Below the pieces are notes generated by a model that did no database searches, had not been told where the DNA came from, and was given only the letters and a program-made list of their open reading frames with translations. Below are positions 1-57,370 of a stretch of DNA of 57,370 nt, piece after piece. A program made the position numbers and the translations under genes. Every line of letters begins with the position of its first letter. Positions within the stretch are counted from its first letter, which is position 1. Source of the stretch: a virus (taxonomy: Duplodnaviria; Caudoviricetes). The DNA lies in IMG/VR virus record IMGVR_UViG_3300017707_001066, positions 1 to 57,370 of that record; one strand, written 5' to 3'.

Positions 1-877
1 AAAACATACTGGTACTGCAGATGAGGAGACTGTTGAAACTATCAAGGGTCAGATTAAAGATGCACAGATGTATTATGATCAGCTTAAATCTGATAAAGAT
101 GCAATGAAAGAAATCAAGATGAATAAGAGAAAGCAAGCTCAACTTCTTGGCATCTTGTTTGCAGAATATCAGATCTTAACTACTGAACAAGCAAGCATGG
201 TTAGGTCAGAAATGATGAAGCCAACTCATGTATTTGAAGATTCAAGTAGCTTATGGGCTTTCTATAATTATGTGACTACAGCACTTCAGACTTCACACCC
301 TAAAACTTGGATGGAAGACCAACGTGTTCTACATTATTTTATATCAAGTGTTAATAACTTTTCTAAGCCTTCAGTGCCTCAACCAGTTGTAGAAGCTGAG
401 GTAGATCCATTAACTACAAATTATGGTCAACCTGAGAATCAGCTCAATATTTTAACTGAAATTGAGAAAACAGAAGCTGTAGAAGATTCATTAGAATTAG
501 AAGCTAAAGAAGATTTAAAAGCTTTTAAAGAAGATTTAGTTATTGAAGATTCTATTGTAGAAGAAATAGCTAATGAAGTTATAGAAGAAACAGTAAGCTA
601 TACTGATCCTATGGGTAATACTTTTGAGGCACCAGTTTTTGACACTATAGAACTCAATAGAGATACTAAAATGGCTGTAATGATCAGTCCATGTGCAGCA
701 CATGATTTAGAAGATGATTCTTTTATGGACACTATTGATGAAACAGTAGAAGAGGTTATATCTTTAGAACCTACTCCTGAAGACTATGAGCAGTTTGAAA
801 AAGAACAACAAGAAACTGAAGATGATTTTGCATTTAATTTCTCAGATGATGAGGATGATGATGCTGCATTCTTCTAA
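1..877 (+). CDS. DUF932/DUF945-like phage protein with acidic C-terminal tail (5'-truncated by window edge)
   Basis: Frame is open from base 2 (KHTGTADEET...) into ORF 68..877. The KHT and SLWAFYNYVTTALQ motifs resemble the DUF932 family. The C-terminal half is strongly D/E-rich and ends DDEDDDAAFF. Confidence 0.55.
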   Translation, partial: KHTGTADEETVETIKGQIKDAQMYYDQLKSDKDAMKEIKMNKRKQAQLLGILFAEYQILTTEQASMVRSEMMKPTHVFEDSSSLWAFYNYVTTALQTSHPKTWMEDQRVLHYFISSVNNFSKPSVPQPVVEAEVDPLTTNYGQPENQLNILTEIEKTEAVEDSLELEAKEDLKAFKEDLVIEDSIVEEIANEVIEETVSYTDPMGNTFEAPVFDTIELNRDTKMAVMISPCAAHDLEDDSFMDTIDETVEEVISLEPTPEDYEQFEKEQQETEDDFAFNFSDDEDDDAAFF

Positions 878-905
878 GAGCCTGTAAAAAGGGTTAATAC
901 TAATT

Positions 906-939
906 AAAGGGGGTGGCTTAGGCTATCCCCTTTTTTTTT
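906..939 (+). terminator. Rho-independent terminator
   Basis: aaagggggtggc-ttag-gctatcccc hairpin (with G-U pairs) followed by T9, just after the stop at 877. Confidence 0.8.
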
Positions 940-950
940 AACTTTGGATT

Positions 951-1337
951 ATGAAAAAACAAATATCAGCAGTAGAAAAATTCCATAATGCTTTTGGGCA
1001 AGAGAATGGTAAATGGCCACAACCACTAAGTGAACATGAGTTTAATCTTAGACATAGCTTAATGAAAGAAGAAAATGATGAGTATCTTGAAGCATGTTAT
1101 AATAACTCATTGCTTGAAATTGCAGATGCACTTGGTGATCAGTTATATATTTTATGTGGTACTATTCTTAAACATGGTATGCAACATATCATAGAAGATG
1201 TATTTGATGAAATACAAGCAAGTAATATGAGCAAGTTAGGGGATGATGGTAAACCTGTTCTCCGTGAAGATGGTAAAATTTTAAAAGGACCTGGGTATTT
1301 TAGACCTAACCTATCTAAATTTATTGAAGTAAAATGA
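951..1337 (+). CDS. MazG-like / PRA-PH family nucleoside triphosphate pyrophosphohydrolase
   Basis: EENDEY and EIADALGDQLY acidic helix motifs, plus the C-terminal SNMSKLGDDGKPVLREDGKILKGPGYFRP signature. Confidence 0.85.
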   Translation: MKKQISAVEKFHNAFGQENGKWPQPLSEHEFNLRHSLMKEENDEYLEACYNNSLLEIADALGDQLYILCGTILKHGMQHIIEDVFDEIQASNMSKLGDDGKPVLREDGKILKGPGYFRPNLSKFIEVK

Positions 1338-1762
1338 CTTTCCTTAATTCTCATCCAATTAAAAAGTCAGATCTTGGCTTTCACGGCAATCTTTTTGGAG
1401 GGAAACTTCTTGCATGGATTGATGCAGCTGCTGCTGGTTATGCAATGCAGTTATGTGACACTCCAAGAATGGTTACTGTAAGTATAGATAAATGCAACTT
1501 TGAAAAACCTGCAAGAGAAAGTCAGTTACTTAAGATTTATGGTAAACCACATAAAGTAGGTAACACATCTGTATCTCTTTATATGGAAGCTAGAGCTCAT
1601 AATGTATATACTGGTGTACAATCAGTAGTTTTAAAAACAAATATTACATTTGTACATATTGATGAGGAAGGGAATCCTATTCCAATAGGAGAGAAAGGTA
1701 GAAGAAGAATTACAAATTTAATAGAAGATGAGTCCACAACAGTTCAAGAAACTAATGATTGA
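1334..1762 (+). CDS. Acyl-CoA thioesterase, hotdog fold (YciA-like)
   Basis: DLGFHGNLFGGKLLAWIDAAA, VTVSID..F..P, VGNTS and TFVHIDEEGNP motifs. ATGA overlap with the upstream gene. Confidence 0.85.
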   Translation: MTFLNSHPIKKSDLGFHGNLFGGKLLAWIDAAAAGYAMQLCDTPRMVTVSIDKCNFEKPARESQLLKIYGKPHKVGNTSVSLYMEARAHNVYTGVQSVVLKTNITFVHIDEEGNPIPIGEKGRRRITNLIEDESTTVQETND

Positions 1763-1898
1763 AGCATACCTAGCTGGTGCTGAAAGTATGACATGTGGTT
1801 GTTTACCAATGCAGACTAAAGCAGAAGCAAGAGATTGGTTTGAAGAGAACCATCAGTTATTTCAGGAAACAGATAAAAAGAAAGATGGAAAGTCTTAG
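1728..1898 (+). CDS. Small hypothetical protein (56 aa, MSPQQFKKLMIEAYLAGAESMTCGC...)
   Basis: Read manually: ATG at 1728, TAG at 1896-1898. It fills the gap between neighbours and overlaps both. Absent from the ORF track because it is shorter than 60 aa. Confidence 0.55.
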   Translation: MSPQQFKKLMIEAYLAGAESMTCGCLPMQTKAEARDWFEENHQLFQETDKKKDGKS

Positions 1899-2136
1899 AT
1901 GCTTTGAATGTAAGATAGAAAAGCCATTAGAAAAGTATTCTCCTAATAGAAGAAAGTATCAGATTAAATCTAATAAAGGCCGTTGTATTATATGCAAAAA
2001 GTGTGTATTACATAATGCAATCACTAAATTATATGTAGTTAGATATAATTTTGATGAGGGCAAATTTGAGATCATTAAGTTTAAAGATCCTAATGAAGCT
2101 GTAGAATTTATTAATAAAGAAGAAGGGGAGTATTAA
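1885..2136 (+). CDS. Small Zn-finger protein (CFEC...CIICKKC), 83 aa
   Basis: ATG at 1885 (MESLRCFECK) is preferred to the track start at 1795. Paired CxxC motifs are present. Confidence 0.6.
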   Translation: MESLRCFECKIEKPLEKYSPNRRKYQIKSNKGRCIICKKCVLHNAITKLYVVRYNFDEGKFEIIKFKDPNEAVEFINKEEGEY

Positions 2137-2149
2137 CTCCCCTTTTTTT
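2123..2149. terminator. Bidirectional terminator at the convergence of + and - transcription
   Basis: Perfect stem aaggggagt-atta-actcccctt with a T-run on the right and A-rich sequence on the left. It spans the stops of both convergent genes. Confidence 0.8.
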
Positions 2150-5100
2150 ATAGTATCGTTGACTGGAAGCTCTTCACTGCTTGTGCAGGATCTAAGTTGT
2201 TTCCAGAGAAACCCATTAGTTTTAAGAAATAAGCCCAAGCTTTGCTGTCTCCTTTTTCCCAAATACCAGATCTTCTTTTATATTCTTCTGTAATATTCCA
2301 AGGTAGAATTTGATTACCAAACTTGAATGCTCTTTCTAAACTACTAGTAACAGCTGATGGAGATCTTATTACCCTGAATAAGTCACCAGGGTTTACATAC
2401 TGAGCAGTCTCACTTCTCATACGTATAGCTTGGTAAAGTATAAAGTTATATATCTTACCATCTTTAAGTTCTTCATCTTCATCATCTCCTGAGCCTACCA
2501 TAAATGCTAGTATAGTAATTAATGCTATCATAGACATTAGGATTGTAATCTCAGCAGCTGTTCTTCTGATTTGTGCTTTTTGGAAAGGAGTATATGTAGA
2601 CCAAGCTTCCATAATATTACCTTTATATCTTACAATGTCTTTCATTAATGTTTGAAAGAAAGTAATATAGTAACCTTCTGTTCCTGCACCTAACTCTTCA
2701 TCAAAAGTATTTTTCTTCCATCTGCGTTTCATAGCTGGTACAAAATACTTACGGTATAATAAGGCTAATCTACCTAATGCGTATCTTTGGATAGTAGCTT
2801 TGTCAAACTCATTATAAACCCCTTGCATTCTTTTATTTAATGCATGCAGTTCATTTTGGAAGTCCTTTCTTTTCTTTTCAGTAAAGTCTGTATTCTTTTC
2901 TAGATCTTCAACATAGACACCATATTTTTCATGAGCTTCATATAAACTAATTTCTAGTCCAGTGTTTTTATCTATGACTTTAGTAGCATTCATAAGAGCT
3001 AACATGGTAGTAGTCTGAACTTCATGCTCACCTAAATGCTGGTTAAAGAATAAAGTATTTGTTCTAAATAGTTTGTTAAACATACTACCAGTTACTTTTT
3101 TACCATATTCATCAACAAACTCTCCTTGCATTGCATCATAGTAATCAGATAATCTACCTATAAGTGATTCAGGTACAGGCTTACCAAAGTCAGCAATCAT
3201 ACTACCTGTTTGTTTAGCATATTGAGCTTTTGCTTTTAGATAATCTTTTTTACCAAAAAATTCTCCAGCATTAGCTTCAATGATTACTTGTAAGTTACCA
3301 CCAATATTATTGGCAACACCTTTAAGTAAATCTAAAGCAAGGGTAGTCTTAGCAGATATCCCCATTATAGTATTAGTTATCTTACCTGCAGATAATCCTA
3401 ATACTTCTTCTGCTTTTTGAGACTCTCCATATACTACCATTTCTATGAAGGCTTCTAAATGTTTCTCAGAATTAGACTCCCCATTCTTTTTAATATACTC
3501 ATCATAGCCAAGTTTTTTAGCAATAGCATCAACCATTACTTGACCTTTTGAGTTAGTTTCTAAAACTTTTCTGTCCCCTATGATAGTTCTAAATGCACTA
3601 ATTTCTGAGTGCATGCTATTCATAGCCTCATATCTATTAGCCATACCACTGAACATAAGGATAGATCTAGTTAAGTCAAAACTTATTTCTGATTCATCCA
3701 TAGGTTGAGTGTAATACAATGGCAAGAATCTAACGTTCTCTTCACTTAATGAGCCTACCCCAAACTCACTGTCATAAGCTTGAATATTTATTGCTTCTTT
3801 ACCTTTAGTTTTAAGATATTGGCCAAGCTTTGTATCTCTCATTCTTTCCATTTCTGTTTTAGGAACAGAAGGAATAAAGAGTCCCATTTGACCACCTTCA
3901 GGTAATTTCTCTTGAGCTTTTAGATATATATCAGTTAAATACTTATGGTATCTACCTTGTTCACTGATAGGATTACCGTTTGTATCATAGAGTTTTTTCC
4001 AGTTATCATTTAAATATGCTGAAGATGGTTCTGAAAGAGATCCGATATATACCGTTGTACCAGTTCTTTCATTAAAGAACATGTTACTATTTTTCCAGTC
4101 TTCAAATTCAGTATTAGTAATAATACCAGCATTTTTTTCTTTAACTTTTTGACTGATTATTTTATCAATCTCTTCTTGACTCTTAGCTGTTTTATTAGTT
4201 CTATACCACTGAGCTCTTTCTTTTTTCCAAGCTTTAAGTGCAGCTAATTCTGCAGGTGTAGGAGTTTCTGATAGTATAGGTTCTGGACCTATTCTATCAT
4301 ACATAGCTTTTTCAGCAGCTCTAAACTTGTTCATGTCAAACTTCTGAACAAATGAAGGTCTCTTAATTACAACAGGATTACCATCTTTATCTAGAGTAGG
4401 TGTACCGTCTGCATTATATTTTGGAACTTCTATAATTTCATAGATACCCTTATAGAGTTCTTTCATGTTATCTTTTGAAGCACCTATTTTACTAACAAAT
4501 TGTTGGTATTCTTTAGCTACTTCTCTTTGAAGTTTTTCATCTAAAACTCTTGCATCTTCAAAAGAACCTTTGATCATTTTAGCAAATAGAGCAAGTGCAC
4601 TATCATCTGAACTAATAAGTGGACTTAAAAGATAATCTAGAATACCCTCATCTTTATTAGCTTGTTTTAATAACTGCTCTAATTTATTTTCATCTAAAAG
4701 ATATCCTTCATATTGCTCTAATCTTTTATTAAGTTGAGCTAGTTTGTTTGCTCTACCTTTATCAGATAATGTAGTGCTAAGTTCTACTGCATTAATCTGT
4801 GCTTTTAAAGAATCTATTTCAGCTTGAGTTCTTTCTGTTGCTCTTCCTGATCTATATTCAATAAGTGTTTTAGATATTAATGGAATTGCCTCTGTAATAA
4901 ATTTAGAACGGATATTATCTCTAGTTGCAATAGCAGCAGTAAGCTTCTCTTGTGGAGTCATCTTACCTGGTTCTTTTTCTACTACATCATTGCTAAAGTA
5001 TTTATAGATGTCTTCTTTACTTATCTCATCTAATATGCTATAACCGTTAGCAAAGTCATTAAGAGATACTAACTCATCTAATAATTCTTTAGGATCTTTT

Positions 5101-5543
5101 CTATCTTTTTTAGCAAGTAAATTAGCCAATCTTTTCTTAGCTCTTAATGATCTTTCATAAGCATCATTAACAAACATGTTAATAGAGTCTACTCCCTCAA
5201 GAGCATCCATGTTTTCTTTAAGAGATTGATACTGTGCTTTAAGTGCAGTCTGATTTTTTACTTTAGTTCTTTTAAGATCATTAAGCTTTCTATCTATAAA
5301 GTATTTTACTTTCTTTACTGCATCCCCAAACTCTCCTTCTTTGAGTTCATCATCAGTCTGGTCTTCCGCTTCCTCTGTTTCTTCAGGGTCGTTAATGTTT
5401 GGGTTATCTGCATAACCTTCTTCTTCCCATATCTCTAAAGCTTTTTTATACAGTTCATCTTCATTAAGAGTAGGGTTTGCATCCACTACTCTTTGATAAA
5501 CATCTTTCCATTCTTGGCTTGCTCTATTTGGACATCCTAACAT
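2148..5543 (-). CDS. Large virion ejection/cargo protein (1131 aa) with a C-terminal hydrophobic helix
   Basis: Long helical ORF directly downstream of the virion RNAP. N-terminus is MLGCPN. Hydrophobic segment ITILMSMIALITILAFMVG lies near the C-terminus. Position matches crAss-like cargo genes. Confidence 0.65.
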   Translation of the reverse strand: MLGCPNRASQEWKDVYQRVVDANPTLNEDELYKKALEIWEEEGYADNPNINDPEETEEAEDQTDDELKEGEFGDAVKKVKYFIDRKLNDLKRTKVKNQTALKAQYQSLKENMDALEGVDSINMFVNDAYERSLRAKKRLANLLAKKDRKDPKELLDELVSLNDFANGYSILDEISKEDIYKYFSNDVVEKEPGKMTPQEKLTAAIATRDNIRSKFITEAIPLISKTLIEYRSGRATERTQAEIDSLKAQINAVELSTTLSDKGRANKLAQLNKRLEQYEGYLLDENKLEQLLKQANKDEGILDYLLSPLISSDDSALALFAKMIKGSFEDARVLDEKLQREVAKEYQQFVSKIGASKDNMKELYKGIYEIIEVPKYNADGTPTLDKDGNPVVIKRPSFVQKFDMNKFRAAEKAMYDRIGPEPILSETPTPAELAALKAWKKERAQWYRTNKTAKSQEEIDKIISQKVKEKNAGIITNTEFEDWKNSNMFFNERTGTTVYIGSLSEPSSAYLNDNWKKLYDTNGNPISEQGRYHKYLTDIYLKAQEKLPEGGQMGLFIPSVPKTEMERMRDTKLGQYLKTKGKEAINIQAYDSEFGVGSLSEENVRFLPLYYTQPMDESEISFDLTRSILMFSGMANRYEAMNSMHSEISAFRTIIGDRKVLETNSKGQVMVDAIAKKLGYDEYIKKNGESNSEKHLEAFIEMVVYGESQKAEEVLGLSAGKITNTIMGISAKTTLALDLLKGVANNIGGNLQVIIEANAGEFFGKKDYLKAKAQYAKQTGSMIADFGKPVPESLIGRLSDYYDAMQGEFVDEYGKKVTGSMFNKLFRTNTLFFNQHLGEHEVQTTTMLALMNATKVIDKNTGLEISLYEAHEKYGVYVEDLEKNTDFTEKKRKDFQNELHALNKRMQGVYNEFDKATIQRYALGRLALLYRKYFVPAMKRRWKKNTFDEELGAGTEGYYITFFQTLMKDIVRYKGNIMEAWSTYTPFQKAQIRRTAAEITILMSMIALITILAFMVGSGDDEDEELKDGKIYNFILYQAIRMRSETAQYVNPGDLFRVIRSPSAVTSSLERAFKFGNQILPWNITEEYKRRSGIWEKGDSKAWAYFLKLMGFSGNNLDPAQAVKSFQSTIL

Positions 5544-8500
5544 AACAGTTCACGTATTTTTGACATAATTTCATTGTACTCAGTCTGAGTTTCTGCGGCC
5601 TCTAATTTAGAGATAAATTCATTGATATCATAGCCTTTAGCTGCTATGATAAAGTTCATTTCAAGGTCATTAGCAATAGATCTAAGGTTTTTAAGATCAT
5701 CTTGTTTCTTACGTTGAGATACGGGCTTTTTAGATTTACCTGTTTCTACAACCCTACCTTGTATCATACTTACATTTTCCATTAGTACAGTACCATCAGT
5801 ACTAACTAGGTCATACAAGTTTGTTTTAGAATTTCTAGCCCAAACACTTTTACCTGGTACAGCATCAAAGACTTCAGGCAATTGATTACCATTAGCTATG
5901 AATGCTTCTTTAAACCTAGGTACATGATCTATTTGGATACTGTTTTTCTCAACACCACCTTCTTCATCTCTTATCTTAGCTTCTACATCTTGAATTTCAG
6001 AAAGTATTCTATTAATATCACTTTGGTAGTTATACTCACTGATATAATTTTCCTTACCTATTTGAAGGATATCAATGATCATGTTTCTGATTTCTTGCTC
6101 ATCTATAGGAGCTCTACCGGATTCTTCATAGAATTCATTTTCCATGATTTGATGAGCAGCTTGTGTAACAGATAGACCAGAATTACTTAATAAAGCTGAA
6201 TTAATATCTTTCCCAACACCTGTTTTAATACCAGTCTCTTTCATTGCAGAAGATGGAGTTATCTTAGGCATAGCAAGAGCTACAATAATGTTATTATTAT
6301 TTTGATAAGCCTTTTCTTGTAATTCTTGGTAGTTTCTTAAGTCAGCTTGAAGAATTGCTAAGTCTTGTTGTAGACTTGACGGATCATCTTGAGGAGATGA
6401 CATAGGAGACATAGATGGTGAAGTAGGCATGCCTGGTTCTATAGGCATAACTCTTCTCATAGTAATGGTTACCCTATAAGAACCTGCTGGATATGTTTCA
6501 CCATCAATCTTAGTAGTCAGTGTTGGTAAAAAACTATTTTGCGGAGTAGGGAATGTTCTATGCCATACTTCTCTATTAACACCATTTAAACCAAATATAT
6601 ATCCTGTACCTGGTTGAAGATTTAGTGTTTCATTTTGTGGTCCTAATCTTTCTATAGAGAAATTACCATCGCCACCTAGGTTAACACCAATTACTGGATA
6701 ATTAATAGCAGATCTACTTTCATCTACATCATTGTGAGAGTTAATAAAAGTATCTTTTTTATATATATTTATAATAGCACCATCATAATTGGTCATATCT
6801 ACACCACTTGCTTTTTGCATAAGTTCTCTAAATCTAGAACTGATTTCTCCAAGAGATTGACCATTTATTGATTCAGTGTAGTAACCATACTTAGGGTTGT
6901 TTACTATTTTGTCAGGAATATTAACAGCCTGTCTTCCGCGATTATTATCTGTATAATCCCATCTTAAACCAAGACCAATCATTTTACTAGCGCTAGCACT
7001 TTTAAGTGTTCTAGCACCTTGCTCTTCTATGAATGGTTTTAAGTAATTAAATAGTTCAAGTTGTTCTTCTTTTGTAAGAGCTCCTTGATTTACATAAATG
7101 CCTGGTTTAACTTCTTCTCCTTTAGGAGTTGCAGTAGGTTCAGCAGTCTTAAATGTATTTTCATATACATCTCTGATAGCTTGTTTAGCAGCTTCTTCAA
7201 CGTCTTGACCTCTATATTGAGGTCTTGGTACCCAATTACCATCTCTATCTTTTATACTGTAGGATTCAATATCTCTTGAGCCTACACCAGCAAAGTTTTT
7301 AGTAAGGATAGGAGTATTTACTTGTTCAAATTCTTTACCGTTAAATTTAAACCAACTTCTATTATTTAAATCCCATACATATACTGGTTTTCCAAGTTTA
7401 ATTCCTAATTGAACTGCAACATCAGTACCACCTTTAACTTTATTTAAAAGATATCCGTACTTGGATTTAGTACTATCAGTAAGATTTGGATTTGATTTAT
7501 CAGTAGTTGTAGTTAATTCAGCAATAGCATATACAGCATCAGCATTAGCTACTTGATAATAGTTTCTTACTTTAAGATTACCCTCTGTTGTATCAGGGTA
7601 TTTTTCTCCAAGTAATTTTTCTACCTCAGCTCTTGCTGTATCCATTTGTTCTTTAGTAAGAACTTCAGCTTTAACTCCAGCTTTTCTTAATTGAGCTGCT
7701 AAAGAAGCATTACTTGCTTCTCTATAATGTTTATGATTAATTACACCAAACTCTCTACCAATTATATCCCAATAAGTGTCTCCACCATATGCTCCTCCAG
7801 AATGATTTGTGTATTCAGAAGCTTCAGCTGAAATAGTTCCAGTTTGTTGTGGAGCTTTTTCTCCTTCTTCCCATTCAAATTCTTCTTCAAATTCTTCTTG
7901 TGGTAATGGTGTAACTTCATTGTAAGCTTCAAGTGAAACACCATAAGTTTTAACAGGTACTCTTTTATCTTTAATAAGTCTATTAAAAATCATATTAAGA
8001 GTATTATCACTCATGTAGTTTCTTTGGAAGTTTAAAGAAGCTTCAGTCATGTCTTTCATGAATGTTTCTACCTCTAAGATTTTTGGGAAACCAAATGTAG
8101 TTTTACCTACACCATGCTGGAAGAACATCATAGCTGAGAAGTCCTGGAACATTTTACTGATTCTAGCATTCTCAATTGGGTCTTCTACTTTTTTAATAGT
8201 AGGATCTGCTAATTGACTAATCTGTCTTTTATAGTTAGTAGCTACTGCTCCTTTAGCATTATTTTTATCAGCAAATTCTACAATACTAAAGTTACCTCTA
8301 AGTCTAGCTTTAGAAAGTTGATTAATGATAGGATAGTCAGCAACAAGTTTTACAGACTGTCTCATTTCAGTTAACATCTCAAGCAAACTTTCAGTATATG
8401 AGTACTTAGTAGTACCCATAATATATGCTGGATTAAAAGTATTTCTTAATGCTGTATCAGATACGTAGGCAAAGAATGCAGCATTCCCATCTTTATATTT

Positions 8501-11500
8501 CTGAAGATATTTTTGGAATGTTTTATCTTGTTCTACTGATTCAGGTAGTGTAGCAATAAGAACTTCTCTTTCAATAGCATATCTGTAATACTCATTTACA
8601 GTTTTAAAAGGATTTTGTTTAGGTGTGAATACATCTAATCCTCTAGAGGTATAACCTCTATCTGTTACATTAGTTACTAAATATGCTTTAGTATTAAAGT
8701 CTTGTTCTAAGAGTTTAGTATTTACAATAATCTCATTAGGTTTAACAACAACATCTTCTGGGGAATTGTTATCAATTCTAACTTTTTTACCTGCATAATT
8801 GTCTGGAACATTTGTTAATTGGCCATCAGCATCTACAAAATTAGATTTGTAGTTCTGATAGATAAAGTCCATTATAGCATTGTTAAACTTAGTAGTAAAG
8901 TATTCTTGACCTTTTACACCAGCACCGTATGTATTTTTAATCATTCTTGCTTTATACTTAAGTGCATCAGCAATATAATTAGAAATAACTTCATTAAGTC
9001 TTAATGGCATTAATGGTACAATCAAGTCCTTAATTAACTGTGTCTGATTAAATGAAGATAAGATAGATTTATTCTTAAAATTGTCTAAGAACTCCTGATC
9101 AATTTTAGATTTACCAGTTAGTGCTGCAAGAGCATCTTCTCTTTTATTAACCTGTTGTACTGTACTAAGTTTAACTGTATCACCAGTAGAAAGTATTTGT
9201 AAACCATTCATACCTTCTCCTTGCTTTTCTAATTCAATAAAGTTTAAGAAATAAGCAAGTTGTTTTAACACATCTTTTCCACCAGTTTCTAAAGATTCTT
9301 TAAGATCTTCAAGTTCAATCTGACCTTTAGGAAAATATTGTTTAGAAAGTATTTCTGCAGCATAGTAATATAAACTATCACTTGCTAAGTTTGCAGTCCA
9401 GCGGTATGGGAAAAGTTGTATTTGATCCTCTTCAGCAACAGTTCCTATTTTAGAAATGTATTCTATTTTAACTTCCCCTTTTTTAATACTGTTAACAATT
9501 TGATCTACAGTACGATTCAGTGTTGTATCCCTACCTATAGTAACTTCATAAACTGCATTCTTATCAGCTTTATATAAACTATTTAATACATCTTTTAAAT
9601 GCCTTATATTAGCTTCTTGTGTAATCCCTGTTAGATCTGCTTCATCTACATTATTTACAACTCTACTCATAATAGAGTTAATAGCTTTTGTTTTAGCACT
9701 AGCTTGACCACCTTCAAAAATAAATGCATAAGAACTATCAAATTTTCTTTGATCATTAATATACTTAGCAATTATTGGTTGGTTAACAAAGTAGTAAACT
9801 GTTTCTTGTGGTACACCAGCTTCAATCATGTCATTGATGACATTCATAGCTTGTGGTACCATCTTTAAAACAAATGGGAATGGATTCTTTGCACGGTCTA
9901 AGATACCATTAAGGTTATGAGAATTAATATCAGTAATTCTATCACCATTTTTATTTCTCTCATTTCCTAATGAAATATGTTCTTTACCATTAATAGTAAC
10001 TGTATTATGAGGGAATCTCATTTTAAAGTTAAAATCAATGTCAGTTTCTTCAGGAGAGTTAGTAATAGGATTCCATGCAATCTTTTTATATGTAGTAGGA
10101 AACTTAGCACCAAGTACTTTATTTAATACGTGGTTCTTAGTTCTTTTAGCCTGGATACCAAGTGATTTATTTAATGATAAGTTAGCATCATGGACATAAC
10201 GGTTGTAGCCAACTTCAAGCATTCTTGTAGGGCTAAGAACATTTTTCTTACCATCTTTGCTTTTATTAGCAGGAACGTTATGTGTATTTTTAAACTTATC
10301 ATAACCACCTGAATATTTTTCTAGGTCTTTAACATATCTTTCTACAAGATAAGTTTTGTTAGGTCTAGTTAAATATACAAAGTTATTTGGTAACATTAAA
10401 AGATCAATAGATGCTTTTAAGTATTCATTCTGAAGAAACTTCTTTTGTTTGTTTAGCAATTGTCTAGATGTAAGTACATCATCTGGTAGCTTACCATCTT
10501 TTTCTAACTGCTTAGTTTCAGCATATACTTTATCAAAATCAGCTACTCCTTTATTAATAAACTTACCTTCATTATCAAGGTTAGCTTGCATTAAGAATAG
10601 TTTATCAGCATCAAAGTCAGCACCAGACTTAGCAACAATCTCAGTAGGTAATATAATACTATTACCTGCAGCTGGGTTTAAGAAGTGCCAAACCTCTAAA
10701 GCTTCAATTGTGTTAGAAGCATCATTAGGAATCCTTGGACCAAACAAAGAAATAGATAATCTATTTTCAGCCAACCAAGCATCATCTTTAATTAGAACAT
10801 TGAGTTTGTCTAATGTACCAATCTCATTACCCTCTTTATCTTTTAACTTAAGTAAGTTCTTATAGTTATCAGTAAAAGGAATAGCACACTTAGCTAATGA
10901 TGTAGCAAGTCTTTTACCAGTAACCGGATCTATTTCACCTCTTCTATAGAATGCTAAAGTATTACTACCTAAAAGCTTTCTTCTTTCTGCAGGATCTGTG
11001 ATAGCATCATATGGAGCATCCCAAGAACCATTAGTAAATGTAGTAGGTGCCTGTACTAAAGGCTCACCATTAGTAGTTTGCTTAATCAATCTTTTATAGA
11101 TAATACTCATTAAGATTTTTTCTACACCATCTGCTTCCGGGTGTAAAGAAAGATCTGTTACAAGTTGACCATCTAGAGTTGTATTAAGGATTCTAAGCAA
11201 GTGTTCTGGTACACCATTGGCTCCAAGCTCTTCTCTGATTACAGATATAAACTTCTTAAGATTACCCTTGTATTTACCATTACCATTTTCATCTTCTACA
11301 TATTCATAACCAATTTCATTAAGAAGATCTTCTTTAAGTAAGTCTGAGTATTTAGCTACTTTATTTTCATAGTTTTTAACAATTGGCTCATTATCTTTAT
11401 CTATAATTTTACCATCACTATATTGGTTGTCTAAGTTAATTACACGGGTCTGAGTAGCAATTGGAATCTTTTTCTTAAGCTCATCATTGATTACAGTTAC

Positions 11501-14500
11501 TTCTTTTAATCCAGCTAAGAAAATCTCATTTGGAGTAATAGAGTCCATGTTATCTATAATGTTCTTATTCTCTTTATCTGTAAAGATTTGATCTGCTCTA
11601 CCATTTACTTCACCATTAGATATATAAGTAGCAGCTTTAGAACCTGATTCAAATGTAAGATACTGGAAGTTATTCTTAAGCATCATCATGTGAAGCTTAT
11701 CTAAGTTAGATTCAGTACCTGCAAGATTAGGAATCAATGGCGTAATTGCATACTTGTGCATTGCAGTTGCAGCAATAGGTGCATTACCAATAGCTCCAAA
11801 ATAATGAAGCTTATAAATAGGGAAGAATTGTTTAGCTAAAGCTGGATCAACTTGTTCTCCTTTAACTATTCTTTGGTATAAGTTTTCTTGTGCTGTAGAC
11901 CAGCCTCTACCTACTTTATGCAAAGCTCTGTATGCATCAAGAGTCATTACAGCATAACCATCAGACTCTGTCATACCTTCATATGCGGTTATGTCTTCAG
12001 CTATAGTAGCAGCAGCTTCTTCTTTACTTAAGAATTGCTCATACTCTTCTTTCCAAGCTTCTTTAAGTTCATCAACATATACTGATGTTCTTTCAGCATC
12101 TTGTACTACAGCAGTTCTGATAGACTCTCCAAATTGGAATGTTGGAATACCTTTACTTGTAGCATATGTACTTTTACTAAAGTCACCGTTAATAAACTTG
12201 ATTGTACCTTCATCAAATAAGTAACCGTAGCCACCAGAAGTTAGACCAGGAATACGTTTAGACCAGTCACCTTTACTGTGATCCCATTGAGAAAAGTCTC
12301 CAATAAATAAGTTAGATACTTCAAACTTATGAATCCAGTCATTATAAAGGTATGCTTTAAGCATTCTTCTTTTAAAGAGATCATCTTCATAAGCTCTAGC
12401 CTCAGTTACTTCTTTACTTTCATTAAATGCTTTCTCAAGTCTAGTGTATCCAGCTTTTGTTCTTAATTCATCTGTAATAACAGAATCAAGTTCTTTACCG
12501 TATACTCTATATTCCTCTTCTACTTTTTCATCAAAGTAATCTACAATATCATTGTAGATTTTATCCATAAGGTTTGAGCCTTTGAGATAGCTTTCTAGGT
12601 CTTGTGATAACTGTTGTTCAGCTAATGCATATAATTCAGTTTTAGTCTCTGGTCTTAATACAGTATCAAAAGCACTGAATAGTTCACCACTAACTAATCC
12701 GTTTTCAACTTCTCTATTATACTGGGTAAGTCTTAAAAGCTCTGGTCTTTCTGCAGATTTAAATCTTTTAATTCTATCAAACTCAGCAGCTATATAACCC
12801 ACTAAGTAGTTTTTAATAGCATATCTTTCACCATTTAAACCGGCACCTGTAAACATGTTTAGGTCAACATACAAATATTGATCTGGTCCTTTTTGAACCA
12901 TGTTATCAATAATGTTACTGCTGATCCCACCTTCCATTCTGATACCAAATGAAGATTTCTTTTCTGAAGTTCTTGGTAATTCTACAATACCTGCAGATGT
13001 CATTGACAAGAAAGACTGTAATGCAACTCCAATTGGATCTAGGTCAGTAGTATTTGTACCACCAACATTTTCAATATTAGTTCCTGATACAAAAATTGGG
13101 TTTAATGATTTACCAGCTATCTTAGCACCATTACCATTTTGAAATAAAGATTCTAATAACTTAGATCTACCATTCTTAGTAAAACTATTTTTACCAGGAG
13201 CCAGGTAGCTCATATGTGGAATCTTAATTAAGTCCTCAAATGACTTAGCTTTATTGATAGCTTCTACTCTACCAAATAGTGTAGAGTATTCCATATTCTC
13301 ATATGCTCTGTTACCATCAGCACGGAGTACACCTAAGTTAGCACTATCATAACCATACTTAGCTTGAAGATCAATAAGTCTTTTAATCTGAGTATTCTGA
13401 TTAATCTTTTTATTACCAAATACATTAAGAACCTTAGCTTTAATATCTGATCTTAAAGTATTAACAGGGTTTTGTTTAAAAGCTTCAAGAGCTTCTAATT
13501 GATCAGTAGTAAGCTGTTCACCTGCTACTTTAGCTCTGTCAAGTTCATTAAAGGCATTTACTATTTTGTAAATATAATTTAGACCATAGTATTCTGTGTT
13601 AGCACTTAATTCATCTTTGATAGCTTCTACATTATCAAAATTTAAACCAATGGCTTTAGCAAAAGCAAAAATCTGATCTTTCTTATCTGTAAGCTCACCA
13701 TTTTTATTAAAGTCTTTTACTACTTGTTCTAAATCTAATACTGATTTATTATCTGCAGTCTTCTTAATATATTTAGTTTTACCAGAACTCTTAAAGTCTC
13801 CTTCCCATCTAGCAGAAATAGTAGATGTATCTAAAGATGCTTGAACTGTTTTAAACTCAAAACCTTTTACTTTGGTTTCCATTTGCTGAGTAAACATGTT
13901 CATTTCTTGGGTTAACTGTGGAAACACAGATACTTGCCAGTATTGAACTTTAGGTTTGTTACCAAAGTCTAACCAGAACTGTTTACTTACATCAAATTCA
14001 AAAGTGTTTGTAATGTTACTTGGATCAGGATACTTAGTATCAAAAAGTTGTTTGATCTCTGGAAACTTATTAGCTTCTATTCTTAGTCTTTCATAAGCCT
14101 CTACTCTATCAGAAATACCACCAATAGCTTTAGCTACAATATTGAAAGTTTTCTTAAAGTCAGCTCTTTCTTTGAAGCCAAGTCTGTTATTAACAGTCTT
14201 GCCATCCACAACTCTAAATAAACTTTTAAGAATGTAGGTTGTCTCTTTACTCATCATTTGTTGTAAAGAAAGCTTACCTGTTTTATTCTCATCAATTGCT
14301 AGACCTTCTCTTGATAGTTCTCCATTAACAGAAGCTGTATCAGATTCATCAAACACATTACCATCTTCATCAGTAGTTGTAGTATCTATTTCATACTTCT
14401 TCTTACCAATTTCATAGTCACTGTTCTCATTATGGTATTTAATAACACCACTATTCTCATCACCCCAGTTGTCTAAAGCTGCTTGAAGTATTCTTATATT

Positions 14501-17500
14501 GTCAAGTGCTACTTCTTGTTCTTCAGTTAAAGCTGGTTGTGGAAGTTGTTGTAATTCTATAGATGTATACTGTTTAGCCCCACCTGCAATGTAATTATCT
14601 AACTGTACTTGAGCATCTGATAAGTTAGATACCACCATAATGCTGATAGGTTTTCTACCAGATTTGATTTTATTGTGTACATAAAAGTCAGATACTACTT
14701 TGATTTCATGCCAGGATTCTCCTTTAATTCTATCACCACGTTTGTTATCTGCAGTAAGACTAGAGAAGTCTTGGATTTGAGACTTAAGGAAAATGTATTT
14801 ATCTTCTCCCTTACTACTCTTCATTATACCAACAGCATTCTCTTTAACTTCTTTTAAAGACTTAAAGCTGTTAAAGTCTGGGAAGTTAGTAATATCACCA
14901 AGTCTTTTCTTCTCAGCATCTAACTTATCTTGAAACTCTTTCTTAGCTTCATTGTACATCCAAGCTCTTTTAGCTGGATCTACAAGCATAACAATACTAG
15001 CAGACTTTAAACTTTTAGTATCACCAGATAGTTTTCTAGCTTGAAAGATATCATCTAGTTTTTGTGAGAAGAAACTATCAATAGATTCAGATACTAAGTC
15101 TGAGTCTGATTTACTTAATGCATCTTTACTAGGTTTAGTAGTACTAACAATACCACGGTCTAGTTCAAAGAAATGTACATTCTCTATTGAAGCAGTATAG
15201 TCATTGATTCTACCAAAGAAAAGATTCTCATAGAGCTCTTTTACTTTTGGTATATTCATTATATCTTGAACAGCTTCTTTTTTAGAGAACTTAGATTTTA
15301 TAGCATCAAAGATACTTTTTAAGAAGTCTAAGATTTTTCTAAACAAGTTGGTCTTAACTGGTGCTTCTTTAAATGGTTTTTCATTTTTAGCATAAGTTCT
15401 AAAGTCTTCTGCTAAGATTTCTTCAAGTTCAAAATAACTTTTACCAGCATATGGTTGATTACCGTTCTTATCAGTATAGTTTCTTAACTCATCATATAGT
15501 TTGAACTTCTGATCTTTAGTTAAGAACAACTGTGAGAATGCGTGCCATGATTCATGGTATACATCTACATAGGAACCTTTTGCTGGATTGATTTGGATTT
15601 CACCAAGTAAACCTTTACTACTAACATTAGTGGGGTTAAAAAGATTAGCTGCAGACAAAACAAACTTAGCATACACATTAGAGTTAACTAAGTTAGCTGC
15701 TTGCTCAAGTGACAAATATTTTTGAAGTTCTTTACCTGCAGGGCTATTCTCCCACCAGTTCTTAGCATTAGCTTGAACTTGTTTAGCTAATATTTCATTT
15801 ACATAACCAGCTCTTTGTAAATCTTCCCAACCAGGAATGTCAGATATATTTACACCTGGATTAGTTACTACAGTACTAACTGTAGAGTTATCATTGTCAG
15901 GTGTAGGGATTTCTGGATCAGCTATACCTTCTACAACATCAATTGCAGCTTCAGTATTTTTCTGAACCGGAGTTTGTTTCTTAGCAAACTGTTCATTAGA
16001 ACTTTCACGGACATAACCTACAAGCTTATCATTTGCATATACAGCAATAGCATTGTATTTAATTCCTTCTGTTGTCTGAAGTTCTGGTACAAGTTCTAGT
16101 CTAGCTTCTACATTAAGAGCTTGGCCTGTAGATAATGCTTCTTCTGTAACTTCTGCAAAGTTCTCAGGAGTAATCTTTAATTCTTGATTGTAGAATCTAG
16201 CTTTATTACCATTAGCATCAAAGAAGTCAAAACCTGTAGTTGTAGTAGTAGGCTTAGCAATTCTACCAGTAATTACTTCTCCATTCTCAAGTCTCTCAAT
16301 AAGTGCTGTTCTAACCTTAGCTACATCTGAGTCATCTTGAATAGCTTTATCAGCATTGTTCTTATAGTTTGTTTCATTAGCCTTTTGTAATCTAGCTAAG
16401 ATATCATCTGGCTGAGAAAAAAGTAATGAGTAATTGTAGAATCCTGGATCAAGATTAGTAATATCAATAGTAGCATCTACATTGTTCAATAGAAAATCTA
16501 AGTAAGGTTCAGTCCCTATTGTTTTAGTTCCTATATCATATCTTAGGTACTTACCATTTTTTCTAGGTTCCTCTGCATATACAATCTTAGTAGGACCACC
16601 ATTATTACCTTCAGTCAATGCAGTATACAATGCTGTTTTAATATTAGCAATGTCTTGTGCGGTTGCATTTTTTAAATCTTTGTTAGACAGTTTATATGGT
16701 GTATATACTCCTTTCAATCCTGTTTCTGGATAAATTTTAAGAGTAACTACTTCTGTTTCTGGATTCATCAAAAGAGCATAGTTTCTTAAGCTAGGATGAA
16801 TTGTAGAAGGAATAAACTGATTAATATAGCTTTGCTTAATACTAAATGGAATCTCTGGATTAACTATAAACTCAGCAATCTCTGTTGCTAACTCATTAGT
16901 AATATTAGGTCTTTCTAAAAGAAAGTTAGTTCCATTAAGAGTAATTTTTGCTCTACCAGCAGCAGTACCAGATTTTATGATACCAATACTGTCATATACA
17001 GCATTGCTCATTCCTGGAAACTTAATGATATCTTTTAAGCTAATGTAACTTGAAGTCAAGTAACTAGGTACACCTGTACTAATTCCTGTTAATGGAATCT
17101 GCATAGGTTTAGTATTTACTATTTCTTCTTTAAGGTTGTATAATCTTTTGAGACTTTCTTGTTGCTGCTTGTCAATCATCTTAACAAACTCAGCATAATC
17201 TCCATCTGAAGGCTGATAAATTTTTTCAGCTATTTCCTCAGCTGATTTTATAATGTTTTCAGTATCATAAATATCAGTAGCAGTGTATCTATTATTCTTA
17301 ATACGTACATCTTTCATGAACTGGTAAACTAACTTACCTTTCTCTTGAGTAGTAATGTCTCCATTCTCATCAAAGTAAATAGGCTTACCATCTTTATCAC
17401 TTACTACAAGAATAACTCTATTGAAAGCTTGTGTAACTCCAGGTTGGTTTAATCTGTTTTTAACTAATGTTTTAGATTTTGTAACTTCTGCCACAGTAGT

Positions 17501-18172
17501 TTTATCCATGTAAGGAATATTATCTTTATTTGTGAAGTTTGCTAAGTTGTGACCTACTAAACTTAAGTTCTGTCCTTGGTAACTAAATACAGTTGGATCT
17601 TCAAGCATTGAGAATGCTTTAGATAACTTATCTAGTGTATTGATTAATACTTTCTTTTCCGGATCTAATTCTTCAGGAAATAAAGCATTCTTAGTTGCAG
17701 GATCTACTGTAACAAAAGGAATCATAGTTCCTCCAAATACTATAGGAGAAGCAAACCTTGGAGAGTGGTCATATCTACCATCCTCATCATCTTCTTCTTT
17801 ACCTTCATTTTGCTCTTCATTTTTAGCACCTTCTCTAGGTCCTTCAAGATCTGGCTTAGCATATAAATCTGAGATAATTTTGGATAAGTTATCTGGATTA
17901 GAATACTCAGCAGCCTTAGAAAATAAATTAGCAATATATGCTGAAGAATCAATCTTACCCATAAAGTCAGTAATTAACTGTGAAGCTATAATAGACGGAA
18001 CTACTTGCAAAAAGTTTGCTGCATTCTCTGGGGTTGACCTTTCAGCTATCAGATTAAAAAGTTCTTTCATAAAAGAATCAGGATTAAACTCCTGACCCTT
18101 TGTTAAAAGTTCTTTATAAACTTTTTTGTATACTATAGTGATTTGGTCTTTTGTTAAAGCACAAGTTATCAT
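5537..18172 (-). CDS. Giant virion-associated DNA-dependent RNA polymerase (crAss/phi14:2 gp66-like), multidomain, 4211 aa
   Basis: GPRIP...SIILPTEIVAKSGADFDADKLF catalytic region (DFDAD at 10604-10618, aa 2519-2523). HESWH zincin motif (15542-15556). SLOG-like NHSGGAYGGD domain (~7150-7810). AlkB-like H-x-D...H...R-x5-R domain (~6445-7110). Confidence 0.85.
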   Translation of the reverse strand: MITCALTKDQITIVYKKVYKELLTKGQEFNPDSFMKELFNLIAERSTPENAANFLQVVPSIIASQLITDFMGKIDSSAYIANLFSKAAEYSNPDNLSKIISDLYAKPDLEGPREGAKNEEQNEGKEEDDEDGRYDHSPRFASPIVFGGTMIPFVTVDPATKNALFPEELDPEKKVLINTLDKLSKAFSMLEDPTVFSYQGQNLSLVGHNLANFTNKDNIPYMDKTTVAEVTKSKTLVKNRLNQPGVTQAFNRVILVVSDKDGKPIYFDENGDITTQEKGKLVYQFMKDVRIKNNRYTATDIYDTENIIKSAEEIAEKIYQPSDGDYAEFVKMIDKQQQESLKRLYNLKEEIVNTKPMQIPLTGISTGVPSYLTSSYISLKDIIKFPGMSNAVYDSIGIIKSGTAAGRAKITLNGTNFLLERPNITNELATEIAEFIVNPEIPFSIKQSYINQFIPSTIHPSLRNYALLMNPETEVVTLKIYPETGLKGVYTPYKLSNKDLKNATAQDIANIKTALYTALTEGNNGGPTKIVYAEEPRKNGKYLRYDIGTKTIGTEPYLDFLLNNVDATIDITNLDPGFYNYSLLFSQPDDILARLQKANETNYKNNADKAIQDDSDVAKVRTALIERLENGEVITGRIAKPTTTTTGFDFFDANGNKARFYNQELKITPENFAEVTEEALSTGQALNVEARLELVPELQTTEGIKYNAIAVYANDKLVGYVRESSNEQFAKKQTPVQKNTEAAIDVVEGIADPEIPTPDNDNSTVSTVVTNPGVNISDIPGWEDLQRAGYVNEILAKQVQANAKNWWENSPAGKELQKYLSLEQAANLVNSNVYAKFVLSAANLFNPTNVSSKGLLGEIQINPAKGSYVDVYHESWHAFSQLFLTKDQKFKLYDELRNYTDKNGNQPYAGKSYFELEEILAEDFRTYAKNEKPFKEAPVKTNLFRKILDFLKSIFDAIKSKFSKKEAVQDIMNIPKVKELYENLFFGRINDYTASIENVHFFELDRGIVSTTKPSKDALSKSDSDLVSESIDSFFSQKLDDIFQARKLSGDTKSLKSASIVMLVDPAKRAWMYNEAKKEFQDKLDAEKKRLGDITNFPDFNSFKSLKEVKENAVGIMKSSKGEDKYIFLKSQIQDFSSLTADNKRGDRIKGESWHEIKVVSDFYVHNKIKSGRKPISIMVVSNLSDAQVQLDNYIAGGAKQYTSIELQQLPQPALTEEQEVALDNIRILQAALDNWGDENSGVIKYHNENSDYEIGKKKYEIDTTTTDEDGNVFDESDTASVNGELSREGLAIDENKTGKLSLQQMMSKETTYILKSLFRVVDGKTVNNRLGFKERADFKKTFNIVAKAIGGISDRVEAYERLRIEANKFPEIKQLFDTKYPDPSNITNTFEFDVSKQFWLDFGNKPKVQYWQVSVFPQLTQEMNMFTQQMETKVKGFEFKTVQASLDTSTISARWEGDFKSSGKTKYIKKTADNKSVLDLEQVVKDFNKNGELTDKKDQIFAFAKAIGLNFDNVEAIKDELSANTEYYGLNYIYKIVNAFNELDRAKVAGEQLTTDQLEALEAFKQNPVNTLRSDIKAKVLNVFGNKKINQNTQIKRLIDLQAKYGYDSANLGVLRADGNRAYENMEYSTLFGRVEAINKAKSFEDLIKIPHMSYLAPGKNSFTKNGRSKLLESLFQNGNGAKIAGKSLNPIFVSGTNIENVGGTNTTDLDPIGVALQSFLSMTSAGIVELPRTSEKKSSFGIRMEGGISSNIIDNMVQKGPDQYLYVDLNMFTGAGLNGERYAIKNYLVGYIAAEFDRIKRFKSAERPELLRLTQYNREVENGLVSGELFSAFDTVLRPETKTELYALAEQQLSQDLESYLKGSNLMDKIYNDIVDYFDEKVEEEYRVYGKELDSVITDELRTKAGYTRLEKAFNESKEVTEARAYEDDLFKRRMLKAYLYNDWIHKFEVSNLFIGDFSQWDHSKGDWSKRIPGLTSGGYGYLFDEGTIKFINGDFSKSTYATSKGIPTFQFGESIRTAVVQDAERTSVYVDELKEAWKEEYEQFLSKEEAAATIAEDITAYEGMTESDGYAVMTLDAYRALHKVGRGWSTAQENLYQRIVKGEQVDPALAKQFFPIYKLHYFGAIGNAPIAATAMHKYAITPLIPNLAGTESNLDKLHMMMLKNNFQYLTFESGSKAATYISNGEVNGRADQIFTDKENKNIIDNMDSITPNEIFLAGLKEVTVINDELKKKIPIATQTRVINLDNQYSDGKIIDKDNEPIVKNYENKVAKYSDLLKEDLLNEIGYEYVEDENGNGKYKGNLKKFISVIREELGANGVPEHLLRILNTTLDGQLVTDLSLHPEADGVEKILMSIIYKRLIKQTTNGEPLVQAPTTFTNGSWDAPYDAITDPAERRKLLGSNTLAFYRRGEIDPVTGKRLATSLAKCAIPFTDNYKNLLKLKDKEGNEIGTLDKLNVLIKDDAWLAENRLSISLFGPRIPNDASNTIEALEVWHFLNPAAGNSIILPTEIVAKSGADFDADKLFLMQANLDNEGKFINKGVADFDKVYAETKQLEKDGKLPDDVLTSRQLLNKQKKFLQNEYLKASIDLLMLPNNFVYLTRPNKTYLVERYVKDLEKYSGGYDKFKNTHNVPANKSKDGKKNVLSPTRMLEVGYNRYVHDANLSLNKSLGIQAKRTKNHVLNKVLGAKFPTTYKKIAWNPITNSPEETDIDFNFKMRFPHNTVTINGKEHISLGNERNKNGDRITDINSHNLNGILDRAKNPFPFVLKMVPQAMNVINDMIEAGVPQETVYYFVNQPIIAKYINDQRKFDSSYAFIFEGGQASAKTKAINSIMSRVVNNVDEADLTGITQEANIRHLKDVLNSLYKADKNAVYEVTIGRDTTLNRTVDQIVNSIKKGEVKIEYISKIGTVAEEDQIQLFPYRWTANLASDSLYYYAAEILSKQYFPKGQIELEDLKESLETGGKDVLKQLAYFLNFIELEKQGEGMNGLQILSTGDTVKLSTVQQVNKREDALAALTGKSKIDQEFLDNFKNKSILSSFNQTQLIKDLIVPLMPLRLNEVISNYIADALKYKARMIKNTYGAGVKGQEYFTTKFNNAIMDFIYQNYKSNFVDADGQLTNVPDNYAGKKVRIDNNSPEDVVVKPNEIIVNTKLLEQDFNTKAYLVTNVTDRGYTSRGLDVFTPKQNPFKTVNEYYRYAIEREVLIATLPESVEQDKTFQKYLQKYKDGNAAFFAYVSDTALRNTFNPAYIMGTTKYSYTESLLEMLTEMRQSVKLVADYPIINQLSKARLRGNFSIVEFADKNNAKGAVATNYKRQISQLADPTIKKVEDPIENARISKMFQDFSAMMFFQHGVGKTTFGFPKILEVETFMKDMTEASLNFQRNYMSDNTLNMIFNRLIKDKRVPVKTYGVSLEAYNEVTPLPQEEFEEEFEWEEGEKAPQQTGTISAEASEYTNHSGGAYGGDTYWDIIGREFGVINHKHYREASNASLAAQLRKAGVKAEVLTKEQMDTARAEVEKLLGEKYPDTTEGNLKVRNYYQVANADAVYAIAELTTTTDKSNPNLTDSTKSKYGYLLNKVKGGTDVAVQLGIKLGKPVYVWDLNNRSWFKFNGKEFEQVNTPILTKNFAGVGSRDIESYSIKDRDGNWVPRPQYRGQDVEEAAKQAIRDVYENTFKTAEPTATPKGEEVKPGIYVNQGALTKEEQLELFNYLKPFIEEQGARTLKSASASKMIGLGLRWDYTDNNRGRQAVNIPDKIVNNPKYGYYTESINGQSLGEISSRFRELMQKASGVDMTNYDGAIINIYKKDTFINSHNDVDESRSAINYPVIGVNLGGDGNFSIERLGPQNETLNLQPGTGYIFGLNGVNREVWHRTFPTPQNSFLPTLTTKIDGETYPAGSYRVTITMRRVMPIEPGMPTSPSMSPMSSPQDDPSSLQQDLAILQADLRNYQELQEKAYQNNNNIIVALAMPKITPSSAMKETGIKTGVGKDINSALLSNSGLSVTQAAHQIMENEFYEESGRAPIDEQEIRNMIIDILQIGKENYISEYNYQSDINRILSEIQDVEAKIRDEEGGVEKNSIQIDHVPRFKEAFIANGNQLPEVFDAVPGKSVWARNSKTNLYDLVSTDGTVLMENVSMIQGRVVETGKSKKPVSQRKKQDDLKNLRSIANDLEMNFIIAAKGYDINEFISKLEAAETQTEYNEIMSKIRELLC

Positions 18173-21100
18173 TACTTACAAGTTAAATTTTCTAACAATT
18201 CTTTATCAATCTTATCCATTGATTGTTTTTCAGCAGCAGCTTTTGCATCAGCCATACCATTAAGATCATTTTTTAAGAAGTCATTAAGTACTTCTGTAGA
18301 ATATTTTGCAAGATCTTTTTCATCCTTAGTAGGCTTATAAGTGGTTGCATTATCACTTGATCCATCAAGTACGTCTTTTAACATATACTGTTCATTAAAT
18401 TGATCCAATCCTACTGTATAAGGCTTTGGTCTTTTACCACCATCCTTGACTAGTGTTACCGTATTATCTTCAGTATTATAAGAAACAACTCTTACTTTAC
18501 CTCCTTCTCTAATATACGGATTTTTTTGCTTTTCACTAGTAAAGATATTAGTTTTAGCCTCATAAATGTCACCTTTTTGGATATTAGTTTCATTCATTAT
18601 AGGTAATTCATTGTTAGCTATTTCCTGTTCTCTTTGTGCAAGTAAACTGTTTAAATTATTTATACCTTCTGAAGTAATAATTAAGTCATCACTGATAGCT
18701 TCATTAAGCAATTTTCTAGCTTTCTCAATATCAGTTGCAGTACTAATTTCTTTAGTTAAGTTAGCTACTGTAGTTGGGTCATCTAACTTACCTTCTAAAC
18801 CTTCTTTTGCAATGATATCATCTCTTAAAAGCTTAAGGTCTTCAATCTTAATCTGGAGTCTTTTCTTCTCATCAGTTCTTGTATACCTTGCTTGCTCTTT
18901 AGCAGTAAGCTCACTGATAACTTGGTTAGCTTGTTTAATAGCAGTTCTTGGTCTACCATTATTAGCTTCAAAGTTTATACCCTCAACAGTAGCTATGAAG
19001 TTTTGAGTTTCACCTAAGAATTTAGTATTACCCATCAGAGTAAAGATTTGTCTTTGATAATCTGACAATTCTTTAATCTCTGTATTATCAGTACTTTGTG
19101 TTTTAAGGTACTGAATTCTTTTTACAGCCTCATGGATTAATTCAGAATAAGCTCCCATAGTAGGTGCTAAACTTTTTACTTCAGCTGCAGTAACAATACC
19201 TGATTGTTTTAATATATCTACGGCCTCTTCTTGACCTGTTGTCGGAGAAGATGTGCTTTCTGCAATTCTTTCATGGAAAGAAAATCTTTCAGCAAATGGA
19301 GAATCTTTCTTGAGCTCTTCTATAATAAAAGGACTATTGTCATCAAGATCAATATTAGCAAAGGATACGGTATTAGCTAAAGGTACAAGTGAAGCTTTAA
19401 GATCTTCAATTGTTTTCTTAGCTGCTTCTTCAGTATTTCTGTACTTATTAATGATGTTCTCATATGCTGAAGCTTTAGGAGTATTAGCTGCAGGTGGTTG
19501 TAATTCTTGTCCATTTAGAGCAGGAAGTTCTGAACCATCATCATTCCATTCAAAGTCTACTTCTTCTTCATCATCTGCTAATGGTCTTGTAGGAGCAGCT
19601 TTTTTCTTAAGTGGAAGTATCTGGTCTAACTTATCTTTGTATGCATCAGGATACAAAGGAATAAACATACTACTCTTTGTTTCTGATTCATCTACATCAA
19701 AGTCAATGTCTCCTGCTTCAGTAACTACATAATTACCATTATCATCTTTAGGGAATAGTAATTGTTTGTAAATAGTTTCTGTTGTAGGTTTACCAGCTTT
19801 AATAATCTGATTAGTTTCTTTATTAGTAACTCTTTGAACAGGAAGTAATGCTACTTTAGCTTTTACACCAATCATGTTCTCTAACATTCTAGCATAAGCA
19901 CCTTGCTGTAAAGTATAGTTTTCTCTTTTTGAGAAATACTTTTTAGTAGCATTCTTTAGTCTATTAACTTTATTAAAGTTATTCCACTTAGTTTCACTAC
20001 CAGTTTTAAGGTCTACAATAAAGATATTACCTTTTCTGTCTGCCATAACAAGGTCAATCTCCCCGGCAATTCTATCTTTAGAACCATCAGGCTTAGTAAT
20101 ATCTGAATCATATACTACAAGACCTCTACCTACAATATAAACTTCTCTATCATCTACTCTTCTTTTAAGCTCAGTAAGATACCCTGTTTCACCAAAGAGG
20201 TTGTCATATGCTTCTCTAGTAATAATCTTCTCATCAAACTCTGGCTTAATACCTTTTTCAAAGTAGTCTTTAGCATCATCTACAAAGTTTCCTACAATTC
20301 TACCATCTTCATAAGATCTTTCTGCAGCAAACTTTTGAATAAGCTCTCTTGTAGTATCAGAAGAAGCTATATCTTCAACTGCTAATTGATCTACAATAGA
20401 TTTTACTTTATTAATATTTTGTTCTACTACAGTTCTTGTATTAGGTAACTCATTATCAATAGGAGTTAAATCTTTATTTATAAAGTTATCTATATGATTA
20501 CCTTTTCCAGGGACTTTTGGAACATCCCATTCTCTAATATCTCCAATATTTATATCTAGTTCTTGTGATAGTGCTTTTAAAATAGGGCTACCATAGTAGT
20601 CATTTATTTCTTGGCCGGATAATTTATTTAACCAACCTTCATCACTGATGCCAAAAATCGGATACCATTTACCTGAGGTAACATCAACTTTACCACCACT
20701 ACCTGTAGATAGATAGAATGGAACATTAATACCATTTACTGAAAGGACAACAATTTTTCTACCATTATAATCAATTATATCTGAAGTACCTTTAAGATAT
20801 TTTTTACTACTAGTAGCATCATCCCATACAACAGTATCATAATCAATAGCTAATCTATTCTTTACAATATCTGCAGCTAATTTGGTGTTTTTAGGAGACT
20901 GTGCTCGTTCTAACTCAACTTCAAGATCTTGTTTTTGCTTAGTAAGTAGAGCAGCTCTTTTAGAGTTATCATCTGCATATGCCGCAGCAATCTTCTCATC
21001 AAGCTTGGCTAAATTCTTATTAATCTTATCAACATAAAGTTCCTGATCAATCTGAACTTTTGATTTACCTTCCAAGCTTTCTACAAACTGTTCTAACTCA

Positions 21101-24100
21101 TCATATAGTTCACTGTTAAAACCATCTAGTTCTTCAGCTCTAATCTGAGCCATGAAGTTCATTGCAGATGTTTTGTTTAAACCATCTTTACCAATAGTTT
21201 TATTAAATATTGTATCAATGGTTGGGGCAGACTTATATGTATAGTCTTTACTTTCTACATCACGGATAGCATTAGTAACTCTTCTATGGATAAGACCTTT
21301 AATTCTATAAGCAATGTCTCCTTTTTTAAGTCCGGTAGTAGGGTCATCTTCAGTAAGCATGTAGCCTTCTTCAACACCCTCTTGTTGCTTAATAAGATTT
21401 TGTATAGCTTTAATAGATTTCTTCTGTTCAGGAGTATAACCTTTTAAAGTCATAGCATCTATGATCTTCTCAATGTTGGCTACTTCTACATTGAACTTTT
21501 TAATCTGCTCAGTGAGTTGTTTCTTTTCTTCAGCATCTTCAGATAAATCTTTAGCTTGTTGAAGAGCTTTAATTCTATCATTAATAAGATCCTGATAAAC
21601 TCTTAAGTCTTTGATAGACTTACCTTTAGTACTAATAGTGTTACCTTCAAAAGTAAAAGTATAGTCAGACTTTTCTTCATCTGCTGCTGCAGTTTTGTCT
21701 TTCTTGAACTGTTCTTCTACTCTTTGTTTTTCTTTATTGTACTTATTAGTAATCTTTTCTACTTCTTTAGGATCAGGCATTCCTGTTTCAGGATCTTTAG
21801 GTAATGCATCTATGTCAGCTTTCATGTCAGCATCAAGCTTATCCATTTTGCTTTGATACTCCTTGTTTACAAACTCAGATTTAGGTTTCTTAACCGTCTC
21901 TCTAAGTTCTGCCATCTTAACAAAGTACTCACGGTATATTTGGTTATACTCTTCAGTACCTCTTTTGTAGACTTTATTAGTTGCAGCATTAAATATTTCA
22001 GTTGGAGGAGTATTGTTATTTACATACTCCTGGAAGTCTTCAGCACTAATAAACAATGCTTCATCTGCTAAAGCATTTAAAAGACTGTTCATCTCTACTT
22101 TAGTGATCTGATCTAAGATCATTTTAGTATAGTACTCTTCTCTATTATGATAGAGTTTATCCATCCATTCCGAGTTTCTTTGAACTAGGTCAATAAAATT
22201 CTCAGGGTTGTTTAAAGCTTCTACATACTTAGCAACTTCTTTATACTCATCATTAAGTTTATAGAAGTCTAGTAGTTGCTCAAAGCCAGCATCTAAGTCT
22301 TCATCAAAAAGAATCTCATCTTGCTCAAGGCCTAAAGTTTTTAAGTACTTGTGATGAGAATCTCTAAGTGATTTAATATATGGTAATGCTAAGTTCTCAT
22401 CACTAGATGAACCAAGTTTCTGATCCATTCTCTCAATAATTTGTTCTTGAGTTGGTTCAGCACCTAATTCTTTTTTAAGTTCAGCAATGATTTCTCCAGC
22501 ATATTGACCACGGCTAAAGAATCTGTTAAACCCTTCATAAGCTTCAGAGTAAGACTGTAATGAAGCAATCTTATCTTCTAAAGATTTAATTCTTTTTGCA
22601 TTAGGTTTTGGACTAGCTTTTTCAGCAGCCAATTCTGTTTCAAATAAACCTACTTGATTAATTAAAGCATCCGGTTTAAAGATAGCTGTAGAATCTGTAC
22701 TATTTAGAACATTAAACCCTTTACCTTGTGTATACTTAGTTTTAATTGAAGTTAACCTAGATTTTACATCTTCAAATGTTTCATTAAAGTATACAGCATT
22801 ATTTACTGCTTTATTCCAAGCATGGTATGTTAATGCTTTACTGTGATAGTCTGGATCATTTTCATCCAAAGACATTACATCAATTGGATTAGGGTACTTA
22901 CTTGTATAAGCTTTTTTCTTAGCTTTTACAGAATCTAATTTTTGTATAGACTGATCTATTCTGGATTTATACTTAGGAATTTCTTCTTGAGCAATACCAC
23001 CCATAGCATCCATAAACTCATCATCCGTCATTTCTTTGAATGATCCAAGTTTATCTTTAAACTGATCAACAGTACCAGTTTCCATCATGAAAGAAACACT
23101 GTCTACAAAAGCTTGATTCTCTGCATCAAGAGCTTCTTTCTTTGTACCTGTTCTTTTAATTTGAGCAGCAATATCTTGTGCACCTAAATTGTAAACATTA
23201 TCTGATAAAAACTCTCCAATTTTTACATCATTGAGTTGCTTAACTAAGTTTGAAGCAATATTTTCTTTATCAGTTTTCCATTTAGTATATGCTTCTTTTT
23301 TAAAGATTCTATTATACTGTACACTTAAGAAAGGAATAGCACTATTAACTGGGGCAGCAAATGTACCCATTAAAAAACCAGATGCAAATGTTTCAAGACC
23401 TTGTCCTGAAAACTGCTTACCTAATTCTTCTCTAAAGTAATCACCTCTTTGTCTAGCAAGACTATCTTTAATTGCAGCTTTAGAATACTCATAGCTTGAT
23501 CTAGCATCAGAACCAAATGTATCAATGTAATATCTCTCATTAGCTCCTGCAATAACTTCCTGTAAGTTTTCTTGGATACCTTCAGAGAAGTTAGCCTTAA
23601 AGTATTTTACAGTACCTAATGCCGATTTGCTAAGAGGATCTCTATACCAGCTTTTAGCTAAGTTTTTAAGATTGTTTTTTTCAAAAGCAAAAGCTTTTGT
23701 AGTTTTATCATAAACTACTTTACCAAGTTTACCGAACTTACCACTCTCATATTTAGCAATATCATCAGTAACTGATTTTAAATAGTTGCGGATACCACCT
23801 CTTGGTCCAGTAATATTATCAAATGTAATTTTATTAGATAGGTATATAAGTCCGGTGTTTAAGTATAGAGTACTTAAAGAAGCTTCCTTAGCTTGTTTTC
23901 TAAATTCATACTCATCTTTATCTGTAGGTGCAACACCAGTTGCTTCATAGTGCTTGTTATATAGTTCATCAAACACTTTGTTTTCATTCATACCAGCCTC
24001 AAGTCTAGCTTCAGATAAAGCCATGTTAAGGTTTCTAACATCACGATAGAACCCTCCAGCAGTCTTGGATATTTTAGCTAAGTTAGTTAAGTTATCTACT

Positions 24101-25098
24101 TTAGATAAACCCCCTAAAGCATCCATAGTATTCTCTAATGGATTCAATACTCTTCCTAGATTACTTCTTAATCCAGCATCTGCAGCTTCCCAAAACTTTC
24201 TTGCTTCAGGTAAGTTACTAAATGTCTTAAGACTTTGACGTAATGCTTTGGCACCATCGGTTACCATACCAAAGCCTCTAAATATTTTACTAGCTTTATT
24301 TACATTATTAGCAGTTGTAAATGCAAAACTTGCTCCACCAGTAATTGGAGCTAAAACAGCTCCTGCAATTTCTTCTACCACAGCTTCTCCAATGATACCT
24401 GCAGTATAACCAAAGTTCATTAAAGTATTGTTGAAGAAACTACCAAAGCCACCTTTAGTAGACTGACCTATAGCTGCAGCTTCTTCATACAATCTAGCAT
24501 CTTCTAAGTCAGCACTTGTAAAGTCCCCTTGAATCATTTTGGCTAAACTCTTAGGTCCAGACCAAAAACCATTCTTTAATAACGGAACAAATGAATGTGT
24601 AAGCATTCTATTAGCATCATCCCACCAAGTGGTTGCAGCATTAAAGTTTGCTTCATTATTTTTAAGTGGGTGAAACCCTACTTTATCAAAAGTCTCTTGA
24701 CCATATGCTGCATATCTTTTATAGAATGCGTTTCCGGATGGACCAGAATCATAAGAGTATATTTTTCCATATACATTCTGATCTTGATTGGCTTGGTATA
24801 AAGAGTTTATGTATGCTTCATAAGAATCTCCAAAATCTTTTGGGCTTGCTTTTGGATTTGGTCCTGGAGCATTGGGAGCATTACCTACTACATTATCTCT
24901 AATTGCTCTGTTAGGTAAATCTGCTTTTGGTTGTGGGTATGCAGGATAGTAAACATCTGGAAAATTAATAGATTGTGGTCTAGGCATTCTTCCTTCAAAA
25001 GGAGAAAGACCTTGTGAATCTAATACAGGTCTATTAATTTTTCCAAACTCTGGACCCAATGAATCCAGAGGATTAAATACTTCAGTTTCTTCTGCCAT
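18172..25098 (-). CDS. Large virion ejection/cargo protein (2308 aa) with an internal PD-(D/E)xK nuclease-like domain
   Basis: IAGEIDLVMADRKGNIFIVDLKTG...YTLQQGAYARML motif (~19880-20075), a Gly/Ala-rich hydrophobic N-terminal region and coiled coils. TAATG coupling to the RNAP gene. Confidence 0.7.
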   Translation of the reverse strand: MAEETEVFNPLDSLGPEFGKINRPVLDSQGLSPFEGRMPRPQSINFPDVYYPAYPQPKADLPNRAIRDNVVGNAPNAPGPNPKASPKDFGDSYEAYINSLYQANQDQNVYGKIYSYDSGPSGNAFYKRYAAYGQETFDKVGFHPLKNNEANFNAATTWWDDANRMLTHSFVPLLKNGFWSGPKSLAKMIQGDFTSADLEDARLYEEAAAIGQSTKGGFGSFFNNTLMNFGYTAGIIGEAVVEEIAGAVLAPITGGASFAFTTANNVNKASKIFRGFGMVTDGAKALRQSLKTFSNLPEARKFWEAADAGLRSNLGRVLNPLENTMDALGGLSKVDNLTNLAKISKTAGGFYRDVRNLNMALSEARLEAGMNENKVFDELYNKHYEATGVAPTDKDEYEFRKQAKEASLSTLYLNTGLIYLSNKITFDNITGPRGGIRNYLKSVTDDIAKYESGKFGKLGKVVYDKTTKAFAFEKNNLKNLAKSWYRDPLSKSALGTVKYFKANFSEGIQENLQEVIAGANERYYIDTFGSDARSSYEYSKAAIKDSLARQRGDYFREELGKQFSGQGLETFASGFLMGTFAAPVNSAIPFLSVQYNRIFKKEAYTKWKTDKENIASNLVKQLNDVKIGEFLSDNVYNLGAQDIAAQIKRTGTKKEALDAENQAFVDSVSFMMETGTVDQFKDKLGSFKEMTDDEFMDAMGGIAQEEIPKYKSRIDQSIQKLDSVKAKKKAYTSKYPNPIDVMSLDENDPDYHSKALTYHAWNKAVNNAVYFNETFEDVKSRLTSIKTKYTQGKGFNVLNSTDSTAIFKPDALINQVGLFETELAAEKASPKPNAKRIKSLEDKIASLQSYSEAYEGFNRFFSRGQYAGEIIAELKKELGAEPTQEQIIERMDQKLGSSSDENLALPYIKSLRDSHHKYLKTLGLEQDEILFDEDLDAGFEQLLDFYKLNDEYKEVAKYVEALNNPENFIDLVQRNSEWMDKLYHNREEYYTKMILDQITKVEMNSLLNALADEALFISAEDFQEYVNNNTPPTEIFNAATNKVYKRGTEEYNQIYREYFVKMAELRETVKKPKSEFVNKEYQSKMDKLDADMKADIDALPKDPETGMPDPKEVEKITNKYNKEKQRVEEQFKKDKTAAADEEKSDYTFTFEGNTISTKGKSIKDLRVYQDLINDRIKALQQAKDLSEDAEEKKQLTEQIKKFNVEVANIEKIIDAMTLKGYTPEQKKSIKAIQNLIKQQEGVEEGYMLTEDDPTTGLKKGDIAYRIKGLIHRRVTNAIRDVESKDYTYKSAPTIDTIFNKTIGKDGLNKTSAMNFMAQIRAEELDGFNSELYDELEQFVESLEGKSKVQIDQELYVDKINKNLAKLDEKIAAAYADDNSKRAALLTKQKQDLEVELERAQSPKNTKLAADIVKNRLAIDYDTVVWDDATSSKKYLKGTSDIIDYNGRKIVVLSVNGINVPFYLSTGSGGKVDVTSGKWYPIFGISDEGWLNKLSGQEINDYYGSPILKALSQELDINIGDIREWDVPKVPGKGNHIDNFINKDLTPIDNELPNTRTVVEQNINKVKSIVDQLAVEDIASSDTTRELIQKFAAERSYEDGRIVGNFVDDAKDYFEKGIKPEFDEKIITREAYDNLFGETGYLTELKRRVDDREVYIVGRGLVVYDSDITKPDGSKDRIAGEIDLVMADRKGNIFIVDLKTGSETKWNNFNKVNRLKNATKKYFSKRENYTLQQGAYARMLENMIGVKAKVALLPVQRVTNKETNQIIKAGKPTTETIYKQLLFPKDDNGNYVVTEAGDIDFDVDESETKSSMFIPLYPDAYKDKLDQILPLKKKAAPTRPLADDEEEVDFEWNDDGSELPALNGQELQPPAANTPKASAYENIINKYRNTEEAAKKTIEDLKASLVPLANTVSFANIDLDDNSPFIIEELKKDSPFAERFSFHERIAESTSSPTTGQEEAVDILKQSGIVTAAEVKSLAPTMGAYSELIHEAVKRIQYLKTQSTDNTEIKELSDYQRQIFTLMGNTKFLGETQNFIATVEGINFEANNGRPRTAIKQANQVISELTAKEQARYTRTDEKKRLQIKIEDLKLLRDDIIAKEGLEGKLDDPTTVANLTKEISTATDIEKARKLLNEAISDDLIITSEGINNLNSLLAQREQEIANNELPIMNETNIQKGDIYEAKTNIFTSEKQKNPYIREGGKVRVVSYNTEDNTVTLVKDGGKRPKPYTVGLDQFNEQYMLKDVLDGSSDNATTYKPTKDEKDLAKYSTEVLNDFLKNDLNGMADAKAAAEKQSMDKIDKELLENLTCK

Positions 25099-25109
25099 TA
25101 TAAGTATTA

Positions 25110-28028
25110 TTAATATCTACCGTTGTAAATATCTGAATTGTATTGGTTCAGATAATCCCAGGAGTCAATTGTTTGTTGTCTAAAAGTTTCCAAGTTGTTT
25201 CCTAAAACACCGGTATTATTTCTGATAGTCTTAATATCATATTGTCCTGTTCTAGGATTATAGATAGGTGCTGCAGTTGTAACAATAAAGTCTCCTGTAC
25301 CAAGATTATTTTTTTCAACTGTAAAAGACTTTCTTGGGTCTCTTGGATCTTGATATGTATAAGGACCTACAGCGTCAACATAAGATGCTAATGGAGAAGA
25401 GAATGAATTTTGGTAAAGATCATTTTCTAACTTATCACTATCCATAAAGAATGTAATACCATTTTTAACTGCATTAATATATTCAGCTTGAGAAAGTAAA
25501 TTATCTGTTCCTTCCTCATTACCCTTGTACTGTTTTAACCAAGCAGCAGAAGGATGGAAAGTAACAGCTGATTTACCAAATTTGTTAGCTGCAATAGAAT
25601 TAACAGAAACTTCAAACATATCCATTTTAGATTTAGGATTTTGCATACTGTTTCTTATTGCATTAAGCATTGCTAGACCAACATCTCCTTTTTCTGTAGA
25701 TGCGCTATTAAATGCACTACCACTAATACCACTAAAGCTTACTCTATCTGAACTTGTATCAAACTTACCAAAAATATCATTGGCAACATTGTTAAAGATA
25801 TACTGACTCTTACCACTCTTAGGGTTAATAGTAATTGCAGTTGATCCCATTGTAAATAGGCCTGTACCTTCATCCATCATTCCAGGAGGTACTCCAGGTA
25901 ATTTATTAATAGCTGGTTTAATTACTTTAGTATTAGAATAAGCACCATGAGCAGCTTGACGTATGTCTTCATATTTAACATCTTTTTTCCAATCTGGTTT
26001 AGACACATAAGTGTTACCAGAAGTTCCCATTGTTAGAGATGAACCTGTACTAACGTATAAAGGTGTACCGCTTGGTTTATTTTTTTCTCTAACAGTATTA
26101 GGTAAAGCAGCATAAAATTGATCTTTACTTCTCATTTTACCTTTGTCATCAAAAAGATATTTAGCATATTTAAATCCATTTTGCTCTAAATTTTTAACTA
26201 CAGCTTTAGAAGATTTAATTGCCCATTGTTCATTAGCCTTTAAGTAATTATTATAATCATTAAATACTAATGATGATTTAGTATAGTTTTTAAACTCTTG
26301 TCCTTTAAGAATAGAACTTCCTGCATTATTACTTACCCAACTATTAAATTTACTTTGAATTTTAGCAAGATCTTTATGTCCAATATCATTTTGTAAAAAG
26401 TAATAACCATACTTATTAAGTTTATCAGAGAACTTCTGACGGCTAATATTCTTATAGTTATTGTGACTAAATATCTGGCTTGCTTCTTTCTCAGTCATCT
26501 GACCACTAGCAACAAGTTTATCTACCATTACAGTCATGTTTTTCATAAATGGTATACCAACATTTTCAGCATGTTGTTTTGCAATAGTCTTACTTACCAT
26601 TCTGTAATCAACTTCATCAGTTACATTTCCTTTACCTTCTGATTTAACGTAAGTGTGTTCCTGATTTTCATAAGGTACAATATTACCTTGCTCATCTTTA
26701 TAAGCTTCACCATTGTCAAGTTTTTTCTGATCACTTTCAGCTTTAACTTTAAATGCTTCTGTAAGTCTAGCTTGTTCTCCGGTTGCAGCAATTTCAGCCA
26801 TTCTTAACTTATGCTCTTGTTCATTAACTGCATATGGGTTAGCTTCCATATCAATCTCAGCATTAGTGTAAGCAAAGATGTTAGCAGCTTCAGCTAAGTC
26901 TTTTTGCATAAGAGTAGATGCCATACCATTATCTACTTTCATCCTTAAAGTTTTAATATCTCCATAAGGATTTTTAAAACCAGAAGAAGTACTAGGTGTA
27001 GATGATTGACCATCATCAAGCATTTCTGCAGATTGTTTTGCTCTTTCAAGATTCTTATTATTAACATCTCTGTTCATTTTAAGATTCTCTAATTGAGCTT
27101 CTGTATCTGGATCAGCTGTACCGTCTTTAATTTGTTTTTCTAAGTCAGCAATCCTAGCATCATAAGCTCTAGACTGTTGTTGCATACCCTTATAACGGGC
27201 CACACTTTGTTGTTTAAGAACATTAAAGCTATCCTCTAGGTACTTCATTTCAGCAGCATTCTCATCACCACCAAACATAGCAGCATTAGTCTTAGCATAT
27301 GACTTTCTATCTACATAAGCTTGTGTTGCATATACTTCTTGCACCCTAGGATCTGATCCTAATGTAGCTTCAAACAAATTACTAAGTGGTTCAATTAAGT
27401 TTTGACCATTCTTAGTTTTAATAATCCACTCACCATTCTTACCACCAAACTCAATATTTTCTACAGATAGTCCAGCTTCTTTAGCAATCTTTTGTGCTTC
27501 TTTAACAGTATTTACATATGGTGTATAAGAAGCATTACCAAAGCTAGCAGCTTCACCTGCTGTAGCATTTTTAAATTCTTCTCTTTGAAACTCTAGTGCT
27601 TGTACACCTGTATCCCAATACATAGAATTTCTTTCACCATCAGCAGAACCTTTGAAGGCCATTGCTTTATTGATCTGGCTTCTATAGTTCTTTGTCCAAG
27701 CCATATCTTTAACAAGATCTTTATCTTCATAGAATGGTTTGAACACCTGGGTTGCTTGAGTAACATTTTGCTCAAGAGATAAATCTAACTGAGAAACTCT
27801 TTTTAGATTAAATTCTATATCCTTCAGATGCTTGTCTCTTTTTTCAATATTATCATCCCGTGTAAGTTCAGCATTATAGTACTGACCATACATATTATTA
27901 AGAGCCTTCCAGTTTGTATCATACTGTGTTTGCTTAGTGCGTAACACATTATCATAGAAATTTAAGTCAGGCTGAAAAGGCTGATAGTCTGGAATAAAAT
28001 CTGTTACACCCTGGAGATAAGTAGCCAT
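25110..28028 (-). CDS. Probable virion ejection/cargo protein (972 aa)
   Basis: Long ORF with coiled-coil segments. It is the first gene of the giant-gene block. N-terminus is MATYLQGVTDFIPDYQPFQPDLNFY. Confidence 0.6.
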   Translation of the reverse strand: MATYLQGVTDFIPDYQPFQPDLNFYDNVLRTKQTQYDTNWKALNNMYGQYYNAELTRDDNIEKRDKHLKDIEFNLKRVSQLDLSLEQNVTQATQVFKPFYEDKDLVKDMAWTKNYRSQINKAMAFKGSADGERNSMYWDTGVQALEFQREEFKNATAGEAASFGNASYTPYVNTVKEAQKIAKEAGLSVENIEFGGKNGEWIIKTKNGQNLIEPLSNLFEATLGSDPRVQEVYATQAYVDRKSYAKTNAAMFGGDENAAEMKYLEDSFNVLKQQSVARYKGMQQQSRAYDARIADLEKQIKDGTADPDTEAQLENLKMNRDVNNKNLERAKQSAEMLDDGQSSTPSTSSGFKNPYGDIKTLRMKVDNGMASTLMQKDLAEAANIFAYTNAEIDMEANPYAVNEQEHKLRMAEIAATGEQARLTEAFKVKAESDQKKLDNGEAYKDEQGNIVPYENQEHTYVKSEGKGNVTDEVDYRMVSKTIAKQHAENVGIPFMKNMTVMVDKLVASGQMTEKEASQIFSHNNYKNISRQKFSDKLNKYGYYFLQNDIGHKDLAKIQSKFNSWVSNNAGSSILKGQEFKNYTKSSLVFNDYNNYLKANEQWAIKSSKAVVKNLEQNGFKYAKYLFDDKGKMRSKDQFYAALPNTVREKNKPSGTPLYVSTGSSLTMGTSGNTYVSKPDWKKDVKYEDIRQAAHGAYSNTKVIKPAINKLPGVPPGMMDEGTGLFTMGSTAITINPKSGKSQYIFNNVANDIFGKFDTSSDRVSFSGISGSAFNSASTEKGDVGLAMLNAIRNSMQNPKSKMDMFEVSVNSIAANKFGKSAVTFHPSAAWLKQYKGNEEGTDNLLSQAEYINAVKNGITFFMDSDKLENDLYQNSFSSPLASYVDAVGPYTYQDPRDPRKSFTVEKNNLGTGDFIVTTAAPIYNPRTGQYDIKTIRNNTGVLGNNLETFRQQTIDSWDYLNQYNSDIYNGRY

Positions 28029-28030
28029 GG

Positions 28031-28666
28031 TTAAATATATTTAAATGTTGTTTTGTTAGCTCTTTTACCAGATAATTTTCTACTTAGAGTACTTTTTGTA
28101 ATATTTAATACTTCACATAACTCAGCTAAAGAATTATATACAATATTTGTAGTTGTATCTATAATTTTTTTACCTTTTTTTAGTCTATGCACTTTTTTAA
28201 AATCTATAAGTTCTCTTGATCTTTGTAATAATTCTTTATGCTCTGGTGAAAGAGTTCTTTCTTTAAGTTTTTGAATACAAAGTTCTGATGGTTTTTGACC
28301 TTTATTAGCAATTCTTAGTTTTTCCTTTGTTTCTTCAGAGTGTATAGAATTTCCATTTGGGTCTGTCGGTTTTAGATTATAACCAATTGTTCTATCTAAG
28401 CAATTAAGTTCATTAACCCAGTAGTGTTCTTTAGCATGTAAATCATTTATATCACATTTTTCAACTATTTCAAAAACAAAGTTTTCTTCACCATACTTAA
28501 TCCATGCTTTTTGTAAATAACTATTATGATGTTTATTTTGTCTTAGATCATAGAGATGACCATTTATTCTAGTTCTTACATTAGAGGCACAACCAATATA
28601 TATCTTACCACTAGCAATACTAGTAATCTTATATATTCCGGGATTTGATTGTAAGTACGTTGCCAT
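28031..28666 (-). CDS. Free-standing GIY-YIG homing endonuclease with NUMOD3-like and C-terminal HTH (NUMOD1-like) motifs
   Basis: GIYKITSIASGKIYIGCASNVRTR, HHNSYLQKAWIKYGEENF, GYNL, HSEETKEKLR and YNSLAELCEVLNITKSTLSR. Confidence 0.9.
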   Translation of the reverse strand: MATYLQSNPGIYKITSIASGKIYIGCASNVRTRINGHLYDLRQNKHHNSYLQKAWIKYGEENFVFEIVEKCDINDLHAKEHYWVNELNCLDRTIGYNLKPTDPNGNSIHSEETKEKLRIANKGQKPSELCIQKLKERTLSPEHKELLQRSRELIDFKKVHRLKKGKKIIDTTTNIVYNSLAELCEVLNITKSTLSRKLSGKRANKTTFKYI

Positions 28667-28684
28667 ATTAGTATCTTTCTTATT

Positions 28685-28716
28685 TAAATATATTAAAATT
28701 TTTTAAGTTTAATAAA
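28685..28716 (-). promoter_or_regulatory. Putative late promoter (TTTA-N20-TATATTTA)
   Basis: One of five intergenic copies of the same bipartite motif, upstream of the gene start at 28666. Confidence 0.55.
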
Positions 28717-28729
28717 CTTATAAGGTTTA

Positions 28730-30775
28730 CTAAGGGGTAACTATAGGAAACACAGAGTAAACATAACCTCCATTCTTAAAGGTTGTACCACCAAATCTTT
28801 TACCATACATGGTTTGGAAAATAGCAGTTTGCATTTCAGGTGTAAGGCCAGCTTCTTCTAATTGTTGAGCATAAGCAATAGCATCTTTTTGTGCTTGTCC
28901 CGGATCTACTTGTTTATCAGTAGGAGTATAATTTACCCAGCCACCCATAGAAGGATCCACTTGATAATTAGGATATAACTGATTAAGAGCATCTGTCTTA
29001 GTCATATTAGTAAGAAGATTCTTTTTAGCTTCTCTTGTTATTTTTCTAGCCTGTCTCTTAGAGTTATCATATTGATTTCTTGCAATAGCAGATCTATCTA
29101 AGTATTGTTGCTCAGATGCAGCATCCATACCTCTTTCTTGATTCTCTAAGTCATTGACTTTATACTCATGTTGTTGGCCGGCTCCTTGGTTCATAGTATT
29201 ATACTGATTACCAATAGTAGCAAGTTGTTCTGCAAACTGACCAGCCAATTGACTTTGTCTTGCACTAGCTTGTCTAGGGTCTCCTGCAAACTCACCAAAA
29301 TATTTACCACCTGTGATTTGGTTATACAATGCGGTAGGGTCAAAGGTATGTAGATCTGGTTTAACTAAATCTACATCAGTACGTTGAGGAAGATATTTAT
29401 TAATACTAGCTTGATCTATTGCAGCTCCTGTAACATCCATAACATCTTGTAACCATGGACCACTTCTTTTTCTTGGAGGAGTCATACCCATAGCACCAGA
29501 TTCAGTACTTCCTTCAGAACCATCAGGACAATCACATTCTTCACCAGGCATAAGAGCTCTTGTTACTTCTTTTCCAGTTTTTGGATCTACACAAGTACAA
29601 GTATCCATTGAGCTATCACCAGGCGGTTCTTCTAACTGTAAGAAGTCAACTTCTTCTTTTCCTGGAGTAGCTGACTCACCTTTCTTAATACAGTCTGCAA
29701 ATTGAGATGTTAAACCAGCTACAGTACCATGTCCTTGTGAAGCAAGTTCTTGCGGAGAAACACCTTTAGATAACTGATTACATATGGTATCTCTCCAAGC
29801 TTGATTAGGTGCACCTGTTCCAGGTTTTGCTTTTCCTAACGTACTACTAGCACTTCCTGGAGTAATTGAACCTTTTGCACATGTGCCATCTGCTAACTTT
29901 ACATATCCTGGAGGACAACTAGTACCTTTTTCTTTTCTGATATTCTCAGCTTTCTTTCTTCTCTCTTCAAGTTCAGCTTGAGTAAGAGCTCTTTGTCCAC
30001 CACCATCTTGAAAAAATCCACCGTAAGCAAACTCTGGATAAAAACTACCCATCTCCATACCATACTGCGCCATCATTTCTGGTGTAGCAATAGGAGCTCC
30101 ACTAGGCATTTGTTCTGGCATATCTTGTTGTGGTACTTGCTCTTGTGGTTTTGGTGGCATGATATCTTCAGGTGAAATACCTTTAGCTTCTAAAGCTGGT
30201 TTAGCAATTTCTGGAATGCCTTGTTCAAATCCTTTCTTAGATTCTTGTACTAATGCAAGTTCTCCTAATTTAATTACAGCATTCTTAATCATAAGCTCTG
30301 CTGTTTTTTTAGAAATATTATCTGAGTTAGGGTCTCTAAGAATTTTTACATATTGATTAAGACCAAACTTCTTAGAAATTTCTGCTGGAGTATAACCTCC
30401 TTGTTTTGGAGATAATCCAAATCTTTTTAGAACAGCAGGATCTTTTATCTTCATTGATCTAGTATCACTAAAGATAAAACTTTCATCAGGTAGATTTAAT
30501 GGAACACCACCTTCTGTATGTCTTGGTCCTTGAATTTTATAAAATGCTGGAATGCTTCCTGTATTTACTACAGCAGTTTCTCCACCTTCCGCTTCTAAGT
30601 TTGCGTCTTCTCTTGGTACTGCACCAATAGATTCTTTAACCTCAGGTTCTGGAATACCAGATTGTCTAGCATAGTCACCACCACCCCATACAGAAATATC
30701 ATTCATTAATGAACCATTAACTTGATATCCAGTTCTGGCTTTAGGAATTGCTTTGATTTTAACTCTTCTTAACAT
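28730..30775 (-). CDS. Putative virion protein (681 aa) with xxGG motifs
   Basis: Conserved-looking N-terminal domain ANLEAEGGE...GPRHTEGGVPL, a Q/P-rich linker, a Cys-containing insert, and FAYGG/FQDGG/KRFGG/FKNGG motifs. Confidence 0.6.
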   Translation of the reverse strand: MLRRVKIKAIPKARTGYQVNGSLMNDISVWGGGDYARQSGIPEPEVKESIGAVPREDANLEAEGGETAVVNTGSIPAFYKIQGPRHTEGGVPLNLPDESFIFSDTRSMKIKDPAVLKRFGLSPKQGGYTPAEISKKFGLNQYVKILRDPNSDNISKKTAELMIKNAVIKLGELALVQESKKGFEQGIPEIAKPALEAKGISPEDIMPPKPQEQVPQQDMPEQMPSGAPIATPEMMAQYGMEMGSFYPEFAYGGFFQDGGGQRALTQAELEERRKKAENIRKEKGTSCPPGYVKLADGTCAKGSITPGSASSTLGKAKPGTGAPNQAWRDTICNQLSKGVSPQELASQGHGTVAGLTSQFADCIKKGESATPGKEEVDFLQLEEPPGDSSMDTCTCVDPKTGKEVTRALMPGEECDCPDGSEGSTESGAMGMTPPRKRSGPWLQDVMDVTGAAIDQASINKYLPQRTDVDLVKPDLHTFDPTALYNQITGGKYFGEFAGDPRQASARQSQLAGQFAEQLATIGNQYNTMNQGAGQQHEYKVNDLENQERGMDAASEQQYLDRSAIARNQYDNSKRQARKITREAKKNLLTNMTKTDALNQLYPNYQVDPSMGGWVNYTPTDKQVDPGQAQKDAIAYAQQLEEAGLTPEMQTAIFQTMYGKRFGGTTFKNGGYVYSVFPIVTP

Positions 30776-30784
30776 CTTATAAAA

Positions 30785-33700
30785 TTATATAAATTCTAAT
30801 TCACCACCATTAGCTAAGAACTCTTCTATTTCTTCATCAGTCATATCAAGTTCATCACCTACAGTAGAACCACCATATTTAGAGTAAAGGCTATTACTTA
30901 GATTAGCTTGTTTATCAGGAATGTAGTTACCATATTCATCATGTGTTCCTTCTTGTCTTCTAGCCATTGTACCAGTAAGTTCTTCATGGGTAAGTGGTCT
31001 AAAATCTTCTTCCTGTCTTCTTCCTAAGAAAGAAGCTAATTTATTTACACCAGCATTAGCAGCGCTAATTGCTTGTGGGAAGTTTACATTAAATGCATTC
31101 TTAACTTTATAGTCTACAGTATATTCTTCTGGAGCAAAGTTTGCTTCATCAGCAATATTCTTTCTACTATCCATCATCATTTGTTGACCTAATGGTTTTA
31201 GATCACCAAGAGTTTTAACCGGTAGTGGTTCAAGTCTTTCATCTTGGTCTACAGATGCATGAAGTGGATCTCCTCCAGTTGCATACATATCCATATCTCC
31301 ACCATATTGAGCACCTCTTAATCCACCTCTAGTAGTAGGATTAACTTTCATTCTATTAAGTGGATTAGTTCTCATAAAGCCTCTATCAAATGTACCTGTA
31401 TTAGTAGGTGACACTCTCATTTGGTTTAATGGATTGGTAGCCATCTTTTGCATAGGGTTTGCTCTTTCAAACTCTCTAGCTTGCTCTTCTGGCGTACCAT
31501 ACTTTCTTTCACCTCTGTTTCTTTGCATGTTAGAAGTAAATTCACCTAAAGCAACTTTACTTCTAGTAAATGGATTTAAACCTTCTGTATTAGAAAAAGT
31601 AGGTGTAGATTTTGCATCCGCAGGTTTAGCAGCTGGAGTTGTTGTACCAGGAGTATTTGTTCTTGGTGCTAATTGATTAGGATTATTATAAGTAATAGAA
31701 TACTTTTTAGGTCTTCCCATTAGCCCTGACTTAGTAACATCTATCTTAGAAATGTTTCCACCTGGAACACCCGGCATGTTAAATGATTGACCATCAGCAC
31801 CGTAAGGACCCTTAGTAACTTTGTTCCAAGAACCAGCATACCATGGCATCATAGAACCATTACTAAACATGCCCATACCAGGATAGTTCATTGGATAACC
31901 ATTAGGCATTTGTTGTCCTTGTTGTGTTTGTCTAGTTCCAGGATTTACTTGATAGTTAGGAAATAAGTTTTGAAAACTTGCATCAGATTGGTAAGTAGGA
32001 TTAACCTGGTTGATAGCTTTATCAAATGGACCTACTGTATAACCTTGTATGTCTTCTGCATTTACTTCTTCTTCAGTTGCTCTAGCTCCGGGTGCTCCGG
32101 GTGCTTCCCATTCTTCCCAAGTCCATTTCTTACCAGTAGCTGGATTTATTTCATTAGTAGGATTAGCTGCTCTAAAATTAGAACCACCATCTTGAAAATA
32201 AGCATCACTAGTATCTTTAGAATTAGTATAGTTCATGTCTGCTTGATTAATAAATGGTATAGAAGGATCATCTCCTCCACCATATACAAATCTTTGTAGA
32301 TTACCATACACATCCATTCCTGGATTCATTACATTACCACCATCTTCAAATGGCATTCTAAATTGAAAACCTGGAGGTGGATTTAATAAACCTTGACCTG
32401 GATTTAACATACCTTGACCTGGATTTAATAAACTTTGACCCGGATTAAGCATACCTTGTCCAGGATTTAACATACCCTGTCCAGGGTTAAGTAGTTGTCT
32501 TCCGGCACTAAGAGCACCTTGTTCAGCAGCAGCTGCTTCTCCAGCTCCTAATAAACCGGCAGCTTCACCGCTTCCTAAAAGAGCTTGTGCAACACCTGGG
32601 AATGTCATAGCAAAACTTGTAGGTACTAAACCATAATCCATAAATGCAGGAACACCAATAGCTTCTGGACGTTTTCCATCAGGAAAAACTTCACGTAGAG
32701 CCTCTAGATTTTTTTCCTCTAAAGTTCTTTCTTCTGGTTTTGCTTTTGGTTTTGCTTTAGGGATATAAGGTTTTACGTTCCAAGTAGAATTCTTATCTAA
32801 ATAGTCATATGTTTTATCTCCTGGTTTAATAACAACAGGTTTACTGTCTATTTTAACAGGAGTTTTTCCTTCATAATGTTCAGATGGATTACCTTTATAT
32901 TTAATGTAAGAGCCATCATTACGTCTTCTATAGTAGTAACCAGCTTTTCCTTCTAGTGTTACTAATTGAGCAGACTTAGATTGTCCTGTATTAAGTGTAG
33001 CTAATGCATCTTGATTAGTTACTGTGCTCCAATTATCATCATTCTCTTTTTTATACAACCAAGAGTTGCCATCAGCAGACTTGGTATATACAAATGGTCT
33101 ACCAGGAATGTATTGATAATTAGATCCCGTTGCTGGTTTTGGTGTTTGTACAACAGTATTATCTTCTCCTGTATTTCCACCACCAGTTCCTGAACCTCCA
33201 CCAGAACCACCTGATCCACTACCACCTTCAGTCTCTGTTGCTTTAGTATCTTCTTTTTTATCAGCTGGTTTATCTTCTGGTGTAGTTGTAGTAGAACCAC
33301 CTGGTATAGTTACAGTACCTTTTTTACCTTCTGTTTTTCTTGCATTAGATTGTTCAATACCATATCCATAAGCACCTGCTCCACCCGGAGCTCCAATAGC
33401 CTGTAAAGGACTAGCAAAATTTATAGTATATTCTTTTGGTCTACCAAACATGCCAGATCTTCTAACATCAATGCTAGATACTGGAGTAGTTGGTACAGCA
33501 CCAAATGGAATTCTACTCATAGACTTTTGTAATTGTCTTTGTTGTCTATTAGTCATACCACCATACTGTGCTTCTACAAGATAGTTCATTTCATCATGAA
33601 AGACATCCTCATCACCATGAGTATAATGAGTATAGTCTTGTGCACCACCATCCTGAGCATACGTCATCATTTGATCATACTGCTGCTCTAATTGTTTTTT

Positions 33701-34306
33701 AAGATTAGCCATAGTACTTTCTGTCTTAAGGCTATTTACAAAACTTTTAAGCTTTTGTGTTCTTTCATTCTGACCAATTTCATCAGGACCACTTGTTGCT
33801 GGATCTTCTTGACCACCCATCTGCTTTTTAGCAATAGCTAATCCTTGCTTCACATATTGTGATTTCTGACCTCCAAAAGCAAATGCTGGGTTAGACATCA
33901 TATCAACATAGTTTGGTGGAACATATGCATCAATACCGGTAAAGTAAGATGGGTTACCAACTTGTGCTCCCATCTGTGCCCTTTGCATTTCAGCTTCAGC
34001 CTGTGCAGCAATTTGATCTTGCATATCATCAACGTCCGCATTCTCTGGTTGTTGTTGCATTTGTTGATCCACTTGCTGTTCCTGAGCTTCAATAGATTCA
34101 TAAACAGAAGTAACAAACTCTTGTACTTCTGATGGATCATTAAACATATTCTGAAAACTGTTATAAATATTATATACAGTTTCTTCTACAGGTACACCTT
34201 GCTGTCTATCTGATTGTACTTTAGCAATTAACATTTGCTGAAGTTGCTGAGGGTCTTGGACTTGCATCCCTTCTTGTGCTTTATAAAGTCTGACTCTTTT
34301 TTTCAT
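30785..34306 (-). CDS. Low-complexity putative virion protein (1173 aa) punctuated by about 11 xxGG motifs
   Basis: Long Q/G/M/P-rich ORF with AQDGG, AQYGG, FEDGG, FQDGG, YATGG and similar motifs, plus internal repeats. Confidence 0.65.
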   Translation of the reverse strand: MKKRVRLYKAQEGMQVQDPQQLQQMLIAKVQSDRQQGVPVEETVYNIYNSFQNMFNDPSEVQEFVTSVYESIEAQEQQVDQQMQQQPENADVDDMQDQIAAQAEAEMQRAQMGAQVGNPSYFTGIDAYVPPNYVDMMSNPAFAFGGQKSQYVKQGLAIAKKQMGGQEDPATSGPDEIGQNERTQKLKSFVNSLKTESTMANLKKQLEQQYDQMMTYAQDGGAQDYTHYTHGDEDVFHDEMNYLVEAQYGGMTNRQQRQLQKSMSRIPFGAVPTTPVSSIDVRRSGMFGRPKEYTINFASPLQAIGAPGGAGAYGYGIEQSNARKTEGKKGTVTIPGGSTTTTPEDKPADKKEDTKATETEGGSGSGGSGGGSGTGGGNTGEDNTVVQTPKPATGSNYQYIPGRPFVYTKSADGNSWLYKKENDDNWSTVTNQDALATLNTGQSKSAQLVTLEGKAGYYYRRRNDGSYIKYKGNPSEHYEGKTPVKIDSKPVVIKPGDKTYDYLDKNSTWNVKPYIPKAKPKAKPEERTLEEKNLEALREVFPDGKRPEAIGVPAFMDYGLVPTSFAMTFPGVAQALLGSGEAAGLLGAGEAAAAEQGALSAGRQLLNPGQGMLNPGQGMLNPGQSLLNPGQGMLNPGQGLLNPPPGFQFRMPFEDGGNVMNPGMDVYGNLQRFVYGGGDDPSIPFINQADMNYTNSKDTSDAYFQDGGSNFRAANPTNEINPATGKKWTWEEWEAPGAPGARATEEEVNAEDIQGYTVGPFDKAINQVNPTYQSDASFQNLFPNYQVNPGTRQTQQGQQMPNGYPMNYPGMGMFSNGSMMPWYAGSWNKVTKGPYGADGQSFNMPGVPGGNISKIDVTKSGLMGRPKKYSITYNNPNQLAPRTNTPGTTTPAAKPADAKSTPTFSNTEGLNPFTRSKVALGEFTSNMQRNRGERKYGTPEEQAREFERANPMQKMATNPLNQMRVSPTNTGTFDRGFMRTNPLNRMKVNPTTRGGLRGAQYGGDMDMYATGGDPLHASVDQDERLEPLPVKTLGDLKPLGQQMMMDSRKNIADEANFAPEEYTVDYKVKNAFNVNFPQAISAANAGVNKLASFLGRRQEEDFRPLTHEELTGTMARRQEGTHDEYGNYIPDKQANLSNSLYSKYGGSTVGDELDMTDEEIEEFLANGGELEFI
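32378..32494 (-). repeat. 21-bp coding tandem repeat, about 5.5 copies of [ML]LNPGQ[GS]
   Basis: LLNPGQGMLNPGQGMLNPGQSLLNPGQGMLNPGQGLLNP. DNA units such as ggatttaacataccttgacct show synonymous variation. Confidence 0.9.
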
Positions 34307-34322
34307 ATGTGAGGTCTATAAC

Positions 34323-34354
34323 TAAATATACTAAATTAAAATTACTTGTTTAAA
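34323..34354 (-). promoter_or_regulatory. Putative late promoter (TTTA-N20-TATATTTA)
   Basis: Recurring bipartite motif upstream of the gene start at 34306. Confidence 0.55.
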
Positions 34355-34364
34355 CTTTAATTGT

Positions 34365-37292
34365 TTATTGTCCAGGCACATAACCAAGATCTATTCTTGA
34401 GTCATAGTTACCTGAATTATTTATTCTATTAAGAATTTGATCTAATGGTACCTCATTCATATGAGCATATTTTTTTAACAGTTCTGTTCTCTTTCCTGTA
34501 GGGTCATTAAGTTTTACAAATTCATTGTGAGTGTCATTACCTAAGTTAATAAACCAATCTCCTGAATCAGCTACTTTATATACTGCACCTGGTCTTTGAT
34601 CATAAGAAAATGTTTCATTAACACTAAACTTAGGTTTTGCAACTGGCTGTGTAACAGGTTTTTTAACTGCTTGTTTTTTAGCCGTAGGTTTGGCAGGTAA
34701 TGTTTTAGGTGTATTAACTTGTTTAGTAGCTGGACTTGTGCCTTCAATAACAGATCTTGTCCATGCATTTCTTTGTGATAAAGGAGCACCATTAGTGTAT
34801 CTCTTATATTCTTTTAACATTCCGGCTTTATCACCTTTTACAGTAGCCGCCATAAAATTAGGAAACTTATGTAGTACACCATTATATGCATAGTCTACAA
34901 GTAATACTTTTCTACTTTCCGGTAACTTATCAAATGTTCCAGCTCCATATTTTTTATCAACTGTATATTTAGCAATGTTTGTATGTCTAGCTAAATCCTT
35001 TTTTTGTAATGCTAATACCTGAGCTGTAGTAAGTCCCTGAGAATAGTTTTCTTTACCTGATAATTTATGACCATAACCAATAGTTTTATTACCACCTTCT
35101 ACACTATCATGTGGATACCATTTACCTCCTTTATAACCAGCTTTTACTGAGTTCTCTAGTTGTCTTAGTTGTTGTTCATATGATTGAAAGTTTACACCTC
35201 CACCATTATCATATTCTTCAATCTCTTCTACAACCCAACCACCTTTTCTGTATTCTTCTATTTCTTCATCTGTAAGTTCAGCTTCTTCATACTCTCCACC
35301 ATCTTGTTTGTAATCCATATATGATTGACTACTCAAGCCTCTTTCTATACCTGGAAGATAATGATAGTTTGTACCTACTCTTTTTACCAAGTCTCCACCA
35401 TGACCAGGTCTTCTTACTCTATATTTAGGAGTTGAAAACTTGTGCTTATGTGTATCAATATATAAATCAGGTAGTATACCTTTTCTTCCCATATCTACAT
35501 AGTTCCCCTCTTCATCAATATAAACTTGTTCTTCCGGTGTAATAGCTTCTTCTACTTCTTCTGTATCTTCATTAGTTGTAGTTTCATCAGTTGTAGTTTC
35601 TGGATATATAAATTTCTTTAACTCCGGATTAACTCTAGTAGGATGAAGAGTTGGTATTGGTTTTTCTAGATCTTCATATACAGGATTAATAACTGTTGTG
35701 ACCTTTCCTGTTTTAGAATCTAGTTGTTGTACTTCTTCTTCACCTATTATTTTTTTTCCTTCTGGTGCACTTTTTGGAACATTATTTATTACAGGTTTAT
35801 ACTCTGTAGGATATTGATGTTCTTTTGGTTTTGGCTTTGTTTTAGAAGGCACTGGAGGTTTTTGAAATATTACCTTTTGTCTAGGTGGTTGATATCTAGG
35901 TTTAGTATCACTATGCCACGTACCCTCTTTAGAATCACCAAAAAATCCATCAATATGATGTGGAAAAAAATTACTTTTTGTTTCCCACGCAACAGGGTAA
36001 TTTTCTACATCTGGGTACAATTTTTTATCCTGCATAATTTGATTATACATAAAGTCTTCCCAAGCCCTAGACTGTGCGCCTTCATTCAAACGATCTATAC
36101 CAACAGACTTATCTTTTTCTATAGTAGTTCTTGTTTTTCTTGGATTTATAGTAAGATAGGGAATATTTGTAAATGGACGATAGTATGTACTCCTTCTCAT
36201 AGGTTTAGGCATAATTCTATTATTAGTATTAGCCACTGATAAACTATCCTCATAAGCTGCTTTCCTATAAGCATACTCTTCTGGATCTGATGTTACAAAG
36301 GGTGCAACATTTCCTTTAGGTTTAAATTTTGTACTTTTTTTACCTGTATCTTTACCTTTACCTGGTCCACCTCCTTTAGGATATGTTTCTAAATCTTCAA
36401 TAATATACCCTCCCTTTCTATACTCCTCTATTTCTTCTGGAGTAAGTTCTGCTTCTATATAATCTTCTTCTGGATATTCCTTTCTATAAGATTCATCTGG
36501 AGTAATTTCTTTATAATGTTCTGCAAAGTACATGGCATCTTCAGGATTATCAAACCGCATGGCTTCTGCAGACTCAGGACCAAAATCACCAAGCATAAGT
36601 TGACCATTAACATCTTGTATTAATGGTACTGCATAATTATCCATAGATGCCATAAAATGAGTTCCAGTATCACCATGATCAAATACATATGGTTGATCAG
36701 GAGCTACTACCATTCTTTGAGCAGCAGGATTACCATGCATTTGAGCATATGCTAATCTTGCTTTCATCATAGCATTATTAGCTGCATCAATTTCTTCTTG
36801 TGATGTTACTCCACCAGTTGGTTCCCCTTGATCCATTATACCACCATCCTGGTATTGTGACTTAGGATCAAATATTTTTCTTTTCTTAGATTTAGGTTTT
36901 GCAAATAAAGGACTTTCAGTAAACAATCTACTTGTAGCATCTATACTACGAGAGAATTTTTTATCATAAGCTTTTTTATTTTTCTTAGTAAGCTTAGGCA
37001 TCTTAACTAATCCACCTTTCTTCATAGGTATTTCATACACAGAATCTCCAGGAAACTGATATTCTTCTCCTGGTTGCATCATCATCTGATTACCAAGGTC
37101 ATCAATACCTAATACAGGATAATCTACACCCTGCATAGTAATTCTACCATCTGCATTAGGTATCAAAGTATTCATACCTGGGTAAGCCCACTGACCTTCA
37201 GAAGATGTAATAAAACCTTCTGTAAATGCTTTTAGTTCATTAGGTCCACCAGGTAAACCCTTATTGGTAAACTTGCTAAAGTATTCTTCCAT
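34365..37292 (-). CDS. Modular virion protein (975 aa) with a C-terminal T4-type (GH24-like) lysozyme domain
   Basis: LRQLEN...WYPHDSVEGGNKTIGYGHKL...LLVDYAYNG...R lysozyme motifs (~34750-35190). Modules are separated by xxGG motifs. Confidence 0.7.
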   Translation of the reverse strand: MEEYFSKFTNKGLPGGPNELKAFTEGFITSSEGQWAYPGMNTLIPNADGRITMQGVDYPVLGIDDLGNQMMMQPGEEYQFPGDSVYEIPMKKGGLVKMPKLTKKNKKAYDKKFSRSIDATSRLFTESPLFAKPKSKKRKIFDPKSQYQDGGIMDQGEPTGGVTSQEEIDAANNAMMKARLAYAQMHGNPAAQRMVVAPDQPYVFDHGDTGTHFMASMDNYAVPLIQDVNGQLMLGDFGPESAEAMRFDNPEDAMYFAEHYKEITPDESYRKEYPEEDYIEAELTPEEIEEYRKGGYIIEDLETYPKGGGPGKGKDTGKKSTKFKPKGNVAPFVTSDPEEYAYRKAAYEDSLSVANTNNRIMPKPMRRSTYYRPFTNIPYLTINPRKTRTTIEKDKSVGIDRLNEGAQSRAWEDFMYNQIMQDKKLYPDVENYPVAWETKSNFFPHHIDGFFGDSKEGTWHSDTKPRYQPPRQKVIFQKPPVPSKTKPKPKEHQYPTEYKPVINNVPKSAPEGKKIIGEEEVQQLDSKTGKVTTVINPVYEDLEKPIPTLHPTRVNPELKKFIYPETTTDETTTNEDTEEVEEAITPEEQVYIDEEGNYVDMGRKGILPDLYIDTHKHKFSTPKYRVRRPGHGGDLVKRVGTNYHYLPGIERGLSSQSYMDYKQDGGEYEEAELTDEEIEEYRKGGWVVEEIEEYDNGGGVNFQSYEQQLRQLENSVKAGYKGGKWYPHDSVEGGNKTIGYGHKLSGKENYSQGLTTAQVLALQKKDLARHTNIAKYTVDKKYGAGTFDKLPESRKVLLVDYAYNGVLHKFPNFMAATVKGDKAGMLKEYKRYTNGAPLSQRNAWTRSVIEGTSPATKQVNTPKTLPAKPTAKKQAVKKPVTQPVAKPKFSVNETFSYDQRPGAVYKVADSGDWFINLGNDTHNEFVKLNDPTGKRTELLKKYAHMNEVPLDQILNRINNSGNYDSRIDLGYVPGQ

Positions 37293-40200
37293 TATCTAAG
37301 AGATATTTGACTTTTAGTATTTACAAGTTTAACTATCATGTTTACATCTCCAGGGTTTTCCTTATATAGATTAATGTAATTAAGATAGTGTCTAAACTTT
37401 TTTCTTTGTAATTCTGGTTTATTATAATCTACAGCAGCAGAGTTAATATTTCTGATATAACCATTAGGTGCAGTTAACCATAACGGTTGATCTGCATAGT
37501 TACCTTGAATTACAGTAGTGCCAGGCACTACCGCTCCTGTTGGTGGATAATCTGAACCAATAGGAAATTCTGCACGGTCTTTAGTAATATCCCAGAACTG
37601 GTTAAATCTATACTTGTTTTCTTCTTTACTAAATAAGATATCAAAAGACTGTAAGTTAGATTGATTAAGCTTAGGGTATTCTTGTGCTAGAGCAATACTG
37701 TTTTTAGGATAAAGGTTAAGATTTAAGTATCCTGAAATTTGCTCTGAGTTATAGATTACTGCTTTATCAAAGTTATAATCTAACACATGGAATTGATCAA
37801 CACAATTGTTTTTACCTCTTCTGTAAGATTCTAATAAATACTCTACAGATTTAATAGTTGTAACTGTCTCACCTGTTATTACAGGAAGTTCAATCTCAAA
37901 AGGATATTCTGTACCATAGAAGTTACAGTAATCATTACATGTCATGTTATGTTTCCATATACCATTATTCTTAACTGTTAAGAAAGTATTTTTGGAAGCA
38001 AGAGTTAAATCAGGATGCCAGTCATGGAATGAGATAAAGAAATCATTCTTAGGGTCATAACTTACTGTCCAAGATGCATCATCAAATATAGTAGGATCTC
38101 CAAGTGAGAATGTTGTACCAGGGAATGCTGTAACCACAAAATAATCTTTTTTGCTTTTAGCATCCATAGGAATATAAGTAGTCAGTCCTACATATTCTGG
38201 TTTTAGTTTGTAATCTTTTTTAGTAAAATAAACTACAGAACTATCATTATCATATAATGCTTGGCAACCAATACCAGCTACTGGATTATCTACCCATGGG
38301 TAATCTGGAAAGTCTTCAGTAAGCTTATATGGCATAAAATAGTTAAACCACCATTTCATACCAGTTTGAGATATTTCTTTTAGTCCTCCAGAGTATTGGA
38401 AAATCTTACCTTGATTTTGAGACACATAGTAAATACCTGCTGGTGTAGCAACTATAGAAAGTCTATTTTGTGATGAACCATACTCATATGGTCTATCAGC
38501 ATTTGTAGCAGACTGAGGTGGTTGACTAAATAATCCACCATCTCCAATAGTTACTTTAGTACCTAGATCAGTTTCTAAGGTATCAACACCTTGATACATT
38601 ACTGGGCTGGCATTTTTAAATGTTATAAAGAGACCACTTTTATTAATTGATTTAACACCACTGATCTGTGACTGAAACTCTTTATAGTTATTTACTAGAT
38701 ATACAAACCAACTATCTTTAAATGACTCAAACTGTACAGGTAATGAATAATAAATTCTATCAGGGTAGTAAGTATAACATAACTTAGCTACCTCAGGATT
38801 ATAGTATCTGCTTTGTAAATTACCTGAAGTAAGATACTGTGAAAACATCTTAGATATACTCAATGAGTAATCATATCTATATAAAGAGTTTTCAGTAACA
38901 CTATCTGGATTTAACTCAAACATTTTATACAGATCCGTGTATCTATATGGGTCATAATGTTTTTCCCATTCATAGTCACCGGCTTGTCTAAAATCTATAA
39001 TAACATCACTTTCTACAAAAAAGTCTATAACTGAAGAAGAAGCTAAATAAAAATATGCTTCTTTAGTTCTCCAGAATCCAGCATAACTATCTCCTGCAAG
39101 ATTTTTTTGTACAACATCATTTGTGTAATCATAAAATCTAGTGTTACTAACATTAAAATCTAGATTATAAAATTTACTTGGTTTCCATCCTGTACCAACG
39201 GTTGGTAATCCACCACCTGAAATATCAGGAGTAGCATCAGATGAATCATAAGAACTAGAATTAGCCCAGAATCTTGGCTGATTTATTTGTTGGTATAACA
39301 AATAGTTATACTCAGTTCCATCTGGACTATTGTACAACCAATCATAGAAAAAGAACATATTATTCTTTTCTGTATATCTAGTGATATATGTGTCTCCACC
39401 AAAGAAGATAGGAGTTCTATTAATTAATCTAGTTGTATAGTTTACACCATTACAAACATAAGGACCTATAATCGGTAATGTTGTATAATCAAACTTTTGT
39501 TCACATGGAGTAATAATAATTTGTTTGATTCCATCTAATTGACCATACTGATTTCTAATTCTATTTTTAATAGCAGCATAATGACTTGCAATTGGCAAAC
39601 CAAATGGTGTATCAGGAGTAATAAAGTTAGGAAGATTTAATCCAGATGGTGCTAATACAGATAATGTATTAGGACTTACAACACCATCTTGTTGAATGTG
39701 ACCAATGGTTGTAAGTGACTGGTCTACAAAACCACTGGCTTCTTTAATAAAGTCAGGACCGGTAGTTTTATTACCATTATACTCTGGACCAGCTTTAGTT
39801 CTAAGAGTTACCGTAGACTGTCTTTGAAGGTTGTTAATGCTATAAGCACTAGACTGACCTTGATAATAAGGAATCTCTTGTACAGAATCTTTAATATAGA
39901 ACTGATCTTCTACAGAAAATCTAAATAACCCATTATCTGAAGTATCTTGATATGTTGGTTTTCTCATGTCTGAGTAAAAACCATATGATATCATTTGTAG
40001 TGCATACTGAGTATAAGGTATAGCAGCTTTAATAACATTTAAAGCAGTATCAAATCCTTCTGTAAAATAGTATGCAAAGAATGATGTTCCATAAAGAGCT
40101 TTAGACACAGGATCTAAATATGCCCACGGTGGCATCTGAACATTATATGTAGTATTCCATGGAGAAATAACACCTGCTGCTGCACTCGCATTTAATGCTA

Positions 40201-42715
40201 CATTATAAGCATCTGTTGCAAGTGTGCCCGTAGTAGGAATAGGTATAGGACTTAAAGCGGCTAAACTATCTACTACCAAACCACCATTGTTATACCAATC
40301 TGTAATAGCAGTTTCATAAGTTTGTGCTGCAGTAGCTATAGTTGTAGAACTTGGAGGTAAATATAATGCAGGATTAATATTATCTACTTTAGGAGTATTA
40401 TATGTTCTAGTACCAACTAAAGATAATGCAGCTTCTACAAGTCCAGTAAGGAATGCAGGAATTAAAGTAGCATCTGAAAGTAATTTAAATTTAGGATGCT
40501 TATTAGGCTCAATAAATTGTTGTTGTGATCTTCCTCTTAAATAACCATATAGTTTAAGTTCACTAGCAGATAAGAACGGAGTTCTAAACATTAAATCTGG
40601 AGAGTGAAATGTAATCAACTCTTTAGGCATTCCTTGGTTGATTACTTTTTTATCATCCTCAGTATCTGGTATTTTAATAAACGGATCATTATAACTATAG
40701 TTATGATCATTAGGATCAGTTGAGTTATAAAAAGGTTTAATAGTATTAAAAGGATAGTTACGGTATAGACCTTTTCTATTTGAATAATACTGTGAATTAT
40801 TTTTACCGTTACCTCTTATTTCATATGTTCTAAAGTTGTTAACCAATCCTTTAGCAACAATAGACTTATTACCTTCTCTAGAACCTCTTAAGATTTCATA
40901 CCCTACAATACCTTGAATATCTTTACCATCATTATCTTTTGGATAAGCAATGTTTTCAAAGTATACACCCATAAGTCTAATCCTAAGATTATTAGGATCA
41001 GACAATGAATTAGGATTTCTTTTAAAATGTAAAGTATTATCAGTCAATAAGTTATCTGGGAACTTATGGTGTCTAATATGCACACCACATAAATCAAATT
41101 CCTTAGATATCTGTGCTTGTCTACCTGTCCAACAATGACAACTAGCATTCCATACTTCTGGTTGAGTAGTAGGGTATACTTCCGTAGACTCCCAATAACC
41201 CATATCACCAACGGCTATTACAGTACCACCGTCATTAGTAGTAAGTGTAGAAGGTATAGTATTAAATTGTTTAGCAGTGTTGTATACATCAAATACTCTA
41301 TCATCTACTTGAAGAGAGTTCTTATCTATTAAAGGATCTGTTTCTGAAGTATAAGTTATACCGTCAGGAGCAGTATAAGATTGTGGAACTCTACCTGGAA
41401 TATGATATGATGCAGACTTATCTCCTGTATCATATATCCAACGGATAAAGAATGCATATACTTCATCTCTTAAATAACTTGGCTTACTTCCACCATTTAC
41501 ATAATAATCTGCAGGATATTCTACAGAAGCCCATTTAGCTTGAATCTGGTTAGCTAATGGTTGATAGTTAAAATCAAATCTAGTAGTAGGACCAACTCTA
41601 AGTAAATAATTATTTACCTCTGTAATTTGATCAGACTTTTCAAATACAGGAGTCTGAATTGGAATAACAGAAAGTGGAACACTATCTAAAGATGGGTTAA
41701 TTTGATCTAGTGCAATTACTGAAGTCTTAGTAGAATACAAACCAATCTTTTTAGCATAGGCTGTATTATTTACATTAGCAACCATAACTAAAACAAACTC
41801 ATCAAAGTTTTCTGAGTCAGCTTGAACTTCTAAAACTAATGAACCACCTACAGCATTTTCAGTCCATACAGGTTGTACATTACTAGGTGAAAAATAATCT
41901 GTTACTTTCTGTCCTTTAATGGCATATGCTATAGTTGCAAAGTAACTACCATTTCTAATTTCTCCTCCTTCATTACCAAGTCTTAAATTTAAACAAGGTG
42001 TTTCCATTAACCTTGCTAATCTGATTTGATCACAGTTAAGGGAGTTTGTATTTTCACATTGTTTACATAAATCAGAATTGTCTGTACAATCTGTTATTAC
42101 TTCACAGTCTTGATTCCATTGCACTCCAGGCCAAAGTTCTTGATGACCATTAGGATAAGTGTAAAAGTTAACTAAAGGTCCGGCACCATTCCATTGAGCA
42201 TCATATGATGGCCATGTTTGTGGATCTCCAACATTAAGATATCTATCAGGATTTAATCCATCTGCCCAGTATACTTGCCAGCTACAGTCTTCTTTTTCTC
42301 TAGATGATCCAGTAACTAAATATCTTTTATCAAAATTAAGACATGCATCTTGTACAATAGGTCTATAAATACATCTGTCTTCTTCAAATAAACCTATCTC
42401 AGACATTACTGGTTGTCCTTGAGAATTATGACCAGCTGTGTAAATAATCCACTTATCAGAAAAGAGTTGGATGGCTCCAATTATATGTATACTAGTAACA
42501 GTAGAAGGCATTGTAGTACCACTAATACCACAAACAAAGTTTGAAGCTTCATTAGATAAAGTACCTAAGTTACCACCAATAGTATTATTCATGGCATTTC
42601 TTGCATGCGTCCACATCCCTTCTTGTACATATGTAGGATCAGAATCTTTGTTAAGACCCTTTACAAATGTATTTAATGTTCTTTGTGCACTATCTTGTAT
42701 ATTCTTTTTGGCCAT
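37292..42715 (-). CDS. Tail stabilisation / muzzle protein (crAss Tstab-like), 1807 aa
   Basis: N-terminal KGLNKDSDP...WTHARNA, beta-propeller-like repeats and C-terminal WTVSYDP..FISFHDWHP. Lies directly after the tail tubular/ring genes. Confidence 0.75.
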   Translation of the reverse strand: MAKKNIQDSAQRTLNTFVKGLNKDSDPTYVQEGMWTHARNAMNNTIGGNLGTLSNEASNFVCGISGTTMPSTVTSIHIIGAIQLFSDKWIIYTAGHNSQGQPVMSEIGLFEEDRCIYRPIVQDACLNFDKRYLVTGSSREKEDCSWQVYWADGLNPDRYLNVGDPQTWPSYDAQWNGAGPLVNFYTYPNGHQELWPGVQWNQDCEVITDCTDNSDLCKQCENTNSLNCDQIRLARLMETPCLNLRLGNEGGEIRNGSYFATIAYAIKGQKVTDYFSPSNVQPVWTENAVGGSLVLEVQADSENFDEFVLVMVANVNNTAYAKKIGLYSTKTSVIALDQINPSLDSVPLSVIPIQTPVFEKSDQITEVNNYLLRVGPTTRFDFNYQPLANQIQAKWASVEYPADYYVNGGSKPSYLRDEVYAFFIRWIYDTGDKSASYHIPGRVPQSYTAPDGITYTSETDPLIDKNSLQVDDRVFDVYNTAKQFNTIPSTLTTNDGGTVIAVGDMGYWESTEVYPTTQPEVWNASCHCWTGRQAQISKEFDLCGVHIRHHKFPDNLLTDNTLHFKRNPNSLSDPNNLRIRLMGVYFENIAYPKDNDGKDIQGIVGYEILRGSREGNKSIVAKGLVNNFRTYEIRGNGKNNSQYYSNRKGLYRNYPFNTIKPFYNSTDPNDHNYSYNDPFIKIPDTEDDKKVINQGMPKELITFHSPDLMFRTPFLSASELKLYGYLRGRSQQQFIEPNKHPKFKLLSDATLIPAFLTGLVEAALSLVGTRTYNTPKVDNINPALYLPPSSTTIATAAQTYETAITDWYNNGGLVVDSLAALSPIPIPTTGTLATDAYNVALNASAAAGVISPWNTTYNVQMPPWAYLDPVSKALYGTSFFAYYFTEGFDTALNVIKAAIPYTQYALQMISYGFYSDMRKPTYQDTSDNGLFRFSVEDQFYIKDSVQEIPYYQGQSSAYSINNLQRQSTVTLRTKAGPEYNGNKTTGPDFIKEASGFVDQSLTTIGHIQQDGVVSPNTLSVLAPSGLNLPNFITPDTPFGLPIASHYAAIKNRIRNQYGQLDGIKQIIITPCEQKFDYTTLPIIGPYVCNGVNYTTRLINRTPIFFGGDTYITRYTEKNNMFFFYDWLYNSPDGTEYNYLLYQQINQPRFWANSSSYDSSDATPDISGGGLPTVGTGWKPSKFYNLDFNVSNTRFYDYTNDVVQKNLAGDSYAGFWRTKEAYFYLASSSVIDFFVESDVIIDFRQAGDYEWEKHYDPYRYTDLYKMFELNPDSVTENSLYRYDYSLSISKMFSQYLTSGNLQSRYYNPEVAKLCYTYYPDRIYYSLPVQFESFKDSWFVYLVNNYKEFQSQISGVKSINKSGLFITFKNASPVMYQGVDTLETDLGTKVTIGDGGLFSQPPQSATNADRPYEYGSSQNRLSIVATPAGIYYVSQNQGKIFQYSGGLKEISQTGMKWWFNYFMPYKLTEDFPDYPWVDNPVAGIGCQALYDNDSSVVYFTKKDYKLKPEYVGLTTYIPMDAKSKKDYFVVTAFPGTTFSLGDPTIFDDASWTVSYDPKNDFFISFHDWHPDLTLASKNTFLTVKNNGIWKHNMTCNDYCNFYGTEYPFEIELPVITGETVTTIKSVEYLLESYRRGKNNCVDQFHVLDYNFDKAVIYNSEQISGYLNLNLYPKNSIALAQEYPKLNQSNLQSFDILFSKEENKYRFNQFWDITKDRAEFPIGSDYPPTGAVVPGTTVIQGNYADQPLWLTAPNGYIRNINSAAVDYNKPELQRKKFRHYLNYINLYKENPGDVNMIVKLVNTKSQISLR

Positions 42716-42717
42716 GG

Positions 42718-43773
42718 TTAAAACAATGTTGATGAATTCAATCTTCTTCTAAATGCACTAGTAGGCTCATATGACTTAAACATGTCATAGTATCTACTAT
42801 ACATTGCTTTTCTGTTTGTTAACCAAACCTGTTCCATTTCTCTAAAGTTTGGAGTGTTAACTAAACTCATTGCATTGTTTCTTGCAGCTTTTAATCTTTG
42901 TTCTACAAGTTGCATTCTTTGAGAAACATCTTCTCCATTCATATAAAGATTTTCCATGATTCTTTGCTTAAGAGCATACTCATAGAATTCATTGAGAAGA
43001 TCATGATCAGGTACAAGTAAAGTACCTTCTTCATCTTCCATTTGACCTTGGTAATTAAGGTATACAGTACCTGTTTCAAAAGTAGTAAATAGGTATCCTC
43101 CTTTGATCCATCCTTGATTAGCAACGTTATAATATAAGTTAGGGCAGTTACAGTCTATTTCTTGACTAGCCTTCATTCTTAATGGAATAAGATTTTTCCA
43201 GACTCTAACATTAGATTGATTAATTACTTGAACAAGTTCATACTGTTCTCCTTTACAATTCATAAAGACTCTTGGTCTTGTACAAACATCTCCATAAGGA
43301 GCTAAAGGATTATATTCTGTTGGAATAACATTAGGAGCGCATGTAGGAGGACATGTGTTATCTAGACATGCTGCAGTATGGTTACATGGGTTTGCATTGC
43401 ATACAGCGCAGTTTACTGTAATAGGACTGCACACATCTACATGAGCTGGAGTTTCTACATATGGAATTTCTTGAATATTAGTTCCACCCATCCATCCATC
43501 ATATCCAATCTGTTGAACATGTTCTCCACAGATAGCTGCAAAGTTAAATGTATAGAAATCATCTGGTAATTTTACTTTACCGTGACACACTTCTAATAAA
43601 ACTTCCTTAGTTTGATTTACTCTTAAACCAAGTTCATAGGTAACTCTTTTAGCAACTTTAATTAATTGCTGCGGCTCTATCATATTTTCTAGAGCAAAAG
43701 AACTGAGATCAACTGTTACATCTTCTAACAATTGATCAAAGGTTCTATATTTTAGTGTGTAGTTAAAATCCAT
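42718..43773 (-). CDS. Tail tubular / ring protein (crAss Ttub-like) with a Cys-rich insertion
   Basis: GKVKLPDDF...YLFTTFETGTVYLNY...LLVPD...YALKQRI pattern, positioned upstream of the muzzle gene. Confidence 0.65.
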   Translation of the reverse strand: MDFNYTLKYRTFDQLLEDVTVDLSSFALENMIEPQQLIKVAKRVTYELGLRVNQTKEVLLEVCHGKVKLPDDFYTFNFAAICGEHVQQIGYDGWMGGTNIQEIPYVETPAHVDVCSPITVNCAVCNANPCNHTAACLDNTCPPTCAPNVIPTEYNPLAPYGDVCTRPRVFMNCKGEQYELVQVINQSNVRVWKNLIPLRMKASQEIDCNCPNLYYNVANQGWIKGGYLFTTFETGTVYLNYQGQMEDEEGTLLVPDHDLLNEFYEYALKQRIMENLYMNGEDVSQRMQLVEQRLKAARNNAMSLVNTPNFREMEQVWLTNRKAMYSRYYDMFKSYEPTSAFRRRLNSSTLF

Positions 43774-44435
43774 TACCTAAGTACATTTTGGCCATCATCA
43801 GCATTATCTTGTGGAATCTGCATCATGGTAGTTAATTCTTTAATAGCAAATTGTTCTACTTCTGCAAACAAGTATTCAGGTATTGTCATATTCTGATCTT
43901 GTTTTATAAGGCAATCATCTGAAGTACATGTATCAACAGTACCTTCAAAGATGGCCTCCATTCTTATAGCATCCCAATCAATATTAGGAAAGTATAAGTA
44001 ACCATCTAAGTACCAGAAATATCTGTTCTTGTTATATTTAAAAGTTGTAGTTTTAGTCATAGAGACCCAAGTACCAGGTTCAGTTCTAAATAACTCTATA
44101 GTACCATCTATTGAAGATACAGTACGGATAATAGGTCCAAACATTCCATTAAGAATACTTGGAACTTTTTCTTTAGATCTTTTAAAATAACAACCGGAAT
44201 ATACACCAATGCAACCAGCTTCTACTTTATCTACATCTATCAGTTCAATATAAGGAAGCACTTGAAAAATAGAACTCATTCTCATGAGTCTAAATTGATT
44301 ATCTTCTCTCTTAATAAGAGCTTTAGCATACTTTAAGATAGAGTAGTATATAGTTCTATCAGTTAAGAAAGGATCTTCCTTAACTCCTTTAAGAACATTT
44401 CTTACTCTAGATACTGCTTCACCAATTGTTGTCAT
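43773..44435 (-). CDS. Tail ring / head-tail connector protein
   Basis: 220 aa with LTDRTIY...YFWYLDGYLYF...AIFE and C-terminal PQDNADD. Synteny with crAss-like ring genes. Confidence 0.6.
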   Translation of the reverse strand: MTTIGEAVSRVRNVLKGVKEDPFLTDRTIYYSILKYAKALIKREDNQFRLMRMSSIFQVLPYIELIDVDKVEAGCIGVYSGCYFKRSKEKVPSILNGMFGPIIRTVSSIDGTIELFRTEPGTWVSMTKTTTFKYNKNRYFWYLDGYLYFPNIDWDAIRMEAIFEGTVDTCTSDDCLIKQDQNMTIPEYLFAEVEQFAIKELTTMMQIPQDNADDGQNVLR

Positions 44436-45013
44436 AGGTCAAAATCATTATAAGTTTCTAAGCCTTTCTCCTGTAATTTTTTACCTACATATTTTTTAAA
44501 AGCTTTTTGATATATTTCACGGAGTTTATTTTTAGACTCTACTGCTATATACATATTCCAGTTTTCTGGATATGTTTTAGAAACAGTTCTTTTAAACTCT
44601 CTGCATGCAATAAAAGACCAATACTCTCTGTTCTTCATCTTGTGCTTTAATGCATAACTTGTAAAAAATATCTTTGCAAGTTTACCATCAGTGTCCCAGT
44701 TTTTATTTGTTACGGTCATACCATACTTATGTGACTTACCGTAGTCCACATTTTGTTTAGCACTCTGTTCACAACTTCCTATAAAAAGCCAACCTATATT
44801 TTCAGGAAATAGAACACCATCTCTTTTGTCTATTACAGTCTGAAACATTAATTTGTTATAACCTTTTATTATCTGTCTTATGTCACTATTACTTAAGTGA
44901 GCATATTTAGGATACTTATTTTTAAACTCTGCAAAGAACTTCTTAGTAAAAATATTATAGGCCTTTGGTCTAAACCTTGGAGCTTTAACATCCGGCTTTT
45001 TAAATTCCTTCAT
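44432..45013 (-). CDS. HU/IHF-like DNA-binding protein (crAss-like IHF subunit)
   Basis: Basic 193-aa protein. IRQIIKGYNKLMFQTVIDKRDGVLFPENIGWLFI resembles the HU/IHF helix-strand core. Conserved position among crAss-like tail genes. Confidence 0.55.
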   Translation of the reverse strand: MKEFKKPDVKAPRFRPKAYNIFTKKFFAEFKNKYPKYAHLSNSDIRQIIKGYNKLMFQTVIDKRDGVLFPENIGWLFIGSCEQSAKQNVDYGKSHKYGMTVTNKNWDTDGKLAKIFFTSYALKHKMKNREYWSFIACREFKRTVSKTYPENWNMYIAVESKNKLREIYQKAFKKYVGKKLQEKGLETYNDFDL

Positions 45014-45023
45014 ACTATATAGA

Positions 45024-45055
45024 TTAATATACTAAAAATAACTCACTTTAGCAAA
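45024..45055 (-). promoter_or_regulatory. Putative late promoter (TTTG-N20-TATATTAA)
   Basis: Recurring motif immediately downstream of a terminator and upstream of the gene start at 45013. Confidence 0.6.
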
Positions 45056-45064
45056 TATAAGCAT

Positions 45065-45096
45065 AAAACAAAACCCCCGCGAGTGCAGGGGCTTTG
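45065..45096 (-). terminator. Rho-independent terminator
   Basis: On the minus strand: caaagcccctgc-actc-gcgggggttttg followed by tttt. Confidence 0.7.
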
Positions 45097-45133
45097 CCTT
45101 GTTGTCACAGAAACCAACAAACTGTAACTTCTT

Positions 45134-45370
45134 TTAAAGAGGAGGACAGAAGTATGCTACCATTAGTTGTAGAGCATCTGCCATATTAGTATTAGTTGGA
45201 ACCACAGTATCACCATTACATACAATAGGATCACCTGTATAAATTACACACTGTGCGTCAAATACTTCAGAACACGGTTCTGGATCTGGGCATCCTGCTG
45301 GAGTTGGAAATGCTGGAAGAGTAACTAATGCATCTTCACACCCACAATTTTTACATTTATTTAAAGACAT
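45134..45370 (-). CDS. Small Cys-rich protein (78 aa), related to the N-terminus of the upstream fibre-like protein
   Basis: CSEVFDAQCVIYTGDPIVC...ADALQLM resembles CSPISSNCVIWQGPDIPC...SDVVFKL. Confidence 0.65.
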   Translation of the reverse strand: MSLNKCKNCGCEDALVTLPAFPTPAGCPDPEPCSEVFDAQCVIYTGDPIVCNGDTVVPTNTNMADALQLMVAYFCPPL

Positions 45371-45381
45371 AACTTATATTA

Positions 45382-47097
45382 TTAAGGACATACGTAACCT
45401 GTATATGCTGTATCTAATGAGCAAACTGGTATATATGCTTTTAAACCATCTATTTTAAAACTAAATCCTCCAATCTGATCAGCTTTAGCAGCATTACAAT
45501 CAAATGGCCATGTTAATGCAAACGCATCTAAATCAGGAGAATATGTTGCAGCACTTGGAGCATTTTGAATTGTAGCTGTTGCACCAGAATTATTTGGAAC
45601 ATTATATGTTCTTTGAACATTGCTTGTGATTAATCTTAAATGAGAACTTCCTGCTGCTGCAATTCTTATATCACTTTTCTCACTACTTTCTAAAGTATAT
45701 AATTCTAATATTCCATCATTAGTTAATCTTACTCTTATAATACCTGTAAGAACTGAACCATATGTTCCATTAAGATTAATAGGTCTATAAATTATTTCAC
45801 TATTAATAAAACTATATCCATCTAAATTAGTTAATGCACCTAATATTCCTGTTGGAATAACTGAAGTTGCATTGTTAAATAAAATTGCATTATCAGGAAT
45901 GCTTATTGTAACTCCTCCAATTCCAGTAAAAGGGGTGCAACCATTTATACTATTATAAGAAGTAGTTTCATTAATACCATAATAAGTTAAACTAGTTAAT
46001 GGTACTACAGTTCCTGGTGAAGATGGATTATCTAATGGAACATAAATATCTCCTCTAAAATGAATTTCATTACCAATTCTTCTTATTTGAGGTTTTGGAA
46101 TACCACCTGCATAATAATCAAAACCTTCTAAATCTATCCAACCAGAATCTTTTATAGCTGCTGATAATGTAAATTCATTACTAGTTAACTGATTAAAACT
46201 TACATTAAGTGTTGATGTTGGTAAAACAGTTACTGTTATACCTTCTTGTAGATAGTTGTATATATCACAAACAACTAACCATAAATTATTGATTGCATTG
46301 GCAGCTGTATATAAGTTTCCATTGTCCACCCATGAACCAGCATATGCTGCAATAAATGGAATTCCACTTGTTAATGTTAAATCTGAATCCGCAATACATT
46401 GAGATTGTACTGCTTGAATAATAGCTGCAGGCTCATCTGTAGCTGCAATTAATGAACAATAACCTCTTGTGTCATCATTAATTAATGCATCTAAGACAAC
46501 ATCAATTTGATATGAATTTCCTGAAAGTACTGCAGGACTTAAACTACAATCTACAATAATACTAGGAATTGTAAATGTTGGAGCTGGTGCAGCTTCTAAT
46601 GCAGTTACTCTAATATCTAAACTGTTTATACTATTTAGTATTGCTGTAATCTGTGTAGCAAGAGAACATACTGTTTCACCAATTGCTTGTGCATATTCAG
46701 ATACAGTCATTACAGTAACACTACCTACTACAAAACAAGGTGCAACAGTAACTAATGTTTCAGCTGTTGTTGTTTTAGTAGTATTTACTGGACTTGTTGC
46801 TGGATCACCAATAGTAGTTACTTCTGATTGTAATGCACAAATTCTATCAATTAAGAATTGAATGAGTGCTTGGAAATCATTTGGTCCACATGCAGTAAGG
46901 TTAAAGCATGATAGATCATAGTTTGTAATATTTAATGTATCTAGAACAGCACATAATTCTGTAGCAAGTTTAAATACTACATCAGATACTGTATCTCCAG
47001 AACATAACTTAATGCATGGAATATCTGGTCCTTGCCAAATAACACAGTTAGATGAAATTGGACTACAAGGTTTATTGTCTAGATTCAAAGGTTTCAT
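45382..47097 (-). CDS. Putative tail/head fibre protein (571 aa)
   Basis: Cys-rich N-terminus, short coiled coils (LDIRVTALE) and a DSGWIDL...IRRIGNEIHFRG C-terminal domain typical of fibre tips. Confidence 0.55.
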   Translation of the reverse strand: MKPLNLDNKPCSPISSNCVIWQGPDIPCIKLCSGDTVSDVVFKLATELCAVLDTLNITNYDLSCFNLTACGPNDFQALIQFLIDRICALQSEVTTIGDPATSPVNTTKTTTAETLVTVAPCFVVGSVTVMTVSEYAQAIGETVCSLATQITAILNSINSLDIRVTALEAAPAPTFTIPSIIVDCSLSPAVLSGNSYQIDVVLDALINDDTRGYCSLIAATDEPAAIIQAVQSQCIADSDLTLTSGIPFIAAYAGSWVDNGNLYTAANAINNLWLVVCDIYNYLQEGITVTVLPTSTLNVSFNQLTSNEFTLSAAIKDSGWIDLEGFDYYAGGIPKPQIRRIGNEIHFRGDIYVPLDNPSSPGTVVPLTSLTYYGINETTSYNSINGCTPFTGIGGVTISIPDNAILFNNATSVIPTGILGALTNLDGYSFINSEIIYRPINLNGTYGSVLTGIIRVRLTNDGILELYTLESSEKSDIRIAAAGSSHLRLITSNVQRTYNVPNNSGATATIQNAPSAATYSPDLDAFALTWPFDCNAAKADQIGGFSFKIDGLKAYIPVCSLDTAYTGYVCP

Positions 47098-47101
47098 ATC
47101 T

Positions 47102-47133
47102 ATAATATACTAATTATTAATGACAATTACAAG
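47102..47133 (-). promoter_or_regulatory. Putative late promoter (CTTG-N20-TATATTAT)
   Basis: Recurring motif ending 4 nt upstream of the ATG at 47097. Confidence 0.4.
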
Positions 47134-48997
47134 AGTTTGTTGAACCACAACTACAACCACAATTACTAGGTGTACATGTATAGTTTGGATCTACTAATGT
47201 TTGTAAATCAATTATTTGTTTTTTAACTAACCATTTATCATCTTCTTCAGGACAGCAGTTACTAATACCATATCTAAGGTTTAATACTTGTTTATAAAGT
47301 ATCTCAGCAGACTTGCATGTAATCTTTTCATACTTCTCAGTACTACAGATAGGAGTTGAGTATCCAGGTCTTACTGTTCTTTTTGGATAGATTTGTGGAG
47401 GACACTCACCATTAGTACAATCACCAAAAGTTTCTACATAGTCTGTGGCAAAAGAAGTGAGTAATAATTTCATACAAATTCTATCTGATCTTTCTCCTGA
47501 AAGAAGAGTAATAGTTTGCACTGTACCATCACAATCAAGATAATCATAGTTGTGTGCTATACTATCATGATTTTTAATTCTTTTGCATACACATGAAAAT
47601 GTGTCAATACATTCTTGACATGTATTAAACTCATTTGCTATATCTCCTAAAAGACCTGCACCTGCACTTGTTTGTGATACTGATACTTGCCAGCATATAT
47701 CAGGACACCACTCAAGTTTAATTGTCTGTCCAATATATTGTGAAAGATCTGTAAATGTAACTATGTCAGGTTGAATTTCTAAACAATCAGATAATCTATA
47801 GTATGTAGTTTTACATGCCTCACAATCTGTAAATGATGTTACAACTGTTATTGGAACATCAGATGGAATTGGACCATTAACTTGTTCTACTAACCAACAT
47901 CCCGGACAGTCTGGAGAAATCTCTAACACTTCTCCTACATAGTTACTTAAATCTGTTGATGTATAAATTACTGTATTTAAATCATCACAGTTTGAAAGAA
48001 TATAATTTGGAGCAGGATTACAGGTAGCACAATCTGCATATACCTGTACTACAACAACATCAATTGCACAGTCACAAGTTAATGATGTATTTACTGTCCA
48101 ACAGTTTGTATATCCTTGAATTACAACAGTTTGCCCTAATGTTGCATATGGAGATAATGATTGAGCTGTTGTATAAATTGGATCTAATAATCCTTCACAA
48201 TCTACAAGTTCATAACATTGTCCCGGACACTGACCATCTACACAATCTCCATGACTTGTAACAACAAGATTAGGTCCTGGTGCAGGATCAGTAATAGGAT
48301 ATGTTAAGGTACATCCTTTCCAATAACCATTTACAAATGTTTGAATTGGGTTACCGTCACAATCTACATAGTTTAGTTTAGCTGTACCAATTATTTCATA
48401 GCAAGTACAGTCACATGGTACACATGGAGTATCTCCATCTACAACAACAGTAACTGCATTAATACAACTTGTAGATAAAGTTACATAGTAACAAGAAAAG
48501 CCAAAGTCAGCATTTACTTGTATTGATGCAAAAGTATTTAAATATGCAGATAGATCTGTGTCAGTTGTAACAGCAACTAATGCACCATCACATGGCCAAA
48601 GATCATAACACTGTGTTTCACAACTTGGACAAAACCCTGACTCTTCTCCACCACAAGGAGTTTCATAAGTACTAGTAGCATCCCAAATATAATTAGTTCC
48701 AAAAGCTGTAGGTACTACTTGTAAATTTCCATAGTTAGTACCATCAATTGGACTAGCAGGATCAGTAGCCTCACCTCTAAATACTTTATAGCATTGGTTA
48801 TTTTCTAATGGTACATAACTGTCAGTAATAGGATTATATCCAATTGCAGCAGGACCATTATAAATATTAATGCCTTCATTTGGAGCATCTGTTGTTCCAT
48901 CAAATCTAAAGTATACAATAGGTCCTCCACAGCATGGTTCAAAGCCATAGTATGATATTGAAAAGCCTGGAGGTGGTGGAGGTGGTGGAACTGACAT
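47117..48997 (-). CDS. Cys-rich repeat protein (626 aa), probable virion surface/fibre protein
   Basis: Four repeats Y-x-L-x-x-C...TDLS-x-Y...C[WY]-x-V, two repeats Y-x-DCDG...GDC-x-x-G-x-CP, and an N-terminal poly-Pro. Confidence 0.7.
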   Translation of the reverse strand: MSVPPPPPPPGFSISYYGFEPCCGGPIVYFRFDGTTDAPNEGINIYNGPAAIGYNPITDSYVPLENNQCYKVFRGEATDPASPIDGTNYGNLQVVPTAFGTNYIWDATSTYETPCGGEESGFCPSCETQCYDLWPCDGALVAVTTDTDLSAYLNTFASIQVNADFGFSCYYVTLSTSCINAVTVVVDGDTPCVPCDCTCYEIIGTAKLNYVDCDGNPIQTFVNGYWKGCTLTYPITDPAPGPNLVVTSHGDCVDGQCPGQCYELVDCEGLLDPIYTTAQSLSPYATLGQTVVIQGYTNCWTVNTSLTCDCAIDVVVVQVYADCATCNPAPNYILSNCDDLNTVIYTSTDLSNYVGEVLEISPDCPGCWLVEQVNGPIPSDVPITVVTSFTDCEACKTTYYRLSDCLEIQPDIVTFTDLSQYIGQTIKLEWCPDICWQVSVSQTSAGAGLLGDIANEFNTCQECIDTFSCVCKRIKNHDSIAHNYDYLDCDGTVQTITLLSGERSDRICMKLLLTSFATDYVETFGDCTNGECPPQIYPKRTVRPGYSTPICSTEKYEKITCKSAEILYKQVLNLRYGISNCCPEEDDKWLVKKQIIDLQTLVDPNYTCTPSNCGCSCGSTNSCNCH

Positions 48998-48999
48998 AT

Positions 49000-49188
49000 T
49001 TAACTTTTATTATATCTATCTTTTCCCCAGACTTGATTTGTCTGAGATGCTCTTACTATTGTTCTTTTTTGTTTTAAGTTAGCTTCATAAGAAGTAACGC
49101 AGCCATTACATACTGATGCTCCATCGGATGCTTTCTTCTTCTGACATCCACAGGATAAGTTTTTTTTACAGTTTGAACAAGTTGCCAT
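49000..49188 (-). CDS. Small Cys-rich protein (62 aa)
   Basis: MATCSNCKKNLSCGCQKKKASDGASVCNGC, tightly packed in the operon. Confidence 0.7.
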   Translation of the reverse strand: MATCSNCKKNLSCGCQKKKASDGASVCNGCVTSYEANLKQKRTIVRASQTNQVWGKDRYNKS

Positions 49189-49208
49189 ATTTTGTTGGTT
49201 TTAAATTT

Positions 49209-49769
49209 TTAGCAATTTACACAATCTAGTTTATTTAAAAGCTTAAGAGCATAGTTATATAATGTCATACCCTTCTGTGGATCAAGACAGTATTCTACTT
49301 TAGCTTTAGCAGCTTCTAAATACATTTTGATTAAGCCTAATTGCTCAAGCTTTTGTTTTGTTTTAAATGGTGGATCACATGCATTTACATCCACATCACA
49401 AAGAATTTTGTAATATCTATTTAATGCATAGCTGATTCTCATATGATTATATTCTACATATACTAAATCATTTGGAGAAACACTATACTTAATCACATAT
49501 ATACCATCTGGAAGATCTGCATATTGAGATCCGCAGTTAGTTGTTTGTAATTGAAGGTCACATGCAGTTAATGTAATCTGTCCACTTGTTACAAATTCTG
49601 TCATTTGAGCCCCCTCAATCTGATTAGAATAGGTAAATCCAGGAACAGTTACATTTAATGTAGGACATGTAACTGGTAACAAATCAGAATATACACTAGT
49701 ATCCATAACCTTAAGGACACAAGTATTCATTACTGTAGGAACTTCTAAACTTAATACGTGATTAGCCAT
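49209..49769 (-). CDS. Putative structural protein (186 aa)
   Basis: LPDGIYVIKYSV beta-rich core with a helical Cys-containing C-terminus, in structural operon context. Confidence 0.6.
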   Translation of the reverse strand: MANHVLSLEVPTVMNTCVLKVMDTSVYSDLLPVTCPTLNVTVPGFTYSNQIEGAQMTEFVTSGQITLTACDLQLQTTNCGSQYADLPDGIYVIKYSVSPNDLVYVEYNHMRISYALNRYYKILCDVDVNACDPPFKTKQKLEQLGLIKMYLEAAKAKVEYCLDPQKGMTLYNYALKLLNKLDCVNC

Positions 49770-49782
49770 AGGTATTTTTAAT

Positions 49783-49820
49783 AAAAAAGGGAAGAGGAGT
49801 CTAAGCTCTCTCTCCCCTTT
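49783..49820 (-). terminator. Rho-independent terminator
   Basis: On the minus strand: aaaggggagagagagc-ttag-actcctcttccc followed by T6, after the 443-aa gene. Confidence 0.75.
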
Positions 49821-49841
49821 CTAGTTATTAGTTTGTAATTA

Positions 49842-51173
49842 TTAGTCCGCTTGGATAGGAACAACTGGTGAACAGTTTGTAAGTGCTTGAATTGACTCAT
49901 TGTTGCAAGTAGTACCACAAGCAGCAACCCATGCATTCAACCAATTGTACAATGCAGTAATTTGAGCATTGATAGTTCCATCAGGAGTACCATTATCACC
50001 AGCTAATGCATATACTTGAAGTAAGTATTGATCATTATCAAATACACCAGTTGGGTTATTGAAACGTGGAACATTATGTTGCAAGTAAAGTGCATCATAG
50101 AACAAGTTTCTGTTTACTGCATCCAAGATTTGGTTACCTTGAGTAATCTCACGAATACGGATATCAGTAGCAAAGAATGATTGTCTGTAAGATTCTGACA
50201 AGATCATTTCACGAAGAACTGACTCACCAAGACCATTAGCTTGAAGACCTTCACACTCAGTAACTACACAGATACCTGTAAATAAACAAGGCTCACCGTT
50301 AAGATCTACTTCAGATGCATAGATTCTTACAGGCTCTTTTTCATAGAAGTCAGAAATTTGGAATGAACAATCACCAAATTTAGTATCTACATAAGCACCA
50401 TTAAGAACAAGACCTGAACACATATCAGCAGCATAAGCTTCTTCAGTCCAATCTTCATAGTTAGCATAAGTAAATCCTACAATTACAGGAAGTACAGATG
50501 TATCAAAGTTATTTGGATAGTAAAGCGTCCAAGTAGCACCATTGTCATCACTGAATGTTACAACAGGAAGAATGAATGGATTAATCAATGGGGAATTTAC
50601 AATTTGTGAAGCCCAAGAAATTGTTACTTTTCTAGGATCAACTGGAGCAGGTGCAATAGCAGCAGGATCACAACATCCTGTGTAACCGTCTACAGTAAGG
50701 TATGCATTGTGATTTAAGAATCTAAGTGCAGGAGAACCTTTAACATCCAAACGGAGGTAATAAGTCTCACCACATAAAAACTCTTTGCAACAGTTAGCAG
50801 TACCCTCTTCTACAGTAAATGGAGTTGAACCTACGTTCACAACCATTGCTTGAGCTGTATTAGCTTCTACTGTGTAAAGTCTAGATACATACTTAGGGTT
50901 AATTTCTTTTGATTTGTTAGATTCCAAGTAACCACCAGCAAAAGGACCAATTTTATCATTCTGATAAAGTGAACCGTTAGCAATTACAATGTTACAACAA
51001 CCAGGAGCAGCAGTAGCATAGGTAGTATCAAGGATAGTCCAAGATTTTGCATTAACAAGAGCAAGCTCCCCTTTAGCAAGTTTGTTACCTGTAGTACCAA
51101 GCTGACCTTTTGCTTTCTCAGTAAAAGTATCCATAAGGAAACTCTTATTGAATGCATGATTAAAATAAGCCAT
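49842..51173 (-). CDS. Abundant structural protein candidate (auxiliary capsid / vertex protein-like), 443 aa
   Basis: Flanked by its own promoter-like motif and terminator, implying high expression. Beta-rich, starting MAYFNHAF. The functional assignment is inference only. Confidence 0.5.
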   Translation of the reverse strand: MAYFNHAFNKSFLMDTFTEKAKGQLGTTGNKLAKGELALVNAKSWTILDTTYATAAPGCCNIVIANGSLYQNDKIGPFAGGYLESNKSKEINPKYVSRLYTVEANTAQAMVVNVGSTPFTVEEGTANCCKEFLCGETYYLRLDVKGSPALRFLNHNAYLTVDGYTGCCDPAAIAPAPVDPRKVTISWASQIVNSPLINPFILPVVTFSDDNGATWTLYYPNNFDTSVLPVIVGFTYANYEDWTEEAYAADMCSGLVLNGAYVDTKFGDCSFQISDFYEKEPVRIYASEVDLNGEPCLFTGICVVTECEGLQANGLGESVLREMILSESYRQSFFATDIRIREITQGNQILDAVNRNLFYDALYLQHNVPRFNNPTGVFDNDQYLLQVYALAGDNGTPDGTINAQITALYNWLNAWVAACGTTCNNESIQALTNCSPVVPIQAD

Positions 51174-51204
51174 TTTTCTAAGTTTTAATTAATAAATATA
51201 TACT

Positions 51205-51235
51205 ATAATATAGTGAAAGTTTTTGAACTTTCAAA
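51205..51235 (-). promoter_or_regulatory. Putative late promoter (TTTG-N19-TATATTAT)
   Basis: Recurring motif upstream of the gene start at 51173. Confidence 0.5.
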
Positions 51236-51236
51236 A

Positions 51237-51689
51237 TTATTTTAAGAAAAGTAATTTGTACTTAGCAGAGTTAATTGTGTCCTTAAGAGTATCTAAACTA
51301 TTTACAATTTCTGAGTAAGGCATTTTAGCTTGGAGACCATTTACCATTTGGTACATATCTCTAAGGTAAGCTAAAGCTTCTTCAACTGTGTTAAGTGTTC
51401 TTGGTGCAGATTCTGAATACTCAAGAATTTTTTCTGCAGCACCTTGATAACCTTCTATAAGAGTGTCAGCATGATCTGGTAAAGCATCATATAAATCATT
51501 AAGAGCTTTGTGAGCTGCATATGCACCCGCACCCTTAACTTTTAAGTGAAGTTTGTGAAAACTTGATGCAGCATTCATTAACTCTGTTGCACATGCTGCT
51601 GTCATTGTATCACAGTTTGCTGATGACCCTGCAGTAGAATAACTTGCTGTAGGTTCAACATTTCTTTTTAACATTCTTTTTGCTTCCAT
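51237..51689 (-). CDS. Ferritin/Dps-like protein (DUF5856-like)
   Basis: FHKLHLKVKG..AYAAHKALNDLYDALPDHADTLIEGYQG matches the Dps-type H..H...H...Y......D.L.E pattern. Confidence 0.8.
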   Translation of the reverse strand: MEAKRMLKRNVEPTASYSTAGSSANCDTMTAACATELMNAASSFHKLHLKVKGAGAYAAHKALNDLYDALPDHADTLIEGYQGAAEKILEYSESAPRTLNTVEEALAYLRDMYQMVNGLQAKMPYSEIVNSLDTLKDTINSAKYKLLFLK

Positions 51690-51692
51690 TTT

Positions 51693-52391
51693 TTAGTTGT
51701 TACGTTCAGCAGTTTCTGTACCTCTAGAGAATTGGTTTCCTGATTCAATATCTCCAGCAATAATACTTACTGCCTCATCTATTATTACTTCTACAATATC
51801 ATCCTTAAACTCACATTCTACATTAGTAGTAGATACTGTATTGTCATATGGATTAGTACAACCTGCAATTTGAATTCTTCTAGGTTGTCTATAATATATT
51901 AAATTGGCTGACTGGATATCAAACTCATTATTAGTATAAATATGAGTTGTATTTCCTATAAGGGTAGCAAATGTTTCTGCCCATTCAAAGCTTGGTCTTT
52001 TCTGATTATCTCTAAGAAGCTGATTTAAATTTTCTTCTTCTGCAAGATATACAGTCATCCTTCTTTTATCACAGCAGTCTTTCTTAGCATATACATCTAC
52101 TCTTTTCCACTGCATATAATTTCCCGGAAGACTTCCAAAGTAATAATATTCTTTATCTGTTAATGAAAGAGATTCGGTAGTAAGTAAAACTTGTAAGTCA
52201 TCCTTTCTTCTAGTAGAACCTTCATCACCTTCCTTAACAATATTAATACCATGCAGCTGTCTACGAACCCATTCTACTTGAGCCTTGTTGAAAGCCTCAG
52301 AAATTTGCCAGCAGTTTATGTTATCATAATCCTGACTGTCAAGCTTGTTGAGCCTTTCTTTAACTTTTATCTGTATAGTACTATTTAACAT
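51693..52391 (-). CDS. Ring / head-tail adaptor protein (crAss-like gene 74 type)
   Basis: RLNKLDSQDY...ISEAFNKAQ...DDLQVLL...YYRQP...CEF...IIDEAVSII pattern and synteny. Confidence 0.65.
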   Translation of the reverse strand: MLNSTIQIKVKERLNKLDSQDYDNINCWQISEAFNKAQVEWVRRQLHGINIVKEGDEGSTRRKDDLQVLLTTESLSLTDKEYYYFGSLPGNYMQWKRVDVYAKKDCCDKRRMTVYLAEEENLNQLLRDNQKRPSFEWAETFATLIGNTTHIYTNNEFDIQSANLIYYRQPRRIQIAGCTNPYDNTVSTTNVECEFKDDIVEVIIDEAVSIIAGDIESGNQFSRGTETAERNN

Positions 52392-52393
52392 TA

Positions 52394-52660
52394 TTATCTA
52401 TTTTTTGCCATTTTCTTTAATGTAATAGCAAGTGCTTTTCTTTTTGGAGTACAAGTAGGTTTAGTCATTGGAGTACAATACCCCTTATGAGCAGGATTAA
52501 TTGCTTTCTGAATCCACTTTTTATCTTTAGTGGCACCACCTTTCTTCATAAGAAGAATAGGAGAAGATACTAACATTTTCCTTTCTCCACCAGATTTATA
52601 TTGCTCTTCTCTATTTTTAGAAACAATTTGAGAAAGACTTGGACCATTAACAATTCCCAT
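52394..52660 (-). CDS. Small basic protein (88 aa)
   Basis: YKSGG and MKKGG motifs, and KWIQKAIN...KALAITLKK. Confidence 0.7.
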   Translation of the reverse strand: MGIVNGPSLSQIVSKNREEQYKSGGERKMLVSSPILLMKKGGATKDKKWIQKAINPAHKGYCTPMTKPTCTPKRKALAITLKKMAKNR

Positions 52661-52662
52661 GA

Positions 52663-53073
52663 CTATTTCTTTTTTCTAATTGTACCACCCTTTTTCATTT
52701 TAGCACCAGCAATTCTATCTGCGGCAGTAGGCTTAGGATTTTTATCAACACCAGCTTTTACTGAAAGCATACCAAAACTAGTAGAGCCACCTTTAGCAAA
52801 CTTTGGTCTTTCCATTACACATTTACCATCAGCTGATCTTACTTGTCCTTTTTTACAAGAATCTTTTACAGGAACAGAAGCACCAAATTTAGCTTTAGTA
52901 ATTCCACCTTTTTTCATGGTGTCAATTCCTTGATAGTTAGGACCTGTAGGTCCAGTTTGTGGAATACCATAGATTTGTCCTTTAGGTGTTGCACTACCTA
53001 CTTTAGTTTTCATAGTAGATCCACCTTTAGCCATTTTTACTTTGCCACCACATTTCATACAAGCCTTTTTCAT
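52663..53073 (-). CDS. Small Lys-rich protein (136 aa) made of segments separated by xxKGG motifs
   Basis: MAKGG, MKKGG, FAKGG, MKKGG, packed 2 nt from both neighbours. Confidence 0.7.
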   Translation of the reverse strand: MKKACMKCGGKVKMAKGGSTMKTKVGSATPKGQIYGIPQTGPTGPNYQGIDTMKKGGITKAKFGASVPVKDSCKKGQVRSADGKCVMERPKFAKGGSTSFGMLSVKAGVDKNPKPTAADRIAGAKMKKGGTIRKKK

Positions 53074-53075
53074 AA

Positions 53076-54194
53076 CTACTTCTTTTTAGATTTCATTTTA
53101 GATTTAACTTTACCACCTTTTTTATACATACCTTCCATTCTTTCCATTGCACCCATTCCTGAACCTGACATTTGTGCAGAAGATGGTGTACTATAAGATG
53201 GAGAAGTAGGAGCTGGTGTAGGAGTAACAGCATTGCTTTTTGTAACAGTAGTACCTGCTACACTACGAATAGGAACTTTAGAATTATCTTTCATTGCTGT
53301 AATAGCTGCCTTATCAATAGTACCTTTATTTAACTTATCCATAAGAGCTAAATTGCCTTTTGCTGAACCATCAGTAAGACCTAATTTTTTAGCTTCTGAC
53401 CATGAAGTACCAGTTTTTTCTGCCCATGTTTGTGACACAGTTTTAGCTGGTGCAGTTTTAGGTGCAGCTGGTTTAGTAGCTGCAGGTTTAGTAGCAGTAG
53501 GTTTAGTAGTGCTTGGTTTTGGTGTAGGTTTTGCTTTAGCAGTTGTTTTAGAACTTGTACTTGTTTTTGGTACTAAAGTATTAGGGATCATTCTAGATTT
53601 AATATCTTTTACTGCACTATATGTAGGTTTTGCAGCTGGCTTAGTAGTAGGTTTAGTTTCAGTTGGTTTAGTAGTAGGCTTAGTTGAAGGTTTAGTTGAA
53701 GGTTTAGTTGTAGCTGGTTTAGTAGTTTTAGTTGAAGGTTTACCATACATCCCACTTCTAACAGAATCCAACATTTTTTGTGTTTGTGTGTTTGCCTTAC
53801 CAACAGTATCTCTAACAGGATCTAACTTCTTCTGAATTTTTTTATTTGTATCAGAAACACTTTTTCTTACAGGATCAAGTTTTTCCTGAATTTTTTTATT
53901 TGCAGAACTTACTGCTTTATTAGCATCATCTCTAAATAAATTATCAATGTATCTATTAGCTCTAGATATAAAATCTTGTGATTGTTTTTTTGGTTTGGTG
54001 CTACCTGTTTTAGGTTTAGCAACAGGCTTAGGCTTAGGCTTAGGCTTAGGAGTAGCAGTACCAGCTGTTCCAACAACTTTATTTGAACCCGCTAAAGTTA
54101 CCTTTCCATCATATAGTTTTACACCACCTGTATAAGGTTTTACACCACCAGTTTGGTATTTTTTTATTGAAGCTTTTTTAGAAGTCTTTTTCAT
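53076..54194 (-). CDS. Lys/Pro/Thr/Ala-rich histone H1-like protein (372 aa)
   Basis: KP, TKP[AST] and KPAA repeats, three 18-aa amphipathic repeats, and terminal YQTGG and YKKGG motifs. Confidence 0.7.
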   Translation of the reverse strand: MKKTSKKASIKKYQTGGVKPYTGGVKLYDGKVTLAGSNKVVGTAGTATPKPKPKPKPVAKPKTGSTKPKKQSQDFISRANRYIDNLFRDDANKAVSSANKKIQEKLDPVRKSVSDTNKKIQKKLDPVRDTVGKANTQTQKMLDSVRSGMYGKPSTKTTKPATTKPSTKPSTKPTTKPTETKPTTKPAAKPTYSAVKDIKSRMIPNTLVPKTSTSSKTTAKAKPTPKPSTTKPTATKPAATKPAAPKTAPAKTVSQTWAEKTGTSWSEAKKLGLTDGSAKGNLALMDKLNKGTIDKAAITAMKDNSKVPIRSVAGTTVTKSNAVTPTPAPTSPSYSTPSSAQMSGSGMGAMERMEGMYKKGGKVKSKMKSKKK

Positions 54195-54207
54195 GATATA
54201 TAAATAA

Positions 54208-54480
54208 TTAACAATTCCATTTTCTAAGTGAAAGAGCTTTTCTAGTAGGTCTTCCTTTCTCGTCCTTCATAGGACCTTTAACACCAGACATTCTAGCACA
54301 AAAAGATTTTCTTCTTTTTGCTGCTTTACTATCTGGATCAAGTTTAGATGGCTTTGTAGTTACAGCCATCTTAAGTTTGCTTCCCGGATTCTCTCTTCTA
54401 TAAGAAGCAACACCTTTAGCATTAAGACCTCCTGTAGGATTCTTACCTTCTTTTCTTTGCCATGCTGGAGACTTTGCCAT
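54208..54480 (-). CDS. Conserved small basic phage protein (DUF6321-like), 90 aa
   Basis: MAKSPAWQRKEGKNPTGGLNAKG...RRKSFCARM...ALSLRKWNC. ATG at 54480 is preferred to the track start at 54531. Confidence 0.75.
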   Translation of the reverse strand: MAKSPAWQRKEGKNPTGGLNAKGVASYRRENPGSKLKMAVTTKPSKLDPDSKAAKRRKSFCARMSGVKGPMKDEKGRPTRKALSLRKWNC

Positions 54481-54724
54481 TTCTTTTAGTTTTATTAGGG
54501 TTTTCTCTATGCCATCTTTTAGTATCAGCAATACCTTCTTTAAGAGTTTTTGCTCTACCTTTTGCAGTAAGATCTATTGTATCCCATTCACCTTTATCTT
54601 TGGTAGGATGGTTAACCATAATATTACCAACTTTTCCTTCACCTCTTTTTGTAGTCTTTTTATAAACTACATGTTTTTCACCACCGGCAGTAACCTTAAC
54701 TTTTTTTGTTTTTGCCTGAGCCAT
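54443..54724 (-). CDS. Small basic protein (93 aa)
   Basis: MAQAKTKKVKVTAGGEKH..., with TAATG coupling to the upstream 51-aa ORF. Confidence 0.65.
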   Translation of the reverse strand: MAQAKTKKVKVTAGGEKHVVYKKTTKRGEGKVGNIMVNHPTKDKGEWDTIDLTAKGRAKTLKEGIADTKRWHRENPNKTKRNGKVSSMAKKRR

Positions 54725-54879
54725 TACTTTTTCTTTTTAGAAGCAGCTTTAATCTTTTTCTCTTGCTTGAGCATTTCCTTAGTAGGTTTCTTTCCAGAAC
54801 CCTTAGCATCACGGATGTTATCCCAGAGACCTCTCTGGGAATAACTACCGTCTTTTCTTTTAAGCATTTGCTTAGCCAT
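54724..54879 (-). CDS. Small basic protein (51 aa, MAKQMLKRKDGSYSQRGLWDNIR...KKKK)
   Basis: Read manually: ATG at 54879, TAA at 54724-54726. It exactly fills the operon gap and is not in the ORF track. Confidence 0.7.
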   Translation of the reverse strand: MAKQMLKRKDGSYSQRGLWDNIRDAKGSGKKPTKEMLKQEKKIKAASKKKK

Positions 54880-54881
54880 TG

Positions 54882-55061
54882 TTATTTGCTAGGCTCTGCT
54901 CCTTTAGGAGCTTTACTGATTCCACCTACACGTCCTTTAGCAACTGTCTGTACAGATACTGATAGATTAAGTCCAACAAATGTTCCTTTACTACCAGGAA
55001 CAGTTTGAACTTGTACACTTGGATTTGGGTTTTTAATTTTCCCTGTTGTATATTCAGCCAT
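54882..55061 (-). CDS. Small protein (59 aa, MAEYTTGKIKNPNPSVQVQ...GGISKAPKGAEPSK)
   Basis: Read manually: ATG at 55061, TAA at 54882-54884. Similar to the C-terminus of the upstream 168-aa protein. Confidence 0.7.
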   Translation of the reverse strand: MAEYTTGKIKNPNPSVQVQTVPGSKGTFVGLNLSVSVQTVAKGRVGGISKAPKGAEPSK

Positions 55062-55073
55062 TTTATTTATTTT

Positions 55074-55580
55074 TTAGGGTTTTGCAGTTTTTGGTGCTTT
55101 GCTAATACCACCTGTTTTACCGGTAGCTTTTTTAGTTGCTGACTTAGGTTCAGTAGATTTAGTAGGTCTACCTTTAGAAACTTTAGCTACTGAAACAGAA
55201 GCATTTGGGTTTACCATTCCTCCTGTTTTATAACCAACTGCTTTTTTAACACCTTTGGCAGCTTTATATTCTGGTGAACTTTCAATTGATTTTCTAATGT
55301 TTTTGCTTTTTGGAACTACAGTTTTTACACCTTTAACAAAATCTTCTTTAGTTCTTTTAGATGGAACTACAGTTTTTACACCTTTAACAAAATCTTCTTT
55401 AGTTCTTTTAGATGGTAATACTGTTTTCATACCATCAACAATTGGTTTAAATGAATCTTTAATACCTTGTTTAAATTGATTAAATGCCGAAGATCCTTGT
55501 TTCTTAGGTTTATTAGTAACCTTTACTGCTTTAGTAGTTTGCACTTTAGGTTTTACGGGGTCATTTTTTATATTTGCCAT
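55074..55580 (-). CDS. Lys-rich protein (168 aa) with a 17-aa tandem duplication
   Basis: PSKRTKEDFVKGVKTVV x2 and a YKTGG motif. Confidence 0.7.
   Translation of the reverse strand: MANIKNDPVKPKVQTTKAVKVTNKPKKQGSSAFNQFKQGIKDSFKPIVDGMKTVLPSKRTKEDFVKGVKTVVPSKRTKEDFVKGVKTVVPKSKNIRKSIESSPEYKAAKGVKKAVGYKTGGMVNPNASVSVAKVSKGRPTKSTEPKSATKKATGKTGGISKAPKTAKP
55311..55412. repeat. Perfect 51-bp tandem duplication (2 copies)
   Basis: tggaactacagtttttacacctttaacaaaatcttctttagttcttttaga at 55311-55361 and 55362-55412. Confidence 0.95.
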
Positions 55581-55592
55581 TTTATTTTTAAA

Positions 55593-56609
55593 TTAAGAAT
55601 TCCAATACTTCTCACAGGCTTTGTTAAGATCTATTAGAACATCCTCATTAAGTGGGTTCTTCAAGTGCTCAATTACATCAGATACATTTCTTCCTAACAT
55701 TGCACCGGACTTAACATGATAGATATAACCATCAGCCTTATTAATAATATACTTAAAAAATACGGAATCTCTAACAATTGATTTAATTTTTAGTGTTTCC
55801 ATATCCATTCCTACAGCTTCAAGGAAAGACTTAGCTGCTCTTTCCTTGTTGCTTTCAACTCCTTCACCGTTAATGTACAAGTCCATGTTCTCATACATAA
55901 CATCATTAGGTGTTGCTTTTCTATATTGTGTACTGTTACCATCTACTACTTTAGCTACATAGAATAGTTTAGTACTGTTTTTGTCAAATAATTTCTGAAG
56001 TTCAGAAAGTGCTTTGTTACGCATTTTCTTGTATTCAGTTCTTGCAATAACTGTCTGCTCTTGTTTGTCTAAGTAAAACTTAGGTGGAACAGCTCTTGAT
56101 CTTGCATCATCAAAACTTTTTGATACAATAGAAAAACCACCTGCTTCAATAGCATATAGTTTAATTCTATCATACGGATCTACAGGATCTAAGAATAATG
56201 GTTCATTACCACATGATATAGTAATTCTATTCCAGAATTCTTTATTATCAGGCTTAAGTAATTTTACTTTATTCCAGAACTGAACATCCTCAATATCTAA
56301 AACATTAGCTGCTAACTCTGTCTCAAGTTCAGCAACAGCTGTTCTAATTTCTTTTATTCTTGCTTCTTTATCTTCTCCTTTAAGAAGTTTAATTTCTGGA
56401 GCAAATTCATTTAGACCAGTAAGGTATCTTACTACTCCGTTTTGCTCAAGACAAGCAAGTTGTTCAAAGTGCTTAACTCCATCATATAGAGATAAGCCAT
56501 AATTTTCTAGTCCCATATTAGAGACTGCATTGTCAAAGAACGGTCTTACAGCAATTGCTGTTTTCTTTACGGTACCATGACCGGTTTCTACCATTGTGAA
56601 ATTTTCCAT
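55593..56609 (-). CDS. Conserved protein downstream of the major capsid gene (crAss-like gene 75 type), 338 aa
   Basis: Position directly after the MCP, with FW...I......L.LD..DP.D.IK and FYL motifs. Confidence 0.55.
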   Translation of the reverse strand: MENFTMVETGHGTVKKTAIAVRPFFDNAVSNMGLENYGLSLYDGVKHFEQLACLEQNGVVRYLTGLNEFAPEIKLLKGEDKEARIKEIRTAVAELETELAANVLDIEDVQFWNKVKLLKPDNKEFWNRITISCGNEPLFLDPVDPYDRIKLYAIEAGGFSIVSKSFDDARSRAVPPKFYLDKQEQTVIARTEYKKMRNKALSELQKLFDKNSTKLFYVAKVVDGNSTQYRKATPNDVMYENMDLYINGEGVESNKERAAKSFLEAVGMDMETLKIKSIVRDSVFFKYIINKADGYIYHVKSGAMLGRNVSDVIEHLKNPLNEDVLIDLNKACEKYWNS

Positions 56610-56643
56610 GTTTTGTTGGTTTTATTATTTGTTGGTTAAATAT

Positions 56644-56671
56644 AAAAAAGGGAGGAGTTTCCCCCTCCCTT
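56644..56671 (-). terminator. Rho-independent terminator after the major capsid gene
   Basis: On the minus strand: aagggagggg-gaaa-ctcctccctt followed by tttt. Confidence 0.8.
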
Positions 56672-56685
56672 AGTTTTAGTTTAGA

Positions 56686-57370
56686 TTAGAATGATCCACC
56701 AGTTACTGGGTTTCTCATAACAATTTTTAACACTTTAGTTGGGTCTTTAACCCAGATAGCTGGCATTGTTTGGCTCATCATTACACGGTAACCATTGAAC
56801 TGACCAGAAGACTGGAAGCCTTGTGTACGGCCCATATAGTCCATAGTACCATTTTGATACCACCACTTCAATTGGTTGTCCCAAGACAATTTCAACAAGA
56901 AGATGTTGTCATTAGTATTGTCAGTGATGTCAAAGATAATGAATGAGTAAGAAGATAATGGGAAACCGTCAATGATTGGGTTCTCAATATCATTTGTATG
57001 AACGTTGTCAAATGCTGGGTTAAGAACAAACTTAACATTTGCCAAGAATGGGATTACATATGAAGTATATGCAAAACCAAAGTTTAAGTCCATACCTTTA
57101 CCAGTGATTGCACCGATGTCAGCAGCCTGGATAAGAAGACCTGAAGAGATAGCCTCTTGTTTGATAGCCTCATTAACCATTCTCATACCACCCATACCAG
57201 TTTGTACAATCAAGCTACGTTTTGGATCTGGACCTTGGAACTCAACTTTACCATTGAAGAAGTTGTAGATCTCAGAACGGAACAAGTCAAGTGTGAAGTT
57301 ATTTTTGTTGTATACTCTTTTGAATGAGTTATCCAACTGCTTCCAAAGACCCACAGACAATCTAACATCA
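56686..57370 (-). CDS. Major capsid protein, C-terminal part (runs off the window)
   Basis: Frame is open to the window end. GLWKQL, QTGMGG, FGFAYTSY.IP, FVLNPAFD and IWVKDPTK motifs resemble crAss-like MCPs. C-ending codons typical of highly expressed genes, followed by a strong terminator. Confidence 0.8.
   Translation of the reverse strand, partial: DVRLSVGLWKQLDNSFKRVYNKNNFTLDLFRSEIYNFFNGKVEFQGPDPKRSLIVQTGMGGMRMVNEAIKQEAISSGLLIQAADIGAITGKGMDLNFGFAYTSYVIPFLANVKFVLNPAFDNVHTNDIENPIIDGFPLSSYSFIIFDITDNTNDNIFLLKLSWDNQLKWWYQNGTMDYMGRTQGFQSSGQFNGYRVMMSQTMPAIWVKDPTKVLKIVMRNPVTGGSF

Follow-up and report, generated by a model that had tools for sequence, protein, structure and literature searches.

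No phages are more abundant in the human gut than the Crassvirales. It remains an open question how they pack an RNA-polymerase cargo of about 0.7 MDa, thread it through a long narrow tail and activate it. The 2023 virion atlas did not resolve the cargo, for which the part of that paper available to us describes no clear density (PMC10172136), and a 2026 paper on N4 calls for structures of such cargo. The locus studied here raises a narrower question: why should three consecutive giant proteins, almost free of cysteine, carry the few that they have at the ends that meet across the gene boundaries?

The window, by which we mean the whole stretch of 57,370 nucleotides analysed (IMG/VR record IMGVR_UViG_3300017707_001066), contains a muzzle protein gene and a crAss-type major head protein gene (phrog_11589, E = 8e-21) beside the module, and on this gene content it is assigned to a crAss-like phage. 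The features used below are as follows.

18172-25098, minus strand: protein A (2308 aa), first in the putative chain; its single Cys is residue 2307 (...ENLTCK)
5537-18172, minus strand: protein B (4211 aa), putative virion RNA polymerase extended at both termini; its three Cys are residues 4, 2429 and 4211
2148-5543, minus strand: protein C (1131 aa), last in the putative chain; its single Cys is residue 4 (MLGCPN)
18178-18180, minus strand: codon of A Cys2307, one residue short of the C-terminus
18161-18163, minus strand: codon of B Cys4 (MITC)
5540-5542, minus strand: codon of B Cys4211, the final residue (...RELLC)
5532-5534, minus strand: codon of C Cys4 (MLGCPN)
10886-10888, minus strand: codon of the internal B Cys2429 (LAKCAIP), incidental; Val in locus L003, and the stretch is missing from phi14:2 and crAss001
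25110-28028, minus strand: Cys-free ORF of 972 aa directly upstream of A; no Cys on either side of its junction with A
37292-42715, minus strand: Crassvirus muzzle protein with 20 Cys (PF25731 crAss_MUZ, E = 1.4e-30)

The first-pass annotation had described A, B and C as nearly devoid of cysteine, with those present placed at the junctions and none at the free ends of the series. An exact count bears this out: there are five in 7650 residues, four of them at junction ends and one internal, and neither the N-terminus of A (MAEETEVF) nor the C-terminus of C (KSFQSTIL) has one. The other 19 ORFs of the window contain 155 in 9893 residues (1.57%, with a maximum of 8.1% in a 626-aa ORF), a rate at which about 120 would be expected in A, B and C. 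With five cysteines placed at random, at least four would fall within the 20 junction-end residues with p of about 2e-10, from the window alone. The gene overlaps that had been noted are likewise present in the DNA, as a TAATG stop/start at 18172 and a 7-nt ATGTTAG at 5537-5543; translational coupling of the three genes is inferred from these overlapping stop and start codons only. The contrast that had been drawn with cysteine-rich proteins elsewhere holds in part. Other ORFs are indeed richer, but cysteine is also absent from three large neighbouring ORFs (972, 1173 and 975 aa), so that the label of cysteine poverty fits the whole putative cargo block and not just the trio. The junction between the 972-aa ORF and A, lacking cysteine on both sides, marks the presumptive start of the chain.

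The order of A, B and C is that of their homologues in the known Crassvirales cargo module (crAss001 gp47, gp50 and gp49; phi14:2 gp67, gp66 and gp65), which also follow muzzle and cargo genes. Homologues have been found in virions by mass spectrometry, according to the MS/MS notes of the phi14:2 record and the available part of the crAss001 study (PMC10172136). That study gives masses of 262.5, 276.9 and 154.5 kDa for gp47, gp50 and gp49, about 690 kDa together. Protein A is homologous to crAss001 gp47 (BLASTP E = 3e-8) and has a weak PD-(D/E)XK-like stretch at residues 1640-1754. A tblastn search of the phage collection with A gave no match. Protein B is homologous to crAss001 gp50 (E = 5e-9), and its residues 2020-2532 align with residues 918-1374 of phi14:2 gp66 (E = 3e-13). 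Two further features were located in B.

10604-10618, minus strand: DFDAD catalytic motif of RNA polymerase, B residues 2519-2523
6455-7102, minus strand: 2OG-Fe(II) oxygenase (AlkB-like) payload domain, B residues 3691-3906 (PF13532, E = 1.4e-11, 45.4 bits against a cut-off of 31.2)

We assign B by homology as a Crassvirales-type virion RNA polymerase resembling phi14:2 gp66, packaging and ejection being known for the homologues only. It is about 1.9 times longer than gp66 and differs from it in carrying the AlkB-like domain. No PDB chain was matched by the whole of B using phmmer, nor by C in a PDB sequence search; a profile built from the polymerase alignment does match the solved structure 6VR4 (6vr4_A), trivially so because it includes the phi14:2 sequence itself. 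The polymerase core of B matched only six records of the phage collection, and the crAss001 core was used as the query instead. Residues 506-1110 of C match phi14:2 gp65 (E = 1e-47) and residues 591-1083 match crAss001 gp49 (E = 2e-60), with C homologues in 85 phage records. A zincin-like HExxH protease motif is stated for phi14:2 gp65 in the part of the preprint available (bioRxiv 10.1101/2020.03.07.982082). There is no HExxH in C of the window; in this clade an HE[AS]WH motif is found in B instead, as HESWH at residue 873, and 88 of 92 B homologues have HE[AS][WF]H some 1630 aa ahead of DFDxD. Two candidate features were rejected. DFDVD at residue 1799 of A, considered as a second catalytic site, is confined, within the first 17 loci, to the window and L004, its closest relative, and is regarded as incidental. 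Cys2429 of B, whose surroundings resemble the start of crAss001 gp49, was considered as a relic of an old gene junction, but it lies inside the polymerase core alignment and is replaced by valine in the 47%-identical L003.

Is the arrangement of the cysteines peculiar to this phage? We surveyed 81 IMG/VR loci, all of which have the DFDxD motif, and which fall into 28 clusters when their polymerase cores are grouped at 50% identity. The pairing across boundaries recurs in these relatives. At 156 junctions between consecutive ORFs, cysteine was present on both sides in 127 and on neither in 22; just seven were mismatched, five of these because of small inserted ORFs. Fisher's test gives p = 6e-20 for the pairing, uncorrected for relatedness; because the loci share ancestry, these counts do not represent independent events. 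The 22 junctions without cysteine appear to bound the chain, and among them are Cys-free upstream ORFs comparable to the 972-aa ORF of the window. At the paired junctions the last cysteine lies 0-3 residues from the C-terminus in 113 of 127, and the first is at position 3-6 in all 127. Altogether 263 of the 289 cysteines in 469,661 residues are terminal and 26 are internal. Internal members have both terminal cysteines (48 of 49), complete last members have none at the C-terminus (45 of 45), and complete first visible members have none at the N-terminus in 22 of 26 cases, the remaining four being of the B type, with an upstream partner cut off or located elsewhere.

The same behaviour is seen in 120 B homologues drawn independently from the protein database. 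Both end cysteines are present in 109, that of the C-terminus only in eight, that of the N-terminus only in three, and there is no sequence with neither; 229 of the 251 cysteines are terminal. The 11 proteins missing one end may be truncated gene calls, which is unconfirmed. In phi14:2 the complete list of cysteines comprises residue 1797 of 1797 in g067, residues 3 and 2179 of 2180 in g066 and residue 3 in g065, and in crAss001 the cysteines are residue 2339 of 2341 in gp47, residues 5, 1334 and 2404 of 2412 in gp50 and residue 5 in gp49. Across the last 220 residues of 14 aligned A proteins, no column but that of Cys2307 is invariant. Cys4 is invariant in 14 aligned B N-termini, where it shares this property only with Leu6 near the end, and a CPN[KR] motif recurs at the N-terminus of C proteins from many loci. 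As judged from these alignments and counts, paired terminal cysteines are a conserved rule and not the result of chance. One of the 81 loci, L080, breaks it: a polymerase piece of 1943 aa lacks the C-terminal cysteine, and a 1161-aa ORF without terminal cysteines, for which nothing in Pfam scored above the cut-off, sits between the partners. In L074 the cysteine of A is 18 residues from the C-terminus. Some gut phages have more internal cysteines, with seven of eight internal in gp44 of p-crAssphage (record BK010471) and nine of ten in gp056 of IAS virus.

The module is not always divided at the same places, and the cysteines vary with the division. Four loci (L003, L005, L008 and L011) have an extra 'mid' gene whose product has a cysteine at each end, and B of the window has none in the region that matches these proteins. 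A conserved C-terminal module of about 130 aa ending in cysteine is shared by the window, L013, L014 and the 'mid' proteins of the same four loci. Fusion of genes at these junctions, another point raised by the first-pass annotation, does occur, for A with B and for B with C, and both cysteines are then lost, although the exact join is not mapped. The 12 A-B fusions, of 4.2-4.9 thousand residues, have no cysteine at the fused part, and ten of them have a single one in total, at the C-terminus. The B-C fusions of p-crAssphage and crAss002 have none near the estimated join, the position of which was extrapolated from alignment offsets and not aligned. For the A-B fusion point, profiles of the C-terminus of A and the N-terminus of B found only split forms after five iterations (31 and 24 domains), and BLAST with the split ends gave one unrelated match only. 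Two pairs considered as close split and fused relatives were discarded; L011 and L013 differ by a module swap rather than a clean split, and L046 and L069 by an added 646-aa module. The rule is also kept where gene A lies on the opposite strand, as in crAss001, DAC15 and IAS virus. From these comparisons the cysteine pairs appear to follow protein boundaries, with a new pair at each extra split and none at fused sites.

If facing cysteines are to be joined, the ends that carry them should be able to meet. Co-folding of the terminal segments was performed for A-B, the only one of the two junctions modelled, using the last 220 residues of A and the first 280 of B. The score was 0.66 (0.70, 0.66 and 0.62 in three runs) compared with 0.00 for the best control. 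In the calibration of the tool 58 of 80 solved complexes attained 0.66, as did 2 of 110 mismatched pairs, counts that are only approximate here because our own alignments were used; the score is the confidence of the model itself and not a measurement. The runs agreed in at least 57% of contacts, with a partner pLDDT of at least 56. The predicted interface comprises residues 166-219 of the A segment (the cysteine being 219) and residues 1-24 (with Cys4), 41-64 and 91-100 of B, such that the last 55 residues of A, including the cysteine, contact the N-terminal peptide of B that contains Cys4. Secondary structure prediction places helices at 170-215 of the A segment and 8-103 of B. The corresponding features are as follows.

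18178-18339, minus strand: part of A predicted to dock on B (residues 2254-2307), with C-terminal helices at 170-203 and 206-215 of the 220-aa segment
17873-18172, minus strand: B residues 1-100, flexible N-terminal peptide with Cys4 followed by a helical bundle, predicted receiver of A

A solved structure provides a precedent for such a junction. In the pre-ejectosome of cyanopodophage A4, seen in the virion by cryo-EM, the ejection proteins gp27 and gp26 are linked by a Cys1715-Cys5 disulfide (PMC12002296, available in part). The A-4L genome encodes gp27 (1717 aa), whose only cysteine is residue 1715, and in the next gene gp26 (1114 aa), whose only one is residue 5. As in the window, these are consecutive ejection-protein genes with a lone cysteine near the upstream C-terminus and another close to the start of the downstream protein. 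A long C-terminal helix of gp27 docks into an all-alpha partner, a likeness that on the side of the window is prediction only; the portion of the A4 paper available describes the disulfide as a local stabilizer, with no rule on splits and fusions (PMC12002296). The A4 system differs from the crAss-like one in having a single link rather than a chain of two or three, and in involving no RNA polymerase. Neither blastp nor phmmer found a match (E <= 0.01) between A4 gp26 or gp27 and A, B and C of the window, the phi14:2 and crAss001 proteins or any ORF of the surveyed loci. By analogy, then, the window would resemble the A4 pair in its working and is not a member of the A4 family.

Other ejected proteins share the scarcity of cysteine without the pairs. 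For the ejection operon of the Schitoviridae (N4 gp50-52, DEV gp71-73) the suppression of cysteine has been explained by passage through the periplasm (PMC11445570, available in part). As in the crAss-like module, a giant virion RNA polymerase is ejected together with partners, all nearly Cys-free, N4 gp50, gp51 and gp52 having no cysteine in 4294 residues. The operon has no terminal cysteines and no junction pairs, whereas on the same Cys-free background the crAss-like module has one pair per protein boundary. The internal core proteins gp14, gp15 and gp16 of T7 are ejected sequentially through a short tail; they too lack junction pairs, cysteine being absent from gp15 and gp16 and present in gp14 alone, at position 2. 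Fused 'polyprotein' forms of the Crassvirales module, in which the same domains make one polypeptide and so a covalent chain, were expected to be cleaved into components in the Drobysheva preprint, as far as it was available (bioRxiv 10.1101/2020.03.07.982082). The cysteine rule suggests a logic opposite to cleavage, with separate genes re-joined after translation.

We consider it probable, though well short of established, that A, B and C are packaged crAss-like cargo joined head to tail by disulfides, the whole forming a single covalent chain some 7,650 residues long. Each link would run from a cysteine 0-3 residues from the C-terminus of one protein to a cysteine at position 3-6 of the next. 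Non-covalent docking of the C-terminal helix of one protein onto the N-terminal helical bundle of its successor, as predicted for A-B, would come before oxidation, which we infer to lock each docked junction after lysis. The proteins might then cross the tail as a single unfolded thread, each one drawing its successor behind it. With cysteines at the very ends and the remainder free of them, a junction would be nearly peptide-thin and other cross-links absent, from which we infer that unfolded passage is possible. The reducing cytoplasm of the new host may finally cut the links and free the polymerase and its partners. In evolution the cysteine pair would replace a peptide bond, the chain being encoded as two, three or four genes according to lineage. 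There is no chemical evidence for such a chain in any crAss-like virion. The first-pass annotation had arrived at much the same interpretation, which is supported here; the choice between disulfide and metal, stoichiometric packaging, ordered ejection and reductive release are all unshown. Two points count against the proposal: heads are filled in a reducing cytoplasm, which does not permit disulfides, and the bond must therefore arise at a later stage; and many hosts live in the anoxic gut. The crAss001 virion does contain disulfides, in the tail and gp57, and in the available part of the atlas the word is used of those bonds only, with cysteine never mentioned (PMC10172136). Neither 'cysteine' nor 'disulfide' occurs in the phi14:2 preprint text at hand (bioRxiv 10.1101/2020.03.07.982082). 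In the literature available to us, which included phi14:2 as a preprint and lacked the extended-data tables for crAss001 (mass spectrometry, disulfides), the terminal cysteines of crAss-like cargo were nowhere mentioned.

Could the same pattern arise without a cross-link between neighbours? The genes of the window overlap, and the resulting constraint on end codons might in principle place cysteines there as a by-product, or they might be there by chance. A nucleotide-level artefact of overlapping genes is ruled out by the loci with A on the other strand; the pattern also survives gaps of 130-550 nt and small inserted genes, the distance from cysteine to terminus varies, and chance is opposed by the clustering within the window alone. 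We give this reading virtually no weight, and regard it as already refuted by the survey. The cysteines might instead be end signals for packaging, processing or lipid attachment that adjoining ends have in common. Short motifs do accompany them (MxxCAL[ST] at the start of B, CPN[KR] at that of C and DPFKC at some ends), and a cysteine followed by 0-3 residues is superficially like a lipidation box. These motifs vary by lineage while the cysteine is constant, a strict one-to-one pairing across boundaries would not be expected of signals, and the free ends of the chain, although also packaged, never have one, as in all of the last members noted above. We judge a signal of this kind unlikely.

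The remaining alternatives accept that the thiols form bonds, and differ in the partner or the chemistry. They might anchor the cargo in the head by bonding to Cys-rich head, portal or tail proteins, or form homodimers, or a ring of B together with an A-C bond. Cysteine is plentiful in the virion proteins that surround the cargo, disulfides staple the crAss001 tail, and small cargo-like proteins can have a lone terminal cysteine (Cys5 of FpV4 gp30; residue 550 of 557 in crAss002 gp30). Such bonding leaves unexplained why the A-B fusion loses exactly the cysteines of the A C-terminus and B N-terminus and keeps the B-C pair, and why one appears on each new end after a split, and the co-fold pairs the C-terminus of A with the N-terminus of B; there is little chance, in our estimation, that it accounts for the pattern. 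Alternatively the docked ends might share a metal ion (Zn, Fe or Cu) through their two cysteines, making a clasp that opens on loss of the metal. A pair of thiols held close at an interface is able to coordinate a metal, and the cysteine of A is often directly preceded by acidic residues (LLDDLEC, FEDTTSDC). With one conserved cysteine per side and no invariant His, Asp or second Cys, however, the usual four-ligand site is not visible, and the sole solved case with the signature, A4, is a disulfide. We find a metal clasp very doubtful.

The preferred reading, that of a disulfide-linked chain, can be extended, more tentatively and with our expectation somewhat below even, to a redox-cleavable 'pseudo-polyprotein', in which giant proteins re-joined by terminal disulfides form a thread of 5,000-8,000 residues that is pulled unfolded through the tail and cut by the host cytoplasm, in crAss-like phages and at least one unrelated cyanophage. 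If this is correct, a terminal cysteine pair would be evolutionarily interchangeable with a peptide bond; lineages could divide, join and exchange payload modules (AlkB-like oxygenase, NADAR, helicases, kinases) with the chain intact, and this may be a general design principle of ejection systems in short-tailed phages. The cysteine rule itself ties the single structural observation in A4 to the 28 deep lineages sampled (81 loci, of which one breaks it), and explains how the same module can be present as two, three or four genes. It predicts which ends touch and the order in which the proteins are strung, and is cheaply testable. It is also an aid to annotation, since the cysteines mark the true starts and ends of giant genes, as for Met33 of crAss002 gp33.

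We have analysed the cysteine content of three consecutive giant proteins of the window, A, B (the virion RNA polymerase) and C, and of the large open reading frames (ORFs) lying between the muzzle gene and A.

18172-25098, minus strand, A, ORF of 2308 aa
5537-18172, minus strand, B, ORF of 4211 aa
2148-5543, minus strand, C, ORF of 1131 aa
25110-28028, minus strand, cysteine-free ORF of 972 aa
30785-34306, minus strand, cysteine-free ORF of 1173 aa
34365-37292, minus strand, cysteine-free ORF of 975 aa

The first-pass annotation had proposed that terminal cysteines of A, B and C pair across the junctions between consecutive ORFs, by disulfide or shared metal, and the observation behind this proposal is confirmed in every part. 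There are exactly five cysteines in the 7650 residues, at A-2307 (ENLTCK), B-4 (MITC), B-2429, B-4211 (RELLC, the last residue) and C-4 (MLGCPN). The free ends, i.e., the N terminus of A and the C terminus of C, lack cysteine, and both overlaps are present in the DNA (TAATG at 18172; 7 nt at 5537-5543). The other 19 ORFs of the window contain 155 cysteines in 9893 aa (1.57%), a rate that predicts about 120 for A, B and C combined. The probability that at least four of the five fall by chance in the 20 junction-end residues is ~2e-10. The 972, 1173 and 975 aa ORFs have no Pfam match at E ≤ 0.01, and are probably the counterparts of the crAss001 cargo proteins gp45 and gp46. Directly upstream of the 972 aa ORF lies a GIY-YIG/homing-endonuclease-like ORF (28031-28666, minus strand; phrog_314, E 3e-37); both begin MATYLQ, encoded by differing codons (12/18 bases identical).

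The phage is crAss-like, with a head protein of the crAss type and a muzzle protein (PF25731, E 1.4e-30) encoded in the window. C is homologous to phi14:2 gp65 and crAss001 gp49, and A has its look-alike in crAss001 gp47. In B, long extensions and an AlkB-like 2OG-Fe(II) oxygenase domain (6455-7102, minus strand) accompany the polymerase core, which is that of phi14:2 gp66 and crAss001 gp50 and has a DFDAD motif. Homologues of all three have been identified as virion proteins by mass spectrometry, and are described in the accessible part of the crAss001 atlas as cargo that must partly unfold for passage through the tail (PMC10172136). At places comparable to that of the oxygenase, payloads vary among 120 B homologues from a protein database: PF13532 (AlkB-like), PF08719 (NADAR/YbiA), PIF1/AAA_30 helicases, HD domains and a zeta-toxin-type kinase (PF06414). 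The ejected polymerase seems to act as a carrier of swappable enzymes, possibly for counter-defence. No HExxH motif is present in the window's C. HESWH occurs at B residue 873 (window ~15554-15556 region), and HE[AS][WF]H is found in the N-terminal extension of 88 of 92 B homologues, ~1630 aa before DFDxD. Judged by motif alone, this clade appears to have the zincin-like motif, assigned in phi14:2 to gp65, in another member of the chain. Residues 1640-1754 of A (19837-20178 region) weakly resemble a PD-(D/E)XK nuclease (phrog_298, E 2.5e-6; PF12705, 20.4 bits, under the cut-off of 22), and a DFDVD at residue 1799 is common only to the window and one IMG/VR relative (L004) among the first 17 loci compared.

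The cysteine pattern takes its purest form in phi14:2, where gp67 ends in its sole cysteine, those of gp66 are Cys 3 and 2179 (of 2180), and gp65 has Cys 3. In crAss001 the cysteines are gp47 Cys 2339/2341, gp50 Cys 5, 1334 and 2404 (of 2412) and gp49 Cys 5; gene 47 lies on the other strand and the pattern is kept. DAC15 and IAS virus repeat this arrangement. We then compiled 81 IMG/VR loci, one found by a search with C and the remainder the best 80 of 440 confirmed polymerase-core relatives. Clustering by core identity gives 71 groups at 90%, 58 at 70% and 28 at 50%, and relatedness inflates the counts. A junction was taken as any two plus-strand ORFs that follow one another, each ≥200 aa long, with both of its ends within the locus (n = 156), and was scored as paired if a cysteine lay ≤10 residues from the upstream C terminus and another ≤8 from the downstream N terminus.

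The pairing proposed for the window extends to these relatives (best 80 of 440, plus one, for all counts in this paragraph), with paired cysteines at 127 of the 156 junctions. The upstream cysteine is 0-3 residues from the C terminus in 113 of the 127, and the downstream cysteine is at position 3 (61), 4 (36), 5 (22) or 6 (8). At 22 of the 156 junctions there is cysteine on neither side; with the exception of one inside locus L080, these mark the bounds of the chain, between a cysteine-free cargo ORF and A, or between C and an unrelated ORF. Seven junctions are mismatched: in L048 and L055, five result from small ORFs that intervene between members of the chain; in L074 the cysteine of A is 18 residues from the end; and the last falls in L080. 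Chain members contain 289 cysteines in 469,661 aa, 263 terminal and 26 internal. The C-terminal cysteine is absent from all 45 complete last members, both are present in 48 of 49 internal members, and the N-terminal one is absent from 22 of 26 complete first visible members. The other four are B-type proteins; for three of these the cut-off upstream fragment ends in a cysteine-bearing tail, and upstream of the fourth (L055) lies the ORF of a small, unrelated protein. L080 (7193-19187) is the only locus that breaks the rule. Here ~1,600 aa of unassigned sequence interrupts the polymerase, leaving two ends without terminal cysteine. The pieces, of 1943 and 871 aa, correspond to residues 859-1417 and 1467-1673 of phi14:2 gp66, and between them are ~480 aa of extra tail and a 1161 aa ORF (Cys 353, 360) for which no family match was found. 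The interruption could represent a mobile insert or a misassembly.

In an independent set, the 120 B homologues from a large protein database, 109 have both end cysteines, eight the C-terminal one only, three the N-terminal one only and none neither, and 229 of 251 cysteines are terminal in 460,563 aa. The 11 lacking one end cysteine possibly reflect truncated gene calls. In the last 220 aa of 14 aligned A proteins (mean column identity 32%) the cysteine is the sole invariant column, and C4 and L6 are invariant at the start of the aligned B proteins. As far as sequence can establish it, the terminal-cysteine pattern is a conserved rule. Internal cysteines are commoner in gut phages. The annotated start of crAss002 gp33 (L087, 10926-11030) places its first cysteine at residue 35; the in-frame Met33 gives MSCTPSNP, resembling p-crAssphage gp44 (MSCGNIKLVG), and is probably the true start. 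Two smaller cargo-like proteins upstream of the chain have a single cysteine, close to one terminus, and no obvious partner, FpV4 gp30 (L085, 2084-3880; Cys5) and crAss002 gp30 (L087, 231-1904; Cys 550/557), and may form homodimers or link to another part of the virion.

Do the pairs belong to the genes or to the protein ends? The module is found in four arrangements: A|B|C; A|B|mid|C, with an extra gene between B and C (L003, L005, L008, L011, L060 and others); AB|C, in twelve fusions of 4.2-4.9 thousand aa and FpV4 gp32; and A|BC, in p-crAssphage gp45|gp44 and crAss002 gp32|gp33. L080 excepted, there is one cysteine per side at every real boundary across all four. The mid proteins (289-655 aa) have cysteine at position 3 and at the last residue; the region of the window's B that matches them, where they are fused, has none. 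Fusions at the A-B and B-C junctions, a possibility raised by the first-pass annotation, do exist, and the N- and C-terminal cysteines of the join are missing. In the A-B fusions A-like sequence is followed by polymerase, and ten of the twelve have one cysteine in the entire protein, at the C terminus; the extra cysteines of the other two (L081 and L051) are within the polymerase part. An attempt to map the exact fusion point in AB proteins gave none. The B-C fusions keep the N-terminal cysteine, and have none at the C terminus or near the join as estimated by extrapolation from alignment offsets, the join itself being unaligned. On sequence grounds, then, the cysteine pairs follow protein boundaries and not gene positions. 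This is expected if each pair replaces the peptide bond between its two ends, and argues against other pairings, such as B joined to itself or A to C. A cause at the nucleotide level is excluded, since the pattern persists across gaps of 130-550 nt, across inserted genes and with A on the opposite strand.

Such a bond has a precedent. In the cyanopodophage A4, a gp27-gp26 disulfide has been observed in the packaged particle by cryo-EM, according to the part of that report available to us (PMC12002296). A-4L gp27 (1717 aa) has exactly one cysteine, at 1715, and gp26 (1114 aa), the next gene, exactly one, at 5. This is the cysteine signature of the window, and in A4 it is an observed disulfide. 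We found no sequence similarity between the A4 and crAss-like proteins; the device is therefore shared, and family membership is not. N4 gp50-52 have no cysteine in 4294 aa and T7 gp15 and gp16 have none. The sole cysteine of T7 gp14 (L091, 1229-1819) is at residue 2 (MCWAAA). Within the accessible text of the papers concerned, cysteine suppression in Schitoviridae ejection proteins is ascribed to passage through the periplasm (PMC11445570), and crAss001 virions have disulfides in the tail and gp57 (PMC10172136). Cysteine-poor ejection proteins and a single C-to-N-terminal disulfide (A4) are already known. Terminal cysteines of crAss-like cargo went unmentioned in the literature searched, which excluded the journal article on phi14:2 and all supplements, and the word cysteine does not occur in what was accessible of the crAss001 atlas (PMC10172136) and the phi14:2 preprint (bioRxiv 10.1101/2020.03.07.982082). 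The new element is a chain of several links, the virion RNA polymerase among its members, that is conserved in crAss-like phages, with one cysteine pair per protein boundary and the bond itself inferred.

Co-folding of the terminal peptides, a check suggested by the first-pass annotation, was applied to the A-B junction only. The last 220 aa of A and the first 280 aa of B, with 14-row alignments, scored 0.66 (runs 0.70, 0.66 and 0.62) against 0.00 for the best control. In the calibration of the method, 58 of the 80 solved complexes and 2 of the 110 mismatched pairs reached this mark, counts that apply only approximately because our own alignments were used. At least 57% of contacts were common to the runs, with partner pLDDT of at least 56. 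The predicted interface comprises the final 55 residues of A, including 216-219 of the piece (the cysteine being 219), and residues 1-24 (the cysteine being 4), 41-64 and 91-100 of B. Folded alone, the end of A is predicted as a long helix (170-203), a short helix (206-215) and a loose 5-residue tail carrying the cysteine, and the start of B as a loose 7-residue peptide carrying the cysteine, then a helical bundle. The model supports docking of the A and B ends without showing it.

The analysis establishes that the sequence rule exists and covaries with gene architecture, and A4 provides a structural precedent; docking of the ends is predicted only. We think it rather likely that disulfides link the junction cysteines head to tail in virions; chemical evidence is lacking for every crAss-like phage. 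Confidence is lower for the steps that follow, which are inferred. In the reducing cell, docking would gather the cargo in equal numbers, and oxidation after release would lock every junction. With cysteines at the extreme ends of otherwise cysteine-free proteins, the cross-linked chain would be nearly linear, and could pass through the tail as an unfolded thread, with each protein pulling its successor in. The host cytoplasm would then reduce the links, freeing the polymerase. About 2 kb from the genes of the chain, p-crAssphage encodes two proteins annotated as thioredoxins, one putative and one truncated (gp39 and gp37; L084, 25260-26527), which may be of interest should reduction cut the chain.

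Follow-up and report, generated by a model that had tools for sequence, protein, structure and literature searches.

What would an AlkB-type enzyme, one of a family that repairs methylated DNA or RNA by taking the methyl groups off, do inside the RNA polymerase of a phage? The question is raised by the window analysed here, i.e. the whole stretch of 57,370 nucleotides of the IMG/VR virus record IMGVR_UViG_3300017707_001066, for which an initial annotation made from the sequence had claimed an AlkB-like dioxygenase fused into a virion RNA polymerase. Each of the three components is already known separately: AlkB enzymes, virion polymerases of the crAss type, and injected phage proteins composed of several domains. 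Our literature searches returned no paper describing AlkB on a crAss-type or other virion polymerase, and the terms AlkB and dioxygenase are absent from the main text of Yutin 2021, the supplements of which may list domains; the automatic annotation of JGI labels some of these polymerase proteins as AlkB.

A crAss-type virion RNA polymerase polyprotein as the carrier

The domain lies within a giant open reading frame, P0001 (4211 aa; 5537..18172), which is located on the minus strand, as are all features given below, and which is assigned as a crAss-type virion RNA polymerase polyprotein with an AlkB domain. P0001 is homologous to the Crassvirales 'putative RNAP catalytic subunit' and to the protein of PDB entry 6VR4, i.e. 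gp66 of phage phi14:2. The claimed fusion to a virion polymerase stands, as a profile (A3) built on the polymerase core segment (aa 2300-2820; 9713..11275) matches 6vr4_A, 'DNA-dependent RNA polymerase', with an E of 4.9e-29 and 104.5 bits, this being the sole PDB match of the profile below E 1. The catalytic DFDAD motif (aa 2519-2523; 10604-10618) was confirmed by translation, and in the alignment to 6VR4 the stretch GsDFDvDkl of the core profile pairs with GSDFDIDKM. Searching the PDB with the whole of P0001 by phmmer gave two chance-level matches and nothing else.

The genome context points in the same direction. P0001 falls in a block of giant genes adjacent to crAss tail and muzzle genes, and the muzzle protein (37292-42715; Pfam crAss_MUZ, 1.4e-30), tail ring protein 1 (42718-43773; CrAss_Ring_1, 8.8e-11) and tail ring protein 2 (43773-44435; CrAss_Ring_2, 4.5e-23), spanning 37292..44435, are encoded in the direction of the polymerase ORF. 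As judged from sequence, the source is a freshwater crAss-like phage and the carrier holds a crAss-type virion RNA polymerase core; small-share runs with seawater, soil and estuary labels were left out of the habitat assignment.

Compared to phi14:2 gp66, with which P0001 shares the homologous core with its DFDxD motif and, here, a crAss-type genome context, the protein is much longer (4211 aa versus 2180 residues) and, unlike gp66, has a region with an HExxH motif upstream of the core, which is followed downstream by a slot for varying enzymes. The single ORF thus combines the polymerase core, the AlkB domain, a SLOG-like module and the HExxH motif. The words AlkB and dioxygenase are absent from the text of the Drobysheva preprint on gp66, the supplements of which may list domains. 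According to that preprint, gp66 is packaged in the virion and enters the cell (bioRxiv 10.1101/2020.03.07.982082), and by analogy we infer that P0001 is likewise packaged and injected into the host.

An intact AlkB domain within the polyprotein

The five motifs quoted by the initial annotation all occur in this one ORF (5537-18172, minus strand) between aa 3732 and 3907: IGLGLRWDY at aa 3732, YDGAIINIYKKDTFINSHNDVDE at aa 3796, VIGVNLGG at aa 3827, WHRT at aa 3870 and RVTITMRR at aa 3900; the interval given there, 6445-7110, corresponds to aa 3688-3909. Its assignment to the AlkB family is borne out by Pfam profile, predicted fold and residue mapping. The Pfam profile PF13532 (2OG-FeII_Oxy_2) matches aa 3691-3906 (6455..7102) over its full length (1-194 of 194) with 45.4 bits and an E of 1.4e-11 at a cut-off of 31.2 bits, and a six-frame search of the record recovers the same profile with 51.2 bits over a stop-free 6455-7102, which places the sequence match far beyond chance.

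Structure prediction, suggested as a check alongside the Pfam profile, resulted in a confident AlkB-like fold. The AlphaFold2 model of the domain has a pLDDT of 93.6 and a pTM of 0.91, and a missing double-stranded beta-helix, named as the finding that would speak against the assignment, is not what the model suggests, its predicted fold being closest to solved AlkB structures. Foldseek against the PDB gives E. coli AlkB throughout the ranks to 23 among the matches listed (E 2.7e-11, TM 0.72-0.77 on the target); OsALKBH1 and ALKBH2/3/5/6 rank next. Profile comparison agrees with this: all 15 PDB matches that the domain profile (A1) finds with an E of at most 1 belong to the AlkB family, with OsALKBH1 at 1.3e-10 and E. 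coli AlkB near 1e-3, and hhalign of the domain with E. coli K-12 AlkB gives a probability of 95.3% and an E of 2.1e-8. As a single sequence the domain found no PDB match by phmmer with E values up to 1 allowed. No match was obtained by tblastn either, at 1e-5 and at 1, in a set of 50,697 phage records from which the own record or near copies are possibly absent. Taken together, profiles and model show aa 3691-3906 to be, as far as prediction reaches, an intact Fe(II)/2-oxoglutarate dioxygenase domain of the AlkB family.

Catalytic and base-contact residues

The complete set of N-x-Y, H-x-D...H and R-x5-R residues that had been claimed aligns by hhalign to the equivalents in E. coli AlkB, and translation confirmed the codon coordinates of these key residues. 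The HxD iron ligands are H3813-N-D3815 (6728..6736; E. coli H131 and D133), and the third iron ligand is H3871 (6560..6562; E. coli H187), where REVWH is paired with RLFYH. This alignment to H131, D133 and H187 implies that the three metal ligands would be co-located in the folded domain. Contacts to 2-oxoglutarate are assigned to N3802-I-Y3804 (6761..6769; E. coli N120 and Y122) and, for its carboxylates, to R3900-x5-R3906 together with T3904 (6455..6475; E. coli R204, R210 and T208). In 96 full-length related AlkB copies, H3813, D3815, N3802, Y3804, T3904 and R3906 are each present 96 times, a third His occupies the column of H3871 or an adjacent one in 96/96, and R3900 is kept in 82. As a candidate reading, an idle or decayed domain was rejected on account of these conserved catalytic residues.

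The residues contacting the base in E. coli AlkB have candidate counterparts by hhalign in Y3762 (Y76), D3817 (D135) and E3818 (E136); at position 3817, 52 of the 96 copies have D and 34 have T. W3738 would correspond to W69 by the motif M-x6-W versus M-x7-W only, lying beyond the span aligned by hhalign. The W and YxY lid motifs are separated by a loop of 23 residues here versus 6 in E. coli AlkB, and due to this lid loop being 17 residues longer the substrate preference may differ. Predicted fold, aligned iron triad and 2-oxoglutarate contacts are common to the phage domain and E. coli AlkB (PDB 2FDK, 2FD8, 3T4H, 3KHB, 6Y0Q and others), with putative equivalents of Y76, D135 and E136, but the identity in structural alignments is only 16-18%. 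The E. coli protein belongs to the Ada regulon and is a stand-alone enzyme of 216 aa, while the phage AlkB is a domain within a 4211-aa protein.

AlkB is an optional cassette that is exchanged among related phages

Natural in-frame indels delimit the AlkB cassette to aa 3681-3927 (247 codons; 6392..7132), a stretch that takes in a short linker on the N-terminal side of the domain and a linker rich in Pro/Ser on its C-terminal side. In a lake-water contig (run X6; 8505 nt, depth 15.7), position 6391 is joined to 7133 and 741 nt are skipped, the variant thereby being without exactly 247 codons, in frame; uncovered stretches in runs X2, X6 and X23 were not counted as absence. Three relatives being 88-94% identical (P0154, P0155 and P0156) are without about aa 3685-3922, and module indels occur more generally among relatives at 87-94% identity. 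The C-terminal tail downstream of the slot (aa 3928-4211; 5540..6391) is co-linear in relatives without AlkB, with an identity of 83-90% in P0154-P0156, and its last 90-160 residues also align in the remoter relatives L005, L006, L008, L011 and L068. These sequence comparisons place the AlkB cassette in a variable slot, with the crAss-type virion RNA polymerase core on one side and the conserved tail of the protein on the other. GC content is uniform (0.29-0.37) and does not shift at the cassette. A search for direct repeats or a repeated linker around it yielded nothing but short families of two copies each, 70-90% identical, and none of them brackets 6392-7132.

The survey of related virion polymerases that had been proposed found AlkB in 39 of 120 listed homologues (35 by our own HMM and 4 by the precomputed Pfam column) and its absence in 81, so that, together with the AlkB-less variants, the cassette is dispensable. 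At the sequence level, how similar two AlkB domains are does not follow from how similar their polymerases are: AlkB identity is 68-81% at a core identity of 23-54%, and about 30% at a core identity of 53-56%. When the AlkB subtypes are mapped onto a tree of the core from 68 proteins, at least 17 changes are needed, compared to 20.6 +/- 1.8 with shuffled labels, a count being rough because the tree is a quick one and spans deep divergence. Judged by sequence, AlkB is shown to be an optional in-frame cassette that is gained, lost and exchanged among related phages. The natural AlkB-plus and AlkB-minus variants with near-identical flanks provide a ready-made comparison.

Other modules share the polymerase. 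Directly upstream of AlkB lies a tentatively SLOG-like (cpYpsA-like) module (aa 3444-3675; 7148..7843). P0157 (89% identical) is without exactly this stretch while AlkB is retained, which by sequence makes the module a separate cassette, independent of AlkB. Its model has a pLDDT of 83.4, and the best meaningful Foldseek match is 3imk (prob 0.98, E 0.075); PHROGs gave on P0001 a weak DprA-like match only (aa 3452-3611). The label is tentative because the profile search against the PDB returned nothing meaningful, Pfam cpYpsA is weak in 3/15 members (alignment A2) and, with E limited to 0.001, Foldseek yields no match. Precomputed Pfam assignments for the 120 listed homologues include NADAR/YbiA in 15, ART-PolyVal in 4 and a zeta-toxin-like kinase in 1, and helicases are found among the other modules.

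Proposed role of the polymerase-linked AlkB

We propose, with middling confidence, that the AlkB module carries out direct reversal of N-alkyl lesions on the incoming phage DNA and possibly on early transcripts. This corresponds to a model according to which the polyprotein would be packed in the virion and enter the host along with the DNA, as phi14:2 gp66 does, so that the AlkB module would be present ahead of any phage gene expression. Drawing on 2-oxoglutarate, Fe(II) and O2 of the host, it would oxidise N-methyl/N-alkyl adducts of the 1-methyladenine/3-methylcytosine type on the incoming genome, above all on the single-stranded template read by the polymerase and possibly on early transcripts too, by which lesions blocking early transcription and replication would be cleared. 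E. coli AlkB prefers single-stranded substrates. According to the preprint, gp66 is efficient on single-stranded or denatured DNA and poor on double-stranded DNA (10.1101/2020.03.07.982082), and AlkB domains of plant RNA viruses are described as reactivating methylated phage genomes (PMC2553587). Provided that the enzyme is active and is delivered along with the DNA, oxic-water phages would import their own direct-reversal repair or adduct eraser before phage gene expression, which would add a new layer to the biology of the first minute of infection. The changing contents of the slot could also flag host defences acting on DNA bases.

The chief rival to repair, which we regard as possible though doubtful, is a counter-defence role, in which the injected AlkB removes base methylation or alkylation installed by the host on invading DNA or RNA, or strips protective methyl marks of the host DNA; in either version it would parallel other adduct-removing modules of the same slot. 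Such a role is suggested by the patchy presence of the cassette, which is cleanly gained or lost between phages that are otherwise almost the same, by the uncoupling of AlkB from polymerase similarity, by the at least 17 subtype changes, although this count is rough for a quick tree over deep divergence, and by the NADAR/YbiA, ART-PolyVal and zeta-toxin-like kinase modules on polymerase relatives. However, the residues aligned by hhalign fit a classic repair AlkB, and we know of no anti-phage system acting by AlkB-reversible base methylation. Iyer et al. 2021 (PMC7824862) argue for sporadic phage AlkBs that they may reset methyl marks instead of repairing damage, which would be in line with counter-defence. 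RNA as target, either the early transcripts of the phage or host tRNA/rRNA, would match the RNA preference of the AlkB domains in plant RNA-virus replicases but seems quite unlikely to us. The tethering of AlkB to an RNA polymerase, viral AlkBs reported to prefer RNA (PMC2553587) and Foldseek matches to RNA-virus replicase AlkB domains in BFVD around E 1e-8 are in favour of it, but fold and profile searches are headed by E. coli AlkB and OsALKBH1 and not by the RNA-virus domains, and new transcripts would have scant time to be damaged.

Some eukaryotic AlkB homologues act on protein substrates. A function without nucleic acids, either as hydroxylase or demethylase of the polymerase or of a host protein or as a catalytically idle spacer, could draw on this precedent and on the lid loop being longer than in E. 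coli AlkB, yet we judge it very improbable, as E. coli Y76, D135 and E136 have putative equivalents here by alignment, and the iron and 2-oxoglutarate ligands being invariant or nearly so in the 96 copies argues against an idle spacer.

A broader and rather unlikely interpretation takes the variable slot as a pre-loaded kit of DNA-adduct erasers, in which AlkB would mark an undescribed alkylating host defence or a pervasive environmental pressure of oxic waters and would act tethered to the polymerase, by transcription-coupled direct reversal on the single-stranded template. Within such a kit, N-alkyl bases would be the task of AlkB, whereas modules of the NADAR or macrodomain type would deal with ADP-ribosylated ones, and the defence or pressure would disable the phage DNA on entry through a base alkylation that AlkB can reverse. 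Returning to repair, we note as observations against it that a dispensable cassette is equally compatible with a conditional or conflict-related role, and that NADAR, ADP-ribosyltransferase and zeta-toxin-like kinase modules are typical of host-phage conflict and not of housekeeping repair.

Comparison with known systems

AlkB is likewise embedded in a viral polymerase polyprotein in plant RNA-virus replicases and, similar to the phage cassette, spreads there horizontally by recombination, as stated by van den Born et al. 2008 (PMC2553587); Foldseek against BFVD detects fold matches between the phage domain and these replicase AlkBs. Whereas the plant-virus enzyme guards an RNA genome, the carrier here is a DNA-dependent two-barrel RNA polymerase of a dsDNA phage, and by analogy to gp66 the particle probably contains the enzyme from the start.

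P0001 also resembles the polyvalent proteins (Iyer et al. 2017, PMC5512222) in being giant, multi-domain, probably co-delivered with DNA and composed of modules varying among close relatives: it unites unrelated enzymatic domains, and the Pfam content varies across the 120 listed homologues. By analogy to phi14:2 gp66, we infer a polyvalent-style delivery of P0001 into the recipient cell with the DNA. The carrier differs in being a crAss-type two-barrel RNA polymerase, and AlkB, 2OGFeDO, dioxygenase and crAss are absent from the main text of that paper, the supplements of which may list domains.

Stand-alone AlkB-like 2OGFeDO enzymes of a few jumbo phages (Iyer et al. 2021, PMC7824862) are phage-encoded and sporadic like the cassette described here. 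Small stand-alone ORFs of the same clade are present on three jumbo contigs of IMG/VR, i.e. L058 (304 aa), L062 (265 aa) and L076. These jumbo-phage ORFs are 27-30% identical to the domain described here and are free genes expressed post-infection, in contrast to the AlkB fused to a predicted virion protein.

Identity and active site of the AlkB domain

The window's record (57,370 bases, linear, completeness estimate ~48%) encodes on the minus strand a giant ORF of 4211 aa (5537-18172), a single reading frame containing the AlkB domain. The AlkB-type motifs reported for this ORF by the initial annotation were borne out: the five quoted peptides start at aa 3732, 3796, 3827, 3870 and 3900, and Pfam 2OG-FeII_Oxy_2 (PF13532) spans aa 3691-3906 over all 194 profile positions with 45.4 bits (cut-off 31.2), scoring 51.2 bits at the stop-free stretch 6455-7102 in a six-frame search of the record. 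The domain is divergent, since single-sequence phmmer found no match among PDB chains. At E up to 1, a profile of the window domain and 21 short relatives (A1) matched only AlkB-family sequences in the PDB, 15 in number, with E-values of 1.3e-10 for OsALKBH1 and near 1e-3 for E. coli AlkB. The AlphaFold2 model obtained from A1 is confident (pLDDT 93.6, pTM 0.91), and Foldseek against the PDB returned E. coli AlkB at every rank through 23 among the matches listed (E 2.7e-11, TM 0.72-0.77 on target), followed by OsALKBH1 and human ALKBH2/3/5/6. These tests agree in assigning the domain to the AlkB family by sequence profile and predicted structure.

Aligning A1 with E. coli K-12 AlkB by hhalign (probability 95.3%, E 2.1e-8) pairs H3813, D3815 and H3871 with H131, D133 and H187; N3802, Y3804, R3900, T3904 and R3906 with N120, Y122, R204, T208 and R210; and Y3762, Y3764, D3817, E3818 and R3867 with Y76, Y78, D135, E136 and R183. 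W3738, lying outside the aligned span, corresponds to E. coli W69 by motif only. The loop from this Trp to the YxY motif comprises 23 residues compared to 6 in E. coli AlkB, therefore suggesting an enlarged lid.

A single-sequence search of 1.84 billion representative proteins yielded 208 clusters with an E-value no higher than 0.001. It reached none of the cellular AlkBs, and the copies found therefore form a distinct clade. Among the best 150 listed, 95 end-to-end copies were kept and, with the query, make up a set of 96 (the remaining 55 were excluded from the counts). N3802, Y3804, H3813, D3815, T3904 and R3906 are invariant in this set, E3818 is kept in 95 and R3900 in 82 copies, and the third-ligand His is found in its own or the neighbouring alignment column in 96/96, as one would expect if the enzyme is active. 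Judged from these residues, the optional slot of the polymerase polyprotein holds a predicted intact AlkB-type active site under selection.

The carrier is a crAss-type virion polymerase

The initial annotation placed the domain in a virion RNA polymerase, and this assignment stands. With aa 1501-3000, tblastn against phage records found Crassvirales matches only, one of which, annotated 'putative RNAP catalytic subunit', covers the DFDAD motif. Built from aa 2300-2820 and 15 relatives, profile A3 has a sole PDB match below E 1, 6vr4_A 'DNA-dependent RNA polymerase' (E 4.9e-29), pairing GsDFDvDkl with GSDFDIDKM, and Pfam identifies the crAss muzzle protein and tail ring proteins 1 and 2 encoded in the same direction. 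Together these show the ORF to hold a crAss-type virion polymerase core. According to the preprint on phi14:2 gp66, the virion RNA polymerase of a Cellulophaga phage (10.1101/2020.03.07.982082), this enzyme is packaged in the virion and injected, both being shown for gp66 only, and it works efficiently on single-stranded or denatured DNA but is a poor transcriber of double-stranded DNA. By analogy, the window polymerase would also be packaged and injected.

The C-terminal end (5540-5960, minus; ~aa 4071-4211) is recognisable over its last 90-160 residues in the IMG/VR loci L005, L006, L008, L011 and L068 with 30-39% identity despite differing slot contents; conserved parts thus flank the variable slot on both sides, and packaging or ejection may require this end. 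The polyprotein's N-terminal third contains an HESWH (HExxH) motif (15542-15556, minus; aa 873-877). Of 72 related ORFs, 40 are co-linear with the region around this motif, which gives no Pfam match. This region may be a fused zincin-like peptidase, because the gene upstream of the RNAP gene in Rudgehvirus jaberico is noted 'ZnMc_tr'.

AlkB is an optional and exchanged cassette

The homologous proteins P0154, P0155 and P0156 (88-94% identical) align to aa 1-3684 and 3923-4211, being without the AlkB stretch only. P0157 (89% identical) keeps AlkB and is without aa 3444-3675, and P0158 is without both. Public contigs include a natural deletion variant, from lake-water run X6 of another study: an 8505-nt contig (depth 15.7; 21 differences over the 855 nt of one flank) passes directly from 6391 to 7133 and omits 741 nt, exactly codons 3681-3927. 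The AlkB-plus form is represented by pieces identical to the AlkB region in freshwater run X2 of a further study; run X1, a possible source of the window, was left out of this count. Neither a flanking repeat nor a GC step was found at the cassette edges. A freshwater metatranscriptome (X23) contains a 259-nt contig identical to 6717-6975, a weak hint of expression as DNA can occur in such libraries.

Polymerase-core homologues number 255 at E up to 0.001, and 39 of the best 120 listed carry AlkB, 35 by HMM and 4 by the precomputed Pfam column (2 of these 4 confirmed directly). In IMG/VR, the ORF with the domain reaches 2000 aa or more at 62 of 72 loci, and at 58 the polymerase catalytic region shares the ORF, AlkB following the core in 54 and preceding it in 4. 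Complete ORFs of intermediate length occur at L044 (1284 aa) and L052 (936 aa). Jumbo-sized contigs of 391, 368 and 274 kb carry stand-alone AlkB ORFs of the same clade, 27-30% identical to the window domain: L058 (9944-10855, complete, 304 aa), L062 (9944-10738, complete, 265 aa) and the small L076 (9944-10339, cut by the contig end).

Raw identities show AlkB similarity being decoupled from core similarity: AlkB is 68-81% identical to the window's where the core is only 23-54% identical, and ~30% identical where the core reaches 53-56% (e.g. P0126, P0165, P0186). Dividing AlkB at 45% identity to the window domain, the subtype changes twice on the AlkB tree and at least 17 times on a quick maximum-likelihood core tree of the 68 different proteins left when 10 duplicates were removed from 78, a count only indicative as the tree is rough at such depth; shuffled labels give 20.6 +/- 1.8 changes, and 12/200 shuffles 17 or fewer.

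Immediately upstream of AlkB is a second cassette (7148-7843, minus; aa 3444-3675), independent of the first, with the conserved motifs HSGGAxGxD, RNxxQVxNxDAV and GGTGYAVQMAI..GKPVYVFD. Its probable identity is a cpYpsA-type SLOG domain, but Pfam, PDB-profile and fold searches gave no significant match. Of 72 IMG/VR ORFs bearing AlkB, 19 contain this module, in some of them behind AlkB or before the core. For the 120 listed core homologues, the Pfam column gives NADAR/YbiA (15), PF25176 (8), ART-PolyVal (4), PIF1-type helicase domains (4), cpYpsA (3) and a zeta-toxin-like kinase (1), counted per protein regardless of position and, in P0152-P0268, mostly in place of AlkB and sometimes together with it. 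P0163 has AlkB mid-protein (aa 2104-2371) plus cpYpsA and ART-PolyVal.

Proposed role

We propose, as the most likely reading, a model in which the AlkB module would enter the host together with the polymerase and the phage DNA, consume host 2-oxoglutarate, iron and oxygen inside the cell, and repair N-alkyl lesions in the phage genome as it arrives, chiefly in the single-stranded template, or in early RNA. Its main rival is an eraser answering a host defence, for which the patchy, exchange-prone distribution of AlkB and the conflict-type modules carried by relatives of the polymerase both speak. An enzyme specific for RNA, or one acting on protein, is less probable. The enzyme's oxygen need fits the freshwater and lake-water runs with window sequence and the result of tblastn with the AlkB domain, which found no match in deposited phage genomes, including gut Crassvirales matching the polymerase, although both are only suggestive.

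Our literature search found no paper on AlkB fused to a crAss-type or other virion polymerase. The closest cases in the literature are a few jumbo phages that encode a stand-alone AlkB-like protein (PMC7824862) and plant RNA viruses with AlkB domains inside their replicases (PMC2553587). Some of these giant phage polymerase proteins already bear the name 'alkylated DNA repair dioxygenase AlkB' from JGI auto-annotation.

Neighbouring genes

In the upstream giant ORF (18172-25098, minus; 2308 aa), aa 1640-1754 weakly resemble a PD-(D/E)XK nuclease: Pfam gives 20.4 bits, short of its cut-off of 22, and PHROG an exonuclease match (2.5e-6). The stop of this ORF overlaps the polymerase start codon by one base and the polymerase ORF end overlaps the start of the next ORF (2148-5543, 1131 aa), these overlaps at both ends suggesting coupled translation of the giant genes. 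A 211-aa GIY-YIG/NUMOD3 homing-endonuclease-like ORF (28031-28666, minus) is located between two large virion-block genes.

Follow-up and report, generated by a model that had tools for sequence, protein, structure and literature searches.

A phage GIY-YIG endonuclease gene that appears to enter the 5′ end of a protein-coding gene and to supply a replacement start

A GIY-YIG homing endonuclease gene in a viral contig appears to belong to a homing element whose point of entry is the 5′ end of a protein-coding gene and which needs neither intron nor intein, a reading to which we assign a probability of about 0.8. The element would consist of a start-less GIY-YIG gene, a stop codon and a spare host start (the ATG, codons 2–6 and probably codons 7–8). 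To our knowledge, endonuclease genes in essential genes are usually said to survive only by way of introns or inteins, or else between genes. The window analysed here is the whole 57,370-nt stretch of the IMG/VR virus record IMGVR_UViG_3300017707_001066, which is metagenome-derived and has an estimated completeness of 48.

All features described here lie on the minus strand. Re-reading of that strand confirmed the duplicated start reported in the initial annotation: ATG GCA ACG TAC TTA CAA at 28666–28649 forms the first codons of a 211-aa ORF (28666–28031), and ATG GCT ACT TAT CTC CAG at 28028–28011 forms the first codons of a 972-aa ORF (28028–25110), both encoding MATYLQ and differing at all five non-Met codons (6 of 18 nt). 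The GIY-YIG gene is the first of these ORFs (28031–28666 with its stop) and continues the reading frame of the captured start; its stop codon TAA at 28033–28031 is followed by the two bases CC and then by the ATG, and this stop–restart junction (28029–28033) is a probable site of translational coupling. The second is the host gene (25110–28028), which encodes a conserved protein and stands among very large genes beside virion structural genes. Ahead of the endonuclease gene lie an AT-rich conserved intergenic block (28685–28712), a putative promoter, and a leader (28667–28684) that was matched to empty relatives as the host gene's native leader, now that of the endonuclease. The upstream copy of MATYLQ (28649–28666) would be the native host start with codons 2–6, now endonuclease codons 1–6, and the downstream copy (28011–28028) a replacement host start with codons 2–6 that travels with the endonuclease; host codons 7–8 (28005–28010) were probably imported with the element as a short co-conversion tract. 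The inserted segment (28011–28648) thereby amounts to 638 nt, composed of endonuclease codons 7–211, the stop, CC and the replacement start (615 + 3 + 2 + 18 nt), and it is this 638-nt segment that is missing from the relative L098 when aligned with the window.

The endonuclease ORF matched Pfam PF01541 (GIY-YIG; E 4.4e-9, 37 bits versus a cut-off of 22.6) and PHROG 314 'homing endonuclease' (3.3e-37), with NUMOD3, which would point to a separate C-terminal DNA-binding module, at 17.1 bits, under its cut-off of 20.4. All of the 13 distinct relatives were intact, with G10, I11, Y12, Y23, G25, R31, R33, H37, E80 and N97 invariant, which we take to correspond to the catalytic residues of I-TevI. 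The C-terminal half comes in two classes by sequence, and these have been reshuffled relative to the N-terminal half. In the open frame of the gene, the host's native start is the sole ATG ahead of the GIY motif, and an intergenic start codon of its own, as in classical free-standing phage endonuclease genes, was not found. No close relative was found among cultured phages, with all 288 matching records below 60% identity, so that no laboratory phage with the element is at hand.

The 972-aa host protein has 123 relatives in viral contigs. It gave no match in Pfam or by tblastn against cultured phage records, its family profile found none among PDB sequences at E ≤ 0.1, and PHROGs returned one short match only, to a family of unknown function. 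Neighbouring genes matched 'virion structural protein' PHROGs, and the Atlas gave a weak feature-based lead for the host protein (crAss cargo protein 2, score 0.90). The 'essential virion gene' of the initial annotation would rest on this structural neighbourhood and this weak lead. The intergenic block upstream was found once in the window with up to three mismatches allowed, versus 0 expected, and it precedes the start in empty and occupied relatives alike (among 16 loci in one comparison and in another among 80, the best 80 of 123 matches), except in L164, which has only part of it, and in loci whose printed upstream stretch lies inside an endonuclease or HNH gene. This position and conservation suggest a promoter; a scan for sigma-70-like sites was uninformative (8 versus 5.9 expected), and a scan for terminators found none.

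Comparison with endonuclease-free relatives gave the arrangement that had been predicted in the initial annotation, i.e. the conserved block running into MATYLQGVTD with codons like those of the upstream copy. The counts given here were taken from two match lists, of 123 and of 251, in each of which the best 80 were used, with several contigs being near-duplicates. No gene abutted the host start in 69 of 80 related loci (best 80 of 123), and at these empty loci the block leads directly into MATYLQGVTD; L164 is counted among the 69, yet keeps an endonuclease remnant. The endonuclease was found at the same codon in 9 of the 80 loci, and in two others, L103 and L168, an unrelated HNH-like gene with its own N-terminus lies between block and start. 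The closest relative listed, L098 (71% protein identity), is an empty allele, and the first 18 nt of L001/L098 are identical to the window's upstream copy (18/18 nt). In 11 of 13 distinct pairs, the upstream copy differed from its nearest empty allele by 0–1 nt.

Five pairs of empty and occupied alleles were compared, having flanks that were mostly 75–100% identical and up to 90–100% identical in the closest. The insertion point was exactly after codon 6 in these pairs, in agreement with the empty alleles and with the position proposed earlier, and the upstream copy equalled the empty allele in four pairs and was one base off in the fifth. Leaders were lineage-specific, with the last 50–84 nt identical between empty and occupied alleles in four of the five pairs. 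That the endonuclease captured the host start, as the initial annotation held, is supported by this agreement of leader and first 18 nt with close empty alleles and by the lack of an earlier ATG in frame. Beyond the insertion point, the wobble base differed at codon 7 in all five pairs and at codon 8 in four, and the approximately 90 nt after codon 8 had 0–2 differences in two of them. As the changed codons 7–8 had no one consistent sequence, co-conversion would seem to fit better than a specific immunity mutation. Codon 8 of the downstream copies was GTC in six, GTA in five and GTG and GTT in one each; GTA at Val8 had been considered as a mark of all occupied alleles (4 occupied versus 13 empty), an idea that fell with more data.

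Among the matches listed, 21 further viral contigs carry a close relative of the endonuclease (57–85% identity), all of which begin M[A/S]TY[L/I]Q and share the junction after codon 6. In all 20 loci with a complete endonuclease gene the host gene restarts with M[A/S]TY[L/I][Q/S/T], and residue 5 (L or I) agrees between the two copies in 13 of 13 distinct pairs; the hexapeptide common to both starts is not due to chance. The junction is tight throughout the 20 complete relatives and the window, with a gap of +2 (n = 10), a TAATG overlap (n = 9) or an ATGA overlap (n = 2). Homologues starting with MATYLQ at unrelated loci, which had been named as counting against the proposal, occurred in 0 of 59 distant-homologue loci among the matches listed, and at none of these 59 loci (22 distinct combinations), where distant endonuclease homologues lie at other genes, was the neighbour's start copied. 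The same trick at other genes was also missing in the annotated phages cr56_1 and Fpv1.

In each of the 13 distinct alleles, the type of downstream copy went with the class to which the endonuclease's C-terminal half belongs, and the sister hosts L159 and L167 carry different downstream copies. The downstream copy thus tracks endonuclease type rather than host lineage, in keeping with the earlier claim that the replacement 5′ end is supplied by the endonuclease. In all 78 pairs compared, DNA of the endonuclease N-terminal half (nt 19–400) was more similar than DNA of the host flank; between the window and L018 the former was 99% identical, compared with 71% for the host gene and 63% upstream. 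Constraint could contribute partly to the high DNA identity of the endonuclease, but cannot explain 99% versus 71%. Occupancy changed at least 10 times on the host tree (87 rows, 16 occupied).

Loss of the endonuclease gene has also left its traces. L164 retains, directly after the block, only the final approximately 35 nt of the endonuclease gene and a downstream-type start, and some empty alleles carry downstream-type starts; with such deleted alleles in existence, the idea that the codon differences avoid repeat-mediated deletion is weakened. In one endonuclease-free lineage, mean pairwise differences were 8.3 in the first 30 nt of the gene and 1.2–3.7 in ten neighbouring 30-nt bins.

The strongest alternative keeps the same architecture and takes the codon differences between the two starts to be a neutral by-product. 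On this view, an allele of foreign origin, or one long separated, would have been carried along with the endonuclease as the downstream copy, with no selection for target destruction or against repeat-mediated deletion. We regard this as a serious possibility, although falling somewhat short of even odds. 'Complete synonymous recoding', as the initial annotation had it, holds for the window pair but for none of the other 12 of the 13 distinct pairs, which differ at 2–4 codons and in 10 of 12 cases with an amino-acid change. At the window's codon usage, the chance that all five codons differ is 0.025 for two independent alleles and 0.061 with the upstream copy fixed. Upstream and downstream copies differ by 4–7 nt, on average 5.6 of 18, and random distinct empty alleles by 4.6 on average (Mann–Whitney p 0.016, on non-independent pairs), with identical runs of up to 9 nt remaining between the copies. 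A divergent clade (L179) natively starts with the Ser (AGT) that is seen in one class of downstream copies, and the deleted alleles likewise agree with neutrality. L037, which has a very divergent host gene, was considered as a case of codons 1–10 having been carried into a foreign gene, and the idea was dropped, MSTYLPGVTD being the native start of L179, its empty relative.

Neutrality is, however, at odds with three observations. Codon 2 is GCA in 0 of 13 downstream copies versus 12 of 20 distinct empty 18-mers (Fisher p 5e-4), the downstream copies have amino-acid changes at two positions, 2 and 6, that hardly vary among empty alleles, and the sharp hot spot of variation lies at the target region, as expected under conflict with an endonuclease. 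Recoding as a design is nonetheless weakened by the comparison of 5.6 with 4.6 differences, and it need not be adaptive; since the divergence is only modestly above that of random empty alleles, immunity through recoding is put forward here as a proposal only.

A free-standing endonuclease might instead have landed between promoter and start, with MATYLQ being gained later by local duplication and the downstream copy being the native one. Such intergenic landings do occur at the locus, as seen from the HNH-like genes of L103 and L168 (2 of 80 loci), but we consider this origin improbable for the GIY-YIG gene. The empty allele resembles the upstream copy in all five pairs and the downstream copy differs from it, the downstream copy follows endonuclease class and not host clade, and the junction after codon 6 is common to all 21 relatives.

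Removal of the insert as a group I intron, or as an intein, would make the second MATYLQ irrelevant, and introns carry many of this family's endonuclease genes in phages, by the accounts in PMC2988022 and PMC10448857. For the present gene we hold this to be very improbable. Rfam gave 0 matches at E ≤ 1 over 27500–29200, and 636 of the 638 inserted bases are coding, with two non-coding, which leaves no room for a ribozyme core; an intein is ruled out by the stop at 28033–28031 and the new ATG at 28028. An intact restart with the host N-terminal peptide was moreover present in 20 of 20 complete relatives, and the deleted allele L164 uses the restart alone. Judging from sequence, these results favour an intron-less insertion, as first annotated, in which the host gene would be restored without RNA or protein splicing, probably with translational coupling at the junction.

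An assembly artefact or chimeric contig, conceivable for a metagenome-derived record with an estimated completeness of 48, can be practically disregarded, since the arrangement recurs in 21 other viral contigs as well as in contigs of other runs, X3 and X4. X3 has a piece of 628 nt that covers the restart together with the endonuclease gene, X4 has a 1438-nt contig spanning the whole region, and both the occupied form and empty-allele joints occur in contigs that come from other samples. No RNA run was among those listed as containing the stretch, and a run labelled 'RNA? probably DNA' (X23) contained a single 192-nt contig, located inside the endonuclease gene.

Returning to invasion of the host gene at its 5′ end, we propose that the host's native signals, including the putative promoter, would start transcription and translation of the endonuclease, which, being read from the host's native start, has the host's MATYLQ as its N-terminus; its reading frame is open from that start, with no earlier ATG within it. 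Ribosomes would then restart at the endonuclease stop, on the ATG 2 nt further on or overlapping it in relatives, to give the full host protein with its N-terminal peptide unchanged. The comparative pattern suggests that, in mixed infections, the enzyme would cut within or close to the conserved first ten codons of empty alleles, whereupon repair from the occupied allele would copy the endonuclease gene together with the spare start. The occupied allele would itself be spared, its site being interrupted and the rebuilt copy being of a diverged allele. A deletion may later remove the endonuclease gene with the imported start remaining, as sequence comparison supports, and the first ten codons would consequently become a hot spot of variation.

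Gene-end replacement is known, as far as the literature found shows, from the WHO elements of yeast nuclei and from mobile ORFs in fungal mitochondria, and a literature search on gene-end-replacing homing elements found no phage case and no 5′-end case. The phage element is the 5′ mirror image of those two systems. We lean, by a modest degree, towards viewing it as the first viral, prokaryote-associated 'third category' homing element and as a new 5′ form thereof, in which the start is taken over and a spare start handed on by stop–restart, an arms race of invasion and deletion makes the first ten codons, deeply conserved apart from this, the most variable of the gene, and the endonuclease halves reassort. 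These freshwater phages would thus follow the same logic at the 5′ end, with 6–8 codons and with the displaced native start probably recycled for endonuclease expression. With at least 22 occupied contigs, dozens of empty alleles, a deletion scar and downstream-type empty alleles, they form a natural experiment, and the 30-nt target hot spot opens tests of target recognition, of immunity by synonymous change and of translational coupling. For annotation, a short N-terminal peptide common to neighbouring genes can mark such an insertion, and first-codon variation in a conserved gene can be endonuclease-driven.

WHO elements of Torulaspora yeasts carry a LAGLIDADG endonuclease gene together with a replacement 3′ half of FBA1, as described in bioRxiv 10.64898/2026.08.13.744650 and PMC7282813, and the authors of the former present them as a third category beside introns and inteins. 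In WHO elements as those accounts describe them, and probably in the phage element too, the host gene is restored without splicing by swapping one end for an allelic variant, and in both the target region diversifies. The phage element differs in replacing the 5′ end, with 6–8 codons instead of half a gene, and in that the displaced native end becomes the start and N-terminus of the endonuclease, whereas it is a dead fragment in WHO elements. The two phage genes would also be read from one message with a stop–restart junction, the enzyme is of the GIY-YIG family and the host is a phage, for which cleavage and resistance are here only proposed.

Fungal mitochondrial mobile endonuclease ORFs with a foreign C-terminus have been reported for Glomus atp6, atp9, cox2 and nad3 (PMC3630166; PMC6279837) and for Allomyces atp6 (as cited in PMC3630166). 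By these descriptions, the endonuclease ORF is likewise in frame in the gene and a gene end is duplicated and diverged, with the inserted copy foreign, the native copy like that of close relatives, and the differences largely synonymous. Theirs is a C-terminal arrangement, however, and that of the phage is N-terminal; the phage duplicate is far shorter, its native copy is reused by the endonuclease, and the carrier is a virus of bacteria.

Among phage systems, the seg/mob endonucleases of T4-type phages ('intronless homing') resemble the present element, according to PMC2988022, in comprising phage GIY-YIG enzymes without an intron, in their sporadic occurrence among relatives, in the co-conversion of flanking markers and in expression via host-gene signals, the last of which is only presumed here. 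In that description they are intergenic, start from a codon of their own and cleave at a distance of hundreds of base pairs, whereas the present element lies inside a reading frame, shares the host start codon and must bring a new one. Free-standing endonuclease genes within the coding region of important phage genes, tolerated without RNA or protein splicing, are exemplified in PMC2988022 and PMC3045599 by mobE in Aeh1 nrdA, mobA at T4 gene 39/60 and a seg-like gene at gene 43 of Aeromonas phage 25. The host protein is there, as those sources describe it, made in two pieces that reassemble, but in the phages studied here it would stay whole, with its short 5′ end supplied again.

The two genes that meet at the insertion both lie on the minus strand of the window. 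The endonuclease open reading frame (ORF) encodes 211 residues, opens with ATG GCA ACG TAC TTA CAA (28666-28649) and ends with TAA at 28033-28031, whereupon a spacer of two bases, CC, leads to the 972-residue host ORF, which opens with ATG GCT ACT TAT CTC CAG (28028-28011) and ends at 25110. MATYLQ is thereby encoded at both starts, with all five non-Met codons unlike (6 of 18 nt); coordinates and codons were exactly as described in the initial annotation. The endonuclease ORF matched GIY-YIG in Pfam (E 4.4e-9, 37 bits against a cut-off of 22.6), as the sole GIY-YIG match within the 57-kb record, and PHROG 314 'homing endonuclease' (3.3e-37); NUMOD3 scored 17.1 bits, under its cut-off. The AT-rich intergenic block ahead of the upstream copy occurs once in the window and is a putative promoter, judging from its position and conservation. 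By eye we also saw a short hairpin (arms AAACYT / ARGTTT, window 28713-28729, minus strand) directly 3' of the stop codon of the upstream 681-aa gene and followed by the AT-rich block; it is found at the same place in the related loci L001-L016 and L098-L177, and appears to stay paired despite two-sided changes across lineages.

The 972-residue protein had no match in Pfam, PDB or cultured phages. Its gene belongs to a cluster of very large genes (4211, 2308, 1807 and 1173 aa) that adjoins genes matching 'virion structural protein' PHROGs, and a feature search pointed weakly to crAss cargo protein 2, so that the previous proposal of an essential virion gene is plausible. The first ten host residues were conserved even in a clade 43% identical to the host protein of the related locus L037, and such deep conservation would make them a good endonuclease target. 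Directly downstream of the host gene, also on the minus strand, are the ORFs of 4211 aa (window 5537-18172) and 2308 aa (window 18172-25098), the latter with a weak PD-(D/E)XK or exonuclease-like stretch at residues ~1640-1754 that is under the Pfam cut-off (PHROG 298, 2.5e-6).

When viral contigs were searched with the 972-aa protein, 16 loci were recovered, and a profile of nine relatives (alignment A1) yielded 123 matches. Among the best 80 of these 123, which were retained, no ORF abutted the host start in 69 loci, a GIY-YIG gene was found there in nine and a different, HNH-like ORF in two. In the empty alleles, the conserved AT-rich block was followed by a short lineage-specific leader and then by an uninterrupted M-A-T-Y-L-Q-G-V-T-D. 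The closest relative among the matches listed, L001/L098 (71% protein identity; 87% over residues 11-330), is empty, with its first 18 nt identical to the upstream copy of the window, and aligning the two revealed one extra block of 638 nt in the window, located exactly after codon 6. Insertion after codon 6, as first proposed, was thus borne out by endonuclease-free relatives, the comparison that the initial annotation had suggested. The native start codes Thr3 as ACG (window 28649-28666), which makes up 2% of the Thr codons in the long genes of the window and yet is the commonest Thr3 codon in empty alleles (26 of 44 distinct), suggesting a nucleotide-level constraint on this region.

Which of the two copies had been imported could be judged from five pairs of empty and occupied loci (L015/L011, L115/L128, L007/L014, L165/L171 and L151/L156), whose flanks, compared in 50-nt bins, were mostly 75-100% identical, rising to 90-100% in the closest pairs. 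The upstream copy equalled the start of the empty allele in four pairs and was one base off in the fifth; four of the five also agreed throughout the last ~50 nt of the leader. Past the right edge of the insert, all five pairs had unlike wobble bases in codon 7 and four of them in codon 8, with 0-2 further differences over the ~90 nt beyond codon 8 in two of the five. Since the upstream copy matches the empty allele and the differences begin right of the insert, these alignments identify the upstream copy as the native start and the downstream copy, probably together with codons 7-8, as the imported part. The imported codons were not one fixed sequence, with GGA GTA becoming GGT GTC in one pair and GGT GTC becoming GGC GTA in two, and this variation looks like co-conversion of donor markers rather than a specific protective change. 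In four of these pairs (L015/L011, L115/L128, L007/L014 and L165/L171), otherwise 90-98% identical, the 3' end of the upstream gene showed 60-82% identity ~100-300 nt before the start (equivalent to window ~28770-28970), with 50-84 nt of complete identity between this region and the insertion. Hypervariability in the tail of the 681-aa protein might explain the drop, as might patchy conversion associated with the endonuclease.

Other explanations of the insert fared less well. A classical intergenic endonuclease gene was ruled out by its having no start of its own; before the GIY motif, the open reading frame contains no ATG apart from that of the host, and the endonuclease therefore depends on the start of the host gene. 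An intron was rejected with 636 of the 638 inserted bases being coding and with Rfam giving no match over 27500-29200 at E<=1, an intein was ruled out by the stop codon, and an assembly artefact by finding the arrangement in 22 contigs and in other runs.

Searching with endonuclease peptides, one of which (MATYLQSN) favoured this site with the other five being internal, gave 251 relatives, the best 80 of which were kept. Among these, the 21 closest (57-85% identity, full length) were all found at this same site and all began M[A/S]TY[L/I]Q. The host gene restarted with M[A/S]TY[L/I][Q/S/T] in all 20 relatives with a complete endonuclease gene, leaving out L029, whose gene runs off the contig. 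Counting the window too, the restart lay at +2 from the stop in 10 loci, at -1 (TAATG) in nine and at -4 (ATGA) in two; the two copies differed at 4-7 of 18 nt, and residue 5 was Leu in both or Ile in both in all 13 distinct pairs. Variation in the protein was greatest at the three residues separating MATYLQ from the GIY motif, with G10, I11, Y12, Y23, G25, R31, R33, H37, E80 and N97 of the catalytic domain invariant in the 13 distinct sequences. The 59 more distant homologues (31-47% identity) were all at other loci and had short N-termini such as MKSGIY or MTCGIY. Neither a MATYLQ start nor a repeat of the neighbour's start was seen in any of these 59 (22 distinct combinations), nor in two annotated phages with an endonuclease homologue, and the counter-evidence named in the initial annotation, a MATYLQ start on homologues at unrelated loci, was therefore not seen among these homologues.

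In two related loci, a second endonuclease-like gene (L103:1504-1998 and L168:1501-1998, 164-165 aa) occupied the same site, equivalent to window 28667-28029, between the intergenic block and the host start and 2 nt before the ATG. This gene has its own N-terminus and, by eye, an HNH-type motif region and an AP2-like C-terminus; host residue 7 is Asn and not Gly in both loci. With this unrelated gene at the same position, the site is a hot spot for two endonuclease families, the second being assigned by eye.

The endonuclease gene had probably also moved independently of its surroundings. In all 78 pairs formed by the 13 distinct occupied alleles, DNA identity was higher over the N-terminal half of the endonuclease gene than over both the opening 900 nt of the host gene and the upstream flank. 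Between the window and the related locus L018, the endonuclease gene was 97-100% identical in each 100-nt bin of its first 400 nt, and 99% identical over nt 19-400, against 71% in the host gene and 63% in the upstream flank; in a further comparison of these two, flank identity was 45-72%. The C-terminal half came in two classes, one with 211-aa proteins, the +2 junction and GCN as downstream codon 2, the other with 213-214-aa proteins, overlapping junctions and AGT as downstream codon 2, and it combined freely with N-terminal halves; identity over the N- and C-terminal halves was 99% and 74%, respectively, between the window and L018, and 87% and 94% between L018 and L019. The downstream copy tracked the C-terminal class in all 13 distinct alleles, and the sister hosts L159 and L167 had unlike C-terminal classes together with unlike downstream copies. 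On a FastTree of host residues 11-330 (87 rows, 16 occupied; L172 dropped as too short, L037 on a very long branch), at least 10 changes in occupancy were required. Contigs of other public runs held a 547-nt piece identical to the endonuclease gene, the occupied arrangement at ~92% identity, and empty-allele joints that skipped 28011-28684 and had a native-type 18-mer instead. In 20 of the 24 runs listed, 30-46% of sampled words from the 1.2-kb stretch were found, contigs being compared for four runs. These results would fit a single near-identical catalytic-domain module (window 28267-28648) that is widespread among freshwater phages and recombines where the two domains meet.

Complete synonymous recoding, as initially claimed, held for the pair in the window and not for the other 12 of 13 distinct pairs, which had 2-4 codons unlike and an amino-acid change in 10 of 12. 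With the codon usage of the window, all five codons would be unlike by chance with a probability of 0.025 for two independent alleles, or 0.061 with the upstream copy fixed. Differences between the copies averaged 5.6 of 18 nt, against 4.6 for random distinct empty 18-mers (Mann-Whitney p 0.016, with pairs non-independent); for empty alleles sharing GCA, the common codon 2, the mean was 2.9. Of 20 distinct empty 18-mers, 12 had GCA at codon 2, against none of 13 downstream copies (Fisher p 5e-4), and positions 2 and 6 changed amino acid in downstream copies, rarely so in empty alleles. The divergent clade of locus L179 natively starts with Ser (AGT), and the AGT-type downstream copies may therefore come from such a lineage. 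On these results we take it as shown, at the level of sequence comparison, that a diverged allele was carried along with the endonuclease; its divergence may have been selected for immunity or against deletion, or may be neutral.

Loss of the endonuclease had seemingly also left traces. In L164, an empty locus, the intergenic block runs into the final ~35 nt of the endonuclease gene with its stop, followed by a downstream-type start identical to that of L019/L159, a different host clade; the locus is a deletion scar, with the downstream ATG serving as the only start there. In one endonuclease-free lineage, comprising ten loci that share a near-identical leader, pairwise differences averaged 8.3 over the opening 30 nt of the host gene, against 1.2-3.7 in ten neighbouring 30-nt bins (-60 to +270). 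Two loci, L135 and L112, were equal over ~290 nt save one leader base and eight changes, all within codons 2-9, and the L135 start is one base off a downstream copy known from occupied alleles. The simplest reading would be that the element invaded repeatedly and was then removed by deletion between the two short repeats, the imported start staying behind, and selection to escape cutting may add to the variation. Such deletion products, both L164 and the downstream-type empty starts, speak against strong protection by recoding, which had been proposed as a guard against deletion. The structural interpretation of the insert is thus supported by the comparisons made here, with the adaptive rationale of the recoding partly weakened.

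Among known systems, the T4-type seg and mob genes are described as intergenic and cutting at a distance, with a few endonuclease genes dividing a host gene into two pieces (PMC2988022, as far as seen), and interrupted genes of ICP1 phages are explained as intron or intein cases in the parts seen of PMC10448857. The closest logic is that of a 'third category' of homing elements, comprising the WHO elements, in which an allelic variant replaces the 3' half of FBA1 in an arms race at the target (10.64898/2026.08.13.744650, in the parts seen), and fungal mitochondrial mobile ORFs, with Allomyces atp6 as the case cited, which bring a foreign C-terminus with largely synonymous differences, the native copy being that of close relatives (PMC3630166, likewise). 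A 5' arrangement or a phage case was not found in the full-text literature searched, with most subscription journals outside it. The defining idea, a gene end that is replaced, is common to all three. Unlike the WHO elements and the fungal ORFs, however, the element described here is located in a phage, has the 5' end replaced over only 6-8 codons, uses a stop-restart junction and would reuse the displaced native start to express the endonuclease.
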